The translations under genes and the position numbers were made by a program. From contig QPGO01000074.1 of NCBI GenBank assembly GCA_008632985.1, positions 310,001 to 374,000 on the forward strand: DNA of 64,000 bases. The letters run 5' to 3'. The first letter of the stretch is position 1, and each line of letters begins with the position of its first letter. The notes beneath the pieces are model-generated. The model did no database searches. It saw only the letters and a list, made by a program, of their open reading frames with translations, and was not told the origin of the DNA. Origin of the DNA: Psammoneis japonica (lineage: Eukaryota). Below are positions 1-64,000 of the stretch, piece by piece.

Positions 1-2907
1 GTCCGTATAAAGTACCTCGTGCGTACGAAGCTACGCTACGTAAAGAAGTAGAACGCCTAGTACGTATTGGTGTTCTCAAACGCGTTAACCGATCCCAATG
101 GGCAGCTCCATCATTTATCATACCGAAGAAAGATTTAACGGTACGTTTTATTAATGATTTGAGAGAGCTGAATAAACGGATCAAGCGATTGCCTTATGCG
201 ATTCCTCATATCCAAGACATGCTACTTGAGCTCGAAGGCTTTATGTGGGCTACATCACTGCATTTAAATGTCGGCTGTTATCACATCCGATTGGATGCTG
301 ACAGCAAGAAGCTCTGCACGCTCATCTTCCCGTGGGGCAAGTATGAGATGCAGGCATTGCCCATGGGATCATGCAATTCGCCAGACATTTTCCAAGAACG
401 CATGTCAGGCTCATTTGAAGATCTGTCGTTCGCTCGAACGCACTTAGATGACCTTCTCGTCGTGACGAAAGGCACCTGTGAAGATCACCTCAACAAACTT
501 GAAGAAGTTTCATTGAGGGTCCAGAAAGCAGGACTAAAAGTTAACGCAACTAAATCTCACTTCTGTCAAACCCAATTAGAGTGCTTGGGTCATCTGGCCA
601 ACAGAGACGGAATGCGACCAATGCCCAATGAAGTCGACGCCATTGAGCAAATCGCGACCCCAGCCAATGAACGTGACCTGCGCTCATTTGTTGGCATGGT
701 GAACTGCTGCCGCGACACGTGGATTAGACTTTCTGAAGTCTTGGCTTCGCTGACACGACTCGCAAGCGAGACTGTCAAGTGGAAGTGGACGTCCATTGAA
801 GACGAGGCGTTCCAAACCGTCAAACGGGTGACATCGGACAATGTTTCATTGTCACATCCTGATTTTAACAAACCCTTTGAGATGCATGCCGATGCCTCTA
901 AATGTCAATTGGGAGCAGTTGCATCCCAAGACAACAAACCTGTCGCCTTTTACAGCAGAAAGCTTGACAGTGCGCAATTAAATTGTGCAACAACGGAGAG
1001 AGAATTGCTCGCCATTGTGGAGACGTTGAAAGAATTTCGAACGATTCTCCTTGGTCATCGTGTGGTCACATGTGCTGATCATAAAAAATCTTACGACGCG
1101 TTCCAGGTCTAGGTGGGACCTCGCACTGCTGAACTGTGACATCGACAGTTTTTTGAATCTCGTCGTATGTCGCGCACGTAGAATTCTACGTGATTTTTTG
1201 ACATTTTGTGTCATTTTATGGTGCACTTGTTGAGCGATCCGTCCAAAAACTTTTGACATTTTTTGTCACAGCGCGATTCTATGATGTCTTAAGAATCGCG
1301 CAGGGCAGGTGCATTTGCAAAAACGTCGAGTGGCAAGAGGCACAATTGTGCCACAAACTTGGCCGTTTATTTGATGTTGAAGATGGTTGCATCCATTGAT
1401 TAAATTCTCGCACTGCGGAGCTCGCACGTAGAATTCTGCGGGCCCAATGTCACACGGAGTCCCACCTGGGGCTGGAACGCGTCTTACGTGCAAAGCACTC
1501 AATGCCGAGCGCGCCATGCGCTGGCGGTTGACATGCGAAGAATGCGGTCCCGAATTACGCTGTGTCAAGGGTGCCCACAACCTGGTCGCTGACGCTCTTG
1601 GTCGCCTTCGACCAGCACCCAGCTTGCCTTCCGAGGCCAATCTGGATGCAAAAGACACTCCATCGAGTCGTCCTTTGCATGAAGCTTTTAATGCAGACGC
1701 GCAAGATGAGACATCTCTGCCTGTTAGCTTCAAGCGCATTCAAAAAGCACAACAAAAGGACAAGCGCCTGCTCTCACGAGCTGAGGACTCGTCCGACTGC
1801 TCCATTTGCGCGCATCGTGGGGGAAGGTCATCACCACAGTTAATCTGTCATAAGGACAAAATCGCAGTGCCACAGTCATTGCAGGCTCCGCTAACTGAAT
1901 GGCGCCACGAGACACTGTGTCATCCAGGTGAGACACGTGCGGAAACATCCATTGCCCAGCACTTCCATTGGCCCAGTGTGAGGTCTACGGTGCATTCTAC
2001 ATGCGTCAAGTGCGATCGATGCCAGAAGACAAAACGCCAAACGCAGTGTCATGGGAAGCCACCAGAAAAGGTCGCAGAGACAATTCCATGGGAGACTCCA
2101 TGCACAGATGTGACAGGGCCACACAAAATTCAAAGATGCGGAAAGGACACTTTGCAATTGTAGGCAGTCACAATGATTGACCCAGCAACCGGGTGGTTCG
2201 AGATTAAAGAAGTGTCTGCGAAATGCGCAGACGTCGCAGCAAACGTCGTGGAACAAACGTGGCCATGCAGATGTCCGTGGCCAACCCAGGTGGTTTGTGA
2301 CCGTGGGACAGAATTTGTGGCAGAATTTAGCCAGATGATTAAAAATGACCATGGGATTTTGAAGAAACCCACAAGCAAACGGAATCCACAGGCGAATGCC
2401 ACAGTGGAACGTGTGCACCAGACACTTGGTGACATGGTGCGTTCCTTTTCAGTGCAGGACATGGAGCTGGACAAAGATGACCCATGGAGTGGCATCCTCT
2501 CCGCAGCAGCCTTCGCTGTCAGAGCTGTGGTGCATGCGACCACACATGCAAGTCCTGTGCAATTGGTCTTCGGACGTGATGTGGTCCCATCTGTTGCCCA
2601 TCGTGCCAAGTGGAAGCACATGGAAACCAGAAAGCAGAAGCTTGTCCACTTAAACAACAAGCGTGAAAACCAGAAACGCAAGGAGAACCAATGCACCGCA
2701 GGGCAATTGGTGCTTGTCAAACAGGAACAATCCTCTAAATGCGGTTCTGACAGCTGTGCAGGACCCACCAGAGTTGTCCGTGTGCATGACAACGGCACGT
2801 TGCGTGTCCAGAACGGAGCGCTGATGGGTGCGCACAATCTGCGGCAGATTGCACCCTGTCACCAGCAAGATGTCCTGTCACTTGACGGCCCTGATCATGG
2901 GGGAGTG
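1..2907 (+). mobile_element. Ty3/gypsy LTR retrotransposon pol (RT-RNase H-integrase), 5'-truncated by the window edge, degenerate and interrupted by a MITE
   Basis: Frame from nt 3 reads PYKVP...WAAPSFIIPKKD..VRFINDLRELNK, then RT motifs (HLDD for YLDD at 441-452), RNase H (DASK.QLGAV, ERELLAIVE), H2C2 zinc finger (HETLCHPG...CDRCQK) and integrase core (MIDPATGWFEI, DRGTEF, NPQANATVERVHQ). Order RT-RH-IN is that of gypsy. In-frame TAG at 2161; purine tract GGGGGAGTG at 2899-2907. Confidence 0.95.
1096..1482. mobile_element. 387-bp non-autonomous TIR element (MITE) inserted in the gypsy RNase H
   Basis: About 24-bp TIRs (ACGCGTTCCAGgtCtAGGTGGGAC vs reverse complement of right end ACGCGTTCCAGccCcAGGTGGGAC); 6-bp direct repeat CTTACG at 1090-1095 and 1483-1488. 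Removing it rejoins DHK-NLT-CK of RNase H (allowing for one extra A in the A-run at 1083-1088). Confidence 0.9.
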
Positions 2908-3285
2908 TGCAGCATGCCTCGCTGCTGGACAACACAGCGAGACCGTGCATGAGCCTCTTGCACGTGGCAACGCAGCATTGTCAACACGCACCTGGGAAGC
3001 ACGACCACAGGAGGGCGTGGCTCCAGGTCTCAGGCAATTCCAGAAGGATGCCAAGAGAGCATCCGTGTGAAGCACACTGGCCCGTCATCTGGCCCACGAT
3101 GGCAGCGTGATTCCACATGATGACATCACTCGTGCATGGCGCGTGATGGCGTGATTCGCACGATCCACAATGCGAACGCACGATCGATTTGATGCGATCC
3201 AAATGCGAACGAACAGGGATTTGGCAAGATTCCCCATTCACATGATCCCATTTTCTCTACTCTAAACTAGCTCATAAGTTTCACA
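2908..3285 (+). repeat. Putative 3' LTR of the gypsy element
   Basis: Starts TG directly after the polypurine tract. The right end (..TTTCACA at 3285) is a guess because the 5' LTR lies outside the window. Confidence 0.4.
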
Positions 3286-3339
3286 ATGACAAAGTCGTGA
3301 CACATCTTCTTTTTCAGCGCCCAGCACATGCATGGGGCA

Positions 3340-3774
3340 ATGCATCAAGAAGCAAAGAAAGAAGTCAACAAGTTGTGTGACAAAATCGGTGGCAAGAACC
3401 AAGACAAATTTGGACCCAATGGCAAACTGCAATCACTCAGCCAGGAGTGTCCTTCTGTCAAGGCAGGCAAGTGTGTGCACGAAGTTTGTCTGTTTGGGAA
3501 AGCTGGCCAAAAAGATCATGGTGATGAGCTCGGCAGCGGAGCCGACTTTGATGAAGATGGAAAATGGACGAAGAGACTGGTGAATGCATCACAACCTGGA
3601 GAGGTGGCACCAAGTGCTGGAATGGACTGCAGTGATCATCAACTGTTCATGTTGCTTGTGGTGTTGGAACACCAGTCCCATCTGCAGAGGAACCCGACTT
3701 GTCGATGTGTGCTCGAGATGGAGACTCAAATTGCTTGTGGTGATGAAGATTGCAAAAAGCGATTTGGTCTGTGA
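3340..3774 (+). pseudogene. Degenerate copy of the glucosidase II beta subunit (PRKCSH-like) C-terminal MRH domain
   Basis: FGPNG.L.SL..EC.SV.AGKCVHEVCLFGKA.QK (for KYVYEVC) and, in a shifted frame, GGTKCWNGLQ*SSTVHVACG...EEP, then CRCVLEMETQIAC (for CRYVLEM). Contains frameshifts and a TGA stop at 3635. Confidence 0.75.
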
Positions 3775-4119
3775 AGAGTTGGTTTGTATGGGATTAGATG
3801 ATTCAACACAAATTTAGACCATCAGGCTAGCACCAAATGCAAGACCCTAGCCAGCCGACGACAAAAGCTGCTAGCTAGCCCAGGTGATGGAGATTTTTGA
3901 AAATGGCAAAAAGTGGTTTCGAATTCTGTTCTGCGTCAGCATTACGTCGGCAACTTGAGCCTTTATAAATATATTTCTTTGTGTCTGTTTAAAATGATAA
4001 TGTTTGCACTCCGTACAAGTCCTACAGAATCACACGTAACGGAAATCCACACAGAGAACTCCACTCCACATCAAAAAACAAAAAAGGGCAAAAAGCCTCT
4101 TGGCAGGCGGATTGCAGCC

Positions 4120-6512
4120 ATGAGGAGATTGAGAAGAATCTTCTTACGGTTGACTGCTCTGCTGGTGTCCCTGTTGCCCTTTGTAGTTGGTCTCTCGATA
4201 AAGTCGGGACACAATGGTGGCAATGGACGTCCCAAGACGATCATTTTTTCGACTCCGTCACAGCCCTTCGACGTAGTTGCCAGTACTGTTTCTACGCCAG
4301 AATCCGGAAAAAATGAAGGTGAGCATTTGGTGACGTCATCTGTGAACCTGTTGTTTTTTCTTTTCACGGCGGCTTTTGAATTTTTGGTCCTCACAATGGG
4401 AACACGAGCACCAAAAGCCTCTTGAAAACAGACGAAAGATCCTTGTAGATTTATTTTGTGGTTTCTTTACGGACAATCTGATAATTCTTATGCCTTTTCT
4501 TCCATTTTCCCACTCACAATTTTCCTGTCGAAACTTTGTTCGCAGATGCTGCATCACGAAAGGCACGAGTTTCCGCTAAAAAATCGGCTGCTCCATTGGT
4601 GGACTCTACGCTACTGCGATTCATGTCGGCGCAAAAGAAGCAACAGCAAAAGGAAGTAAAAGCAAAAGCAGTAACAACTCCCACTCCGGGATTTCTTGCG
4701 TCGTTAATGGAAGGGCTGACACGAGACGAGGAAAAGGCAGCGGAAGCAACAGCCGACATCAAGGCTGAAGATACCTCGCAATTCTGGCTGGGCCAATACA
4801 ATCGAAATCGGGTAGCCAAGAAGTTGATTGAAATGGGGGTAGAAAATACATTAGCGTATGATGCAGGTGAGGTTATACAAGAGCACGTCCTGGCTAGAAC
4901 AGCACGAAGACGAGTTCGCGCATTTCTCAAGGAGCGAGACGCACTTTGGGAAAAAGACCAAGATGGGGAAAGAATTGAGTCAATAGTCACCGATACACGA
5001 CAAAAGGAAGCGAGCAAACCAAGCATACCGCAGTATGGCTTGGATGATGTGATCGAACTGTTTGTTGAGTTTGGCCTGACTGGAAATGACATTGCTGCAA
5101 TTTTTGCGCACACACCTAGTGTGGCACTTATGAGACCTCGTCGAAGCACTTTAGCGGAAACAATAAACGAAGATGGGGACTCCGTAGAATTCAATGGCGA
5201 GGTGCTGGAGGATACACTCACACGATCCTTTAAGAAGCTTCTTCTTGGAGAGCTCAAGCTGCGAAAATACGATGCACGAAAAATCCTTAGAACGTGCCCG
5301 GGTCTTCTTACCATGAGAGGATCGCGGTCATCGGAGCAAGTGGTAAAACTCTTTGTCTCACTTGGAGTGTCCGCAAAGTCACTTGCGAAAGGGAAGAATG
5401 GACTTCCTGTCTTGCTATCACGATCGCCTGCAGATCTGTTTCGTATTGTTGCTTTCTTGACGAGTAACGCCGTTCGCATGCCCATTCAGAATATTGGGCC
5501 GCTTTTGAGAAGAAAAGTATCTTATGAACTGCTTGATGCTTTAGCACCTGTTTCAAGGAAACCAAGCCTACCGAGCAATAGCAGCGAAATACCTCTAGCG
5601 ACTCTATGGGGAGGCAACAGTGAGGAGAGGCGTGAGCAAATGAATTCAGCATATAGAAAGATGGCAACAAATGCTTGGACACTTCGGCATGAAATCGGAT
5701 GCGCCAACCTGGGAAAAATAATATCTTCATATCCAAATGTTCTTTTCTTGAATGCTACGGAGCAAATCCTGCCCAACGCTGAATACTTGATGAACGAATT
5801 GGGAATATGGAAAGACGATCTGCCTCGGGTATTACAGTTATACCCGACGCTTCTTGGATTGGATGTGTCTCAAATGAGACATGTTGTGTCCTATTTGGAA
5901 TCAATAGGCGTCGAAGAGGATGCACTACCAAGCATCTTTCGGGCGTTCCCCGCAATATTAACCTTGGATGTGGAGAAAGATATGGTTCCTGTTGTCGAAT
6001 TCTTGAGCGACATTGGTGTCGCAAACATTGGCCGTTTTGTCACGTGAGTGGTTATTTTTCTCTGCTGCTGTTGCAGGAGCACTACTGTTTGTAGCAGTCG
6101 TTATGCTAACGCCTTTTTTGTCTTTTAATCCAGGCGCTTACCACCAGTGCTTGGTTACTCAATCGAGCGCGAGCTTCTTCCGAAGTGGAAGTACCTTTCG
6201 GAGGTGTGCCTTTACAGTGGCTTTGAACTATCGCGATTTCCCGCTTACTTTTCATATCCGTTCGACCGCGTCATTAAGACTCGGTATGAATATCTTCGCG
6301 ATGTCAAACGTGTACCGACACAGCTCCTTGCAGTAGATCGTATATTAAGATTTGGTGACAAGGACTTTGCGACGCTGGTTGCACGGGACGAGGACGGAGG
6401 GGCTTCGTTCCAGAGATTTGTGAAGGAGAGAAACGCAAAACGACCGTATGCAAAAAGGAAAAGACCTGCCCGAAACGCTTCACAGCAAAGGAAGCGTACC
6501 GGTAGGCAATAA
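4120..6512 (+). CDS. mTERF-family protein, probably organelle-targeted; exons 4120-4318, 4546-6043, 6134-6512
   Basis: Hydrophobic N-terminal signal; phase-compatible GT-AG introns; repeated mTERF motifs (ISSYPNVL, LQLYPTLLGL, FRAFPAILTL, LPPVLGYSIE, FPAYFSYPF). Confidence 0.85.
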
Positions 6513-6611
6513 CAATAGAATCATTTTTGATACCAGGTAACTGATGTGACACAACAAACTGATTTAAGTCCTGGAAAGGAGGTAAGACCGAGGGTTTTCG
6601 CTGCAAGCTTG

Positions 6612-6820
6612 TAGGGCTACTCTCTGTAGAGAGGTAGCCTTTAAAGAGAACAAGTAAGAATAGAAGTACTTCTCTAGATAGTCTACTTCTAGCTAGATAG
6701 TTTTTTTATAGAATAGAATTATTAGGAACCCCTACAGCCAGGTAAGTAGATACGGTAGATAGAATAGGCCTAGAGTAGTAGCTAGCTAGAGAGAGTAGAG
6801 TAGTAGGAGTAGATAGAAGG
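6612..6820. repeat. TAG/CTA-rich low-complexity tract
   Basis: e.g. CTAGAGTAGTAGCTAGCTAGAGAGAGTAGAGTAGTAGGAGTAGATAG. Confidence 0.7.
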
Positions 6821-7085
6821 AATGCGTATGCGAGAATGACGATATGTTGTATGAAATCACGTGACAATGGAAAGCACAGGAGCCTGTAATCTACAGAGCG
6901 GAAAATGCAGCTTTCGCGCGATTTTTGCGCGGTCTTCTTCAGTTGCGTCACTGACGTGTTTGTGGCGGGAAAATGTGAGAGGTGTTCGCCACGTAGAACC
7001 AGGTACAAAGCCTACGTAAGCATTCGGGAGTTTGGACCAAACGAAAAAGACGAGCGACGTATCATTTCCATTCTCTCGATTCAAC

Positions 7086-8159
7086 ATGAAGGTCTCTGCC
7101 GCTGCTTGTGCGCTTTTGGCTGTTGGAGGCGCCTCCGCCTACTCGACTCCTAGTCGGGCCTCCCTCCGAAGCCTGGGACAGAAAACAATTCCCACTGGTA
7201 GCTCCCGCCGTGTTGAAGCCTCCATGAAGATGGAAGGTGAGCTCTTGAAAATGTGGTGTTCGTCAAACCGGAGCTCGTACGGTGTTCGATGTCTTTTTTT
7301 GTGATTCAACGGGATTTAGATTTTTCGTCGAGAGTGGCCCCTGGTTCTTCGAGGTGGTATTGGAATCTTTGGCAATGATATTTTGGGGGAGTGCTTAGTG
7401 TTGTACTTTTGCTCGTGCGAGCTCTACGCTCTACATGGACTGACCACATAGTTTTCCTAGGGTGACGGTTCACGGTTCTGGTGATCCTGATTGGCTCTTG
7501 ATTTTCTTTCTGAACCAAATCACTGACTTTGCCTATGTTTTCTTTCTTTGTGCTCCAAAGATTTCGGCTTCTTCAAAGGAACTGGTATTGGATTCGACGA
7601 TCTCTGGACAGGCGAGGAGTGCATTTCTGAGGTTGGGCTTGAAAAGCGTCTCAACAAAGATGGGCTTCGATTCAAAATGAACCGCACCGATAAGGAGGCT
7701 GAGGAGGTCGGTCCTCTCATGAATCTGCCCGGATTCACCGTGAATCTTCCTATTATTGGCGAGACTTACCTCGGACCTCCCAAGGTCGAAAGCATCTGGG
7801 AAGCTATTGGATTCACAGCGACATCAAACAACGAAGCACGCCAATTGGAGAAGATGAAGGCCATTGAGAAAGCAAAGGTGGCCAAGTCGGGTGTGAAAGG
7901 TGGTCCTGGTGCCGAGCTTCGTTCCAAGTGGCTCGACAAATACGGATACCCTCGTCTTGTAGGATCCGGTGGTATTTTCTACGCCGATCAGCTTTCTACC
8001 GATAAGGAGCCCATGGGTGGTTTCAACATGGGAAAGAGTGGAAAGATTTGGCCTATCCCTGAGGTCGTCGAAAAGGGTGCTTACGGCGGTATCAAGGGAT
8101 GGGGAATGAAGAAATCAGGCCCCGCTGTTGATAACCTTCCCAAGGTGAACAAGATGTAA
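7086..8159 (+). CDS. Plastid-targeted protein of unknown function; exons 7086-7236, 7561-8159
   Basis: Signal peptide ending GASA-Y followed by a Ser/Arg-rich transit peptide; phase-1 GT-AG intron; biased codon use typical of highly expressed genes. Confidence 0.8.
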
Positions 8160-8520
8160 ACACTTCATAAGAAACAGCGCTAGCAGTTCGGAAAGTAGGT
8201 AGGGCCCTAAACATCTGCATTTTGAATAGAAATAATGTTGCGATGATAAATACAGCCCGCAACATATTACTTTAAACCATAATTGCTTCAGAGCTTGTGA
8301 AACGATTACAATCAATACAAAAGTAGTCTCTAGCGAAATGATTCAATCGATTATGTTAACAATTCAACGCATACCAAGGACAAGCTGCTGGTGGAAACGC
8401 ATAAAAGCGATTGATCATTGGCAACTCATCGTCGTTCACACCACGAACATAATTTATTTTTTTGCAGTTTACGCCGCCACACGAAGCCATAACCTCTATG
8501 GAAAAAAGAACGAGTTCATG

Positions 8521-9677
8521 CTACTTGACAATTGGAGTGTCTGGCTCGCCACCCCATTCACTCCACGACCCATCGTAGAGATAGGTGCCCGACAAGTCTC
8601 GGCCGCATGCTGTCAATGCCAAGATGAGTGCACAGGCAGTTGCGCCGCTCCCACACGAAGAGACAATTCGTTTGGAAGTATCAATATCAAGTCCGGCCTT
8701 TTCAAACACTTTTGTCGTTTCTTCCTTGGATTTGAACTTATTTACATTGTCAGGCTCTAGTAGATCAGTAAATGGCACATTCAGAGCACCCGGCATGTGC
8801 CCTAGTCTCATTCCTGGTCGCGGCTCTTCGACTTGTCCCAAATAGCGTTCACGTGACCTCACGTCGACAACAACGGTGTTGCTTTCATCCTTCTCGTCAA
8901 TGACCTGCAGTATGTCTTGCATGTCTAAAATATTCTTCGCATCGGTAGCTACGTACGAACTGTCGCTTGCAACTTGCAGGTCTGCGGCGCTCAAGGCTTG
9001 CTTTTGACCTTCCTCCATGGGACCACCCGCAAGCCTCCAGTCCTCAACAGAGCCTTGCATGTAATGAACTAATTCTGGCTTGTGTCCCATGGCAATCAAT
9101 TGATACCACGCGCGATGAGGAAATAGCTATTTGCGTTTTCCCAAGGCAGAGTGAGAAAACAGAAACGCAGTACACACAATCATCAATCGGCTTGCTCTAT
9201 GCAAAAAGCACTTACACAGCCTTGGCTTCCATACACTACCAAGTGGTCATTATTGGATATTCCCATGGCATCCATTACTGTTGCAAACAGCATCTTTGGT
9301 GGCATCATGTGCGGCAATCCTTTTGGATTCAAAGAATCTCCCTTGGAAGCAACATCGTCAATGTCAAAAAACAACGAACCCGCCACACGTGGTCCAGCTT
9401 CATACTCGTCTCGCGCGTTCCGTCCCTTGAGGAACCAGGATCCGTCAAGAAAGACAACACCATCCTTTGAATGAGCAGCCATGCATTCTTCTACCGTTAC
9501 CAAGACTTTGCCCTTGAGGTTTTCGACTGCCGCCGCCGACGACATGGACATTGAAAAGATTCGGCGTTGTTTGGTGCCAAGAGATACTCGAGAGAAAGTG
9601 AACGCAGAAGTTTTTGTAATAGTGTAACTGAAAATCATCAAGAGAACAAGAAAGCGTTGTAAATGCTTCTCTTCCAT
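8521..9677 (-). CDS. Tandem-rhodanese sulfurtransferase (3-mercaptopyruvate/thiosulfate sulfurtransferase), one intron at about 9128-9215
   Basis: FLDGSW, FFDIDDVA, LPHMMP, VVDVRS..RY.G.VEEPRPG...GHMPGA.NVPF, active site SCGSGATAC, YDGSWSEW; N-terminal signal peptide with SAF. Confidence 0.92.
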
Positions 9678-10048
9678 TTGACTGGGAGACTGGAAAAGCA
9701 GGCGACTGGCAGTGTTGTGACTTTACACTGCTTGGTTTACCGTCTCATTGTGAGCTGTAGTCGCAGGGATGCGGTTTGAGGACCCGGAGTAAAGATTTCA
9801 AATTGCGCGGGAAACTAAAAAATTCTCTCACAGCCTTCAATCCTGAATACAAAATATAAATCAAATGTCTAACATACGTTGCTTTTCTACAAGACAAACC
9901 TACTTGACGCTCTGCATACGTGGCGACAAGTTGAAGCTCACTTTTTTTGGTTTTTCGCGTGCCACCCCACCAACAGATGTTCGCAATCATCGTCGACACT
10001 TCTCCTAAAAACCACAAAGAATTGTTCTAAATCACGCACAAGACGACC

Positions 10049-10519
10049 ATGATGGACTCCAAGACAATCCTAAGAGAGCAGCACTTTATGTTGGAGAGAG
10101 AGCCAAAGAATGAGAAGGATACGCCGCAATCCTTTGAGGTTTTGGATCTTCCTCCTCGTCTGATTCGGGCGCAGTCCAACGCCAGCGATTGTTCCATGTC
10201 GGATTCTTCCTTTTCATCACTTCCTGGATTAGATTCTCCCTTCCCCCCAACTTGCAGTGATAGCTTCCGCGTCATTGCCCGTCCTCGCATGACACGGCGT
10301 GAACGCCGTGCCAGACGCAACCGAAACGTGACGCGTGCGGTTCTCTTTGTCCTTGCTTGCATGTTGTACCGATACAACCAAGTAGCGGACGCTGTCCAAG
10401 ACAATGAGGCAGTATTTAGCCCGATGGGTATGGTCGGACTCTGCCAAACGGCCGCGCTATTCTGGTGCTTCATCTCGTGGCAAAGCTATGCCAAGGAAAT
10501 GGACCATGGCAGAGTTTAG
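10049..10519 (+). CDS. Hypothetical small membrane protein
   Basis: 156-aa ORF with normal composition and two C-terminal hydrophobic segments; no family recognised. Confidence 0.55.
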   Translation: MMDSKTILREQHFMLEREPKNEKDTPQSFEVLDLPPRLIRAQSNASDCSMSDSSFSSLPGLDSPFPPTCSDSFRVIARPRMTRRERRARRNRNVTRAVLFVLACMLYRYNQVADAVQDNEAVFSPMGMVGLCQTAALFWCFISWQSYAKEMDHGRV

Positions 10520-11320
10520 AAGGTACAAGAAAATCGATTCGCTCTGAATTGAGAAAAAGGAACTCGGCACCCTAATCATTCGATTGGGGGTGCGTGAAAA
10601 GAAGAAGAAGACTACTTGTGAATCTCCAAGTAGTCGTATGCCATCAAATTCATGAAATACAAAAAGTCTCCCTGGAGCGGTTGCAGCATTGCGCTTCAAG
10701 CATTCATAATCCGCGCTTTGCAATTGCGCTCTGTACAATATTTGAATAATTCAGTCTATAGTTCTTTTGCATAAGCTAAACGCTGAACTATGGTTGTCGT
10801 AGAATTGGTGTCTCCCTTGTTACAAACTACCATACAAACTACTTCTATGACACCCAGATTGGCAACGGCGTCTCCTTGTAAACTACCAGTAGCTTCGAGC
10901 TTTTCTACCGGTATCTCCTACGGTATCTACCGGTACCTCTTTTTCTTACCTTCGGTCTGGCCGCCAACAACGGAATCGTTCGACTAAAAAATGTTGCGAA
11001 AATTGGGGCTGTTGTGCGTGGCATCAGAAGTGCTTCATCGAACTAAACAATGCCGCATACAGCATTAGGTACGTCATTAACGATTGGACGTCACAAGGGC
11101 AATATTGGTCACATACGTTGCCGATGGGAGCCAATCACAACCACGTAAGCGGGATGCAAAGACGCCATTCCAGTTGGCTTTTGCGTTCTTCCATTTTCCT
11201 TCAACTGTGTTACTTGCTTGCGGTTGTGGTGTGAAAAAGCGTGTTCTTTGAAAACCGTTCCATCTGCTGCACTTTTCCACAATCCAGTTGAAAAAGAAAA
11301 AAAAGACTGGAAAGAAAAAC

Positions 11321-13365
11321 ATGGGGTCCGACAACAATGCCGCCGTCCCAAAGGCGGCCTCTACCTTGCTGGTGCATTTGTTTATTGTTCTCTCCTTGAC
11401 AGGCATTGGCGCTTTTACAGCTGCCTCGAGTTATCGTGGGGGTGCCACCAGCCATGCAAGGAAAATGGTTCAGAGCACAACGTTTAGTGGAGGAGCTGCT
11501 ACCAAGAGTGCTCCAGCTCCAACAGCATTTACGCAGTACAATGGAACAGACAGTTACAATGGCACTAGTAGCGGGACTGCCGCTATTGAAGCTTCGTTGG
11601 TTGGAGGTAGCCTGAAGGAAATGCGTCATCCAAGATCTCTTAGCGAAGAGTTGGCCGTAGAGACCGAGACAGACAAGTACACGGAGCAACTCATTACAGA
11701 AATCCCGCTGTCACCGGATCAGCCGTTTGGTGAAGCCATTGGAGGAAAGGTGAGCAGAGTATATTGCTTCTCTAATGTGAAGTGTGCTTTCTGATTTTTG
11801 TGTACGATATCTTATGCATTTGTCTTTAATTTTCCGTCTAACAGAAGGGTAAACCTCTCAAGGTTTTGTTTCTGTCGGCTGATACTGGTGGAGGGCACCG
11901 TGCCTCGGCAGAGTCGCTTGCAAATCAGGTGCGTAAAGCCGAGAGTTTTCTGCTCATGCGTTTTCTCGTTTATGCTAAAGACAAAATATCTTTTCCCCTC
12001 TACAGTTTCAAATACATTATCCCGGAAGCACATATGACTTGCTAGATGTGTGGACGGAAGACGGTACATATCCTTACAAGACGCTGGTCAAATCGTACAA
12101 GCACTTGTCGGCGCATCCCCGTCAGTGGAAGTGGCTCTATCACATTTCCAACACACGTCCCTACGAACTCGTCATGGACTTTCATTCCACGCTCTTGTGC
12201 GAACGCAAAATTCGCGATCGTATCGCTTCCTACAACCCCGATGTCGTTGTCTCGGTCCATCCAACCATGAATTACGCTCCCTACATTGCCACGAAAAAGA
12301 TTTCCAAGGCCATGGGAAAGCACATTCCGTTCTTTACCGTTGTTACGGATTTGGGATCGGGACATTGCACATGGTTTCAAAAGCACGTAGAGAAAATGTA
12401 CATTGCTTCGGATCGTATTCGTAAATTGGCCAAGCGACGTGGCCGGACTCCCGATGAGAATATTGTCATGAGTGGCTTGCCGATTCGTCACGACTTTGCC
12501 GTGCAAGCTGAAAAAATGGGAGACCGCACGTCAGAATTGGGCAAACGGTACCAGTCGAGTGTTCGGGAGGAATTGGGAATTGATGCGGATAAACAAATGG
12601 TCCTAGTCATGGGGGGAGGTGAAGGTGTTGGTAGTCTTTCGGATATTGTGAATGAGCTTTACGTTGAGTTCAAACAGAAGGGAATCGATGCCACCATTTG
12701 TGTTGTATGTGGAAGAAACGAAAAGCTGCGCAACGACCTTGCCACCCGTGATTGGGATAGTGTCACTTCGCAGAGCAGCGGAGGCGGAAAGCGGCGGCGT
12801 ATCTCCCGAATCCTACGACGAAGAAGAAGTCGCAAGAATCGACGAGACGAGCAAGAACCAGTGGATGAAGCCCGTATGTCTCAGAGCAGTGCGAATGTTG
12901 ACGTTGTTGGCTTGGGCTTTGTATCAAACATGGCAGAGTACATGGTGGCCGCCGATGTGCTCGTTTCCAAAGCTGGACCCGGAACAATTGCTGAGGCGGC
13001 TTCGGTTGGACTACCAGTCATGCTCACAAGGTAAGGCCCTGGATTCAGAATTGTTTCCACCAATATACACTTCCCTTTTTGAAAAGAGTATCTAATTCGT
13101 CTCTCCGCAATTCTGCATTGACAGCTTTTTACCGGGACAAGAAGCTGGAAACGTTGATGTTGTTCTTGACGGCGGATTTGGTGATTACAACGAATGCTCG
13201 GAGGGGATCGCTGCCACAGTAGGAAACTGGCTGCAGGATCACAAATTGCTGAAAACCATGAGCCACTCTGCGAGACAAGTGGGACACCCCCATGCTGCTT
13301 CAGACATTGTTCTTGACATTGGGGAAATCACACACATGTGGTTGAGAATGAATGCACAAGAATAA
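11321..13365 (+). CDS. MGD: Monogalactosyldiacylglycerol synthase (GT28); about 4 exons
   Basis: ADTGGGHRASAESL (exon at about 11845-11928), PDVVVSVHP, TVVTDL, GLPIRHDF, MGGGEGVG, VVCGRN, KAGPGTIAEA, FLPGQEAGNV; GT-AG introns. Confidence 0.93.
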
Positions 13366-14076
13366 ATCCCGCTCGCGTTTGACAACCATGTTGATCTCTG
13401 GCGAAGAAACTCCAACAATATTCCGTTTCTCCACTGAACAACGTTCATTTGTTTTTATATTTTTAACTGCCAAGAAATCCCATCTCCAATTCCATCATGC
13501 CATTCTCGGAACGAGCGCAACTAACGCCAGAAAAAAGCTCGTACGCCGTAAACCCTTCTCAGACAAGTGAGTTTCAAAAGAAGTCACCACTTTTTATTTT
13601 TGTAAGTAACCCATTACTAGCACTCTTTATAAAAAAATATCTATTTACAGTGAAGTACCAACGACACAAAGGCGACAAATCTCACCAAGAATTGCGCCCT
13701 GAAATTATCCCGTGCTTAATCCCTTACACGTTGGTGTTCCCCACAAAAAAGGTCCCTGTTTCCCTTTCAACTGAGCAGATACACTCCCCATTCCATGTGC
13801 AAATTGACCCCAATCAACGTTCTTGGGCTACCACTTATCAGGTACCGGTAGCAGTCTTTGCTTCAGGTAGCTTTCTGCTTCTTCTAAAAATTTTCAGGCA
13901 GCTGTCTTGCTTCTTCTAAAATGTCCCTTGAATTTCCGTCATGTCTTGAACATATCTAAACTCGTCATCGGAGCTCATGACGTGAATGATACCTGTTTTG
14001 TAGACATCATTCGGCAATGGCTCGACAGCTGCAACAAGGTGCTGATGTTGGCTGTAAAGTTCTTCCTGGAGATCTG

Positions 14077-14691
14077 CTAGTTTTCTCGTCGAAAGGACTC
14101 GATTGGATCAACCACTTCTTCCGGAAGCAACGTTTCCTCCTTGGCGGGAGCGTCGGTGTGAAATGCTCGACTAAAGACTGCCATGGTATCGCGAAACGAT
14201 TTCCAGGCATCGGATGTCTCTGAACCCTGATTACAGGCAAAGGGATGAGCTGGCTGCTCCTCCATTGTATCACGAAACAACTTCCAAGATTCCGTTGTTT
14301 CGGAGCCCCCGTTGCAGGCAAAGATATGGACAGACTCTTCCTCGGTTGTCACATCTGAGGAACAGTCGGTTTCCTCTTCGGAAGCTACCGTGTCGTCCCA
14401 GCGGACACGCTTTTCTGGGTAAGACGTCAGGCTTTGATGTCTAGGTGAAGATAGCAAGATACTTGCAAGCTGTGGCTGAATGCATAGTTTCCGAGGAATA
14501 ATGATTTCCTCAATAGGCACTTTTTCGTCACGATGGCTTTTCTGCTTGGAGGGAGAAGTGATGGGAGCTTCCACTTTGTTTCGATCTATTGCTTCAAAAG
14601 TATCATTGTAATTCTGTGCATTAGAACCACTCGATATGGCACGCCCTTGCTTGTCAAGAGACCGAAGTCTTTCTAAGTATCGAGATGTCAT
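14077..14691 (-). CDS. Hypothetical protein
   Basis: 204-aa ORF with normal composition and an internal repeat (H.FACN.GSET..SW/AWK.FRDTM twice); 3' end may be spliced further. Confidence 0.5.
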   Translation of the reverse strand: MTSRYLERLRSLDKQGRAISSGSNAQNYNDTFEAIDRNKVEAPITSPSKQKSHRDEKVPIEEIIIPRKLCIQPQLASILLSSPRHQSLTSYPEKRVRWDDTVASEEETDCSSDVTTEEESVHIFACNGGSETTESWKLFRDTMEEQPAHPFACNQGSETSDAWKSFRDTMAVFSRAFHTDAPAKEETLLPEEVVDPIESFRREN

Positions 14692-15115
14692 GGCTTTGTT
14701 CTTATGAGAGAGTGAAATGTGAAATACACACCAAGGTTAGGGGAAAAGTGCGTGAAGAGTGAAGTCAGTTCCCGAAATTGTGAACGACGGACTGAAAACG
14801 TCGGTTGTAACGGATGAGACAGTTACCAAGATACAAAAGACCTTCGCCATAAATATATGTATACACGTTATATCCAAAAATGTCTGGATACATAAAATAA
14901 AATTGGCGACATTTTAGCATTAATTTTTATTCGGTGATTGAATAATTTAAATGATTAGGGGAACTCGCGCCAAAACTTGTTGTGAGCGCCGAGTACGAAG
15001 GCGCGTAGGATTCTACGCAGAAACAGCATCGCGCGTGGAAACGCGAGAAAGCGCTAATCAGTGCGAGACGAAGACTGCGTCGGCGGCGTGCACACAATGT
15101 CGTTGAGTTCCAACA

Positions 15116-18100
15116 ATGGCTCAGACTGCCACCGCCATTATGGACACACCACCAAAGGTGGCTGCACCACGTTGGGTATGTGACGTTTGTAAAGTCGCCA
15201 AGTTTGAACTGTACGCAGAAGCTGTGGAACACGAGGAGCAGTGTAAGAAAAAGCAAGAAGAGAAAAAGGCACCTCCACGGCAGAATACAGCAAAGGCGGT
15301 GCATCCATTCTTTTCTGGGACTCGAAAACGAAAGGATCCGCCCCTTCCGAGTAAAGAAGTTATTGCGTTAGATTCTGATGGTGATGAGAGTACGACGAAC
15401 GTACCTCAGAAGAACAATCGTAAGCGAGCAGCGATTGGAGAGGAGAATCAGCTCCCAAAGAAGCAGCCACGATCAAGCAGAGACGATGCGACCACTCCAT
15501 CGAAAAAGCCTATAAGTTCTTCGCGACAGCGCAAGCAGCCATCTTCAGCACCCCTGGCATCGATTTTTTCAAAAAAGAAGGCTACTCCGCAGAGTGCTAC
15601 TTCCCAGAATAGCGTCATGGCAGAACACAACTTTGTTGCCAAACGCCGTGCACAGGCCGAACAAGAGCGAGAACGACAGCGTAAGCGGAACGAACAGCGA
15701 TCTCAGCGCTCACAGCAACAAGTTATACAGCACGAAACGACAGCAAAAGTCGCTTGGTGAAGAAGCTCCGCGCTTCCCCAATCCCTCGCACGTGTTGGGA
15801 ACTCGAGTGCCAGAGAAAGTAGTTCTGGCTGAGAAATCAGATGATTCGGTCTCCATAGCGACGCAAGCTCTTTGCAAGACTGCAACGTACCCATCGGGCG
15901 TCGTTCCTTATAATATGAAAGATTGCGAAAACTTGTTGTCACCGGACTCGCACCAGGGCACGACTTTTGACGCGTTGACTCTGGCCTTGGGCAAACTGCT
16001 GAACCTCCTGCGAATCGTTCTTGTGAAGCTCGCTTGTGGTCTGACAAGTACACCATGCAGGGTCTTCCTGGTGATGTTTGTGGAAAAGCAAACCAAGACG
16101 CTGCTATGGAACTTATTCACTTTGTCGAGGAATGGAAACAGGAGCGACAACAAGTTCTCATACGCATGGCGGAGAAGCGGTGCAAAAAGAAACGCAAGAA
16201 ACGAAAAACCATTGACGAAGACTTGTGGATGGATTCTGATGAAGAAGATGACTCTCTTGTCAATGTATGTGTCTTGGTGGGTCCCAGTGGGACGGGGAAA
16301 ACAAGTCTTGTCCATGCCGTAGCAAAGCACAAGGAGTGTGTCGTTTTGGAAATCAACAGCACGGAACGACGTGGGGGGCAAGCACTCAAGCACAAGATTG
16401 AGGAAGCGACGCAAAGTCATTCATCTTTGACAATGTTGAAACAAAGCGCTGTTGAGCAACAGGATACAGTCATGTCGGACGATGAGGAATCTGAGAATCA
16501 GTCCGCATCGGTTGCCATGATTTTGATTGATGAAGGTGCGTATACAATGACAGTGTTAGAAACAACGGACTTTTGTCTTCTTTCTCTGAAACTCACATGC
16601 GTTTTAACCTTCTTCCGCAGTCGATAACATTTTTGAAAACGATGGGGACAATGGTTTCTGGGCGGCACTCGCGAGTGTAGCGAGAAAAGCAAAATGCCCT
16701 GTCATTATGACTGCCAACAAGATTCCAGACGCGCTCGTGGCATCAAGGATCCGCTTCACGTGCATCTACACATCACTCCCCACCCCAATGGAGTGCGCTA
16801 CCAAGATGTGTAACATTGTCCGGTCCGAGGGCTTCTCGTGGAGAAACGATCAACTTGTCGATTCTTCCGATGTCAAAAAGCAGCTTTCCCATATTGCCGA
16901 GCTGTGCGGGTGCGACGTGAGAAGGATCATGATGGAATTGCAGATGTTCTCATACTCCGGTGCTGTATCTGTTCCTCCAAACCTTAACACTGGCACAGAA
17001 CTGCTCCTCGAACCAAGCAAAGAACTATTCGAAAAGCCCGTGATAACGGATTTATCGCCAACATCTGTCGCATCCCATGATTATACGGTGCTTACTATAA
17101 AGGGAAAGAACTTTAGGAGCTTCCAATCTTTGAATAAGTCAAAGCCATTGAGTACGGCTGCTTCCAGTCGAGGTCACGTGGAGGTACTTGTCGGAGGCCA
17201 AGTATGTCCTGCCCTGCAGGTAATGAACGACTCAACAATTATTGCTGTGTGTCCGCCCTGCTTGCTTCCTGAGGGGGTGAATGAGGCGGGAGTCTTTCAG
17301 GACACACTAGAGGAATGTCTCAGCTGTCAGTATGCGGCTGCGACTGTCCGCGACTATAGCAGACTGGGTTCCATATCCACGTCGGAATCCTATTTTGCTA
17401 CAGAAACACTGGTGGACGGTGCAAAGGTTGCCGTACAGTGTCGTCCATTGGATGTTCAGTATTGTTTTCGTCCCCGAAACACGCTTTCTTATACTGAGGA
17501 GGAGGAAGAAGAGGCTGAATTCTCGTGGGAGGCTAGTCGTTCCTCAAAGAAGAAAAAGGAAACGCACGGCAAAGAAGTCGGCGTCAAGGAAACAAGCTTT
17601 CGTAGTCCAAGAGAAACACTGGAGGCAGCCGTTGCTCAATGGAAAGAGTCGACTGGTGAGGTCGCGTCATCTGAAGCAGACATTGATATCACCAGAGAAC
17701 CCAAGCCCAAAAAGTCAGACGACCTTGATTGGTTGAAAGCGTCGGCTTCTTCCTCGGACGCAGCTGTGATTGAAGAGTCATTAGAATTTGGTGGGGTTCC
17801 TTATCTGTCAGGAGCCGTACGTGGCTTTGGTTTCGACCTCGCTAGTGGAGGCAAAGCTGGACCAGCTCACCCAAACAAGCTCAGTCGGGGTGGGAATACA
17901 AAATCGTAAGTGGAAGATCGCGTGTATTCTGCTTGTCCTTGCTTTTCCATTCTTCTTAATGACTGCCGGTTGATCTCTCTTCAACAGACTTGGGTATGAT
18001 CGTCTCTATTCCCTTGGATGGAATGACAATTATTTCTTCTTTGGTGACAGCGAGGCATATGTAACAGCTCCCATGAGCCATCGTGATAAGCAACTACTCA

Positions 18101-18820
18101 AGGAAAATGAGTCACTCGTTCGAGGAAGGAGCTTACCAGAATCAGACGAAGCCGCTTCTTCAAACCCTGAAGCCGATTCAGAACCAAGCTGTCTAGCAGA
18201 ACCGCAGCAGAATCCCTCTCTTGACGAAGTGCCTTGTGCTTCGGAGGAAGACATGTTGCTGCCCCGTTCTCCACCGTTATCGTTGCAGTCGTTGCCATTC
18301 ATGCTGCGAGAAGGGTGCATTGGGTCTCACGTGGATGCTTCGGCACTTAGCTTCCAGGCAGAGCAAGTCGCTACGTCTTCAATAACGAGACTGCTGTCCG
18401 TTGTTGATAACGATCGAATGGCGTGAGTATTAATGAAGTTTTACGATTTGCTGCCTTCTCGAGCCACTCACGCCCGATTTTTCTCTCTGCTTGAACAGGA
18501 TCATGGATGGTTCAGTGAACTACGAAAGCCGGGATTCTCGATTATTCCTAGACTACCTTCCGATCTTGCGTGTCATGGCCGTACACGAGTGTGCTGCAGA
18601 AGCATCCTTTCAAAAGGCATTGCAACAGGATCCTGAGGTGGCTAATCATGCTCGCAGTGGTCGTCGATCAACGAGACGCAACAAGAAGCTGGGTCGACAA
18701 TGCTATTTCGAACGTGTTTGTGACAGTCATGATGTTGACGCAGAAACGTTCAAGCAGTTAGCTAAGGAGCTTGTCAGTTCGCTTTTATTCTTCGGGGATT
18801 CGAAGGACCATGGATCATAA
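15116..18820 (+). CDS. ATAD5/Elg1-like RFC-family AAA+ protein; multi-exon, with two apparent frameshifts near 15740 and 16010
   Basis: LWSDKY box, Walker A GPSGTGKT, VLEINSTERRGG, Walker B ILIDE(VD) across an intron, PVIMTAN, CDVRR; C-terminal LFLDYLPILR motif. Confidence 0.75.
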
Positions 18821-21179
18821 CATTAGAAACATCCTGCGGGGGAATAAATAGACTCTTCCTACTATCTAGTGCACACCGTTGGCTTTTGGCGCGAACCAGC
18901 AATTCGTTTTGCCACAAGATTGATCATTTCCACGTTGGATAACTTCTACTAACTACGGTAGGGCCATAGTCTCTATATCGATTGTTGATTGCTGCTGTTC
19001 TGTTAGTCCAAACTCAAAGTGTGTGCGCCACTCTTTGCGCCAAGTGAGTGAGCTGACATGACTCATTGTGATGTGCTGGGGCTGTGCTGTGCAGCCTTCG
19101 AGACAGAAGCAGCATGGTCCTCAGCGTTGGCTGTGCTGTTTGACATGATGATGTTCTCTGCTGGAGAGGGGCTGCCCCAGTTTTTGTGCACACCACATGC
19201 ATGAGATCGGTGCTGAACTCAAATTCTGGTGCCTGGCCATCTTCTTGTAATTTTCCTGATTTTGCCAGGTTGCTGACTTTGATCTTTGCTCCTTTGACAT
19301 CTTCCACACTGCAGCCTTCTGCTTTTCCCCATCTTCTCAATGATGTGAGCAACAGTCAGTGCATCAGCTGGACCAACAACAAGCCCAGCTTTTCAGATGC
19401 CATCCACCACACACTGAAGCTGCTCCACATCAGTGGAGCATGTCACAGCTTGCTGAACATGCTCTGTGCTGCTGCTCAAAACTGCCGCTTGCCCCCTCAA
19501 AACAAAGCAGGAGTCAGCTTCTTCTGCTTTGCACTCCCCAGCTCAACCCCCAGCAAAGCTTTGAGCACTGAGGCTCCTCTTGTTCTGCCACCACATCAGT
19601 CTTGGGCTTTGCACTGACTACAGTGCCACTGTTGATGATGATCATGATGGCATGCAAGGTGGCACACATTGCCAATGAAGCAAGTTGGTCTTGGCATTCA
19701 TCATCACTGGCCAGGAAGATGGGCACCAAACTCACAACATGTTGCAAGGCTGAGAAATGTTTGAACCATGGTGAACAACAAGATCAAAAGTGCACCTCAA
19801 ACTCATTGAGAATGCCAGGGGCAGTTCAGTGCACAAACCTTGTCAACTGCAAAGTTGCCCATTTTGCAGCTGCTCTGTGTCCTGGGTTCACAGCAATGCC
19901 AACAAACATCAGAAGAAAAGTGCCCAGCCCAATGCATGGGAAAATGCACACAGAGACAAGAGCAACAGCAACATGTGTGACAGCTGCAGAGTGTGTCCAA
20001 TGGTGAGCAATTTATGCCAGGAGTGCTGCTGCTGTTGAATGAAATTTTGGGAGCAGCGTGCACTGGACAATGAGACTGACAGGAGTGGTGCTGCAAAACA
20101 AAATTTTTGGGGCACATGCGGTGCCAAAAGGTGGCCACAAAATTGTCAATTGGTGCTCCTTTTTTTCTGCAACATTTTTGCACAAGGTGGAGGACAATGG
20201 CAACAGGAAAGCCCAGCAGGAGAAATTGGCTGCCTCAAACAACTCATGTGGTGTGATCACAGAAACACTTGCCCAGATGTGCAAAGTTGGCTCTTGCAGC
20301 TTCACAATGGCTTAAATCCCATGCAGAGGGCAAAGAAACAAAGAGCAAAGGTTCAGGAAAGAGGGGGTTGTTGAAGCTGTCTTGTGATCAATGGATGATG
20401 CTCAGTGACAGCCAATGGCTTTGCATGTGTGGCACCTGAGGACACTGTCAACAAATTTTCATCAGTGGCCACAAGACCCATGCACCAAAAATGGATGTGC
20501 CTGAAATTTGGAGCTTGCGCTTTCCACACAACTGCAATCACATCTTGTGCCCTGCCATGTTGCATGTCTCTGCACCATGCAGAGATCACAGATTTTCACT
20601 TCTGCTTCATTCAGCATTGGGCATTGGGTGTTGGCACAGCACACTGGGCACTGGAGTTCCTTTTGCACAGGTTGAAAGTGGAGCTGACAACCATTGAACA
20701 GGAAAAAGTCACACCAACAATCTGATTGAGAAACATGACTTGTTTGACATTGCAATTTGTTTTTGGGTTTGCAGCGTGTGTGGTGGCATCATTCAGATTC
20801 ATGGCATTTGTGTTGCACCAGAATTCTTTCATGCAATCTCAGCCAAACAGGAATCATGATTGCCCTTTCCTCTCCAAGACCCACCACACTGCCATCACTT
20901 TGCACCACACAAATTGATGGTGGGACTCATGTTTGGTGCAGCTGCCTTCTCCCACCCGACTCTCCCCAGAACACTCATCAAGAACACCCACGCATGTCAT
21001 GACATCTTTGTTGGAAAGCACCTGTTGATTAATTCAACACAGTGCATCCAATGCAGCTGCCAATTTTGCATTTTCATCCATGTTTTCCAAGCTGCTGTCT
21101 TTCCTGCAAGTCCATGTGTGCTTCTGTTTGGAAGATGAGGATGACAGACAGGACGAGGAGAAAAGATCAAGAGAGGCCA

Positions 21180-22260
21180 TTGCAACTCTGGCAAACAGAG
21201 AAATTCACGTGGAATCATTTTGTTCATCAACTGCTTTCCACAAAATGTGACAAAGTGGACTTTGCTGCTGCGAGTCTAGCCAAATCACCTGTTGTTGTTG
21301 TTGCAGACTCCGGCTGCTCTTCCTTGAGTGACTTGATTGCATCCCACAGTGCCAGTGGCAAAATCTTGCCACTGGCAGGCAGACTTTGCCACAACATTGA
21401 CAAAAGTGTGATCGTTTTCCTTCTCCCACCCCATGGAATGATTCCTGATTCCTGCTTTCTTCTTCATCATTGTCTTGGAGTCATTTTTTCCACTGCCATT
21501 GCAAGTGGCGCTGGCATCCTTCAACATGCAACTCACATGGCCCAACTCATTTGCAGAGATCCAAAATTGTTGAAGAGCAACTGGCCACTTTTTTGCCCAG
21601 CGCAGCTCTTGATGTGGAAATCACAAGCACTCAGTGAGAGCTTCTGGCACCCAACTCCATTGATGTTTGTGTCAGAAACATCACGGAGCTTGTTGGCACC
21701 AATGGTGCTGCTCAGAAGCTTCCAGAGCAAAAGAAGCTCAACTCTTCCTTGGCAACATTTCTTTGCACCATTGCTTTGCAAATGACAAGAAAGCACTGGA
21801 GTGACTCAAGAACCATCTCCAGCTGGCATCTTCTGTTGCAGAGATGATGCATGCTGAAAAAGCTGAGTCTGAAAAGAAGAAGTGTGCAGAAGAAGCGGAG
21901 CACCAAATTTTGCACCTGGAGGCTTCAAGAAAGATTGCGGCAAAGAATGGTGTGATCGACAAGTCGATCACCAAAAAAGACCTTTGTGCCATTCTGCTTG
22001 TTGATCACAAATTATTTTTTTGTGAATGAAAGCAAGCACAAGAAAAAGGATGTTTTGGTGCAGAAGCATTACAATGTGATGATTTGATTGGATGGCGGGA
22101 GCAACCGATCTGGATGATGCTGCAACCCAACCAGTGCAGAAGATCCTGCCAAGTGTGAGCAAGAGTTGAGCCAACAAGGGCATCATCTGATGCTCCTTTA
22201 CAATGAAGATTGATGGGTGTAAAAATGGTCTAGCCTGGCAGTGGCACAAAATGGTCCAGT
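21180..22260 (+). mobile_element. Degenerate DDE (pogo/Tc1-like) transposase C-terminal region
   Basis: Reads ALDVEIT..Q*ELLAP...GNI......ND.K.LE*LK..LQLASSVAE...ITKKDLCAILL, which resembles my recollection of diatom DDE_1-associated transposase tails; no catalytic triad visible. Confidence 0.35.
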
Positions 22261-22532
22261 CCAGTTAATGTGTGAATGCAAAGCCAATCCAATCAGTTTC
22301 AGCAGTCATCTGCCAGCAGCTGGCAGTGGCATCATGATGGCTCACCACACTTGGGTTGCGACAATTGTTCAGAGCTTGGACCTTGCAGGCTTGATGTGAG
22401 CTTGACAGTCTCTGGGTCTTCACATTTGTGCCAGGTCTTGTTTTGGGATTGATGACTCTGCTGCATCCAAAGGACAAGTGCGCACGTGCATTGTTGGCCA
22501 TGGGCCAAAGCTGGGTTGGTTTGGCTGGCCGG

Positions 22533-22562
22533 TGCATGCATGCATGCATGCATGCATGCATG
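22533..22562. repeat. (TGCA)7 microsatellite
   Basis: Seven perfect TGCA units plus TG. Confidence 0.95.
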
Positions 22563-22751
22563 TTGGGCATCAACCATCTGCATGTCATCAGGGGACAGAC
22601 AGGACGGACAGGAGTGTGGCTTGTGGTGTGTCACCGGTGGTTGTGCGCGCTTTTTTGCACAGTGTTTGGTTGGCCCACATGGGCTGGGTGGGCAGGTCCG
22701 GTGCCGGTGCAGTGGGCAATTTTTTTGGGTCAGCAGTGTTTCCTGAATGTG

Positions 22752-22850
22752 CATTTTGGTCAGACCAAATTGGCATTTTGGTCGAACCAAAATGCTTTTG
22801 TCGACCAAATTGCCACACAGACCAAATCAATTTGGTTGACCAAATTGACA
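22752..22850. repeat. Cluster of TTTGGTC(G)ACCAAA-like palindromic motifs, probably TE subterminal repeats
   Basis: TTTTGGTCAGACCAAA, TTTTGGTCGAACCAAAA, TTTTGTCGACCAAA, TTTGGTTGACCAAA. Confidence 0.7.
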
Positions 22851-25505
22851 TTTTTGAAATCTTGGCCAAATTCATTTCATGCACATTTCTGCACAAACAA
22901 CACTGACGCAGCTTCTACAAAATTTGTGCGGTGTGTCAACATGCACGTTTTCCAATGGAAGATTCCCGCTGAAAGTGCGCCAAATCCCCCCCCCGAGCAT
23001 CAAATTTGGGAAACACTGGTTGGTGACTGTTTGAATTGATGGTGAGTGAAGCAAGCCTCAGTGCCCAAAAGCAACCCAGGTGTTAAATCTTGAGTTTGTT
23101 GAAAGCACCACAACATCATTGCACAGCAGAACAGCAGTTGCACAGCAGCACAGCAGTCATCAACCATGGCAGCTTGGGTGCAAGTGGCAGTGCACAACAA
23201 CAACATTGACCCCGTTTCTTTTTTCATTCTTGACAACATTTTCACAATCTGTCTGACAAGCTTGGTCATGTTTTGTGTCAATGAGAATTGTGGATGTGTG
23301 GTTTTGCCAAAAAATTGATTGTGTGATTCAAGACAGGTCAGCACTGTTTCAATTGTCAATGGTGCTTTCGCCAATTTTCTCACTTCTTTTTTGTGTTTCA
23401 TTGATCTTTGTTTGGCACAGAAAATTTAAGAGCATGGAGCCTTTTTGTGGTGATCTGCAATCTGCCACTTTTGGGAAGAGCAGCATTGCCATGGGCACAC
23501 ATGATTGGTGAGTTGGGGAACAAGGCATCATGTGATGCAATGCTCTGATGGAAACAGAGGGGGCACTTGTGGCAGAAAGGCAGATGGCTGTGGGAGGAAG
23601 TGACCTGCGGGAGGAGGGGGTGGAATCATTGCAAGCAGGGACATCCTGCTGGCTGCAACAGTCACATGGCATCAACCAATTCCTTGGCAGCATGTCTGGG
23701 CAAGCTTCCTCCAGCTGCACTTTGTTGGCAACTCCCGGCAAGTGGGGGAGAGGGAGTGCGCTGTCATTGGTCACTCTTGTCCTCTCCAGCCTCTTGATTC
23801 TGCCACCTTGCCGGTGATGCTCTGCAGATGCAGCAGCTGGAGCCAGTTGATGAGAAAATGCACAAGGCCCTGCCTCATTGTGACAAACAACCTGCAAGCT
23901 CACTCTTGTCTGACAGAACTTGACAAACCATGCATTGCCTTGTTGGCGCCGTGCCCCACCGCATCAAGATTTGTCATCATCATCAACAAAAGCACACAAG
24001 AAGGCTGCTTGGTCAGATTGTCCACTTTTTGAAGACTGCAGCAGACCTTGCCTGGAACACACTCCCACAATCTGCCCTTTTTCTGTGCTTGCTGTGGCTG
24101 AGGCACCAGAAATGATTCAACTCACTTGCAGTGTCTGTTCAAATGACATGTCTCCATTCAAAATTCAGCTTTGTGCGCCAATGCATGGGATTTTTCATGG
24201 AACGACAAAAACATTGAAAGTGTGGACAATGCCACAGTCAACAACCCACATTTTGCACAACAAAGCAGAAACTGAGATTGCTGGCATTTACTTTTTTCCT
24301 GCTCTTGTCGCAAGTGCTGTGCACCAAATGTGATGAATTGCTGAACAATTGTGCAACTCGCGTGCCAGAAGGGTGGCCATTGCTTTGGGCACAAAATTCA
24401 AGCTTTGCACATGCAGAGACCACAGAAAATGCACCAGCATTTGAGAATGTCCGATCTGTGTAGATCACATCGCACAGCACCACAGAGGTCATTCGATGAT
24501 GTCACTGGGATGACTCACACGACTGCAATGAGATTTCAACACCACATGCTCTGCGCCGGTGTTGGAACAGACATCTGTGCAAAGGGAGAGTGTTGCTTTG
24601 GGCAATAAAATTTGACCTTTGGGCATGTGAATCACACAATTGTTTGGCAACTCACAGCAACTTGAGTGTGGCCATCCAGAGCCAGACAGATCTCACCATC
24701 AACCAACAAGTCCGGAAAGCAACAATCCGTCAGAGACATCACTGCAGCTGGCATTGCTCGCCCATGTGGTGAGCCACTGGTGGAGCTGAGCATTGTTTGT
24801 GATTCAAAAGCTCACATCAAATGGAGCTGACAACTGCAGAGAAGGAGGCAAAGATTCCATCGAGGCTTCAAATGGGGCTTTCTCTGGGGCTTCCCCACTT
24901 GCCTTGAAAGAAACTCTTTCAACTTCCCATGAGTGATGGCAATCGAGGGCCGGCCCATCCAGCACCTTTCCTGGTGCCACCATTGCTGCCATGTTTGTCA
25001 GCCATGGTGAAGAGTGTGGCTGCAATCGGGACATTGTCGTGTGCTGTGTTTCGTTGGCCTTTTCTCTTCTCCAATTTGGGTGTGATGGACATGACAAGCA
25101 ATGCACTTTCTGGAGATTGGCCATCCACAAAAGAGAAGAAATTTGTCATTGCTATTTTTCTGTCTAGAGCTCTAGAAAACCAGCGCAGCATCGCATCATC
25201 GTACAGCCAGGTCATCCCGAGGATGCCCTGAGTAACATCCGTTGGCAAGGGTTGTGCGAACACGAACCACCAACTCTAGCTGTTGACTCCACGAAAAGCT
25301 TGCCGTGCAGTGCGGTGCTGTACGTACGGCGGTTACGTACTTGTAGCCCTACGTACCGTCGGTCCAGACGGCACGGACGTCTTCAGGGCGGGACGGACGG
25401 GACAGATAAAACTTGCATCTATGCAGACCACCGAGTGCGTGGTCAATGATTGTTCGAATATAATCTCACCAACACCTACCAACAGCATTAAATGGATAAT
25501 ATTTT

Positions 25506-26471
25506 ATGGATAATCAGCTAAGTATCAATCAAGCACCTCGTCCCTTGAAAGCAGCGCAATTAGCCACGGAGGACCGTCAAAAAGAATGGGCAGAATCCTG
25601 CTCTCTTGGTTCAGACACCTTAGATTTATCAGAAAAACATTGCGCACTCTCACTGGATTCTTTGTTGAACATTGCCAGCGAAGAGACTAAACCTTTTTTC
25701 GTGATAGCTAGAACTTCCTCTTCAAGCACCAGTCATCGAACGTATCATCACTACTACGCTGCTGAGTCTTTTATTCCATCGTTTACCAAGGCATCAACTC
25801 CAGAAATTATGTCGAGAGAGAAGATTCAACATGTAGATTACTTCGTGCTTTGTCGCGGGGAAACAGCTGCGGATTGGTTTGGCGACTATCGAAAAGACGG
25901 AAACAGTACACAACCGGAACTACAAATACTCGTCAAAGCCATAAGCGCCAATAGTGCTTATGACCGAATGTTGAATATCAATGCTATGGGTAAAATATAT
26001 TCAGCAGGTACACAAGCACTTGGTTTCGATCGCCACAGTGCTTGGCTCGCACCCAGGGGTCGTCCGATCAAAGCATCTCCAGCTAAAGCCGCGATGATCC
26101 AGGATTACGTTACTTCTACCATTCGAAGAGAATACCTTAATCACTTTCGTGACATGCAGGTCAGAACCACCGCCGCGCTACCAACAACTAGCTTTCTGTT
26201 TGAGAACCTCTCGTTTGACAACTACTTGAATGCGATTGACCTACACAGTTGCAATATATTGTCGAATCAAATGGAGTCACTCAAGATGCAAATCAGAGAA
26301 AGCAGAACTACAGCAACTGATGGGAACATTCTTAATGCACCGCACCTTCGGCAATTTGCAGTCGGATTGGCACTCTACCATCAAAGCGCTGTCAACACCT
26401 CCATTGAAGACTCTGAACAAATAGACAGATCTGAACCGCAGAAAAAACGGGCGCGTCCCTCGGGTTTGTGA
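25506..26471 (+). CDS. Hypothetical protein, 321 aa, with a C-terminal NLS-like PQKKRAR
   Basis: Long intronless ORF with TA and Tyr codons intact; no family recognised. Confidence 0.6.
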   Translation: MDNQLSINQAPRPLKAAQLATEDRQKEWAESCSLGSDTLDLSEKHCALSLDSLLNIASEETKPFFVIARTSSSSTSHRTYHHYYAAESFIPSFTKASTPEIMSREKIQHVDYFVLCRGETAADWFGDYRKDGNSTQPELQILVKAISANSAYDRMLNINAMGKIYSAGTQALGFDRHSAWLAPRGRPIKASPAKAAMIQDYVTSTIRREYLNHFRDMQVRTTAALPTTSFLFENLSFDNYLNAIDLHSCNILSNQMESLKMQIRESRTTATDGNILNAPHLRQFAVGLALYHQSAVNTSIEDSEQIDRSEPQKKRARPSGL

Positions 26472-27001
26472 TCCATAACTGCATTTGCCATCGTTTGGGA
26501 TTTGGGACAAATCACTTAGCTTTGTAAAGAAATTATTGAGCTGAGCAAACGATCAAATCACCACAGGCTAGCCAGCTAAATCTCGAACCTTCAAACTCAT
26601 CACCAAGATGAGAAGAAATTATCCGAGTCGCCCCTCTGAAATGATTTGTCACCGCGTTCTAAAGAAAGATCACGCGTCGTTAGGAAGAAATAGAAAAGTT
26701 TCATATGATCCGATCTATGGCAAAAACATTGGCGGTTGGCTCCATCTCTACCTTCTCTGGTACTCTAGAGAGCTAGCCAGAGGTAGCTGCTAGAGTAGAC
26801 TACAGTACTAAGGCTGTTATCCCACCAGCCACCAGGCAGCCTCCGGATTGAAAAGTCAAAATGGCGGGCTCACTCTTTTCGCGCACCCTTCGCGCGACCT
26901 GCTGAATCAACGCGTTCGTCACGAACACTGTAGACAATGTACCACGTCCTACGTAACGCACCTGATCTGGAGACACATCATACTGTAACGACACTATGAA
27001 A

Positions 27002-28684
27002 ATGGCGTTGGTTGCCGCGACACGCAGAGGCGTTCAAAGCGTTGCCAAACAGGCGACGCGATCGCTTTCATCCGGAGCTGATGTGCTAGCAGGAAGCGGG
27101 TGAGTGCAATATTTCGTTGACGTTGGAGGATAAAAAATATCTTGCAGCAAGAAACCGTTGTGATGAGGGGTGGTTCAACGCCAGAATATCTGTAGTCAAG
27201 CTCCAATTCTATATTCAATGTGTCTATTTTATCTTATTCATTTGTCGTGATTGCTTCTGCAAATTATTTCATCTCTTCTTCCTCTGGGTCAATCATGTGT
27301 CAGAGCTTATGGCGGCTTGACAGATCAAGATCGAATCTTTACCAACCTTTACGGTGAGCAAGATTGGCGCCTCAAGGATGCTCTCGTTAGGGGCGACTAC
27401 CACATGACGAAAGAAATCATGTGGATGGGTCCTGATTGGATTGTTCAAGAAATCAAGGATTCTGGCTTGAGAGGCCGCGGTGGAGCCGGTTTCCCCTCGG
27501 GTCTCAAGTGGAGTTTCATGCCCAAGGAAACAGACGGTCGTCCTAGTTTCTTGGTGGTGAATGCCGATGAGAGTGAACCAGGAACCTGCAAGGATCGCGA
27601 GATTATGCGCAAGGACCCGCACAAGCTGGTGGAGGGATGTCTGTTGGCGGGTTATGCCATGAGAGCCCGTGCGGCTTATATTTACATTCGCGGTGAGTAT
27701 TTCAATGAGGCTGTTGTCCTTGATGAGGCGATTCACGAGGCGTATGCAGCGGGATTCCTTGGAAAGAACGCTTGTGGGTCGGGCTATGACTTTGACGTGT
27801 ATCTCCATCGTGGTGCTGGAGCGTACATTTGTGGCGAGGAGACTGCGCTCATTGAGAGCCTGGAGGGGCGCCAAGGTAAGCCCAGGCTGAAGCCCCCATT
27901 CCCAGCTGGTGTTGGACTCTTCGGTTGTCCTTCTACCGTGACAAATGTCGAAACGGTGGCTGTCGCCCCGACCATTCTCCGTCGTGGTGCCTCGTGGTTT
28001 GCGTCCTTTGGAAACGAGAACAATCGCGGAACCAAACTCTTTGGAATCTCGGGACATGTTAAGAATCCTATGGTAGTAGAAGAGGCAATGTCAATTCCTC
28101 TACAGGAACTTATCGAAAAGCACTGTGGTGGAATGCGAAACGGATGGGATTCTGTCCAGGCCTGTATTCCCGGAGGGTCTTCTGTTCCTGTGTTGAATAA
28201 GGCCCAGTGCGACGAAGCACTTATGGAATTTGACGACCTTCGCGCAAAGGGCTCGGGTCTTGGTACGGCTGCTGTCACCATGTTTGACGATACCGTTGAC
28301 ATGGTTGCGGCTATTCGTAGGCTGGCTCACTTTTACAAGCACGAGTCTTGTGGACAATGCACACCCTGCCGCGAGGGTACGTCATGGCTCGAGGAGATCT
28401 TGATTCGTATGGAACACGGTGATGCAGACAAGAGAGAGATTCCAATGCTTGAGGAGATCTCTCGTCAAATCGAGGGCCATACGATTTGCGCTCTTGGGGA
28501 TGCCGCGGCTTGGCCAGTGCAGGGACTTGTGCGACATTTCAAGAAGGACATTGAGGACCGCATCGACGATCCCTCTGCATTTGACCATGAGGCAGCCTTC
28601 CAAAAGGCATGGAGCGGTGATCCCTTTGACAATGCAGCTTGGGTAAAGAAGCACGGCGATGGCAAGACGTATGCTTCTGCCTAA
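27002..28684 (+). CDS. NDUFV1: Mitochondrial complex I 51-kDa flavoprotein subunit; exons 27002-27099, 27304-28684
   Basis: [71 protein letters not shown]; mitochondrial presequence in exon 1; phase-2 intron. Confidence 0.98.
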
Positions 28685-28912
28685 AAATTCTAGCATGAGA
28701 TCTAACCTTTTTCACGTTGCAAAGCATAACAGTTCGCAATCGACAGACTTTATTGATCACATGATTACTAGTACATACATCTCAGCACCAAGGGATACAG
28801 ATGCTGCTTCCAACTCGCCTTGTCTTACGGAGAAGTCCTCACAGAACAGACCCGAGGGATTCGGTCGGTTTAAAACTCATACAATATGGCCTGTGCTATT
28901 TTCACACGAGAA

Positions 28913-29878
28913 TCAGCCAACGAACGACCCCTCCTCCCACGTTCCAATTTGAACACCGCCATTCTCGAATCGATTCTCACCCTCGCCGTCACGTTTATCG
29001 TTCCTCCAACTTCCAACATACACTTCGCCATAACAATACGTCATCTCGCCATAGCCATGTCTACGGTCGTTCTTCCACTCTCCTTCGTATCGATCGCCCT
29101 CAGGCCACTCCATGATTCCTTCACCATCTCTTCTACCTTGTTTCCATAGTCCTCTGTACACCTTTCCGCCCGAAAAGCTGAGTGTACCATGTCCATCAAA
29201 TTGGCTGTTTCTGAATTCGCCTTTGTATTCATCGCCACCTGCACCGCGATAAATACCTTCCCCGTGAAACAGCCCATTCCAAAATTCTCCTTCATACACA
29301 ATCGCCTGACCTTTGTACCCGCCTTCTTTGTAGATATGCGAGAAGAAGCCTCTGCCTCTCTCGACAGTGCCGTCCACAACTTCACCAACAAATCTTCTAC
29401 CTTTGGAGTCTCGTAGAACCACAATTGTATGGTCAGGAAGGGAGCTCGCAACATGGTTTGCAGGTTCTGGATTGGTGGCACAGCTACGAGTAGACATGTC
29501 ACATTGGAGGTTTGATACTTGAGTCGTGTTCTCGGTGTCCTCTTCTGTAGTTTCATCGGCTGTGTGCTTTTGAAGAGGGTAGCAATAAAGGCAACGGCCT
29601 TCGAGGACCATGTCTGGCATCGAAACGGGTAGCATTAGCTTGCGGCGTCCGGTCCAACTCATCTTGTACTTTATCTTATAAGTTCGCATCCCACAGTTTG
29701 GGCACATCCCAAAGCGAAGTCTGTCTCTCATAATGTCTGCTGGCAAGTCTGCTTCCACAACATGATGTCGCGACGAACCTCCTTCTTCTTCTTCCGAAGA
29801 GGTATCCCTTTGCAATTCCTCTGTCGAAACCGATGAAGAAGATATATTGATAGGTTTATCAGGGGGGTGACGCTCCAT
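28913..29878 (-). CDS. MORN-repeat protein with an N-terminal Cys motif
   Basis: Several YxGE(W/F)xNxxxHGxG MORN repeats; CPNCG...RCLYC motif. Confidence 0.88.
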   Translation of the reverse strand: MERHPPDKPINISSSSVSTEELQRDTSSEEEEGGSSRHHVVEADLPADIMRDRLRFGMCPNCGMRTYKIKYKMSWTGRRKLMLPVSMPDMVLEGRCLYCYPLQKHTADETTEEDTENTTQVSNLQCDMSTRSCATNPEPANHVASSLPDHTIVVLRDSKGRRFVGEVVDGTVERGRGFFSHIYKEGGYKGQAIVYEGEFWNGLFHGEGIYRGAGGDEYKGEFRNSQFDGHGTLSFSGGKVYRGLWKQGRRDGEGIMEWPEGDRYEGEWKNDRRHGYGEMTYCYGEVYVGSWRNDKRDGEGENRFENGGVQIGTWEEGSFVG

Positions 29879-32800
29879 CGTGCGTGTACCAGGCGAAGCG
29901 ATTGTAAATCAGATTGCAGATCGTTCGCAGTTGTTCAATCGCGAAGTCCGATGCTCGCCACTCACGAGTCGAAAAACGATTCTCGAAAAAATGAGGGTCG
30001 AGCAAGACATCGCAAGACACGAAACAATTATAAGAACATATGCCCAGTTTTTGATATATGTATTCAATGTTGTATACAAATCATAAATATGAAGTTCGGT
30101 TTTCGCAATGAGCTGTTAAATAGGGCTATAGATATAATGTTATCTTTGTGAAAAACTTAACGAATTTTGACGCGACTTTCCCTCGGATGCGAAGTAAATA
30201 CATATGAATACAGTAAGTGCGGGCGGGAACCGAACAGCGTCTTGACACTTTTTGATCCTGGGACAAGTTTGGTGGAATGAGCGCGGGAAACCGGTTGATA
30301 AATCACCTCTCTTGAGCAATGTGGAAACGGGTTAGAAGGCACGCTTTCCATGTGCCGGTGACATCATAAAAGGTGCGGAGGTGTGAGGACACAGGGACCA
30401 ACATCTTTTTTTGCAACAGGCAGACAATTCATCTGTGCTGGGGTGCACAGCAAATGTGGCTCAGCTGACAATTTTTTGCAAGAAGGGGGGTGCCACAGAA
30501 GGAGGCGCGCTGCACTGGCAACTCAAGCAGGCACAATTTGGCCTGCAGAAAAAGCACAATAATGCTGCAAAGCAGAGTTGTTGCTCTCTCTGTGCGCCTC
30601 CCAACTGCCAGCTGCTGACACCACCACTCTGCTGCTTTGAAAAGTCGCCCCCGGCTGCAGGCCCACCGCGAGTTTTGCACACATGTGCTCCTCGAAAAAG
30701 CCTCTCTTTTCTTTGTGCAGCACTTTGCATTGCAGCTGAACTTGCACAAGCCACAATGCACACAATCTTGGTGCCCTGAAAGAAGTTTTTTGGTGTCAGG
30801 AACAAACTGATCAAAGCAATTCTGGGGCTGTTCGCCAGCAGAACGAGGCTTCAGATGTCAGCCACACCTGTGAAGGGCATCAGCCGCCACTGCACTTGAC
30901 TTCACAAAGTGCTGCACTGTGTGGCTCTCATGGAATTGACTGATGTTGATTGGCACTTTTGACCCAGTGTGCAGCCAAGAGAGCAAAGAGATCCCTTCTT
31001 TTCCTCTTGCAAGAGCTGGCGCAACAGCAGCCCAAAGAGCAATCCTTTCTGAGCCAGCCTTCATGGTTGTTTGGCTGGTTGGTTTGTTGCTTTTGTCTTG
31101 CATTGGTTGTCATGGTTTGTGATCAGTTGCCATCTCTGTGACCCAATCACAGTTGTTTTCTTCTGCTGCTTTGTGCTTTGTTCAGCTTTTTTGCCTCTGA
31201 GCGGCGCTGTTTTGGTCACGCCACTTCAGGTCAATGCAATGTCACACTGTTGCCTGCAACTGATTGTCAAAAGTTTGACATCTTTGCTGTGTTTGTTGCA
31301 CCAACAGTTTGGTGTGATCCAGAATCAGTGAAATTTTTGGCGAGGAAGTGCGCCCCAGTTGCTTCTTCACATCGCCGGCTCTTTGCTCTGCCTGAGCCCA
31401 TGGCTTTGTGCACATTTTGCTGAAATGAGTGGCTGTGTCTGGCTGTCTTGTTCAACAACTGTGTGCATTCCAACAAACAAAAGTGGCAGTCAATTCATCA
31501 CCAAAACACCTTTTGATCAGCATCAAACCAAATGTCATCAACTGTCAAATGAAGCACTTGATGAGAGCAGAGTGGGGAGGATTGAAATGGCTGCACAGCG
31601 CACTGAGGAGGTTGTGCGCTGCTTGTGCTCTGCTCACTGTTCTTTGTTGCTGCTGCAAACCATGGCTGTGCAGTTGCTTGGCATCCCAGCACAGCACACA
31701 AAAGAACATCCGCCTCAACAAGAAACCAGTGATGCAATCAAAAGCTGGTGGCAACTTGTTCCTCACATCCTTCTGGTGTTGAGAAGGCACTCATGACCAG
31801 CAGAGAGGTGTGCAGAACATGCACAAAACTTGTTGATTGCTTGGCTCCATTTCCCTGTGAGCAGCTGTGCAAGCTTCTTTGAGAATGAAGAGCACCGTCA
31901 TTTTCCATGGACACAGACAAAGCTGCAGCAGTTTGAGCACAAGCAGGAGTTTCCATTTTTCCTTTTTTTCACCAAAAAGGTGTGCTTTCTCTTTTGTCTC
32001 TCCTCCTTCTTTTTGGCTGCTTTCTGGGAGAGAGCTGGCTTTTGCAGCAGTGCAAACCAAATGTGCACACAAAAAGAAACAACCTCCACAGGAAAGAGCA
32101 CATTTGAAAAGAGGCAAAAACATCTTGTTGTCAATCACTTTGAGCTTGGGCTGCTCATGATCAAACAGAAACAAAAACACTCTTGGTTTGTGTGATTTTT
32201 CTCTCTTCAGGAGGCAAAGCTGCAGAAAAAAAGGGAGCTTTGGGTCCAAGGAATTGTTGAAAGTGGGCATGAGATGGAGGAGAAGGGCATGCATGTGAGA
32301 GCTTTTGTGGTGGTGAGCTTTTATGAGTGCAGCAAGAGAGGCAGGCACAGGGTCAAGCAAGAGAAAGGTGGCATTTCCACAATGCTGACAACTTGATGCA
32401 AGATGTCCTGCAAGTCCATGTGCAAAGTGAGCAGGCATGCCGAGGGGGGGGGATGTGAGGAGTGGCTCACCTGGTGTGTTGGGGGCAAGGCACCACCGTG
32501 TGTGGTGTGCCAGCAAAAGGAGCACACCAGCTGGGTGATCAAGAAAGGTGTGGCCACACCAGCAGCAGTGGGGCACAGTGCCCCATGTGTTGGAGCACTG
32601 GGGCGGGGGTCAGATGCAGTTTTCACAGGACAGACAGACAAAGTTGCAGCAAAAGATGTGCTGACAATTGCAGACAATGTGGCAAATTTGTGCTTGCAAC
32701 TCAGATTGAGTTGTGGGTCTTGTGCTCACGTTTTAGCTTCTGCACCTGGTTGACATGGTGGCAACAGCCATGTGTTTGCAAGCCACATGGTGAGTTTGGA

Positions 32801-32887
32801 GATGGTGAAACCAAATGCATCTGCCAGTCAGCAAGCTGTGAAGCTCCAACACAGAAGCTGGAAACTCATGTGAGTGGTGTTGTTCAA

Positions 32888-32980
32888 GGGCTGGGATGTC
32901 AACAGAAATCCATGCAATGAGGGCTGGGAAGTCAACAGGAATCCAAAAGAAAAGGCTGGGAAGTCAACAGGAATCCAAAG
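32888..32980 (+). repeat. Three tandem copies of an about 32-bp unit GGCTGGGAAGTCAACAGGAATCCA
   Basis: Seen directly, upstream of the gag relic. Confidence 0.85.
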
Positions 32981-33249
32981 ACATGTGTCATGTCAGCAGA
33001 TTGTGGCAAAAGAGCCGGCTGGACAAGGGTGAAGGAACAATCTCTGGAGGGCCTTGCTGTTGAAGAAGCTGTTGAGGGTCTGTGCTGAAAGAGGGTGTGA
33101 CAAGGTTGTGGCGGGGTTGATGAGACCCCAAGTGTGTGGCTGTTGGCAAGCCATGAAACTCCAAAATGAGTCCCTGAAAACTGTTTGGAAGCACAAAAGA
33201 TTTGAAGGAGCGGGTGCATGACACCATTGCCAAGTTGGGATGACAGACA

Positions 33250-34140
33250 GACAGTCAGACGCCAACCACAAAGAAGATCAGCATGTCAGCAGAATGTTTG
33301 GGCTGGAGATGCAGGCACTGACATCTCTGAGGCAGGAGAGCATGCCAAAAGAGCTTGCTCATTCATTGGGAGATGCAGTGCATTGGAGAAGGACAAGGCA
33401 ATCTGGGGCAAGCAATGCAATCACTGTGTGCTGGAACAGAACATGATCTTCAAGACACAGAATGTGGAGGCATTGGGCACAATTGTGGGGCAATGTGCAA
33501 AGGCCATTTGTCAGAAGATTGAAAGAGTGAAAGAGTTCACCAGAGTTGTGAAGGAGTGGGGTGTGGCAGCTCTGCTGGACATTCTCAAATTGATCTTGTT
33601 TGATGCAAATGAGAACACAAACCCACATGATGTCCATGCAGCAAAGGCTTGGAAGCAGTTGGCACTCATTTGTCAAGATGAAGGAGAGGTGCTTCAAGGT
33701 TGTTGCAATCAACTTGCAAGCATGGTTGAAGTGGTGGAGATGTCCTGTGGCAGGATCATCCCCCAGAAGAAATTGCTGAGAAAGAAGATGGGCTCAGCAA
33801 GGAAGCTGATGACACCCAGAACAAAGAAAAGAGCCAGTTGTCAGCAGTGGTGCACCAATGGAAGGCACCAAAGAATGTTGGCATGTCTTGAAAGACCTGC
33901 ATGATTGGCAACTCACATTGGGGGTTGACATTTGTCCCAGTTCAGCCCAGGAGCACTGCAGGTGTTGGACAACTGCAGGGCCAACAAGAGACCTGATGGT
34001 GCAAGTTTTGCACAGAACAAAAAGCAGCAGATGAAATGCTGGAGGTGCAATGAGGTTGGACATGTGAGGAAGAATTTTCCTGACAATGATCATTCATTGG
34101 TGGAGTTGGATGATGTGGACCATGGGAATCAGTGGAATGG
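33250..34140 (+). mobile_element. Degenerate LTR-retrotransposon gag (probably Ty1/copia type) with zinc knuckle
   Basis: IVGQCAKAICQKIE...ALLDILK...AWKQLALICQ..GEVLQGCCNQ (for YY)...VEVVE; knuckle CWRCNEVGHVRKNFP (CX2CX4HX4C with the last Cys lost). Confidence 0.7.
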
Positions 34141-35159
34141 CCAATGATGTGGCATTGGGTGGCATGGACTGCAAGTGCCATCCTTCTGTGCTTGATGTGC
34201 ATGAGGCCAATCAATTGACGGCATTGTCTTTCTTGAAGCAGAGCACTTGTTTCTGTTGTTTGTGGCTGCAAATTGACACTTTGTTTTTTGTGCAAGAAAT
34301 GTGCTCACTTGCAAACTGGGCTCTTTCTCATCATCATGCAGGTTCTCAGTCCACACAGGACCTTGGCATTGTTCACTGGCATCTGTGTGAGACATGGTTG
34401 GAGCTCAGCTCTGGCATTTGAGGCAAGCACAGTCTGGGATTTCATTTTGGTTGGGCATCTCAATTTTGTGAGTTTTTTGAAGATTTCTGGATGGCTGGCT
34501 GCATGGATTTCTTGCTGCTTGGGCTGATTTGAGTGCACTGAAGATGCTTCATTGGCAACAAAATGTTTTGAAGGCAAGACAATGCAAGAGCATCTTGCTT
34601 TTGTTTGGCTTGCAGTCTTGCCCAATGGTGGCTGCACTTCATGCAGAATTTGGCAAAAAGGTTTCAGTTTTGCCCTGCTGTTTGTCAAAAGACATGTGGC
34701 AATCAAGCTGCATCACAAGCACACTCGGACCATCAACTTGAGCTCAGCTTTGATGTCACTGCACATGGAAATGATGCCACAGCAACAACAAAGTGGGCAA
34801 TGTCTTTGACAGCAATGGCATGACATGCGCCATTGTGCCGTGCAACAGCATCATGACTGCACTTCTGATTTGGCATTTTCAGCCACACAAGTGCATGTGC
34901 TACAACTTGCCCCAAGTGTGGAAATCTCAGTGTCAAAAAAGTGACTTTTTCTTTTGACACAGCTGCCATGTGGTGACACTTGTTGTGAAATCATCGCAGT
35001 TGCTTGCCCGTTTGACATCTGCTGCAGTTGAACAAGGTGTCATTGATTCAGCAATCAATGCAAGAATCTGTTTCAACCTTTGTTTTCAAAAATCATTTGC
35101 GAACTTGTTGAGAAAGTTGTTGATGCTTCATTTTTTTGTGTTTCTGCATCCATTGTTGG

Positions 35160-35475
35160 CTGTGTCATTTGCACTTTGCGGGCACAGCTTCATGCACTGT
35201 CTTTTGTGGCTTGTGTGGTTTGTTTGTTGCATCAAGAAGAGTTCCTGAATGTTGTGTTGTTGTGGCAAAAGTCATTGTGTCACAACAAAAGAACAGCTTT
35301 GTGTGCCCTGTTGTTGTTTTTGATTGCATGCTGTTGGTTGCATTGTTTGTGCTTTGCAGGGCACAAACTTTGCCCACTGTCTTTCACGGCATGCATTGTT
35401 TGTTTGTTGCATTGAGAAGAGCACCTGGATGTTGCGTTGTTGTGGCAAGAAGTGTTGTTTTCACAACAAAAAGTC
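35160..35475 (+). repeat. Diverged direct repeat, period about 180 bp
   Basis: TGTTTGTTGCATcaAGAAGAG (35221) vs TGTTTGTTGCATtgAGAAGAG (35401) plus flanking similarity. Confidence 0.8.
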
Positions 35476-36236
35476 ATTTTTGCCATGCTTCTTTCATTTT
35501 TGTTGTGCGTGCAGCTGACCACATTTTTGTTTTCATTGTTGCTTGGGACAGGTTGGAGCAGAGGATGCACATTTGCTGTGAGTGAGTGACCACATTGAAG
35601 TCAAACTCCGCCAGCCAAAGCAATGTGTTGTCAACAGGAAAATGACATGAATGCCAAGAAAGCAACAGCAAAGCACTCCAAGGAACATGGCACCACCACC
35701 TGAAGATGACAGTTCCTCAAGTTCCTTGGGCAGAGATGGGGCTGTTCTAAAAGAATGTTGGCATCCTTGAGAAGCTCTTCTGCAAGTGAAAAACATGAAA
35801 GAGGTGGAGTGCAGTGCAGCCAACCTTCTTTCATCAGACATTGATCTGAGACTTTGTTTGAGGGAAAGTCCACAGCTGGTGTGTTAAAGTTCACATCACC
35901 CTGTGTTTTCCAAGGTGCCTCACTCATGCGTGGTGGCTGCAAAGCACACGATTGTTGTGCAGAGGCTCAATCTCAACAAAAAAAGCACACAGCCCATCTG
36001 TGTCCCCCCCCTGCCCTGCCCTGCCCTGGTGCCCCACCCAGCAGACCAGAGACAGATGGGTGAGATGACAGTCAGGGTTTGGGGCCAACTGCTTTCAAAA
36101 TGATCAAATTTGCAAACAGTTTTTGCACAAAAAACGACACCCAAGAAGGACTTTTGAAGGCCTCGGGGCTGAACAACAGCCATTTTTGGGTGTCACAGTT
36201 GTCTTGTCTTTCATTGTTGTTCATCTCAATTCATGT

Positions 36237-36501
36237 GTGTTGTGTCAGCCATTTTCATTGAGAATCATCTGTGCCATGGATTTTTAGAATTTGTGCTTGC
36301 TTTTGGTGTTCACAAAAACTCACCCCCTTGTTTTCAGCCTGACAGGCAATTGTGGTCCAAGGCCAGTGTTGTGTCAGCCATTTTCATTGAGAATCATCTG
36401 TGCCATGGATTTTTAGAATTTGTGCTTGCTTTTTGGTGTTCACAAAACAACTCACCCCCCTTGTTTTCAAGCCTGACAAGGGCAATCATGGTCCAAGCCC
36501 A
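36237..36501 (+). repeat. Tandem duplication, unit about 129-135 bp
   Basis: Near-identical copies start at 36237 and 36366 (GTGTTGTGTCAGCCATTTTCATTGAGAATCATC...). Confidence 0.95.
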
Positions 36502-36749
36502 GATTTCTGCTGTGCAATTAAAAACCAATGTCTCAAGTCTGCAGTGACAATGTTTGAGTGTGTGCTGTCTCTCACAGTCATCTGCAGCTGGAACCTGAGA
36601 ACCCTCTTGGAGCCCTCTCTTTTGTGCACCTGAAATGACAAAGGATCTTGCTTGACACCAATGACGTGCCCTTCACTCTTTTCCTGCCACCAAGCTTCTT
36701 CCCCAGACAAAGCCTCCTTTCTTGTTGCAGCTCCAGACAAACCACACAA

Positions 36750-37900
36750 ACCCAAAATTGTCTCTGTGGTCAAAGTTGTTTTCAACTGGGTTTTCTTTGG
36801 CTGCTCTCCACTGGAGCTTGCAGTCCATCAGTGGCTGTTGCGCTGTTGCACAGAACTGGGAGCTGGGCCACCTGCATCCTCTGGCTGACCCTTTTTGTTT
36901 TCTTGTCAATGCTGCCTGTCATCACAGAGACAGGAAAGTCAATGACACATGTCTCTTTCCTTGCACATGAGACAAACCTCCTCATGCTTTTTTCTCATGC
37001 CTTGAGACAGTGGGCTCAACTTGTGAAACACAGGCTGACCTTGCCCAACAACCTTCAATCCTTGTGTGAACCCCAAATCATCCAAAAAAGTCTTTCTTTG
37101 GCTCAACTCTCTCAAAAACAGCCAGCAGCACCACTGGCTCCCTTGTTCTCTGCATCCACATTGAGGCTCATCATTGGAGGGCAGCCATGACAAAGCTTGA
37201 GAAGTGGGTCCACATGGTGCCTTCTTGATTCATTTCCAGCTTGCTTGATGTGAGCATCTGGGCAGGCTGCAAGCACAAAATGTCATTTTGAGCAGCTCAT
37301 CTTGAAAATCCACATGCTCCCACCCGGTGCTCCATTTTTCCACTTGAGGTCACTTGCACAGATCACAGTGGCACAGCATGAGTTGGAGGTGGGAGATTTC
37401 AGCATGTTCCCTCTGGCCTTGTTGAAAATGCCATCCCTGGCAGCATCCCAGTCTAAGATTAGAGGCGATGGCACACGTTGCATCATTGGGGATGTTGCTT
37501 TCCTTTGGCCAAGTGTCACTTGGGCAAGAGACAATCACTCTCTCTTGTTGATTTTTTTGACATCATTTCCAGTCTCCAGCAGCCCCTCAAGTTGTTCATG
37601 AGCACAACAGAATCTCGCCCCACACCGGACCATCCTTGGGTTGACAGTTGCCTCTGAGAGTTCTGTGAAACAAGTCAACCAATGGCGCCATTGCCCACCT
37701 TTGGATCAGCAGTGATTGCAAGAAATTGCCAGCAAAAATGGCTGAGATGCCCCCACATTTTGAAGCACAGCTGTCATCCAATGAATCTTTCAATTTCTTG
37801 CTCAGCAGCTGCAGCACATGTTGCAATGCAAAAGACACCTCGTCAAGAATGAGCAGACAAGATGTTTTGCCCACTCTTCATGCTCCATGTCAGCCACATT
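36750..37900 (-). mobile_element. Degenerate PIF1-like helicase, probably a Helitron relic
   Basis: LLILDEVSF...L..L.K.L......CGGISAIFAGNFLQ matches PIF1 motifs II/III (LIIDEISM...YGG..IIF.GDF.QL); a weak KLQ motif lies downstream. Confidence 0.65.
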
Positions 37901-39269
37901 CTGTGAAAAGGGCACGTTGCACCACAGCTTGCTCAACCATTGATTGCAACAGCCAACAACCCAGTGATGACCAGCATGGTGCAATTTGTGAAAGGCACCC
38001 TGAGCTCTGAGCTCCTCTCAGAATTCACTCATGTGAGCAATGATGCTGTCAAGGACAGCACTCTTGCCAGAACCTTCCCTGCACCAGCAGCATGAAAACA
38101 ATGCAGCTTGCCTTCACCCTGAGCGCCAAGGCAAAAAGAGGAAAGGTGGCTTCCATGTTGGAGAAAAAGAAGCCTCCTTTTTGTGCTCAAAGAGCTGGTG
38201 CTTCAGTGGACAACATCGCTCAGCTTGCACTCACGGACAAAAGGAGAACAAGGCTCGTTTTTTCGGGTGCCTGAACGAGGACATGAGGAACAGATTGCTC
38301 ATTGATCAAGGCTTTCCACTTTCAGACATTGCCATGAGGGTCAGTTTTGACAATGACCAAGATCCGAGGGAAAACAAACAGCTTGTCAGGGCTTGTCTGA
38401 TTGTGGCAAATGAAAACACTGCCGAGTCATTCTTTGTCAGTTTGCAAAGAGTTGGGTGACAGATCACAATGACATCAAGCACAAGACAGTGTGTGTTGTT
38501 GTTGACGATGATAAAATGTGCAACACTGTGCATTCTCCACTGATTGTGCCAGCTCATTTATTTGTGGGCTGCAAGTGCACTGTTGTCAAGTTGATCGGAG
38601 GGGCGCAAGGGCGCGATGAAAGATGACGCCGACGAGACATTTTGCAACAATTTCGTGGATGTCGCGAGACAGAAGTGTTGGTTTGCTGGTGATGAACGTC
38701 CAAAGGACTCCCAACAACAATGTTTATATCCTTCTCTTTGAGATTGACAATGTGACGACAACCACATTGTTGGTTTCGATTGTGTTCTTGTCACTGTGGC
38801 TGTAAGACAACGAGATACAGTCGTCCAGCGAAGCGTTCAATCGCCAATCAAAGAGATCCAGACGATGAAGCAGGCAGGGGGAGACGACACAAACACCTTT
38901 TTCCGACTTTATTAAAACAACAACTACTTGTGTATGTCCATGAGTTTGTGTTTCAGTTTCCTGGTATCTTTGAGAAGGTAACCGGTGAGTGTGAGTGTAC
39001 CGGTAGTTGTTCTGCCTGAATTTGTTTCATATTATTTGAATCAAAATCTAACTCGCCATGCGTTCTCAAATTATAAAGTGGTACTCTTCCAAAGTAAACT
39101 GCCGGAAGGAGCATTCAGCGAGTCTGTTGCTCGTCAATCGCCTATGATAAGTTGAGCGCCAACAATGGCAGCAATACCAAGAAGCACCTCAGCCTTGGTA
39201 GCCTTTGCCGGTTGACGCGGGAATTCTGCATTGTCCTATCGTAATATATGACTCGCTTGAACGTGGCAA

Positions 39270-39600
39270 GATGAAACAACTTCTGAAATTGATGGAAGCG
39301 ACTCGTCACACAGATGGAGAAGCCAGAAGCGAAGCCGAAAGTTCTTCGGCATTCGCAAATGTTTTGACCTATGTTACCGTCCTGTCGGGTGTTGCGCGAT
39401 CCCAGCATCGTGAAAAAGAAGACCGCAGTACGCTGTTGGAAAATGCGCTCTATGGTACAGCATGCTAGACTCCATTGAGCAAGCTGGACGGGATGCTCCC
39501 GAAGAGCACGTGCATTATTGGGTCTTGAGGCTTTGGAATAAATCACAATCCTCTCAAGCTGGGTATCGTGCGCTAAGCCTCTTGTCGCAATTGGAGATTG
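39270..39600 (+). pseudogene. Possible PPR-repeat gene fragment
   Basis: ANVLTYVTVLSGVARS...and RRARALL in a shifted frame resemble diatom PPR units; stops and frameshifts present. Confidence 0.25.
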
Positions 39601-40027
39601 GAGGTCGCCAGTGCACCTAGTGGGCATTCGTGGACGATTGGTGATAAGCCTTATATTCAGTGGCATTACAATACTTGATACATGAGACCTCAGATTGTAA
39701 GGTTGGCGCTGCGCATTGGGCGGCTCAGCTTTTACACAAGATTCACGCTAAGTCTAGTACCTCTCACGAGCTCAAACCAGCTGACAGCCTCTACTAGAGG
39801 GTATTGGAGAGGAGAGCGCACCGCGAACTCTGGCTAGTCAAGTGAGGGGGACCTGCACTACATCGGATCTCTTTCTTTTGCCGTGCATTTGGAAATGGTT
39901 CTGGTGATTCGCGTGGTCCCATGCACAACTGCACACCACGAGGCTACCGTAACGTACTGTTTACCGCGTGAGTTGGATGGGTCAGGCAGTCATGTTGTAG
40001 AGCTCAATGGTTTCTTGCAAATCTCAA

Positions 40028-41269
40028 TCAATGATTACAGCCACTTTGGTATATAGCTCCAAGATAGCACGCAGCTTCAACGCCTCCAGCATCAGCAGCT
40101 TTCTGGAATAACTCGATTGCCTTTCCCAAATCTTGATCGACACCATCGCCATTAAAGTAACAAACTCCGAGGTGGGTCATTGCATTAATGCCTCCCGCAT
40201 CCGCTGCCCTCTTGTAGAGCTCGAAGGCCTTTTCCAAGTCTCTATCTACACCATCACCATTGGTATAGCAAATTCCAAGGTTGATCATTGCTGGAACATT
40301 TCCAGCATCGGCGGCCTTCTGGTAGAAATGAAAGGCCCTTTCCAAGTCTTGTTCAACACCATCACCGTTGTGGCAGCAATCTCCAATATTTAACATGGCA
40401 TCAATGTGCCCAGCATTGGCTGCCTTCTGGTACAGCTCTGCGGCCTTTCCGGAGTCTCGGGTGACTCTATCGCCTTTCAGGTAGAGAGATGCAAGCTCAA
40501 ACATTGCATCAGCACGTCCATCATCAGCTGCCTTTTGGAAGAACTCGGCCGCCTTTTCCAAGTCTTGAACGACACAAATACCTCGAGAGTAGCAAACTCC
40601 AAGATGGAAAATTGCCTCGATGTTTCCAGCATCGGCCGCCTGTCCGAAAAGCTCAATCGCCTTTGCCAAGTCTTGCTCTACACCCGTACCATTTGCGTAG
40701 CAAGTTCCAAGATTATGAATTGCAAGTACATTTCCAGCATCAGCCGCCCTCTGATAGAGCTCAAACGCCTTTTCCAAGTCTTGTTTGACACCCATGCCAT
40801 GGCCGTAGCAAACTGCAAGAGCAAAAAACGCACCAACCTTTCCGGCATCTGCTGCCATCTGGAATAGCTCAATCGCTCTGTCCAAATCTTGACTGACTCC
40901 CTTGCCCTTTTGGTAGCATACGGCTAGAGTATACACTGCATTCATGTTTCCAGCATTAGCTGCCATCTGGCAGAGCTCGGCGGCCTTTCGAAAGTCTTGA
41001 TTCACACCTTTGCCGGTGTGATAGCAATCTGACAATTCATACATTGCTTCAGTGCTTCCGCCCTCTGTGGCCCTCTGATAGAGTTCGGCGGCTTTTTCTG
41101 CATCTTGATTGACGCCAGTGCCATTTTCATAGCAACGTCCAAGCTTGTATATTGCTTCAATGTTTCCGTTATCGGCTAACGTTTTCAACAACTTGACATT
41201 GCCTTCTTTGGCACGTTTCAGTGCCATGCCAAGTTCGTCGTTATTAGATGCCGGCATTGGTGTATCCAT
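40028..41269 (-). CDS. Sel1-like repeat protein, 10 complete 36-aa repeats plus a partial one
   Basis: Repeated A...LG.CY..G.GV.QD.EKA.ELYQ.AADAG units; first ATG at 41269. Confidence 0.92.
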   Translation of the reverse strand: MDTPMPASNNDELGMALKRAKEGNVKLLKTLADNGNIEAIYKLGRCYENGTGVNQDAEKAAELYQRATEGGSTEAMYELSDCYHTGKGVNQDFRKAAELCQMAANAGNMNAVYTLAVCYQKGKGVSQDLDRAIELFQMAADAGKVGAFFALAVCYGHGMGVKQDLEKAFELYQRAADAGNVLAIHNLGTCYANGTGVEQDLAKAIELFGQAADAGNIEAIFHLGVCYSRGICVVQDLEKAAEFFQKAADDGRADAMFELASLYLKGDRVTRDSGKAAELYQKAANAGHIDAMLNIGDCCHNGDGVEQDLERAFHFYQKAADAGNVPAMINLGICYTNGDGVDRDLEKAFELYKRAADAGGINAMTHLGVCYFNGDGVDQDLGKAIELFQKAADAGGVEAACYLGAIYQSGCNH

Positions 41270-41465
41270 TGTATTAAGTAGTTTGTTGAGAGGTAAGAGC
41301 AGACGAAAAAAATTATGAGGTGACAACAGCGGTGTCGCGTCGGCGTCGGGTCGCTCGAGGACGCACGACTCGAGTTCGCGGGTTCATTCGCGCGAACTAT
41401 GGTAGAGAGGGGGTCTGCCGGTGCAGCAGGGCCACTGTTGCTCTACTCTCTAGCAGCTAGCTCTA

Positions 41466-41839
41466 CTAGTTGGTTATCCGTACAAATGCCATAATGCCAT
41501 ATATGGCATTTCTTTCTACGGCAGAACTGGTACTGATTCTACGTAATGCCATATAAAATGCCATATTTTGCGCGTGAAAAAGCGTGCCGGCGATTGATTC
41601 GTGGCCCCCAACTGCGACGAACTCATTTCTTATGTATTCAGAAGCCTTGGAATGCCACTTCCAATCGCTTTTCCCTTATGTATTTCATACGCCCCTATGC
41701 CCAGCGGTGTTTAACGCTTTCCTATCAACGGAAAAACAATTAGGGAGCATTGGAAAAACAGTGGTGGCGTTTGGGATCAAAATGCCATATTCACGCCATA
41801 TTTAGGGCAAATATGGCATTTGTACGGACAACCAACTAG
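41466..41839. mobile_element. 374-bp MITE with 28-bp TIRs
   Basis: Left CTAGTTGGTTATCCGTACAAATGCCATA; reverse complement of right end CTAGTTGGTTGTCCGTACAAATGCCATA; subterminal ATGCCATA repeats. A TA target site is likely (Tc1/mariner-like) but the exact ends are ambiguous. Confidence 0.9.
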
Positions 41840-41949
41840 CAGCAGCTAGTAGCTAGAGTAGAGAGCTGGCTGGCTCTTAGAGAGAGCCTGCAAACCGGCA
41901 TTTTCTCAGGCAGGAAGTGCACCAGAAAGAACGAGCAAACCAAATCTTA

Positions 41950-44700
41950 GCATGAGGCAGCGACATGCCAGACAGACCGGCTTTTTCCTGCATCTGGCTT
42001 TTTCCCACTTGGCCTGCAGTGAACTCTGGGGAAGGGCCGATCAAACAATGAAGGGTTTGATTGCGCGAGCACACAACAGAGAGCCAACCGCACACTGTTG
42101 CTGTGGAGCAATGCAAGCTGCATCCTGCCCAGGCCCTGGGGCCACTTTGCCAAACAAGACTTCCAACAGAGAAAACACTGACAAGACTGACTCTGCGCCA
42201 ACAGAGAGAGACAGAGAGTTGTCGAAATGGCTGAAAAGTCCAGGAAAGCGACACATGCAGACAGACAAGCAGACACACCCACATCACACAAAGTGGGTTG
42301 TGTGTGGTTCTTTGGTGTGTTTGACTGATTGACGCCACAAAGTTGAGCCCCGCTGTTGGAGGAATGAGGGCCCTGTTTTGTTGGAGAGCACACAGGCAAC
42401 TTCACAGCAGCTTCAAAGTGCAGCAAGGCAGCCATGTGGAAACCTTCTTGATGGTGGCAACAAAACAAGCAGAAAAACAGGTGGCTTGTTTGCACTTTGC
42501 ATGCTCGGCTCACCACACACTGCTGCTGCCATTGTTTTCAAAAAATCAGCTCTTGTTTCCACACCACAAGTGGGCATCAGGTGGCACACCACTGTGCTTC
42601 TGTTGGGCTGGCAGAGAACCCTGCAACCCAGCAATCTGAGTTTGACAGACTTGAGAATGCCTGAACTTGCCACTGCATTGTTTTCAACCCATTTTGCAAG
42701 GCCCAGCAGCACACACAGGGCTTCTGAAGCCCTTGCTTGGGCTCTTTTTTGTCTGGACTTTTCAATGCCCAAGCCCTCTGCCTGCACTCACTGGCCCACT
42801 CACTGATTTTCTTCTGTTGTTTCTTGTTTGTTGAGGCCCCTGCACAACCCAACATGTCCTGGCCTGGTTCTCTTCTTTGCTTTTGGTTGTGCTCCTCCTT
42901 GCTTGTGATATTTTCAGCGAGGAAGGCCAGCTCCAAAGAGCAGCTCTCGTGAAAAGTTGGGCCCATTTTTTGCTGAGTCAAGGGGTGAGCAGTCAGACAG
43001 TTTGCTTTGCAGCACACTTCTCATCAACAAAGACTCCCAATCTGGAAATGCTTTTGGGGTGCCTCCAACAAGATGTTGCTGCTGGCAGTGACTCCATGGC
43101 TGCCAGCACCAGACACCCAGGCACTGGAGCAGTGGTGAGACTTTTTGTGGCGCTGGCTTTTGCAGCTTGGCACCACCTGCAGAGGGCCCCAGCCTGCTTC
43201 TGCACTGCTTTTGTTTTTGCACAACCCAAAATCAGCAAAATTTGCAATGGAAAAATGCAAAGTTCAGTGCTTCTTACAAAATTGCTCAGTGTGTCTCTCG
43301 CCATTGTTTTCGTGAACAAAACATGGCGCCCTCACATCAAACCAGAGCCCCCCCCCCAACTCACCATGAGAGATGCGGCCTGTGAGACCAGCATTTGACT
43401 GAGAGCTCAAAAATGCACCCTTGGTTGTCAAGCAAACTGCCATTTGAAGAAAGCAAGGTTGACAGAAATGGCTGCGCATTTTTGTCTTGGCTGTGCTTGT
43501 TCCATGGGACACTTGTCATTGCCGCTGCAACCAAGGCTGTGCAAGGTGTGCAAGCAATGACATCATGGTTTCTTTGAACTCTTCATCTCTCAGCATTGTC
43601 CACGCAACATCTCTGTGTGATCTCAAAAACTGGCAATTTGTTCCTTGCACAATCTTCATGGCTGAGGTGGATCTTGCTGTGTGTGAGCCCAGAGGGGGGT
43701 GAGAAAAGGCAAAGCAGGCACTTGCTGTGTCAACAACTTCGAGCTTTTTTTGGACAACAGGGCTGCTGCTCTGGAGGTTTGTGCAGCTGCTTCTGTCTGC
43801 CAGAGTTGGAGCAAAAGCTGAAAACAATCTTGACAGCAAAAAAAAAACAAAGAACACATGGGTGCTGTTGGAGCCCAAAATGAAAGAGATCCAAAAATGA
43901 AAAAGAGCGGCCTCCTGCTCCTCAGGCTTTGGCTGCTGCAAAAGACTGCACAAGACAGAACAGCTGAGAGACGGTCCTCAGTTTTGGGCACACACAGTGA
44001 ACATTTCATTGGCAGCTGCAACAGCAGGACAACAAAGGCACTGAGAAATCTGCTCTGTGCACCATGCTGTGTTTGAAACTTGAGTGCATGCAGCATTGCA
44101 ACAAGGGGGTTTGTTTGTTGAGTTGTTAGAGTCCAGAACAGCTGTCTCAGACACTGTGCAAATGGCATCTGTTGTTTGAATGTTGCAACTCAAACAGAAA
44201 AATTGCTGCTGACAAATTGGCCAGGAGTGAGAGCAATTTTTTTTTTCAACAAAACGCCCAAAAATGACAGCTGCGCAGCGCAGCATGATGTGTCACGCGC
44301 TTTTGTGTTTTTGTGAAAGATGAAGTGGTGATTTGTGTTGAGCTCCACTTTCATCAAAAGCAGTCATTGGATGCCACCATTTTGCTGCTTCTTGCAAACA
44401 AGATCATTCTGAGTGTGGTGATCACAGCCCAAAACCCCGCTCGTCTGCCAGCAGCAACGTCGTTTTTTTTTCAACAACCCAAAAATGTGACCGTGGCTGT
44501 GCAACATTCCTTGTTTTGCATCTTTGTGCTGCACAAAGTGATTTGCGTTGAATCCCACTTCGTCGAAAGCAGTCATTGGATGCCACCATTTGCTGCTCTT
44601 GCCAACACGATTGTCATTCTCCTGAAAGCGTCAGCGCCCAAGAAAACTTCATGACATGATCCGTCTGTCTCCGGTCAGGGGGGGGCACAGACCGATGCCT
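41950..44700. mobile_element. TpA- and CpG-depleted degenerate repeat block, origin unrecognised
   Basis: Compositional signature; 210-bp-period direct repeat at 44328 and 44538. Confidence 0.7.
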
Positions 44701-44864
44701 CCAGCACCCGGATGTTTCCGAACACGTACTTGCTCTTCGTTGCGTGTGTTGCTGCTTTGGGCCGCTGACCGCTGAACGAACATGATGGACTCCTCTCGTC
44801 GGCTGACACCTCAGACGACGAAGATACGACGCAACAACAGCGTCTCCTACAAACAACATTCACC

Positions 44865-46006
44865 ATGAAGTCCTTTCTCTCGATCGCTTGCGCAGCTCTA
44901 ATTTTCGAAGATGGTGTGACGGCTTTTGCGCCCCTCGAAGCCAGAACGAGAGAAAGCACATCCTTGAAAATGTCTGCCGACTCGCGTCGCGACTTTCTCA
45001 ACCGGGTGGCCGCCACAAGCGCTGCTGCGGCTGCGTGGCTAACCGCCGGAGTTTCTGGAGGTATTGAACCCGCCAATGCTCTGGGAGGAGGATTAAACAA
45101 AGTTAACGCAAAGCTTCAAGGGTAAGAAACACAGTGATGAGGCGTTCTCGCTCGGATCCAAAGATACCTTTACCTAAAACTTGCGTTTCATCCAATCTTT
45201 GTGCATCAGCTATGGCCTTCCTCCATTCTCATCGTTACCAGGCGGTTTCACTCCTCTTGCGGAGATTTACGGAAAGGGAAAGAATAGGTTCCCAGTGATG
45301 GTGCAGTTTGCGCATCCGAGTGACTGGGTGGTGGTTACCCCGAGTGTTGATGCCAACGGCGAAGATGGTACCATTCAGGCCGGAGAATACGCCAAAGGTG
45401 ACAGTGCCACGTTTTATGTTTACGAAGCACCTGGAGCCGTAAGCGTAAGTCATAACTTCATCTTTGGGCTGGCTTTCTGGCGATTGGTTGTAGTGCGTTG
45501 TAGAAGACCGAAATTCAGTACTCATGCTTCATCGTTCTCTTCATTTTTCTTTCCAGGACATTGAATCAAAGCCCAAGGAATTCTTCCAGGACGCCATTAT
45601 CAGCGCCATTTCTCAGAAAGGAAACAATGTCTATCAGAGCTTCAAGGTGACAAAGGTGCAACCCTTCAAGGCAGAATTCCGTGACCAACAATATGCCATT
45701 GTGGACTTCAAGTACGAATTATTGACGGGAGCTGGATTTCAGGTGGATCGTAATGGCATTGCCTCTGTCACTAGTACTGGCAAGGCGGTAGAAGTGTTGT
45801 GGTGTGCTTCCACTCGGCAAAGGTAAGGGTTCCTGTGATTTATTACTACTGTGTCTTTTGAAACGCAGCTCCGCATTCATTATTGTGTCGTCATGAACAC
45901 TGCCAGGTACAAGAAGATGGAACCTGTGCTAAGGAACATCGCCGAGAGTTTCCGTTGCTATGCCGATGGTTTCAAGCTCTCTGAAGAGGTTGAGGATGAG
46001 TTCTAA
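44865..46006 (+). CDS. PsbP-domain-like thylakoid lumen protein; 4 exons
   Basis: Signal peptide plus VTA-F cleavage motif, twin-arginine SRRDFL and hydrophobic stretch ending ANA; HPSDWVV, FKYELLTGAGF.VDR; GT-AG introns at about 45122, 45439 and 45823. Confidence 0.75.
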
Positions 46007-46544
46007 ATTGTGGATCGCAATACGATCATGACTCAGAATGGCGAAGGAACAAAGAATCGTCTCTTGAAAAAGCTATCGCTAATCTAGCTCTGTACGCGTA
46101 CCTGATGTGTTCAGATGTCTGGAAATCGTTGAAAACGTGAGAGTGTAAACTGCTACTTAACTAGCCATGTAATACTACAAGCACATTAATTATGAAGATG
46201 GTACGATGTCTTTTAAAGACCAGGAGCTAGTTACTTGTTTCACCTCTTTTCAGTATATATTTGTTCTCGTACATCCTCGATGCCTCGTTTTGGACGAAGG
46301 ACACGTTCCATTGCAACGTTGCTCGTTGCTTCATTCAATCCCTCAGTTCCTTGTACTACAAAGAATGGCGATGTCAGCTTTGATCAAATCGCTCTCAAAT
46401 CAACCGCCCAACGCTAGTTCCAATCCTACACCCTCTAGAGAAACAAACCCTAGCTCCATGGTTTCAGGTTGCCATCGACAAGGTTAAAGTCCTTAGTGTA
46501 TATTCTAATGTAAAACTAACTGATTATGGGGATGCACTCTAGAT

Positions 46545-47240
46545 CTAGTTGAGACCATGGAAAAAGAAAGGCGTCTCGTCGACGACACCAATCTTGGACA
46601 CGGCTTCTTGGAACGCAAAGGCTGTAACAGCAATCATTGCCAGACGACCATGTTTGATCTCGGCCAAAAGCATTTTTTCTTGTCCTTCCTTGTCCTTGGG
46701 GAATAGGTTGAGCGGATCAAATCCCAAATCTCCAGGCACGGCATACTTTGTTCCCTTTCGCTTGGCGGACCTTTCAATTTGAATCAAATCCACGGCAGCT
46801 GCAAACAAGAGGATGCCGGCCCAATACTCGGGACTAATCTTGGCCAAACCTCCATTCAAAACACTCGGGGCTCTGTCGGAGCTGTCGACAAGAGGTTGCC
46901 ATCCAAGGTAGGTGGCAATTTTCTTGTCAAACAATTCAGAGAGTGGCCAGCCTGCCGCTGCCAACATGGCAAGACGAGCATGCTTGATTTCCGCTTCACG
47001 GTAAAGACGAAGGTCTTCCTTGTTCTTGGAAAAACCAAGGGGATCAAACCCGACATCACCGGCGTAGGTTCCGTCTAGTGCTTCGGGGCGGTCAAGGAAT
47101 GGGATCGCAATGGATTTGTCTGTGTTTGTGTCGACGGCATTAAGAGATGTACTAGTAGTGGACACTGTCTTGGGTGAAGGAGCCGTAAAGGCGGTGGTAG
47201 AGGCCAAAGTGGCAGCGAGGATTGAGGCGCAAAACTTCAT
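46545..47240 (-). CDS. Light-harvesting fucoxanthin-chlorophyll a/c binding protein (LHC family)
   Basis: GDVGFDPLG, REAEIKHARLAMLA, PGDLGFDPL, AEIKHGRLAMIA; signal peptide with TTA-F. Confidence 0.96.
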   Translation of the reverse strand: MKFCASILAATLASTTAFTAPSPKTVSTTSTSLNAVDTNTDKSIAIPFLDRPEALDGTYAGDVGFDPLGFSKNKEDLRLYREAEIKHARLAMLAAAGWPLSELFDKKIATYLGWQPLVDSSDRAPSVLNGGLAKISPEYWAGILLFAAAVDLIQIERSAKRKGTKYAVPGDLGFDPLNLFPKDKEGQEKMLLAEIKHGRLAMIAVTAFAFQEAVSKIGVVDETPFFFHGLN

Positions 47241-47691
47241 GTTGGTTGAGAGGATGTTGGTCGTGATGATTTGTTCAAATTGGAAATTGTGAGTAGAGAT
47301 GTGGAGTGATTACAAATGTGGATTCTGTTCGAACCACGGTGAGGAAGTGACTCAATCATGTCAAGACGTACAATAGAACATGTTCGAATAGACGAAAACA
47401 GTGACGAGAGACGTTGCAAGTCAGCAGAATTCGAGAAAAAGTGAATGAGTCGTACCTAACTGACGCCTGACGCGAACACGCCATCACATGACGTGTCAGT
47501 CTTGGACAAGCGGGATTGACGAATCATTGGACTAGCATGATTGACGACTCGATCGAATGAATTATCTGGTTATGAGCTGGATTGGGGAGAGCCAATCGCC
47601 ATTCGCCTCACTTTTTCTCGAGATTATTCAAGATCGCAATGGTTGAACGCCGCACGCCGCTGTTTGCCTAAAACATTTTTTGCCATCGAAT

Positions 47692-50600
47692 ATGAAGTTC
47701 AATTATAGATTGCAGCGTCTGTGTGGATCGTACTATGGCAACCCATCTTCAACCGAATCAGGTGGTGGCAGCGGCGCCAATGTCGTGTACACCTCGGACG
47801 GCAACACGCTTTTATCTGCAGTGTCGAATCGAATTCAAGTGCTCGATTTAAAATCACAAACGGTCCGTACATTGCCCATCGAGGCTCGATCCAACATTCG
47901 ATGCATCGCACTGTCACCCAACGATGCTTTGCTATTATTGGTAGACGCGAAGGACTATGCCATGCTGGTCAACTTTCGTCGGGGAATGGTGTTGCACCGA
48001 TTCAAGTTGAAAAAGCGAGTGCGGGACGTTCGATTCAGTCCGGATGGAAAGTACGTTGCCGTGACGCATGGAAAGCATATTCAAGTGTGGCATGTTCCGT
48101 CCATGCGTAAGGAATTGTGTCCGCTGGTGTTGCACCGGACGTACACAGGCTTGTCGGACGATGTCGTGTCACTCGGTTGGAGCAGCGATTCGTCCGTTTT
48201 GGTTGGAGCCAGTCGGGACAGTACGGCACGAATTTGGACTCTGGAAACCACAAGGGATTATGTTCCAGTCACACTGAGTGGTCACAAGAGTGCTCTTGTC
48301 GGGGCGTATTTGGTGGGAGAGGAAAAAGACAACATTGACGCTTGTTACACAATAAGTATGGATGGAGCTCTAGTCACATGGACTCACAGTCGAGTAGGCA
48401 GCGACGACGAGGATGAGGAAGCTGCCTCAAACGAGAAGAGCACTTCAGTCCAAGACTCGGTAGATTTCTTTACTGGAGGTTTGCCAAGCAGTCGAAAAAG
48501 AAGCTTTCAAGACATGTCGTCGAGTGGAGGAAGCACACAGGCGGAGAATCTCGTCAAGGCGACTTGGTCGGTCAAATCCCGTCACTACTTTCATCAGGAA
48601 GGAGCGACCGTGACCTCGTGCTCGTATAGTCACCAAGGGAAGCTTCTTGTTGTGGGGTTTTCGTCCGGACTCTTTGGCCTTTACGAGATGCCGACCGTGT
48701 CAAACATTCACACTCTCTCTGTGGGTTCCAACCAGTCCATTCGATCATGTGTACTCAATCCGTCTGGCGATTGGTTGGCACTGGGATGTCCGACTTCTCA
48801 GCAATTGTTGGTTTGGGAATGGCAATCCGAAACCTATGTGTTGAAGCAGCGTGGACACGCATACGGGATGCGCTGTATGACGTACGCACCGGACGGTGTC
48901 GTCATTTGCACCGGTGGCGAGGACGGCAAGCTAAAACTGTGGAACGCCTCGAGTGGATTTTGCTACGTCACGCTGGAGCAGTCTCATACGGCTCCCGTGA
49001 CGGCTCTGTCTTTTGCCAACTCGAGTGTCGTGCTGAGTGCAAGCCTTGATGGGACTGTCCGGGCGCACGACTTGCATCGATACCGAACCTTCAGGACACT
49101 GACAACTCCCACTCCCGTGCAGTTTCTCAGTCTAGGGGTGGATCGGAGTGGCGAAATTGTCACCGCCGGTACAGCGGATCCTTTTCATATCTATGCATGG
49201 AATTTACAAACAGGCAAGATCCTGGATGTGTTGACGGGCCACGCGGGTCCCGTTTGCGACCTGGCCTTTGCGTCCAATGGAGGGACTCTGGCATCGGCGT
49301 CCTGGGACGGGACGGTCAAGTTTTGGGAACTCTACAAGAGCAACGTGGAAACAGAAAGCGTCCAGCATTCTTCGGATGTCGTTTGTGTTGCATTTCGACC
49401 GGACGGAAAGGAGATTTGCACTGGAACGATTGGCGGTCTTTTGAGCTTTTGGGATGTCGAAGATGCGAGACTGAAATTTGAAATTGACGGTCGAAGGGAC
49501 ATTGCAGGCGGTAAGTCCTGATTGTCAACTGGCACTAAAGATTCATTTGTCCTCCCGATGAAACTAATGCTTTGTCCGTTATGGTTTTGTAACAGGCCGA
49601 AAACTCAATGATAGAATGACAGCGGACAACAATGCGTCCTCCAGATACTTCACATCGGTCTGCTACTCTGCCGACGGCTCGTGCATTTTGGCAGGTGGCA
49701 ACTCCAAGTATGTATGCATCTACGAGGTGTCGCAGCAAATGCTATTGAAAAAGTTCCAAGTCACGTTTAATCGTAGCCTGGATGGCGTTCTCGACGAGGT
49801 GAGTACGAGGGAGCTTTGGTTTTGTTTTCGCGAAACGGGCAACATGGCAAACGCAGTGACGATGATTTTCCCATAAACGTTTGCAGTTCATTGCTGACGG
49901 CGTGTCCGTTGGAGCAACAATCTTCCTTGGATGTCTGAGCGTTCATGCCTACTCCCCGCATCCTTATCGTTTCAAACGTTGTTGATTTTCATTTTGTTTT
50001 TTTGCTCACCAACTACATCATTCTTGTCGTTGTATTATTTGTCGATAGCTAAACTCCAAAAACCTTGGAGAAGGTGGACCCATTGATGACCATGCTGACT
50101 CGGGTGATGAGGCAACCTACAATGCGTTGCAGCTTCCCGGTGCAAAACGAGGAGACGATGGCTCGAGAAAAAGTCGTGTAGAGGTTTTGACGTCGCAAGT
50201 GGCCTTCTCGTCCACCGGCCGTGAATGGGCTGCTGTCTCTGGAGAAGGCCTGCACTTGTATTCACTGGACGATGATATGATTTTTGATCCCATTTCACTG
50301 AGCGAAGCAATTACCCCCGCAGCCATCATGTCCAACTTGTCTGATGGTGAATACGGAAAGGCGCTGAAAATGGCTCTTTATCTGAACGAGTTTGAACTCG
50401 TTAAGGAAGTGTTGGAGGAAACTCCGTACGCTTCGATACCGCATATCGTTCGGTTTGTTGGACCCGAACAGCTTGCACCACTGCTGCAATTTCTCTCAAA
50501 ATGCATGTCGGATTCGCCGCATATCGAATTCTACTTGCAATGGTGTTTGGAGCTGCTTCAAACTCATGGTATGTACATGGAAAAGCACAGGAGTTCCTTC

Positions 50601-50735
50601 ATGAGAGCGTTCCGAGCTGTTCACAAAGCTGTACAGACACGATACGACGAGCTCAAGACAATATCGGATGCGAACAAATACACGCTAAGCTTCATTGAGG
50701 ACCAATCAAGACTTCTTCTCGCAGACACGACTTAA
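47692..50735 (+). CDS. PWP2: Periodic tryptophan protein 2 (Utp1), WD40 SSU processome subunit; 3 exons
   Basis: QLLVWEWQSETYVLKQRGH, SLDGTVRAHDLHRYRTFRT, IDGRRDIAGG, GGNSKYVCIY, FDPISL, SPHIEFYLQW. Confidence 0.95.
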
Positions 50736-51235
50736 AAAGCCAGTCAATGGTGGCTGTTTATAGTGTTTACTCTTCAAGCTACATTGGCACATATTGGTTC
50801 TGACTGCAAAGAGCATATTATGTGTTCTCACACAGAGGAGTGTAACACCGATTTCCCCGAGTCGCTCCGCGCTCCCACCATTTCCTCAAGATCAAAACCA
50901 CGAGCTCAGTTGACCTTCTTTGTGTCATCCTTGGTGCGGTGACCCGGGGCTACCATGGAGGCAGACCTTCCGGCCACGCATGAATGTTACCTCTTGAAGT
51001 GGTGGAAACAAGCACTGAGGTCCGCCGCAGGAAATCTTCAGCCTTGTTGGATTGCGTCTGCAGGGGCTAGTCTACCATTGGATTTGCTCGGCTTACGGTA
51101 GTGGTAATTCTAGCCGCTTCAAATTAGTGAATAAGAAGCAACTTTCTACTTGCAGCTTGTTACAGCCAGCCAGCTGCGGGTACTTCAACGTAGTTACTCT
51201 ATCTACGAATAGCTACCATCGAGAGGGACAAAGCT

Positions 51236-52633
51236 CTACTTGTTAGCTTTGGCGTGGGTCTCTAATTTCCACTCCTTCAAAAGCTCTCTGTACAGCATGC
51301 ATACTTGTTCACAATACTTTGGATGATTCCCGATGTACAAAACAGCCTTGTTCATTGTTACCAGTGCTGCCTCCAGGTTTCCACTTGCTTTGTAAGCCAA
51401 GGCTAAATACTTATAAGAATCTGAAGGAATGTCACGGCTCAGGAGTAGCGTCATCTGAAGAGGATCGACAGCATCCTTGAAGTCACCCATTTCGAACAGA
51501 CACCGACCAGTTCCAAGCAAGTACTCATGGTTTCTCGAGCGGGGCGATGATTCCGGCAGTAGCGACCACGCAAAACCGAATAGCTTATCGTTGATAACAG
51601 AGAGAGCTAGTTTCCACTCTTTGGCTTCCATGTATGCTCTGGCCTGTACTCTGTACGCCTCTTGAATTAATTCGAACGGTGCCGTATAATTTGGATCCAT
51701 TCGTGGAGCCATAAACTCCATTTTCTCCATAAGCTTTTCCGCCTTCTTGGTTTCACCTGCTTTCAGAGCTGCCTCATATTCAGCGCATACTCTTGTCAGG
51801 GGTTGTTCAGAAACCCGGTAGTGATATTCCATCAAAATGTTTATTTGCTTCGCGGCGTCCAAAGGCTGACCGGCATCAATTAAAAGCTCTGCCATGCTGA
51901 TTCGAGCGGTCCTTTGACATTCGCTGTAGCTGATGATTTTCGCCATGACGCCTAGAGCTTCTCCAACGAGCTTCCGCCTCTTTTCACATTGATCTTTGTC
52001 CATCGCTTTTGCCTGATTTCTGAGTTCATTGGCCCGCATAGTCAACTGTGCTTCTACAATGGGCATTGGTTCTCGACACGTGGGACAGGCATCCCCTTTC
52101 TGAAGCTCAATTCTCTTGAGGAACGTACCCTTTTGCCACTCCATAATACAAGCAGCACAGAAAGAATGCCTGCATGGGAGGACTATCACATCCTCAGGCG
52201 AAACTGCATCCTTTAAGCATATTTGACAATTGTCGTTCAGTGGGTTCTCTTGATTGTCCCAGTCAATTTTCACGCGACTCGTCCCCATTTCATCTGGATA
52301 TGAGATGAGGTCCTCCTCGTCAAAGAGCGTAACCCCCGTTTTTCCCACTTCCGCCAGGCATTTACATTTCTGCTTGTGTCTCTGGAAATGCTCCTTCTGA
52401 CAGTCGCGGTTACAATAATAGTGGTTGACGCAACGGCTACATCGATTCCGAGGATTCCTCTGGTGGCACGTGGGAGAGTCGCAGAACACACAGTCTTTGG
52501 GTATTATCTTTCGCAATTCGGTAAAGTCCTCCTCTTGGATCAGTCTTTCCACAAGATCCTTGTCCTTGAGATACACGTCAGGCAGGTTACATTCCAGTAT
52601 CCCATCGCGGTCGATGGCATTCAGCTCCGACAT
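51236..52633 (-). CDS. MYND zinc finger + RING finger + TPR-like protein
   Basis: CVFC...RCSRC...YCNRDCQKEHFQRHKQKC (MYND); CQIC...LPCRHSFCAACI...CPTCR (RING); helical TPR-like C-terminus. Confidence 0.85.
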   Translation of the reverse strand: MSELNAIDRDGILECNLPDVYLKDKDLVERLIQEEDFTELRKIIPKDCVFCDSPTCHQRNPRNRCSRCVNHYYCNRDCQKEHFQRHKQKCKCLAEVGKTGVTLFDEEDLISYPDEMGTSRVKIDWDNQENPLNDNCQICLKDAVSPEDVIVLPCRHSFCAACIMEWQKGTFLKRIELQKGDACPTCREPMPIVEAQLTMRANELRNQAKAMDKDQCEKRRKLVGEALGVMAKIISYSECQRTARISMAELLIDAGQPLDAAKQINILMEYHYRVSEQPLTRVCAEYEAALKAGETKKAEKLMEKMEFMAPRMDPNYTAPFELIQEAYRVQARAYMEAKEWKLALSVINDKLFGFAWSLLPESSPRSRNHEYLLGTGRCLFEMGDFKDAVDPLQMTLLLSRDIPSDSYKYLALAYKASGNLEAALVTMNKAVLYIGNHPKYCEQVCMLYRELLKEWKLETHAKANK

Positions 52634-52799
52634 GAAGTGCTAGCTAAGTGTGACTGGATGTGGATGAGGCAACGAGTGACGGGGGCGTTTTGAGAAAAGG
52701 CGTTTTCAAATTGAGAGAGCTCCGCTAAAACATGAAGTAAAAGAACTCAGCATTTATTTGTTGAAGCGACAACTACAATCTGCAACCTAGCTAGCCTGA

Positions 52800-54350
52800 C
52801 AGCAATGTGCCATCGTGCCATGGCACAGCATGACGCATGTGTTGATTGGCCCGAGGACCCGGAGGATCGCGGCGTCCCGCGTGGACGGGAACGAAAATCT
52901 TGGAATCCCGGCCCGCCGCCGCAGTCGAAGCAGCTTTGTGACATCGACAACAATCTTCCTCTAAAAACGCAGTCTTCTGTCTCCAAACTTTTGATGCGCA
53001 TTGTTGATCTTTCACATGCTGGAAAGACTTGGTGGGGACAGAAAACTTCCTCTGCACTCTTGTTGTGGCTTGCCGCTTTTTTCTTTTCTTCCCGCGGCAG
53101 CAAAGCACAGTGAGAAACTCAGAAAACAAAAACCGTGCTCAAATCATGAAATGTTTGCCTGAGTTCAAGCTAAAAAAGCAGCAAACAACCACTCTTGATG
53201 GTCTTTGCAAAGGCAAAGCATGAGAACTCTTGTGGCATGTTTGTCAAGTCATGTGCACACGATGTGTTGAGTGCCTGGTTGGCTGGTGTGTGCCATTGAC
53301 TTTGGCAAAAATCAAGCAGCTGACTGTTTCAATTGGCTTGAAGCTTTTCTTTGGGAAAAAGCAAGAGTCACATAACACTGGGTGGGCACCAAGCACCAGC
53401 ACCAGTAAAAATCCAGCACAGCTGCAAGACAGGCTGCCCCCCACCAGTCAATCCTTGCCAGTCAGCAGCCGCCAGGGGCACAAACAAGAAATTGCAGGAG
53501 AAGCACAAAAGCAGCAAGGGCACAAAGTTGTGGCCCAACACCACCCATCATGTCAGCCAAGAGGAGTGCTGGGCATGTGAAACAGCTGTCCTCTGGTGGC
53601 AGCCATCCAAGGCAGCAGCGCATCTCTGGGGTCAGCATGTCACAACCAGCCATGCTGATTGTTGCATGACACACATGTTGGTTGTGTCAGCCAGTTGTTC
53701 TGTCTCACTGTGCACTTGAAGATGAGCTTGACTCATCAATTTTTCTCATCTCTCTGCACCCTTGAGCACAAAAACACAACACATCACATTGAACATCTGC
53801 TGGGAGTTGCCAGAAAAAGAGATGACTTGCGCTCCCACCCCACCCCTTTGTTGCATTTTTTCTGTGCCACAATCTCCTCTGAGTTGCTCATTGCAGCTGT
53901 GTCACACACTGTTGTGGCCCACATCTTGGTGCACTCAGCGCTGCTGAGCATGTCATCCTCAGCTCTGTCGTGCTGTGCTGCCTTCTGTGGCATCAGCATG
54001 TGTCTGGACAAGAGAGTGAACACACAGAAAGAGCAGCTCCCACTGAGCAGTGAAACATCTTCACACTGATGTTCATGCTGCAACCAGCCATCACATCTTG
54101 AACAAAATGATGTGTCGCACTAGAAGGGGTGCCATGGAAGGGCTGAGGCTGCCACAGAAGAGGATTGCAAGTCTTCACATGGCCTGTCTTCACATGGACA
54201 AGCCCCCCTCCTTTGGATGCACACACTGGTCTAACAAGGAATTGTTGTCTGCTGCAATTCGTTGCACCTGAGTGCCCCAATGCTCCTGTGTGGGTCAAAC
54301 CAACTGTGTGTCTGCAAAAGCCTGGATCCAATCAAATGTTGGATCCTCAA
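52800..54350. mobile_element. TpA-depleted degenerate block; CpG retained at the left edge
   Basis: Compositional signature only. Confidence 0.65.
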
Positions 54351-54652
54351 ACTTTAAGCAGCTCCCTGTAATTTTTTATCATCCACAATGATTTACGGCA
54401 ACAATGTTGTTTTGATCGTAATCCGTTCCCTCTTCGAGTCTACCAGAAAGTAATGTATTGCTACTTCTGTTGGTAAACGTGCTATAGTCAAATGAGCATT
54501 ATCTTCACAGTTTTTACTGTAGTAAATTCACAGATCACAACACACTCCTTGCCGTTTAGTTTTGAAACAACAGGCGTACTGGTTTGCATGCCATCCAATA
54601 GTTTCCACATATACTTCATTCCCAAATCGCTTCCCCATGTTATTATGATTCT

Positions 54653-55659
54653 TTAATCTTCCTTTTTCAGCATTCCAACATAGTCTCCCTTTGGCACCTT
54701 GACTTGGAAGGCATTGGCGAGACCGGCACCAATGAAAAAGAGCGTGACACAGAATTGTCCCTTTTTAGGCGCATCAATCACATCAAGTGCCATTGTGCTA
54801 TTCAAGAACAAATGAAAGGTGGTGGCTGCCAAAAAGGCCGACGTCATGGGAGGCGCGGGTCCATTCAAGAGCGGACCTAACCCCTTGTTGAGTGGTAAAA
54901 AGGCCCCACCGCATCCACCCAGTGTGCCACAAACAATGGGACCAAACAGTGGAAAGGTAAAGGTGGACGGCGCAATGGTGTTGCTAGCAACGATGACAAA
55001 TTTGCAAAGCAGCGACGCTCGAAAAGTCTCAAACATGGCGACAAAGACAAACTACAAAAACAGAAATGGGGATATCGTGAGTTTTTAAAAATGAAGCAAT
55101 AACAACAACACCATTCAAAATTCCTTGCCTTCATAAAACTGGACTGGGCATAGACCTCTCGAACAATGGGAAAGTAATTGTGTACCAAAAAGGCCAACGT
55201 CACCATGATTAGAAAAAAGTCTTGCGAAAGCGGGACGGGCATGAGGTTGAGAATCACGGGAACCATGATTCCACCACCGGTACACGTAAAGACCATGCTG
55301 ACAAACTTGTACGATAAGGAGTTTGTCGGAGTAAAGGTTGTAAAGAGTTTGGTTCCTGGAGCGACGGCAGGGAGTTAAGCACAAGGATGGGACGTAACGG
55401 CCATCAATATTCCAGGCTGATTGAGCACTCACCATGAAAAAAGGCATACCCAAATGCCACCATATACCTACAAAAGGTCAAACAAAAGTCAAACGACATC
55501 AGCACTTGACTGCCGCTCCACTTTTTCACACAAGTCGCCTCTGTGAACTCACCGAATCTCGTCCGTGTGCATCAACAAGAGCTCAGCAAAGGTGCTAGTC
55601 ACCATCCATGCAGATGGATCTACGACGGGTTCCTCTTCCACCACCTTTTTCCTACCCAT
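54653..55659 (-). CDS. TRIC (TMEM38)-like multi-pass membrane protein; 3 exons
   Basis: Start MGRKKVVEEE; two repeated Gly-rich motifs CTGGGIMVP and GTLGGCGGAFLP; several TM segments. Confidence 0.7.
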
Positions 55660-57387
55660 TGTGCGCTTCTTCCTTTTTCAATTTCGTTTGGATGGCACGA
55701 CAGCGACGCCTGTCTCTTCTTCGTGAAGTTTTGTAAAAAGAGTTGAAAGTGAGACGTCGTGGTGTCATGAGATTTTGCCGCGAAATTTTCGCTCGATTTC
55801 AAGTCAGTCGTGTGAGTCAGATACATAATAAATGTATTTAGCAATTTAGGGCCCTAGATCTATCAAATCACCTGCGAAATCTATGAATCAAGATTTGAAA
55901 TTTTCAATCCACGCACCATCATCATCATGTTCGATTTCTCGGGATCGGGGATCAACCTCTCTCATTTGCTCTGTTTCTTTTGAATACAGTACTCGTAGTA
56001 TGTTGGTCACCATGACCAAGGAGTGATGTACAGTATGCGTCCAAAAGCGCTATGAAATCAGTCAGCTTTGCCGACACTGCGAGGTCCAGCAACTTTCCAC
56101 ACCGACGGCAACACCCTCTTGATGCATTGCTTGGTGAAAGTGGTTGAACCATTTGAAAATGCTTCTGGTGTTTATCTCTCTCGAGACGACTCACGGGTCG
56201 GTGAGTGGATTTCTCTCTGCATCCGTCGCATGCGTGTTTGCAGACGATCTTTTTTCATTTTTCGAGCGATGAGGAGCATATAGCGCGTCTTTGTCAATGC
56301 TTCATTTAGACGAGGCGTACATGAGCTCAAAAAAGTACCAGTGCCCCCCATTACAAGCGCTTCAACTCTAATCTGAAAAGGTTTGGTCTCTGAATGGTTG
56401 GAAACAAGAAAACAAATGCAACAAAGAAATCAAAAAAACATTCGAATGTCCACGCAATCTGGCATCGCAAGTACTACTGGAATTGATGGCTACTTTTATT
56501 CAAATGATCAGATGTGTTTTAAGTTTTCTCTTTGGCTTGTGCATGGCAATGAAGCTGAAGACTCGTTTCAAAAGGGCAAATATGGAGTCACTTGGAGGAT
56601 TCTTCAAGTTCGACCGAGATTACACTTCGGACCTCACCAAGGTCTTTGAGCTACAACAAATAATTCATTGCAGTGACACTTATACAAGTTTGATGAATAT
56701 CAATCGTGTCGCCCATGGATCTTGAATTCAATATCATGTCATGTGATCTGTTCACCACCGAATGTGAAGCATTGACTCGGGCTGTTGAAAGCGCATTTTT
56801 TCGAATGCGAAACTTTGCTTGGGTTTTGGTCTTTGCTGCTGGCGCGTAATTGCCACAGTGTTTTAGTGTGGAGAATCCATCAAATAGCAATAGCTAAGAA
56901 ATGTCATGGCGAACACGCTGCCAACATTTGCGACATCGAAAGCAAGGGAAATACATGTTTTTCACTGACTTCGTACTGCAGGGCTCTGATTTAATGAAGA
57001 GAAAGGACCATAAACGCTGCGATCACTCTTCCATCGAAGGATGTACCGTACTCAATAACTACAAGTACGTTGGCCAGCTACTTAACAACCAAAGCAAAGA
57101 TAACAAATCAATGATAAGTAGTTAGCCCTGACAGGCTCTAAAACCCGGCTGGAAAGTATGTAAGAAGATACCTCATACCGGCTCGGATTACAGGTCCGAC
57201 CGCATTTCTTGCCTAAAAATACAAATACGAAAGGCTTGCTATTCCGTCGTTTCTCTTCAACTGTCTCCGCGTACAGAACAGAAAGCCTGAATGAATGAAT
57301 TGCATGCAACGTTGCCGTCAGTTATCCAGTCAATGATTTCTTCGTAGGTCCCTGGTACAGCAATGATGAGCGTAGTCTACGAACTTG

Positions 57388-58218
57388 TTACTGGGGATGC
57401 TGACAATCGAATGTAACTCTGCAAGGTGTTCCACACCACGCCCTGCATCCTGCAGCACTGATACAGGAGCCTAATACCATCCGCGGAAACCCTCGGACTG
57501 TACTGCCGCCGAACTGGTTTCGTGAGCCAACGGCATACGTCTCGTGCAGCACCATCCGGCATTGGGTAGTACGCATGTAATCTCTTGTGATGAGACGTGC
57601 CGTTTGACGCTCTATCTTACGTCCTTCCGTCTTACAAACAAAGTTTGGTGTATAGATGCACCCGCTTGACAAGCTTGCATAGGTTTGACTGCCATCGCCC
57701 AATAGCGTTTCCATAAATAATGAATTATACCGCCACCTTAAGTATTTGTAGGTCGTCTTCCTCGACACCGGTAGAGACGACACGGCAAAAGAGGCATTGG
57801 ATAAGTCTTCCGGAGAAGGAGTTCCAACTTGAGTTATGTTCGGAAGGACGGTTGGAAAGGTAGTCCCTTCTTTCCCCTTGTTGTCCTCCTCCGTCTGGCT
57901 CTTCTGGTTCTTGGGGATCCCTGCTGGTGGGCAGGAAAATGACACTGTAAGCCCCACACCTACCGCTACACTCACCGTGGCTGCTGCAATCAGCAGAAGC
58001 TTCACGAGCTTTGCACGATTTGAAGTTCCTTCATGGTTATCGTTGAGTTTGATTCGTGCATCTTTTTGATCTTCTGCGAGTTCGATTCGTGCATCTTTTT
58101 GATCTTCTGCATAATCGCTCTCCTGGCTCTCCTCATCAACAAACGTGTCCTCCTCTCCGGATGTGAGAGCTGGATGCTCTTGGTGCACTTTGGAATTGGG
58201 CTGGTGTTCATTGCTCAT
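57388..58218 (-). CDS. Hypothetical single-pass membrane protein with an 11-aa tandem repeat
   Basis: ATG at 58218; AEDQKDARI(E/K)L twice (33-nt repeat at 58051 and 58084); TM segment LLLIAAATVSVAVGVGLTV; Cys-rich C-terminus. Confidence 0.65.
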   Translation of the reverse strand: MSNEHQPNSKVHQEHPALTSGEEDTFVDEESQESDYAEDQKDARIELAEDQKDARIKLNDNHEGTSNRAKLVKLLLIAAATVSVAVGVGLTVSFSCPPAGIPKNQKSQTEEDNKGKEGTTFPTVLPNITQVGTPSPEDLSNASFAVSSLPVSRKTTYKYLRWRYNSLFMETLLGDGSQTYASLSSGCIYTPNFVCKTEGRKIERQTARLITRDYMRTTQCRMVLHETYAVGSRNQFGGSTVRGFPRMVLGSCISAAGCRAWCGTPCRVTFDCQHPQ

Positions 58219-58299
58219 CTTTGCTGCAATGTTCGTCGCACAACGACAGTCCTCTCCAAAGATTTGTTGCGTGAAACTATGGGGACTTCGGTGCAGTTT

Positions 58300-61010
58300 T
58301 CTAAGAAAAGCTCTCTTGCTTGAGAAAATGCAGTCCATTCGTGCATTGCACGCGTTGCTTGTCCAATCACATTGTTGCAAGTTCAGATGACCGTTAAAAA
58401 AGAACAAAAAAATGACGTCAAAAGTCAAAAAAGATTTTTTCCTGGACCGCCCCACCCATGAACAGGAGTCTCTTTGGAAATGGTTGTGAAGTTCAAGTCT
58501 TGTTTTCTTGCACAGTGCACACATCAAATTGCTCACATCTCATTTTGCAGCCGGCGTCATTTGTTTTTCTGCGTTTGTTTTCCACAGAGACCCGCGTTGT
58601 GGATCTGCAGAAGACACACTTTGCAAAAGTGCAGGCAATTTGCTGGGCTTGCCGGGAATGGGAATGCTGATGCCCTGAACATGTGGGTGTTGAGCCTCCT
58701 TGAGTGACATGTCATCATGATTGTTGCCCCGGCAATGGCCAGATGACCTGGCGCCAGATGAAAATGTTTTGTGCCACATTGGCTCTCCCTCGGCAACCCG
58801 ACTCACCCTCGTTTGCACCATCTTTTGTGCCTCCAAAGCTGGCAATGAAACTTTTCCATCCTTTTTTTCCTCTGTCACAGCTCTGCCATGCTGCCATGGA
58901 GGGAAAGAGTTTCCCCCACCTGGGGGGAGTGTCAGTTGCATGGAAAGAGGAGGAAAGCAACAAACGGGAAAGAGCAAAAGACCTGGGTGCTCATGGCACT
59001 TGAGTGCACCACCCATTTGACATGCAAACATGCACAGGAGAACATGGTGCTCTCTTGTGGGGTTGCCCAGAGAGAAAAAGAGTTGCCAGTCTCAGCAGTG
59101 GTGGCGGGTCAGCGGGTGCCTCCTCCACAGATCCTCTGACAATTCTGTTGACTGGTCACATGAGATGTTTCATCCAGTCTTTTCAGCTGACAAGATCTTG
59201 TCCAGCGCCAAAGCAAGAGAGAGAAAGAGCACAACAACATTGCACCTTGGCAGTCCAAACTCAAAAGGACCTGCAGACTTCAGCTGTGTCACCCAATGAC
59301 CCCAAGTTTGCAAATCTCAAGCCACTCTCACAAAAAAGCAACAAGCCACTTGCAGTTGTTGGGTTGAGCTCAACTTGCCCTGTCATCTTTTTCATGGTGC
59401 ACAACATGGCAGCAGAAAGAGAAAATTTTGCAGATGGCTGGTGTTGCAGCACAGCAACAAAAGCAAAAAGCAAACACACAAAGAAGACAAGAAAGAATCA
59501 TTGAAGTAGAGCACCCCACAACATCTTTGAGGGCGTCTCAGCCACAGCTGTGATTGATGGTGAAGAGGGGTGACACCAGAGGCATTGAACAGAAATGTTG
59601 GCAGGAGAAGCATGTGGCTTTTCTGCTCTCTGCTTGCTGTGTCACTTCTTGGGCTTTGATTTTTCATTTCTCATGACAAACACATGATCTGAGTGTGCAC
59701 TGCAAAGAAGAGCTGCAGCTGCTTGCGGTTGCTCCATCAATGCTGTGCACACTGAAAGCTGAAAGCAACACATTGGGCAAATCAGGGTGGCAAAAAGCAA
59801 AGATGGTGCTTTTGCTTGCCAGCAAGCATCTTCTCTGGTGGACATGCCGCTGCACTTCTGGCTGGCCTGGTGCCTCTTGTCTTGGAGTTGTTGTGCCCCC
59901 CTTTGGCTGGTGCATGATTTTGCTTGAGAGTGTTTGGGCAGAGATGTTGACAGTGTTGGGATGTTTGGGGGGGCTGCTGTTCCCAACAAAAAGATTTTTG
60001 CAAGAAGAAAGAAATTGTGCTGGTTTTTCCTGCAGGAGTTTGCTGGTGCTGTGACATGCAGCCATGCAGCAAACATGAGGGAGAGCCATCAGCCAGCACT
60101 TTTTAGCCAGCATTTTGTGTGAATGAAATGAAAGAAAGATCTGAGCTCACATCTGGCAAAGTTCACAAAGCAGAGCAACAAGAGCTTGATCTTTTTCCAG
60201 CACAGGAAGAAAAAGACCCAGTGTGTGATGGCCAAGCCACAAGTGCATCAGAGCTGCAGGCTGGCACGTGCTGCCTGCATGTCAGCATTGATCAACACAG
60301 TCTTTTTTTTAAACATCATTGTCATTCTTTCTGAGTTTGCAGCTTTTGTGGTGCTCCACAGCCACAGACATTTCTGAGGCTAAAACTAAATCACTGGGGT
60401 CATCCAGCTGCAAATCTGCACAAAAAACCATTTGTGTCAGCCATGTTGGTTGTCAGAAGCAAGAGACATTGTGAGCATTTGACCATTGAAGTTTTGAGTG
60501 TGTTCCTTGCCCCCCGTGTTTGAGGTGCCACACAAAAGTTTGTTGTTGGTGCAATGCACACAACAAGATCCTCTCCCTCTGTGCATCATTTTGAGATGAT
60601 GGATGTGCAATGCAACAAAAAACAGCCAAAGGTCACCAATCTCTTTGCTGCTGGGGCTTGCTGCTGCCCAATCTCTCACCAAAGAGTCAGCGGTGCACCC
60701 AACTCTGACGAATGAGTCCTGCCCATGAATCATCAAGGATGCCAGAGCACACCAGCACCCTTTTCTCAATGGCCACATCCCCTGGTGTGCAGAGGTGTGG
60801 TGCTTGCTGTGGAGATGTGATGTGTTCTTGACTGGGGGTGCTGGTGACTCTCTCTCCCACAGAGAGGAGTCAAGAGCAGGAAGAAAAGGAGTGACATTGT
60901 GCACCGCCACTGCCGGCTTTTGGGAGGGGCGCACAACACCACCACTGCAATTGACACAAAAACACCACCACTGCAATTGACACAAAAAAGCTGCCCAACG
61001 CAAAAGACAA
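58300..61010. mobile_element. TpA- and CpG-depleted degenerate block, origin unrecognised
   Basis: Compositional signature; 26-bp tandem duplication at 60935-60986. Confidence 0.7.
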
Positions 61011-61296
61011 TCCTTTTTATAAGTTGTTGAAGCCCATGATGTAAATAAATGTGGAAGCGTTTTGTTTTGTTTTGTTTTGTGCGAGGTTGTGCTCTCACGG
61101 AATCCGGAATTCACCCTTTCAACCAAAATTGGTTGAAAACTCAACAACGACACTCCAATGCGCGGCAGTACGATTTCACCGTAGAATCTACGCCCACAAA
61201 ATCTTTGGGTCACCGCGCCGTACCAGTCTCTCGTACAAAGCTACGCATCGGTCATTCATCACTGCATCACAACACACAACAACACACTCACTCACC

Positions 61297-64000
61297 ATGG
61301 AGCAGCAACAAGACGGCGCCGGAGGCGGCGGTCCGCTGGGCATGGCCAGCATGATGAAGGAAGTCCAAGAGTTGGCCGATAAGTTCAAAGTCGAAGAAGA
61401 CGAGCAATACATTTCTCCGTACGCACATTTGGAAAAAGCCACCGTCTTGCAGGAAGCTCGCATCTTTCACGATCCCAACGCGGTCCGTGAAAACCCCCGC
61501 AAGTGTTGCACCGTGATTGCACAATTGTTGCATTTGCAAAACACGGGACAATTTTTGTCAGGACCGGAAGCGACCGAAGTGTTTTTTGGTGTGACCAAGC
61601 TATTTATGAGTGACGATGCTTCGTTGCGACGCATGGTGTATCTGTTCATCAAGGAGGTGGCGGAAACGTGCAATCCCGACGATGTCATTATCGTCACGTC
61701 GTGTCTGACGAAAGACATGACGTGTGATGTGGACTTGTACCGTGCCAATGCACTGCGTGTGTTGGTGCGGATTGTCGATGCCGCCATGTTGGGTGCGATT
61801 GAACGGTACGTCAAGCAAGCCGTGGTGGATTCGTCGGGACAAGTTTCGAGTTCGGCACTGGTGAGTGCCTTGCATCTCTTTTCGAATTCCCCCGAGTGTG
61901 CCGCTGTGGTGAAACGGTGGATTTCGGAAACGACCGAAGCCACGTCGTCGCAGAATGAAATGGTTCAATTCCATGCCATGCAACTCTTGTATCAAATCAA
62001 GGCACACGATCGTCTCGGCATTTCCAAGCTTGTGACGCAGTACAGTCAACGCAACTCGCTCAAATCACCACTCGCCGTGGTGTTGTTGGTGCGCTACACG
62101 GCCAAGTTACTTCACGATGAAGTTTCCGAAGGACGTTCCGGTACATCTCTCCAAGACGGTTCGCCCATTATGCAATCGGGCTATGCCTTTTTGGAAGCCA
62201 GTCTCCGACACAAATCGGAAATGGTGGTTTACGAAGCCGCCCGGGCCATTTGCAATTTGCCCGGATTGGAACCCCAAGATTTGTCACGGCCATTTCCGTC
62301 TTGCAATTGTTTCTATCGAGTCCCAAGCCCGCCACGCGCTTTGCTGCCATTCGCGTCTTGGCTGCCGTGGCCCATGTCCATCCCCGCATGGTTTCCAAAT
62401 GCAATGAAGATTTGGAGGGATTAATGAGCGATGCCAATCGGTCCATTGCGACCTTGGCCATTACGACTCTACTCAAGACGGGAAGTGAAAATTCCGTCGA
62501 TCGGCTCCTCAAGCAAATCTCGGCGTTCCTGACGGACATTGCCGATGAATACAAGATTACCGTGGTGCGGAGTTTGCAACAACTCTGTCTCACGTACCCG
62601 TCCAAACACCGCGTGTTGGTGGGATTTCTATCCAACTTTTTACGCGAAGAGGGTGGTTTTGATTTCAAAAGGTCCATTGTCAATTCCATTGTTTCGCTCA
62701 TTCGTAGTGTCCGGAAACCACCGAGAGTTCTTTGTTGCATTTGTGTGAATTTATTGAAGATTGTGAATTCACCATGCTTCGACGCAAATTTTGCATCTAT
62801 TGGGAGAACTCGGCCCGACCACGGCGGCACCGGCACGGTATATTCGCTTTATCTACAATCGCGTCATTTTGGAAAACGCCGCCGTCCGTGCCGCCGCTGT
62901 GAGTGCGTTGGCGTCCTTTGCCGCCACGTGTCCGTCGTTACGAGCCAGTGTGCTTGTTCTTTTGAAGAGAAGTTTGGCCGATGAAGATGATGAAACCCGT
63001 GACCGTGCCGCCGTGGCGGTGCATGTCTTGGAGGATGCCATGGCCAAGCACCCCTATGTCGCTCCCGAAGAAGATGCCGAAGCCGAAGACATTGCTCCGG
63101 ACCGTCCCGATGAAAATGATCCGGCTGCCTATGTCTTGCTCGAACCACTTCCCATGTCCTTTGACAAACTCGAACGGAGTCTCAAGTTGTACGCGGCCAC
63201 GGAAATGGACAAGCCCGAGCAAATCACGCTCGATGCACTTCCCGTGGTGGAAGATACACCGGAAGATTTGAAAAAGTCCTCCAGTCACGGTGTGCAAGAT
63301 CAAGACGATGTGGTCGTTCCCGGCATGGCGGCTGTCGCCGAACCCGAACCCGTCGATCCCGCCGCGGATGTCTATGCCATTCCCGAATTGGCATCGCTCG
63401 GACGAGCCTTTCGTTCGTCCATTCCCGTGCCTCTTACCGAGAGTGAAACGGAATATGTCGTGCAATGTGTCAAGCACATTTTCCCCAATCACGTTGTGTT
63501 GCAATTTTTGGTCCAAAACACCATTGAAGACCAACGGCTCGACAATGTCACGGTGGCCATTGATGCGGATTCCGATGTGTTTGCCGTTTCGGGAGAAGTT
63601 GCCGTCGATGGCATTACCTATGGAACTACCAAGAGTTGTTTTACCGTGTTGGAAAAGGCTGGTGATCCCGAACAGGCGTCTCAGTTTGCCTGTGAACTCA
63701 AGTTTACCGTCGTTCAAGTCGATCCAACGACGTTGGAAGAAGAGGGTGATTCGTTTGAAGAAGAGTATCCGTTGGAAGATTTGGAAATTACCACTTCGGA
63801 TTTCATGGCCAAGGTGTCGGTACCCGACTTTCGCAAAGCCTGGGAAACGGTGGGCAATGAGAATGAAGTTCTCGAAAAGTACGCTCTATCCTTCAAGGGT
63901 CTCAAGGATGCCGTCACGGCTGTGTTGTCGTATTTGGGCATGCAACCCTGTGATGGCACGGGCATGGTTAAGCCGGATACCAAGACGCATATGCTGCATT
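61297..64000 (+). CDS. COPG: Coatomer subunit gamma, runs off the window; three apparent 1-nt deletions
   Basis: [99 protein letters not shown]. Confidence 0.97.

Follow-up and report, generated by a model that had tools for sequence, protein, structure and literature searches.

To our knowledge, targeted point mutation of mobile DNA as a genome defence is known from fungi only, as RIP, and there only as C -> T change; we likewise know of no described enzyme, in any eukaryote, for natural A:T -> G:C rewriting of genomic DNA at a defined motif, and of no natural TadA/ADAT-family enzyme that mutates genomic DNA. RIP, as it operates in Neurospora and other fungi, leaves dense transitions that are restricted to mobile-element stretches and have sharp edges, mutates both strands and each copy on its own, affects adjacent unique DNA, and strongly skews composition through its dinucleotide preference; its direction is C:G -> T:A at CpA, which creates TpA, and it makes many stop codons. 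RIP is premeiotic, depends on RID/DIM-2 and is confined to duplicated DNA whose length and identity exceed a threshold. The footprints of APOBEC3 and ADAR are also clustered transitions that inactivate retroelement copies singly, one-stranded and read on the coding strand as G -> A or A -> G. Decay of 5-methylcytosine converts CG to TG or CA and is unable to remove TpA. Pol eta patch synthesis, the A:T phase of somatic hypermutation, has its hotspot at WA, meaning both AA and TA. In the laboratory, A -> G change on DNA is made by adenine base editors derived from the tRNA deaminases TadA/ADAT2-ADAT3, which are engineered and guided by Cas9, and for a TadA-derived editor the A-to-G rate given in the available part of PMC10879117 peaks at TAY and is lowest at MAR. 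Diatom DNMT4 proteins are described in the available part of PMC9998398 as related to RID and without known function.

Here, we compare these systems with a 64-kb stretch of the Psammoneis japonica genome (the window, meaning the whole stretch of DNA that was analysed), 38% of which is affected by loss of TA. Almost every TA step in the dead transposon sequence of the window has been rewritten to TG or CA, leaving a footprint like that of fungal RIP with its chemistry reversed.

Loss of TA steps from a gypsy pol gene

From about nt 228-280 to 3786 of the window, TpA o/e in and beyond a gypsy pol gene (Table 1) falls to 0.20-0.24. The first 269 nt have a TA o/e of 1.13 and a CG o/e of 1.50; TA o/e is 0.24 over nt 270-1090 and 0.20 over nt 1481-2900, where the values for TG and CA are 1.75 and 1.52. 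CpG in the TA-depleted pol is near normal (o/e 0.75-0.92). TA is frequent as far as nt 279, thins out at 342-3275, is missing from 3276-3786 and becomes dense once more from 3787. Hypermutation of the tract 270..2900, reported in an earlier note on this DNA, is borne out, with its 3' limit moved to 3786. The unmutated/mutated junction near nt 228-280 lies inside one RT and could be a recombination or an assembly join.

Table 1. Features of the window, with positions in nt.
Feature	Position	Strand	Remarks
Unmutated 5' part of gypsy reverse-transcriptase remnant	1..227	+	38/41 conserved columns kept; RVT_1 match
RT-RNase H part of pol, hypermutated TA -> TG/CA	228..1095	+	Pfam RVT_1, RT_RNaseH, RT_RNaseH_2
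MITE-like insertion in pol	1096..1482	.	6-nt duplication CTTACG at 1090-1095 and 1483-1488
Integrase part of pol, hypermutated	1483..2952	+	Integrase_H2C2 and rve matches; TA o/e 0.20
Multi-copy element tail, TA-poor	2953..3300	.	4 TA in 2900-3300
Hypermutated host-gene fragment (C-terminal domain, glucosidase II beta subunit)	3301..3774	+	
Block A	19005..25152	.	19 TA, 73 CG in 6.1 kb; TG 712, CA 710
Block B	30215..38511	.	11 TA, 65 CG in 8.05 kb
PIF1-helicase-like weak remnant in block B	37599-37877	-	E = 9.8e-5, below curated cut-off
Block C	41949..44727	.	3 TA, 42 CG in 2.7 kb; TG 298, CA 291
Block D	52963..54232	.	5 TA, 11 CG in 1.25 kb
Block E	58396..61017	.	5 TA, 26 CG in 2.55 kb
Adaptin_N / COP-gamma gene (coatomer-gamma reading frame)	from 61045		Block E ends 28 nt before

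The same loss can be read codon by codon. In the RT-RNase H part, Tyr has become Cys or His, Ile has become Met, and Thr has become Ala where the preceding codon ends in T; the integrase part has Tyr -> Cys at 1489 and 1561 and a single in-frame TAG at 2161-2163. The readings of motif Tyr, Ile and Thr losses in the earlier note agree with the conserved columns of relatives: codons at nt 441 (CAC; Tyr in 98% of 60 relatives), 582 (TGC; 97% Tyr), 705 and 708 (TGC TGC; 92% and 98% Tyr) and 984 (TGT; 97% Tyr) have lost Tyr, that at 882 (ATG; 93% Ile) has lost Ile, and those at 888 (GCC; 98% Thr), 987 (GCA; 98% Thr) and 1074 (GCT; 96% Thr) have lost Thr, as the TGT at 1561 has lost a Tyr found in 33 of 34 relatives. 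After nt 228, Tyr survives in only 2 of the 20 columns where it is conserved, the rest being Cys (TGY, 10), His (CAY, 6), Trp (1) and Arg (CGC, 1), compared with 255 of 308 conserved columns kept for other residues (Fisher p = 2e-11); Phe (13/13), Trp (10/10), Gly (22/22) and Ala (19/19) are fully kept. Changing TG or CA back to TA restores the conserved residue in 39 of the 71 replaced columns, whereas each of seven control context rules restores 0-2 (p = 9e-13). The loss of conserved catalytic Tyr residues rules out TA avoidance as an adaptation of a live element, and GC-biased gene conversion is ruled out by its lack of TA specificity and by a GC content of the blocks (0.46-0.50) that is the same as that of host DNA.

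Five further blocks nearly devoid of TA and CG

The earlier account of the affected DNA was right about pol and overlooked five further blocks (A-E; 21 kb beyond pol) in which TA is down by about 95% and CG by about 80%. TpA o/e across the TA-poor blocks of the window is 0.00-0.24, compared with about 0.5-0.7 in host DNA, and at a resolution of 250 nt the blocks begin and end abruptly. Blocks A-E have 240.0 YR steps per kb and host DNA has 240.1: the losses of TA (36.9 per kb) and of CG (44.0 per kb, leaving 11.3 compared with 55.3 in host DNA) equal the gain of TG plus CA (80.9 per kb). TG and CA counts are equal in each of six blocks, the pol block included (327 and 345 there), in agreement with the earlier claim that both strands are hit.

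Blocks A-E are probably transposon remnants, although they hold no recognisable transposon genes. Pfam searches of 63 reading frames of at least 110 aa from these blocks produced one hit, at E = 0.0055 and below cut-off, and nothing credible; block A holds no recognisable gene and has no credible Pfam match. By self-BLAST, none of the blocks is repeated elsewhere in the window, and in a tblastn search whose queries were 134 long reading frames taken from 78 gypsy loci, only 3-1109 and 1483-2925 of the window matched. The composition edges and the pol columns uphold the linkage of the mutation to transposon-derived blocks with sharp edges.

The MITE-like insertion, the element tail and the host-gene fragment

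We compared the window with contigs of a public run (X1) built from exact 31-letter words, a run that may be the sample behind the window assembly itself. One contig with a word depth of about 59 reproduces 3310-13464 with 2 other letters, and another, of 6,084 nt and word depth 65, runs from 15750 to beyond 20000, across the edge of block A, with 7 other letters. Contigs of a second run (X2), which is labelled 'DNA?', resemble contigs of transcripts in showing a GT..AG joint at 7233-7558; they hardly cover 1-3335 and do not cover 19344-20000.

The pol family is multi-copy, with 7,111 contigs aligned at at least 85% likeness, and many aligned contigs and a high summed word depth, which is not a copy number, continue up to about 3335. 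The MITE-like insertion in pol has inverted terminal arms at 1092-1119 and 1459-1486 that are 86% complementary, and one contig joins 1087 to 1482 with the insertion missing, as an empty site. Among the differences listed, the MITE copy has G within TG at 1283, 1350 and 1398, where most aligned contigs have A.

Beyond the element tail, the fragment at 3301-3774 has 93 relatives at E <= 0.001, with PRKCSH_1 in all 8 of those scanned. It contains no Tyr, whereas 77 relatives average 5.8, and its three conserved Tyr columns (3/3) now read TGT, CAC and TGT. The contig that holds this fragment is 10,155 nt long and has a word depth of 59, and both 3310-3786 and 19005-20000 are in long contigs whose word depth equals that of neighbouring genes. 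The description of the mutation as repeat-targeted, and with it a homology rule as in RIP, is no more than a possibility: the host-gene fragment and the first part of block A, at the depth of neighbouring genes, are equally affected.

Comparison with unmutated copies

Low TA (o/e <= 0.35) was also found at 4 of 78 gypsy loci from metagenomes, and an unmutated sister copy was usable for base-by-base comparison with L022, L023 and L047. These copies allow a direct nucleotide comparison in a family independent of that in the window. Relative to the unmutated L049, L047 has kept 7 of 79 TA sites, 34 having become CA and 31 TG, compared with 1067 of 1418 sites kept for all other dinucleotides pooled (p = 1e-33); of 84 TA sites compared with L022, 12 are kept, 28 are TG and 28 are CA. 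A>G (73) and T>C (72) together make up 145 of the 238 changes from L049 to L047, with 20 C>T and 24 G>A. Mutated and unmutated sister copies occur within one metagenome for L023 and L050. From L033 to L046, 37 of 107 CG sites are kept, 35 have become TG and 21 CA. Together with the pol columns and the control rules, the L049 comparisons bear out the mutational origin that the earlier note had proposed, TA -> TG/CA as A:T -> G:C change at TpA.

Motif, strands and independence of copies

Rates of A>G by trinucleotide, which are approximate because L049 is a sister copy rather than the true ancestor, rank TAY at the top (TAC 0.49 in L022 and 0.69 in L047; TAT 0.53 and 0.62) and CAY second (CAC 0.21 and 0.30; CAT 0.24 and 0.28), with TAR at 0.17-0.25, AAN and GAN at 0.05-0.15, and AAN, GAN and CAR at the bottom. 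The flank sets the strand outcome: YTAY gave 25 TG and 8 CA, and RTAR gave 3 TG and 23 CA (p = 1e-6). Survival in the pol block (block F), relative to host density, follows the same contexts, at 0-0.06 for RTAY, 0-0.23 for YTAY/RTAR, 1.2 for CTAA/TTAG and 1.64 for TTAA. Within the window, the TAY/TAR ratio drops to 0.24 from its host-DNA value of 1.31, and the CGY/CGR ratio rises from 0.96 in host DNA to 1.46.

Copies were mutated independently. L022 and L047 differ in outcome at 16 of 47 doubly mutated sites, and among the differences listed, other run X1 copies of the window's family have the opposite outcome at about 5 sites near 1060-1075 and 1486-1506. Mutation of both strands, with copies that differ at the same sites, is the RIP-like way of working in the opposite direction that the earlier note had described.

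Discussion

The footprint is like that of RIP in its dense transitions restricted to mobile-element stretches with sharp edges, in the mutation of both strands and of each copy on its own, in its reach into adjacent unique DNA (here the fragment at 3301-3774) and in a dinucleotide preference that strongly skews composition. It differs in chemistry: the diatom process is A:T -> G:C, destroys TpA and makes no stop codons. C:G -> T:A change is not what dominates from L049 to L047, and pol Tyr codons became Cys or His; TpA is depleted rather than enriched in the blocks. RIP proper is ruled out by this direction and by the destruction of TpA. ADAR, which would change A to G on the transcribed strand only, is ruled out by the balance of TG and CA in the pol block and in L047, and APOBEC3, with its plus-strand G -> A, by the dominance of A>G and T>C. 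In contrast to the footprints of these two, the diatom pattern is symmetric, also hits non-retroelement DNA and has another neighbour preference. Decay of 5-methylcytosine accounts for the change of CG to TG and CA, in blocks A-E and from L033 to L046, and for nothing more, the flagged pol having lost TpA with its CpG nearly intact.

The sequence establishes which way the change runs and at what motif, that the two strands are hit alike and each copy separately, that the affected tracts have sharp edges and that more than retroelements is affected; the process behind this is probably dedicated, targeted and enzymatic. Our main reading, to which we give a probability of about 0.6, is a mutator in this raphid-pennate-type diatom that works in situ at certain loci of its DNA and changes A to G at TAY and less at CAY. 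Its target loci would be transposon remnants and whatever sits inside or directly beside them. A would become G on either strand at 5'-TAY-3', with CAY hit less often, such that a top-strand hit would turn TA into TG and a bottom-strand hit would turn it into CA; RTAY, which holds two targets, would be lost first, and YTAR (TTAA, CTAA), which holds none, would survive longest. Hits at CAY would create new CpGs, and in older blocks CpG would later pass to TG or CA, most simply via ordinary 5-methylcytosine deamination, so that TG/CA would be a sink. As A:T -> G:C change is unable to create stops, genes would die by missense, Tyr -> Cys/His with the catalytic YxDD box included, and long empty reading frames would stay.

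The chemistry would most likely be adenine deamination in DNA by a TadA/ADAT-like deaminase. This candidate of the earlier note is supported on one count, its motif ranking, with TAY at the top as in the available part of PMC10879117, a resemblance rather than an identification; no deaminase family is among the Pfam matches of the window's reading frames, and no responsible enzyme is visible there, as the note had said. The other candidate, Pol eta, does not fit, since AAN is at 0.06-0.15 compared with 0.49-0.69 for TAY, and it is CAY (0.21-0.30), not AAY, that comes second. More tentatively, and with the odds somewhat against it, the mutator may be a natural DNA adenine base editor that serves diatoms as a genome defence: derived from TadA/ADAT and directed by chromatin state or by sequence homology, it would change TAY into TGY on either strand, both in transposon DNA and in the sequence immediately around it, kill coding by missense and feed CpGs to the methylation system, an opposite-chemistry counterpart of RIP in several benthic diatom lineages.

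An alternative is that a host deaminase edits element RNA and/or single-stranded cDNA during retrotransposition, in the manner of APOBEC3 or ADAR, and that insertions arrive hypermutated. The flagged element is indeed a multi-copy LTR retrotransposon, and differing outcomes at the same sites are what independently edited insertions would give. Known cDNA or RNA editing is one-stranded, however, whereas TG equals CA in every block and CA and TG stand at 34 vs 31 from L049 to L047; moreover, the MITE inside pol has TG at sites where most of its family has TA (among the differences listed), the host-gene fragment, in a long contig at neighbouring-gene depth, is hit as strongly, and blocks A-E lack retroelement homology. 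We consider this alternative improbable: because the MITE and the host-gene fragment are hit and TG equals CA, the mutator would act on DNA in place and not in reverse transcription.

Nor is it likely that thymine is the primary lesion, T in 5'-RTR-3' being oxidised or otherwise modified in silenced chromatin (e.g. by a TET/JBP-type enzyme that yields 5-hydroxymethyl- or 5-formyluracil) and mispairing with G to give T -> C. The attacked base of the A:T pair is indistinguishable, YAY being RTR on the other strand, and 5-substituted uracils cause A:T -> G:C transitions; no thymine-modifying enzyme known to us, however, prefers RTR. The trinucleotide ranking, in turn, fits an adenine deaminase on DNA, as far as the available part of PMC10879117 describes one.

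A third possibility dispenses with a dedicated system and invokes passive mutation, biased by sequence context and continued over a long time, in DNA that is silent, methylated and replicated late, with translesion synthesis or biased mismatch repair as possible routes. The most depleted blocks have lost CpG as well, like old methylated DNA, and TA o/e is already about 0.5-0.7 in host DNA, yet we regard such a bias as quite unlikely, since pol lost 18 of 20 Tyr columns and kept 255 of 308 others, meaning that TA was lost far faster than by background decay, and did so with CpG near normal (o/e 0.75-0.92). Edges sharp at the 250-nt scale, an AAN rate that is not raised and so does not fit the WA motif of Pol eta, and the mutated and unmutated sisters of L023 and L050 that share one metagenome argue against it too.

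Finally, a sequencing or assembly artefact, in which modified bases in repeats are miscalled and left unpolished, is a very unlikely source of the pattern: the blocks do resemble methylated DNA that polishes poorly, and run X1, whose library type is without record, may be the assembly's own sample, but its contigs match 3310-13464 and the block A edge at word depths of about 59-65, unrelated metagenome assemblies show TA-poor loci too, base by base against unmutated sister copies, and a clean removal of TA and CG is not expected from a strand-symmetric miscall.

We found no description of TA -> TG/CA mutation of transposons in the full-text literature (subscription journals lying outside its coverage), and the available parts of PMC9998398, PMC5889660, PMC2873906 and PMC2806351 do not describe it. 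Should the mutator prove to be a deaminase, the adenine base editors of the laboratory would have a counterpart in nature, from which further enzymes of this type might be drawn. Annotation is affected too: because TAA and TAG stops and all Tyr codons are lost, false reading frames of great length remain, and homology searches miss the transposons. The signature is simple to screen for, making the question directly testable across algal genomes. Its collateral damage reaches neighbouring gene fragments. With 38% of the window affected, such a mutator would be a major force in diatom genome evolution.

Loss of TA from the gypsy pol gene

The TA depletion that the earlier note placed at nt 270-2900 is found there, the observed/expected ratio (o/e) of TA falling from 1.13 (nt 1-269) to 0.24 (270-1090) and 0.20 (1481-2900), with TG and CA up to 1.3-1.75 and CG near normal (0.75-0.92), but its extent was understated: TA sites are dense as far as nt 279, become sparse up to 3275, are lacking altogether up to 3786, and are dense once more from 3787, and five further depleted blocks (A-E) lie in the window. 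The codon readings listed for this remnant were all checked and are all correct; the catalytic YxDD box, for example, reads HLDD. In an alignment of pol with 35-55 relatives encoded by metagenome loci, from which the five TA-poor loci had been excluded, only 2 of 20 conserved Tyr columns after nt 228 were kept, the others having become Cys TGY (10), His CAY (6), Trp TGG (1), or Arg CGC (1), and no change was seen in Phe (13/13), Trp (10/10), Gly (22/22), Ala (19/19), or His (8/8) columns (Tyr vs other conserved columns, p = 2e-11). About half of the Ile, Val, and Thr columns were lost, replaced by Met ATG, Thr ACA, Ala GCN, or Val. Of 71 replaced columns, 39 regain the conserved residue when TG/CA is reverted to TA, vs 0-2 for each of seven control rules (A>G following C, A, or G; C>T preceding G, A, T, or C; p = 9e-13). 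Because A:T to G:C changes cannot make a stop from a sense codon, pol retains open frames of 369, 243, and 262 codons despite HLDD. A six-A run at 1086-1091, five A in another copy from public sequencing run X1, puts the RNase H part and the integrase part in different frames. The junction of unmutated and mutated sequence near nt 228-280 falls within a single RT, and may stem from copies having recombined or from a join made during assembly.

Five further blocks and their surroundings

Blocks A-E hold 46 TA and 238 CG over 21.1 kb (2.2 and 11.3 per kb, vs 39.1 and 55.3 in the other 39.4 kb), and together with the 3.5-kb pol block they bring the affected share of the window to 38%. Summed pyrimidine-purine steps are unchanged (240.0 per kb vs 240.1 in other DNA), the TG+CA gain of 80.9 per kb equaling the TA loss of 36.9 plus the CG loss of 44.0. 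TG equals CA in every block (712/710, 947/883, 298/291, 137/156, and 287/282 for A to E), bearing out the proposal that both strands are affected. Pfam searches of reading frames and homology to the gypsy loci gave no recognizable genes in these blocks, bar a PIF1-helicase-like stretch in block B (E = 9.8e-5, under Pfam's cut-off), which hints that this block derives from an element of Helitron type or one that carried PIF1. Many reading frames of 110-272 codons, Tyr-free and with no family match, fill the blocks; they are long because TAA and TAG are gone and such mutation makes no new stops; gene callers would probably call false proteins here.

Pfam also identified few-intron nuclear genes of a photosynthetic eukaryote in the window. 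Among named relatives, the light-harvesting protein best matches fucoxanthin chlorophyll a/c proteins of Nitzschia, Cylindrotheca, and other Bacillariaceae (65-70% identity), which makes the host a diatom of raphid pennate type. Ten Sel1 repeats were matched in the Sel1-repeat gene, where units of ~108 nt across 39995-41176 have a DNA-level similarity of 64-69%.

Features of the window, with positions where assigned
Feature	Position (strand)	Remark	Basis
RT + RNase H of gypsy element	3-1112		Pfam
MITE-like element	1096-1482	387 nt; 28-nt terminal inverted arms, 86% complementary	
Integrase of same gypsy element	1432-2952		Pfam
Glucosidase II beta subunit, C-terminal domain	3301-3774	orphan fragment adjoining retrotransposon remnant	
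Block A	19005-25152	sharp edges	250-nt bins
Block B	30215-38511	sharp edges	250-nt bins
PIF1-helicase-like stretch	37599-37877 (-)	in block B	Pfam
Sel1 repeat protein	40028-41383 (-)		Pfam
Block C	41949-44727	sharp edges	250-nt bins
Block D	52963-54232	sharp edges	250-nt bins
Block E	58396-61017	sharp edges	250-nt bins
MGDG synthase			Pfam
Chlorophyll-binding protein			Pfam
51-kDa subunit of complex I			Pfam
MORN repeat protein			Pfam
mTERF			Pfam
Coatomer gamma			Pfam

Support from independent sequence

Run X1 contains 82% of words sampled from nt 1-10000, and its contigs, built up from exact words of 31 letters (word depth about 59-65), reproduce 3310-13464 with 2 other letters; over 15750-20000 they differ at 7 letters and have one gap, one contig spanning the block A edge at 19005. 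These contigs back the letters as real DNA, a support that is limited because X1 has no recorded library type and may be the assembly's own sample. Independent support for a real signature comes from 78 metagenome loci encoding pol relatives (median o/e 0.75 for TA and 0.86 for CG), four of which are outlyingly TA-poor (L047 0.10, L022 0.16, L023 0.22, L052 0.35). Run X2, labelled 'DNA?', looks like a transcript library because its contigs jump 324 nt with GT..AG ends at 7233-7558 and their coverage is confined to gene bodies; this jump places an intron in the gene at ~7-8 kb.

Sequence context of the mutations

L022/L023 and L047 belong to one family with the ordinary-looking L049/L050 (79-84% identity over about 1.4-1.5 kb; L023 and L050 share one metagenome), and L049 served as a sister copy for comparison. 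Of its 79 TA steps compared with L047, 7 are kept, 34 are CA, and 31 are TG (p = 1e-33); for L022 the corresponding figures are 12, 28, and 28 of 84, and the non-TA dinucleotides of L049 are retained at 52-92% each in the two copies. With both strands folded, A>G rates per site (L022/L047) are 0.49/0.69 at TAC and 0.53/0.62 at TAT, 0.21/0.30 at CAC and 0.24/0.28 at CAT, 0.24/0.19 at TAA and 0.17/0.25 at TAG, and 0.05-0.16 in all remaining contexts. The flank sets the strand, with YTAY yielding TG 25 vs CA 8 and RTAR yielding TG 3 vs CA 23. Together, these rates and this strand choice define a rule of A>G at 5'-TAY-3', with CAY second. Pol eta-type patch repair, one mutator suggested in the earlier note, is not supported, as its WA motif does not match the measured trinucleotide rates. 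Where L022 and L047 are both mutated, the outcome differs at 16 of 47 sites and agrees at 31, an excess of agreement that the flank rule predicts.

The same preference is seen in the window, where TA survival in the pol block (density relative to host DNA) is 0-0.06 at RTAY, 0-0.23 in contexts with TAY on one strand, 0.16 at CTAG, 1.2 at CTAA/TTAG, and 1.64 at TTAA. TAY/TAR is only 0.24 in the pol block, down from 1.31 in host DNA, and TGY/TGR is up. As conversion of CAY to CGY predicts, RCGY is enriched among pol-block CpGs (GCGC at 2.25x host density) and CGY/CGR is 1.46 vs 0.96 in host DNA; YCGR is depleted (CCGG 0.15). In a second pair, going from L033 to L046, 42 of 96 TA steps are kept, 20 become CA, and 17 become TG, with 37 of 107 CG kept. 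Another gypsy family (L068-L070, L073-L078) has a CG o/e of 0.09-0.47 and retains most of its TA (0.44-0.86), so TA and CG loss can happen separately.

Action on DNA

The pol family is multi-copy: 7,111 X1 contigs align to nt 1-20000 at no less than 85% likeness, and summed word depth, which is not a copy number, is 12,687-94,064 over nt 1-3335 vs about 60 over genes. Transitions make up 188 of the 223 places differing between X1 contigs and the window, and other copies carry opposite outcomes at the same sites as the window pol. Before the DH motif, where relatives encode Ile-Tyr-Thr, the window has ACA TGT GCT, as against ATG CAT GCT in another copy; directly 3' of the MITE, the window has TGC ... 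GCA ... AAT GCC, as against CAC ... GTG ... AAC A in another copy. The MITE is inserted at the RNase H/integrase junction with a 6-nt target duplication (CTTACG), one X1 contig representing a MITE-free pol copy, and its family is very abundant, as it has the top summed word depth of nt 1-20000 (up to 94,064).

The glucosidase II beta fragment is hypermutated as well: it has 0 Tyr, where 77 relatives average 5.8, and its 3/3 conserved Tyr columns now read TGT, CAC, and TGT. It is located in a 10,155-nt X1 contig at word depth 59, and the TA-free tract stops ~12 nt past its stop codon. It may be a piece of a host gene that was damaged collaterally, or else a pseudogene that arose by duplication. 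Editing during reverse transcription is an improbable alternative source of these changes, given that the strands are symmetric, that the MITE has the G of a TG at 1283, 1350, and 1398 where most family members have A, and that the tract extends 480 nt beyond the multi-copy part into the host-gene fragment.

Proposed mechanism

We propose that a locus-targeted activity would turn the A of TAY into G on either DNA strand, with sites bearing two targets lost first; hits at CAY would create new CpGs, which would then be lost to TG/CA, most simply via 5-methylcytosine deamination, leaving TG/CA as the end state. Diatom transposons carry 5-methylcytosine, according to two reports (PMC9998398, PMC2806351). 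A TadA/ADAT-like deaminase would be the leading candidate enzyme, by resemblance only, because the motif ranking equals that of a TadA-derived adenine editor on DNA, for which the report gives TAY as highest and MAR as lowest, with TAT, TAC, and CAT promoted and CAG, AAG, CAA, and AAA inhibited (PMC10879117). Attack on thymine at RTR, oxidizing it to a mispairing base, is compatible with the same data, and we consider it unlikely beside adenine deamination at TAY.

In the available portions of the literature outside subscription journals, we found no description of mobile DNA mutated from TA to TG/CA, whether in diatoms or in other organisms. The process would be a point-mutation defence of the type of fungal repeat-induced point mutation (RIP), and its targeting may follow homology, as in RIP, or chromatin state. 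We know of no natural enzyme with its chemistry, and for this reason, on a bolder reading, the process would be a new kind of system.

What the first reader, a model, noticed from the sequence alone, without database searches (positions are those of the whole stretch)
19010..61010. Two-compartment genome: multi-kb TpA-free blocks alternate with normal gene islands
Seen: blocks at about 19010-25150, 30370-38700, 41950-44700, 52800-54350 and 58300-61010 keep only scattered TA and CG, while neighbouring genes use TA normally; transitions occur within a few hundred bp or less. The blocks hold relics of unrelated classes (gag, PIF1 helicase, DDE-like), so the process is not specific to retroelements or reverse transcription. 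Inference: it acts on chromosomal DNA domains. TA and CG both drain into TG/CA, giving a convergent end-state composition.
Basis: partly seen in the sequence, partly recalled or inferred. Interest (0 to 1): 0.88.

Follow-up and report, generated by a model that had tools for sequence, protein, structure and literature searches.

The report
TpA-erased transposon graveyards in a diatom
About a third of this diatom DNA stretch consists of dead transposon remains from which nearly every TA and most CG steps were mutated into TG or CA, the footprint of a TA-directed hypermutation so far reported only in one unrelated alga.

Summary
Five blocks (20.8 kb) have TA o/e 0.03 and CG o/e 0.17, with TG and CA at about 1.8. 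Neighbouring genes and intergenic DNA have TA 0.5-0.7 and CG about 1. Most edges are sharp to tens of bases.

The loss is mutational. A younger Ty3/gypsy relic (3-3800) has lost TA but kept CG. At 25 conserved Tyr columns it keeps 4, with 13 Cys (TGY) and 5 His (CAY), including the RT YxDD Tyr. So TA loss and CG loss are separate processes, and TA loss is faster or earlier.

Both DNA strands are hit. Outcomes cluster in same-strand runs, and TTA/TAA sites resist.

Block 2 holds a retroelement gag relic and a PIF1-helicase relic. Parts of blocks 1 and 2 are multi-copy, and paralogues carry TA or CG where the window has TG or CA.

The organism is a diatom by its FCP relatives. The same TpA-to-TpG/CpA signature was measured live in Bigelowiella natans (2026 preprint). 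My searches found no diatom report.

Verdict: new member of a just-described kind, here run to saturation and combined with CpG decay. Enzyme, targeting and in-situ action are inferred.

The parts
19005..25152 (.). Block 1: TA- and CG-depleted tract. No recognisable protein relic. The part 22336-25003 is multi-copy in the genome.
   Evidence: Composition, edges. Summed depth of contigs laid at 80% or more is 360-830 at 22336-23669 and 24337-25003, against about 60-85 for single-copy parts. Pfam found nothing credible in ORFs of 50 aa or more.
30368..38595 (.). Block 2: composite TA- and CG-depleted tract holding at least two unrelated mobile-element relics.
   Evidence: Depth is 1550-2070 at 32341-34341 and 410 at 37010-37676.
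33202..34168 (+). Retroelement gag relic with a CCHC zinc knuckle. It has no Tyr left, and homologue Tyr positions read Cys.
   Evidence: the search for homologous proteins found 1 hit, P0124 (386 aa, PF00098), E 1e-27. BLASTP gave 33% identity over 247 aa. tblastn placed it at 33202-34168. Pfam zf-CCHC is weak, E 0.005.
36662..37868 (-). PIF1-family helicase relic, about 6x depth. No Rep domain was found beside it.
   Evidence: Pfam PIF1 E 9.8e-5 on ORF 37599-37877. There were 3 hits in the 1.84-billion library, E 6e-8 to 1.5e-5, and 2 of the 3 carry Pfam PIF1. tblastn of P0122 residues 9-410 gave E 1.7e-25 within the window.
35139..35471 (+). Diverged tandem duplicate inside block 2 whose copies differ by many TG/CA double mismatches.
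   Evidence: Self-BLAST gave 75% identity. The alignment shows TG opposite CA at many sites. A second pair at 36237-36502 and a pair at 44328-44620 each show one such site.
41949..44437 (.). Block 3: TA- and CG-depleted tract. TA stays scarce to about 44726 while CG resumes at 44438. Content unidentified, copy number not tested.
   Evidence: No Pfam hit (the latter covering ORFs up to 43699).
52793..54354 (.). Block 4: TA-free from 52793, CG-depleted from 52998. The first 205 bp are TA-free but very CG-rich. Content unidentified.
58113..61017 (.). Block 5: fuzzy left edge (58113-58395), sharp right edge (61017/61018). Content unidentified.
3..3800 (+). Ty3/gypsy pol relic: RT-RNaseH at 3-1103 in frame 3, integrase at 1483-2916 in frame 1. 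This is the intermediate state: TA largely lost from about 200 onward, CG retained, reading frame nearly intact.
   Evidence: Pfam Integrase_H2C2 and rve. 120 of 120 Pol homologues match it, at 55-65% identity. Tyr and codon analysis. Composition.

Best explanation
The blocks are old, dead insertions of mobile DNA in a diatom chromosome. They include at least an LTR-retroelement gag and a PIF1-helicase element, and a younger Ty3/gypsy copy lies at the window's start. Two separate transition processes have acted on them.

(1) A fast, TpA-specific A:T-to-G:C hypermutation turns TA into TG or CA, depending on which strand's base is changed.
- It acts on both strands.
- In a young copy it leaves runs of same-strand changes a few hundred bases long.
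- It spares TTA/TAA relatively.
- It goes on until TA is all but gone.
- It stops at or near the insertion's edge.

(2) A slower decay of CG to TG/CA, most simply deamination of 5-methylcytosine in silenced, CG-methylated transposons.

Both drain into TG/CA, which gives the common end state.

Shown here: the composition, the direction of change, the TpA specificity, the involvement of both strands, the separability of the TA and CG losses, the repeat and TE nature of parts of blocks 1 and 2, and the contrast with island non-coding DNA.

Inferred: that the change happens in the chromosome after insertion, that it is a targeted defence, that the enzyme is a DNA-acting adenine deaminase with a 5'-T preference (ADAT2/TadA-like), and that CG loss is due to methylation.
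For: Direction and specificity.
- At 25 columns where at least 70% of 40 Pol homologues have Tyr, the window keeps 4. It has 13 Cys (TGY), 5 His (CAY) and 1 each of W, R and T. His is kept at 9 of 9, Cys 7/7, Gly 29/31, Ala 28/29 and Arg 34/37.
- Of 506 conserved columns 115 are changed. Single-step explanations are TA>TG 32, TA>CA 17, CG-type 2, all other transitions 9 and transversions 25; 30 need several steps.
- The RT active-site YxDD reads HLDD, so this is damage and not adaptation.
- The gag relic has Cys where its homologue has Tyr.

Family baseline. 78 related gypsy loci from metagenomes have TA o/e 0.56-1.18, median 0.75. The window copy has 0.23, and 0.08-0.14 at 2001-3500.

Independent resolution per copy.
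- Tandem duplicates inside blocks show TG opposite CA.
- 1221 contigs of run X1 lie on 19001-39000 at 80% or more. Transitions were seen at 645 places and transversions at 251.
- Among the 40 best-supported differences shown (868 more were not shown), paralogues carry TA at 10 sites and CG at 7 sites where the window has TG or CA. At 4 sites they have CA against the window's TG.

Not the genome's neutral equilibrium. Island DNA outside long ORFs (10,914 bp) has TA o/e 0.70 and CG 0.99.

Same-strand runs. There are 15 runs of outcome type against 23.2 +/- 3.1 expected, P = 0.007.

Context. 35 of 44 surviving TA in blocks and 34 of 50 in the gypsy relic lie in TTA/TAA, against 588 of 1513 in the islands. 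TGC gains more and TGA less than a context-free model predicts.

Precedent. In B. natans mutation-accumulation lines, 230 of 231 mutations in two integrated viral regions were A>G or T>C, and the text states that all of these GC-biased mutations fall on TpA. The rate was about 6e-7 per site per generation, in chromosomal single-copy DNA (bioRxiv 10.64898/2026.01.13.699255; abstract, Results and Discussion read).
Against: - No mutation was observed happening, so in-situ action is an analogy.
- Sharp edges with TA-dense flanks right up to the border would fit mutation before integration equally well.
Their transposon origin is therefore inferred from composition, plus repeat depth for part of block 1.
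- Large parts of blocks 1 and 2 are single-copy at 80% or more.
- The forward simulation from island DNA reproduces TA, CG, TG and CA but fits the other 12 dinucleotides poorly (r = 0.53). GC rises by 16.8/kb against 0.4 simulated, and AT falls by 10.7/kb against a rise of 2.2. Either there are context preferences or the ancestral composition differed.
- TG against CA counts in the blocks show no excess variance (chi2/df 1.0), so same-strand runs are seen only in the young copy. That run test uses 49 amino-acid-changing events only.
- The Cys over His excess at Tyr codons (13:5) is not significant on its own.
- DNA methylation, chromatin, small RNAs and the enzyme repertoire could not be examined, because no genome is held and no RNA run was listed.
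Confidence: 0.72

Rival explanations
1. Editing before integration. Each element copy is hypermutated as RNA, cDNA or extrachromosomal DNA during transposition, by an ADAR- or APOBEC-style restriction factor for adenine, and it lands dead on arrival. The chromosome itself is never targeted.
For: - Edges are sharp and coincide with what look like insertion borders, with no leakage into TA-dense flanks.
- Copies differ independently at the same sites.
- Same-strand runs resemble single-strand deamination during replication of an element.
- TA loss in the gypsy copy rises from the 5' to the 3' part: 20, 7, 5, 1 ... 0 TA per 200 bp.
Against: - Both strands are hit in one copy (TA>TG 32, TA>CA 17). 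Sense-RNA editing followed by reverse transcription cannot give this.
- A PIF1-helicase relic with no retro features is equally TA-free.
- A loss of 95% or more on both strands is hard to reach in one passage.
- A graded series exists. The gypsy relic has TA 0.23 and CG 0.81; 22501-23000 has TA 0.03 and CG 0.48; most of the blocks have TA 0-0.06 and CG 0-0.2. This suggests continuing exposure.
- In B. natans the same signature arises in integrated DNA.
Confidence: 0.13
2. The chromosomal, TpA-directed process is the same, but the chemistry is thymine modification and not adenine deamination. A TET/JBP-type dioxygenase would oxidise T in TpA to 5-hydroxymethyl- or 5-formyl-uracil in silenced DNA. 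That base mispairs with G and gives T>C, which reads as A>G on the other strand.
For: TpA is its own reverse complement, so T>C and A>G cannot be told apart from sequence. Same-strand runs fit either chemistry. From memory, not from any call: dinoflagellate 5hmU and trypanosome base J favour T before A, and 5-formyluracil pairs with G.
Against: No evidence from this window or from any search bears on base modification in this diatom. The relative resistance of TAA and the excess of TGC outcomes read naturally as a 3'-neighbour preference of an enzyme acting on the A. They can be restated for the T strand, however.
Confidence: 0.1
3. No targeting. TA- and CG-free DNA is simply the neutral mutational equilibrium of this genome, or the result of GC-biased gene conversion among repeats, and selection keeps TA and CG in genes and regulatory DNA.
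For: The genome is gene-dense, so little neutral DNA exists outside the blocks. TA is under-represented everywhere (o/e 0.51 in ORFs).
Against: - Non-ORF island DNA has TA o/e 0.70 and CG 0.99, higher than in ORFs.
- Transitions happen within tens of bases.
- In the gypsy relic A>G or T>C outside TpA is rare, 6 against 49 at TpA. This excludes a general W-to-S bias.
- G+C is the same in blocks and islands, 0.480 against 0.478.
- The gypsy reading frame is almost intact (one stop, one frameshift) although three quarters of its TA are gone. TA loss therefore far outran ordinary decay.
Confidence: 0.03
4. The blocks are foreign DNA, or elements whose native composition avoids TA and CG, for instance to escape nucleases or RNA sensors. 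The composition would then be inherited and not acquired.
For: UpA and CpG are jointly avoided in many RNA viruses (general knowledge, no call). Blocks 1, 3, 4 and 5 have no identifiable genes.
Against: - Conserved and catalytic Tyr residues are replaced by Cys or His, so function was destroyed.
- Relatives of the same gypsy family have normal TA.
- Paralogues in the same genome still hold TA or CG at sites where the window has TG or CA.
- No long ORFs survive in the blocks.
Confidence: 0.02

Closest known systems
TpA-directed hypermutation of integrated viral DNA in the chlorarachniophyte Bigelowiella natans (Mettrop et al., bioRxiv 10.64898/2026.01.13.699255, 2026; abstract, Results and Discussion read)
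   Same: - The signature is identical: only TpA is hit, giving TpG or CpA on either strand.
- It is confined to integrated foreign DNA and contrasts with normal host DNA.
- The long-term footprint is TpA depletion with CpA+TpG gain in clustered windows.
- RT and DDE domains are enriched among TpA-poor CDS.
- A deaminase (ADAT2-like) is proposed there.
   Different: - The organism is a diatom (Stramenopila), not a rhizarian.
- The targets seen here are transposon relics, partly multi-copy, not giant-virus or virophage inserts.
- The loss is far more complete: TA o/e 0.03 against Rho 0.45 for their NCLDV region and a cut-off of 0.43 or less for their clusters.
- It is combined with CpG decay, which the preprint does not mention.
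- This report adds the TTA/TAA resistance and the same-strand runs.
- No live mutation rate was measured here.
Repeat-induced point mutation (RIP) of Neurospora and other fungi
   Same: Transition hypermutation disables repeated or mobile DNA, with a dinucleotide preference, both strands affected, sharp limits and strong compositional domains. Diatoms other than P. tricornutum carry DNMT4 enzymes related to the RIP factor RID, of unknown function (PMC9998398, passages read).
   Different: The polarity is opposite. RIP turns CpA into TpA, so TpA rises and G+C falls. Here TpA is destroyed and G+C is unchanged. A C5-methyltransferase-like enzyme cannot explain A>G or T>C. Dependence on duplication and on a sexual phase is unknown here.
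CpG decay of methylated transposons by 5-methylcytosine deamination (vertebrates, plants; TE methylation in diatoms)
   Same: CG o/e is 0.17 with gain of TG and CA, only inside the TE blocks.
   Different: It explains only the CG half. The gypsy relic shows TA loss without CG loss. Methylation of these blocks was not measured.
ADAR-type A-to-I hyperediting of repeat-derived double-stranded RNA and A-to-G hypermutated retro-copies in animals
   Same: A>G with a 5' U/T preference, directed at repeats.
   Different: ADARs are metazoan and act on RNA, and only sense-strand A>G could be inherited through reverse transcription. Here T>C on the sense strand is common (17 of 49), a helicase relic without retro features is affected, and TAG is not the favoured triplet.

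Membership tests
TpA-directed A:T>G:C hypermutation of integrated foreign DNA (Bigelowiella type) | Loss restricted to TpA, with matching gain of TpG and CpA | tested here: met
   The gypsy relic has TA o/e 0.23, TG 1.61 and CA 1.49 with CG 0.81. 49 of 58 single-step transitions at conserved codons are at TpA.
TpA-directed A:T>G:C hypermutation of integrated foreign DNA (Bigelowiella type) | Direction is TA to TG/CA, not the reverse | tested here: met
   Conserved Tyr goes to Cys 13 times and His 5 times out of 25 columns. The YxDD Tyr is His. The family baseline for TA o/e is 0.56-1.18. Paralogues keep TA where the window has TG or CA.
TpA-directed A:T>G:C hypermutation of integrated foreign DNA (Bigelowiella type) | Either strand can be hit | tested here: met
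   TA>TG 32 and TA>CA 17 on the sense strand of one copy. TG is about equal to CA in the blocks.
TpA-directed A:T>G:C hypermutation of integrated foreign DNA (Bigelowiella type) | Confined to foreign or mobile DNA, while host genes and intergenic DNA are spared | tested here: met
   Gag, PIF1 and gypsy relics are present, with repeat depth. Island ORFs have TA 0.51 and non-ORF DNA 0.70. Blocks 3-5 have unidentified content.
TpA-directed A:T>G:C hypermutation of integrated foreign DNA (Bigelowiella type) | Arises in chromosomal DNA at a rate orders of magnitude above background, in bursts | not testable with these tools
   This needs mutation-accumulation lines or population resequencing. The only hints are the same-strand runs and one TG (window) against TA (run X1) difference at 19582.
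Fungal RIP | C>T at CpA, so that TpA rises and CpA/TpG fall | tested here: not met
   TpA falls to o/e 0.03 and TG/CA rise to about 1.8.
Fungal RIP | Only duplicated sequence is mutated | tested here: inconclusive
   Parts of blocks 1 and 2 are 6-30x in depth, while other parts are single-copy at 80% or more. Older copies may have diverged below that threshold.
5mC-driven CpG decay | CG depleted with TG/CA gain in silenced repeats | tested here: met
   CG o/e is 0.17 in blocks against 0.97 outside.
5mC-driven CpG decay | The DNA is CG-methylated | not testable with these tools
   No methylation data are available. Surviving CG sites sit mainly in GCGC and CCGC contexts.
ADAR-type RNA hyperediting fixed by retrotransposition | Only A>G on the sense strand of retro-copies | tested here: not met
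   There are 17 TA>CA (T>C on the sense strand) among 49 events. A PIF1 relic is also affected.

The most novel reading that the evidence does not exclude
Diatoms possess a dedicated genome-defence system that recognises integrated mobile DNA in the chromosome. It repeatedly deaminates adenine (or oxidises thymine) at TpA on one strand at a time until every TA is gone. This would be a mirror image of fungal RIP, shared with chlorarachniophytes and therefore possibly ancient and widespread in the SAR supergroup. As a by-product it creates kilobases of DNA that can no longer form TAA or TAG stops, TATA boxes or Tyr codons. That would permanently disarm the elements and mark them compositionally.
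Probability: 0.45. Interest if true: 0.85.

Novelty: new member of a known kind. Interest (0 to 1): 0.7.

Why it matters
A TpA-specific hypermutation of invading DNA has been reported only once, in a 2026 preprint on a chlorarachniophyte. Its enzyme and range are unknown.

Finding its saturated footprint in a diatom has three consequences:
- It places the process in a second, ecologically dominant lineage.
- It suggests that transposons, and not only viruses, are targets.
- It offers genetically tractable relatives in which the enzyme could be sought.

The window adds three mechanistic handles:
- TA loss precedes CpG loss and is independent of it.
- Changes come in same-strand runs.
- TTA/TAA sites resist.

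In practice, TA o/e becomes a simple annotation track for dead mobile DNA in diatom genomes. Similarity searches will miss these relics, so a 'de-mutating' step, as used for RIP, would be needed.

Tried and rejected
Whole genome. None is held, so no genome-wide TA o/e distribution and no search for deaminase, TET/JBP or DNMT genes was possible.

Read-through six-frame Pfam scan of whole blocks. It was replaced by ORF pieces:
- 116 ORFs of 90 aa or more gave only a weak PIF1 hit.
- 147 of 198 ORFs of 50-89 aa gave only a weak zf-CCHC hit.
- The last 51 short ORFs, mostly in blocks 3-5, were not scanned.

Similarity between blocks. None was found, either by BLASTN or in purine/pyrimidine coding.

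Gypsy Pol proteins. 120 of them hit only the relic at 3-2916, not the blocks.

Exhaustive HMMER search with the PIF1 region. Only 3 weak hits.

Metagenome scan for gypsy relatives. The patterns used both contained Tyr, so mutated copies were selected against. That none of the 78 loci is TA-poor gives only the family baseline and says nothing on the range of the process.

RNA. No RNA holder was listed for the stretch, so transcription of the blocks is untested. Run X3 laid nothing.

Atlas search with the Nuo51 protein. It gave no taxonomic signal.

Earlier findings of this scan. They held only phage cases of CA/TG or TpA bias, unrelated to this one.

TG-versus-CA overdispersion in blocks, as a proxy for same-strand runs. 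None was found.

Explanations rejected: GC-biased gene conversion and general W-to-S bias, neutral equilibrium, native TA avoidance, ADAR-type editing and RIP. The reasons are given under rivals and membership.

Literature. Searches for a diatom report of TpA loss or RIP-like mutation and passages of PMC2806351, PMC9998398 and PMC6604790 gave none. The supplements of the Bigelowiella preprint are closed and may hold extended-context data.

Full report

Yes. Over the whole window TA o/e is 0.38 and TG and CA are 1.4. This average hides two states.

In 500-bp windows, five stretches have TA o/e 0-0.17, CG o/e 0-0.48 and TG/CA o/e 1.55-2.67. Everything between them has TA about 0.4-0.9 and CG about 0.6-1.3.

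| Region | Length | TA /kb (o/e) | CG /kb (o/e) | TG /kb | CA /kb |
|---|---|---|---|---|---|
| Blocks, refined borders | 20,835 bp | 2.1 (0.03) | 10.0 (0.17) | 115.6 | 112.4 |
| Rest, without gypsy relic | 39,365 bp | 38.5 (0.57) | 55.5 (0.97) | 74.1 | 71.7 |

- The sum TA+CG+TG+CA is the same in both, 240.2 and 239.8 per kb. G+C is also the same, 0.480 and 0.478. This is what pure transitions from TA and CG into TG and CA would give.
- TA counts per 200 bp are bimodal. 72 of 320 windows have none and 34 have one, and the second mode lies at 5-8.
- Most edges are sharp. TA is dense up to 19004, from 25153, up to 30367, up to 41948, from 54355 and from 61018.
- Three edges are less simple. TA-free but CG-rich margins lie at 52793-52997 and about 44438-44726, and fuzzy edges lie at 38512-38725 and 58113-58395.
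- The stretch is present almost letter for letter in contigs of a DNA run (records 1-8, 1-9 differences each). That run may be the source of the assembly.

**2. The organism**

The islands hold ordinary genes with long uninterrupted ORFs. Pfam identifies chlorophyll a/b-binding, MGDG synthase, mTERF, complex I 51K, Sel1, WD40/Utp12, RING and adaptin domains.

The light-harvesting protein at 46545-47309(-) has its best named relatives in diatoms:
- fucoxanthin chlorophyll a/c protein of Nitzschia inconspicua, 65% identity;
- Bacillariaceae sp.;
- Cylindrotheca.

The best unnamed hit has 74% identity. The Atlas agrees. The window therefore comes from a diatom, probably a pennate one. It is not Bigelowiella.

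**3. Is the loss mutation or native composition?**

The window starts inside a Ty3/gypsy element. RT-RNaseH lies at 3-1103 and integrase at 1483-2916. All 120 Pol homologues retrieved match it, at 55-65% identity.

From about position 200 to 3800 it is TA-poor (o/e 0.23, and 0.08-0.14 at 2001-3500) but keeps CG (0.81). 78 related loci from metagenomes have TA o/e 0.56-1.18, median 0.75. The search patterns used for them contained Tyr, so this is a baseline only.

The element was aligned with 40 homologues:
- Of 25 columns with Tyr in at least 70% of them, the window keeps Tyr in 4. It has Cys (TGY) in 13, His (CAY) in 5, and W, R and T once each.
- His is kept at 9 of 9, Cys 7/7, Gly 29/31, Ala 28/29 and Arg 34/37.

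At codon level, 115 of 506 conserved columns are changed:

| Single-step explanation | Count |
|---|---|
| TA>TG | 32 |
| TA>CA | 17 |
| CG>TG or CG>CA | 2 |
| All other transitions | 9 |
| Transversions | 25 |
| Several steps needed | 30 |

The catalytic YxDD of the reverse transcriptase reads HLDD. The frame has only one stop and one frameshift.

This supports four conclusions:
- The change is damage, not adaptation.
- It is highly specific for TpA.
- It hits both strands.
- It ran far ahead of ordinary decay and of CpG loss.

**4. What is in the blocks?**

No long ORFs survive, and TGA is the only common stop. Pfam on 116 ORFs of 90 aa or more and on 147 of 198 ORFs of 50-89 aa gave only a weak PIF1 and a weak zf-CCHC hit.

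Follow-up confirmed both:
- The stretch 33202-34168(+) matches a 386-aa zf-CCHC protein (E 1e-27; 33% identity over 247 aa). It has Cys where the relative has Tyr, and no Tyr of its own.
- The stretch 36662-37868(-) matches PIF1-domain proteins. E was 6e-8 to 1.5e-5 in the 1.84-billion library, and 2 of the 3 hits carry Pfam PIF1. tblastn within the window gave E 1.7e-25.

No DDE relic and no Rep domain were found. Blocks do not resemble each other, even in purine/pyrimidine coding.

Contigs of DNA run X1 were laid on 19001-39000 at 80% identity or more.
- Single-copy depth is about 60-85.
- Depth is 360-830 at 22336-23669 and 24337-25003.
- Depth is 1550-2070 at 32341-34341, the gag region.
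- Depth is 410 at 37010-37676, the PIF1 region.
- Parts of blocks 1 and 2 are therefore repeat families, and the other parts are single-copy at this threshold.

**5. Were copies mutated independently?**

Tandem duplicates inside blocks differ by TG opposite CA at many sites (one site each). That is the expected result when an ancestral TA or CG is resolved separately in each copy.

In the laid contigs, transitions were seen at 645 places and transversions at 251. Of the 40 best-supported differences that the tool printed (868 more were not shown), the breakdown is as follows:
- paralogues carry TA at 10 sites where the window has TG or CA;
- paralogues carry CG at 7 such sites;
- paralogues carry CA against the window's TG at 4 sites;
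- the window keeps CG against a paralogue's CA at 1 site;
- 18 are other changes.

Less-mutated copies thus still exist in the same genome.

**6. Is it just neutral drift?**

No.
- Island DNA outside ORFs of 120 aa or more (10,914 bp) has TA o/e 0.70 and CG 0.99. This is higher than in the ORFs (0.51 and 0.96).
- A>G and T>C outside TpA are rare in the gypsy relic, 6 against 49.
- G+C does not rise.

This excludes a genome-wide bias and GC-biased gene conversion.

**7. Mechanistic detail**

(a) Order of the two losses. There is a graded series, which suggests that TA loss is faster or earlier than CG loss.

| Stage | TA o/e | CG o/e |
|---|---|---|
| Gypsy relic | 0.23 | 0.81 |
| 22501-23000 | 0.03 | 0.48 |
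| Most of the blocks | 0-0.06 | 0-0.2 |

(b) Same-strand runs. Along the gypsy relic the 49 inferred events form 15 runs of one outcome type, against 23.2 +/- 3.1 expected (P = 0.007). One stretch has 13 consecutive TA>TG events over 884-1799, and another has six TA>CA events over 2050-2264. This suggests bursts that act on one strand over several hundred bases. In the saturated blocks, TG against CA counts show no excess variance (chi2/df 1.0). So this is seen only in the young copy and rests on few events.

(c) Sequence context.
- 35 of 44 surviving TA in the blocks and 34 of 50 in the gypsy relic lie in TTA or TAA, against 588 of 1513 in the islands. TTAA is the most over-represented.
- TGC (=GCA) gains 16.6/kb against 10.0 predicted by a context-free model. 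TGA (=TCA) gains 6.5 against 10.8.
- This points to a dislike of A, and a liking for C, 3' of the changed A.
- It also explains Cys over His at Tyr codons without invoking a strand bias.
- A context-free forward simulation reproduces TA, CG, TG and CA, but fits the other 12 dinucleotides only at r = 0.53.

**8. Comparison with what is known**

Searches for diatoms with TpA, RIP or hypermutation terms found no description of this. Three papers were checked by passage search:
- The diatom TE paper PMC2806351 does not mention it.
- The P. tricornutum mutation-accumulation paper PMC6604790 reports a GC-to-AT bias and no TpA effect.
- PMC9998398 notes that many diatoms carry DNMT4 enzymes related to the RIP factor RID, of unknown function.

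The decisive hit is a 2026 preprint on Bigelowiella natans (bioRxiv 10.64898/2026.01.13.699255). It reports the following:
- In mutation-accumulation lines, 231 of 302 nuclear mutations fell in an integrated giant-virus region and a virophage region.
- 230 of these 231 were A>G or T>C, and the text says all of these GC-biased mutations fall on TpA.
- The rate was about 6e-7 per site per generation, and only some lines were affected.
- The genome holds 124 clusters of TpA-poor, CpA+TpG-rich windows, and RT and DDE domains are enriched among TpA-poor CDS.
- An ADAT2-like adenine deaminase is proposed.
- Diatoms and CpG are not mentioned.

The present window shows the same signature in another phylum. 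Here it is on transposon relics, run to near completion and overlaid by CpG decay. It is the opposite of fungal RIP, which creates TpA. It fails the tests for ADAR-type editing: both strands are hit, an element without retro features is affected, and there is no TAG preference.

**9. Verdict**

The two compartments, the drain into TG/CA, the diatom origin, and the gag and PIF1 relics hold. The DDE relic was not found, and TA and CG loss are two processes.
- Best explanation (0.72): old mobile-DNA insertions exposed to a TpA-directed A:T>G:C hypermutation of the Bigelowiella type, plus 5mC-type CpG decay.
- Inferred and not shown: action in the chromosome, targeting, the enzyme and methylation.
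- Novelty: a new member of a kind described only in a 2026 preprint.
- Interest: 0.7.

Noticed in passing
window 3-3800: A Ty3/gypsy pol relic cut by the window start. The first 200 bp or so have a normal TA density (20 per 200 bp), and TA then falls to 0-7 per 200 bp. The hypermutated tract therefore begins inside the element, or the copy is a mosaic.
   Followed up: yes
window 19582: The window has G (TTGTT). The otherwise identical 6,084-base contig of run X1 has A (TTATT). This TG/TA difference inside block 1 could be a recent event, a strain difference or a polishing error.
   Followed up: partly
window 52793-52997 and 44438-44726: These margins are TA-free but unusually CG-rich (24 CG in 205 bp at the first). 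They lie between the fully depleted blocks and host genes. They may be unmethylated parts of the insertions, or leakage of TA loss into host promoter DNA.
   Followed up: no
window 22533-22562, 22751-22795; joint 22784/22926: Perfect 28-base and imperfect 45-base palindromes lie in the multi-copy part of block 1. One contig joins opposite strands there.
   Followed up: no
window 40028-41383 (-): A Sel1-repeat gene made of about ten internally similar 108-bp-phased repeats (64-70% DNA identity). It has normal TA and CG although it is repetitive, so tandem repetition inside a host gene does not attract the TA loss.
   Followed up: partly
window 41441-41507 vs 41795-41863: An inverted repeat of about 70 bp (83% identity) lies just outside the left edge of block 3, in TA-normal DNA.
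   Followed up: no
window 27350-28664: Run X2 gives depth 324 on the complex I 51K gene alone, while its depth is near zero elsewhere. This is probably a conserved gene picked up from other organisms or a different library, not a copy-number signal.
   Followed up: no
blocks, all frames: The blocks lack TA, so they cannot encode Tyr or form TAA or TAG. Their translations are rich in Cys, His, Gln and Trp, which can create spurious zinc-finger-like Pfam hits. The weak zf-CCHC hit was accepted only after an independent homologue match.
   Followed up: yes
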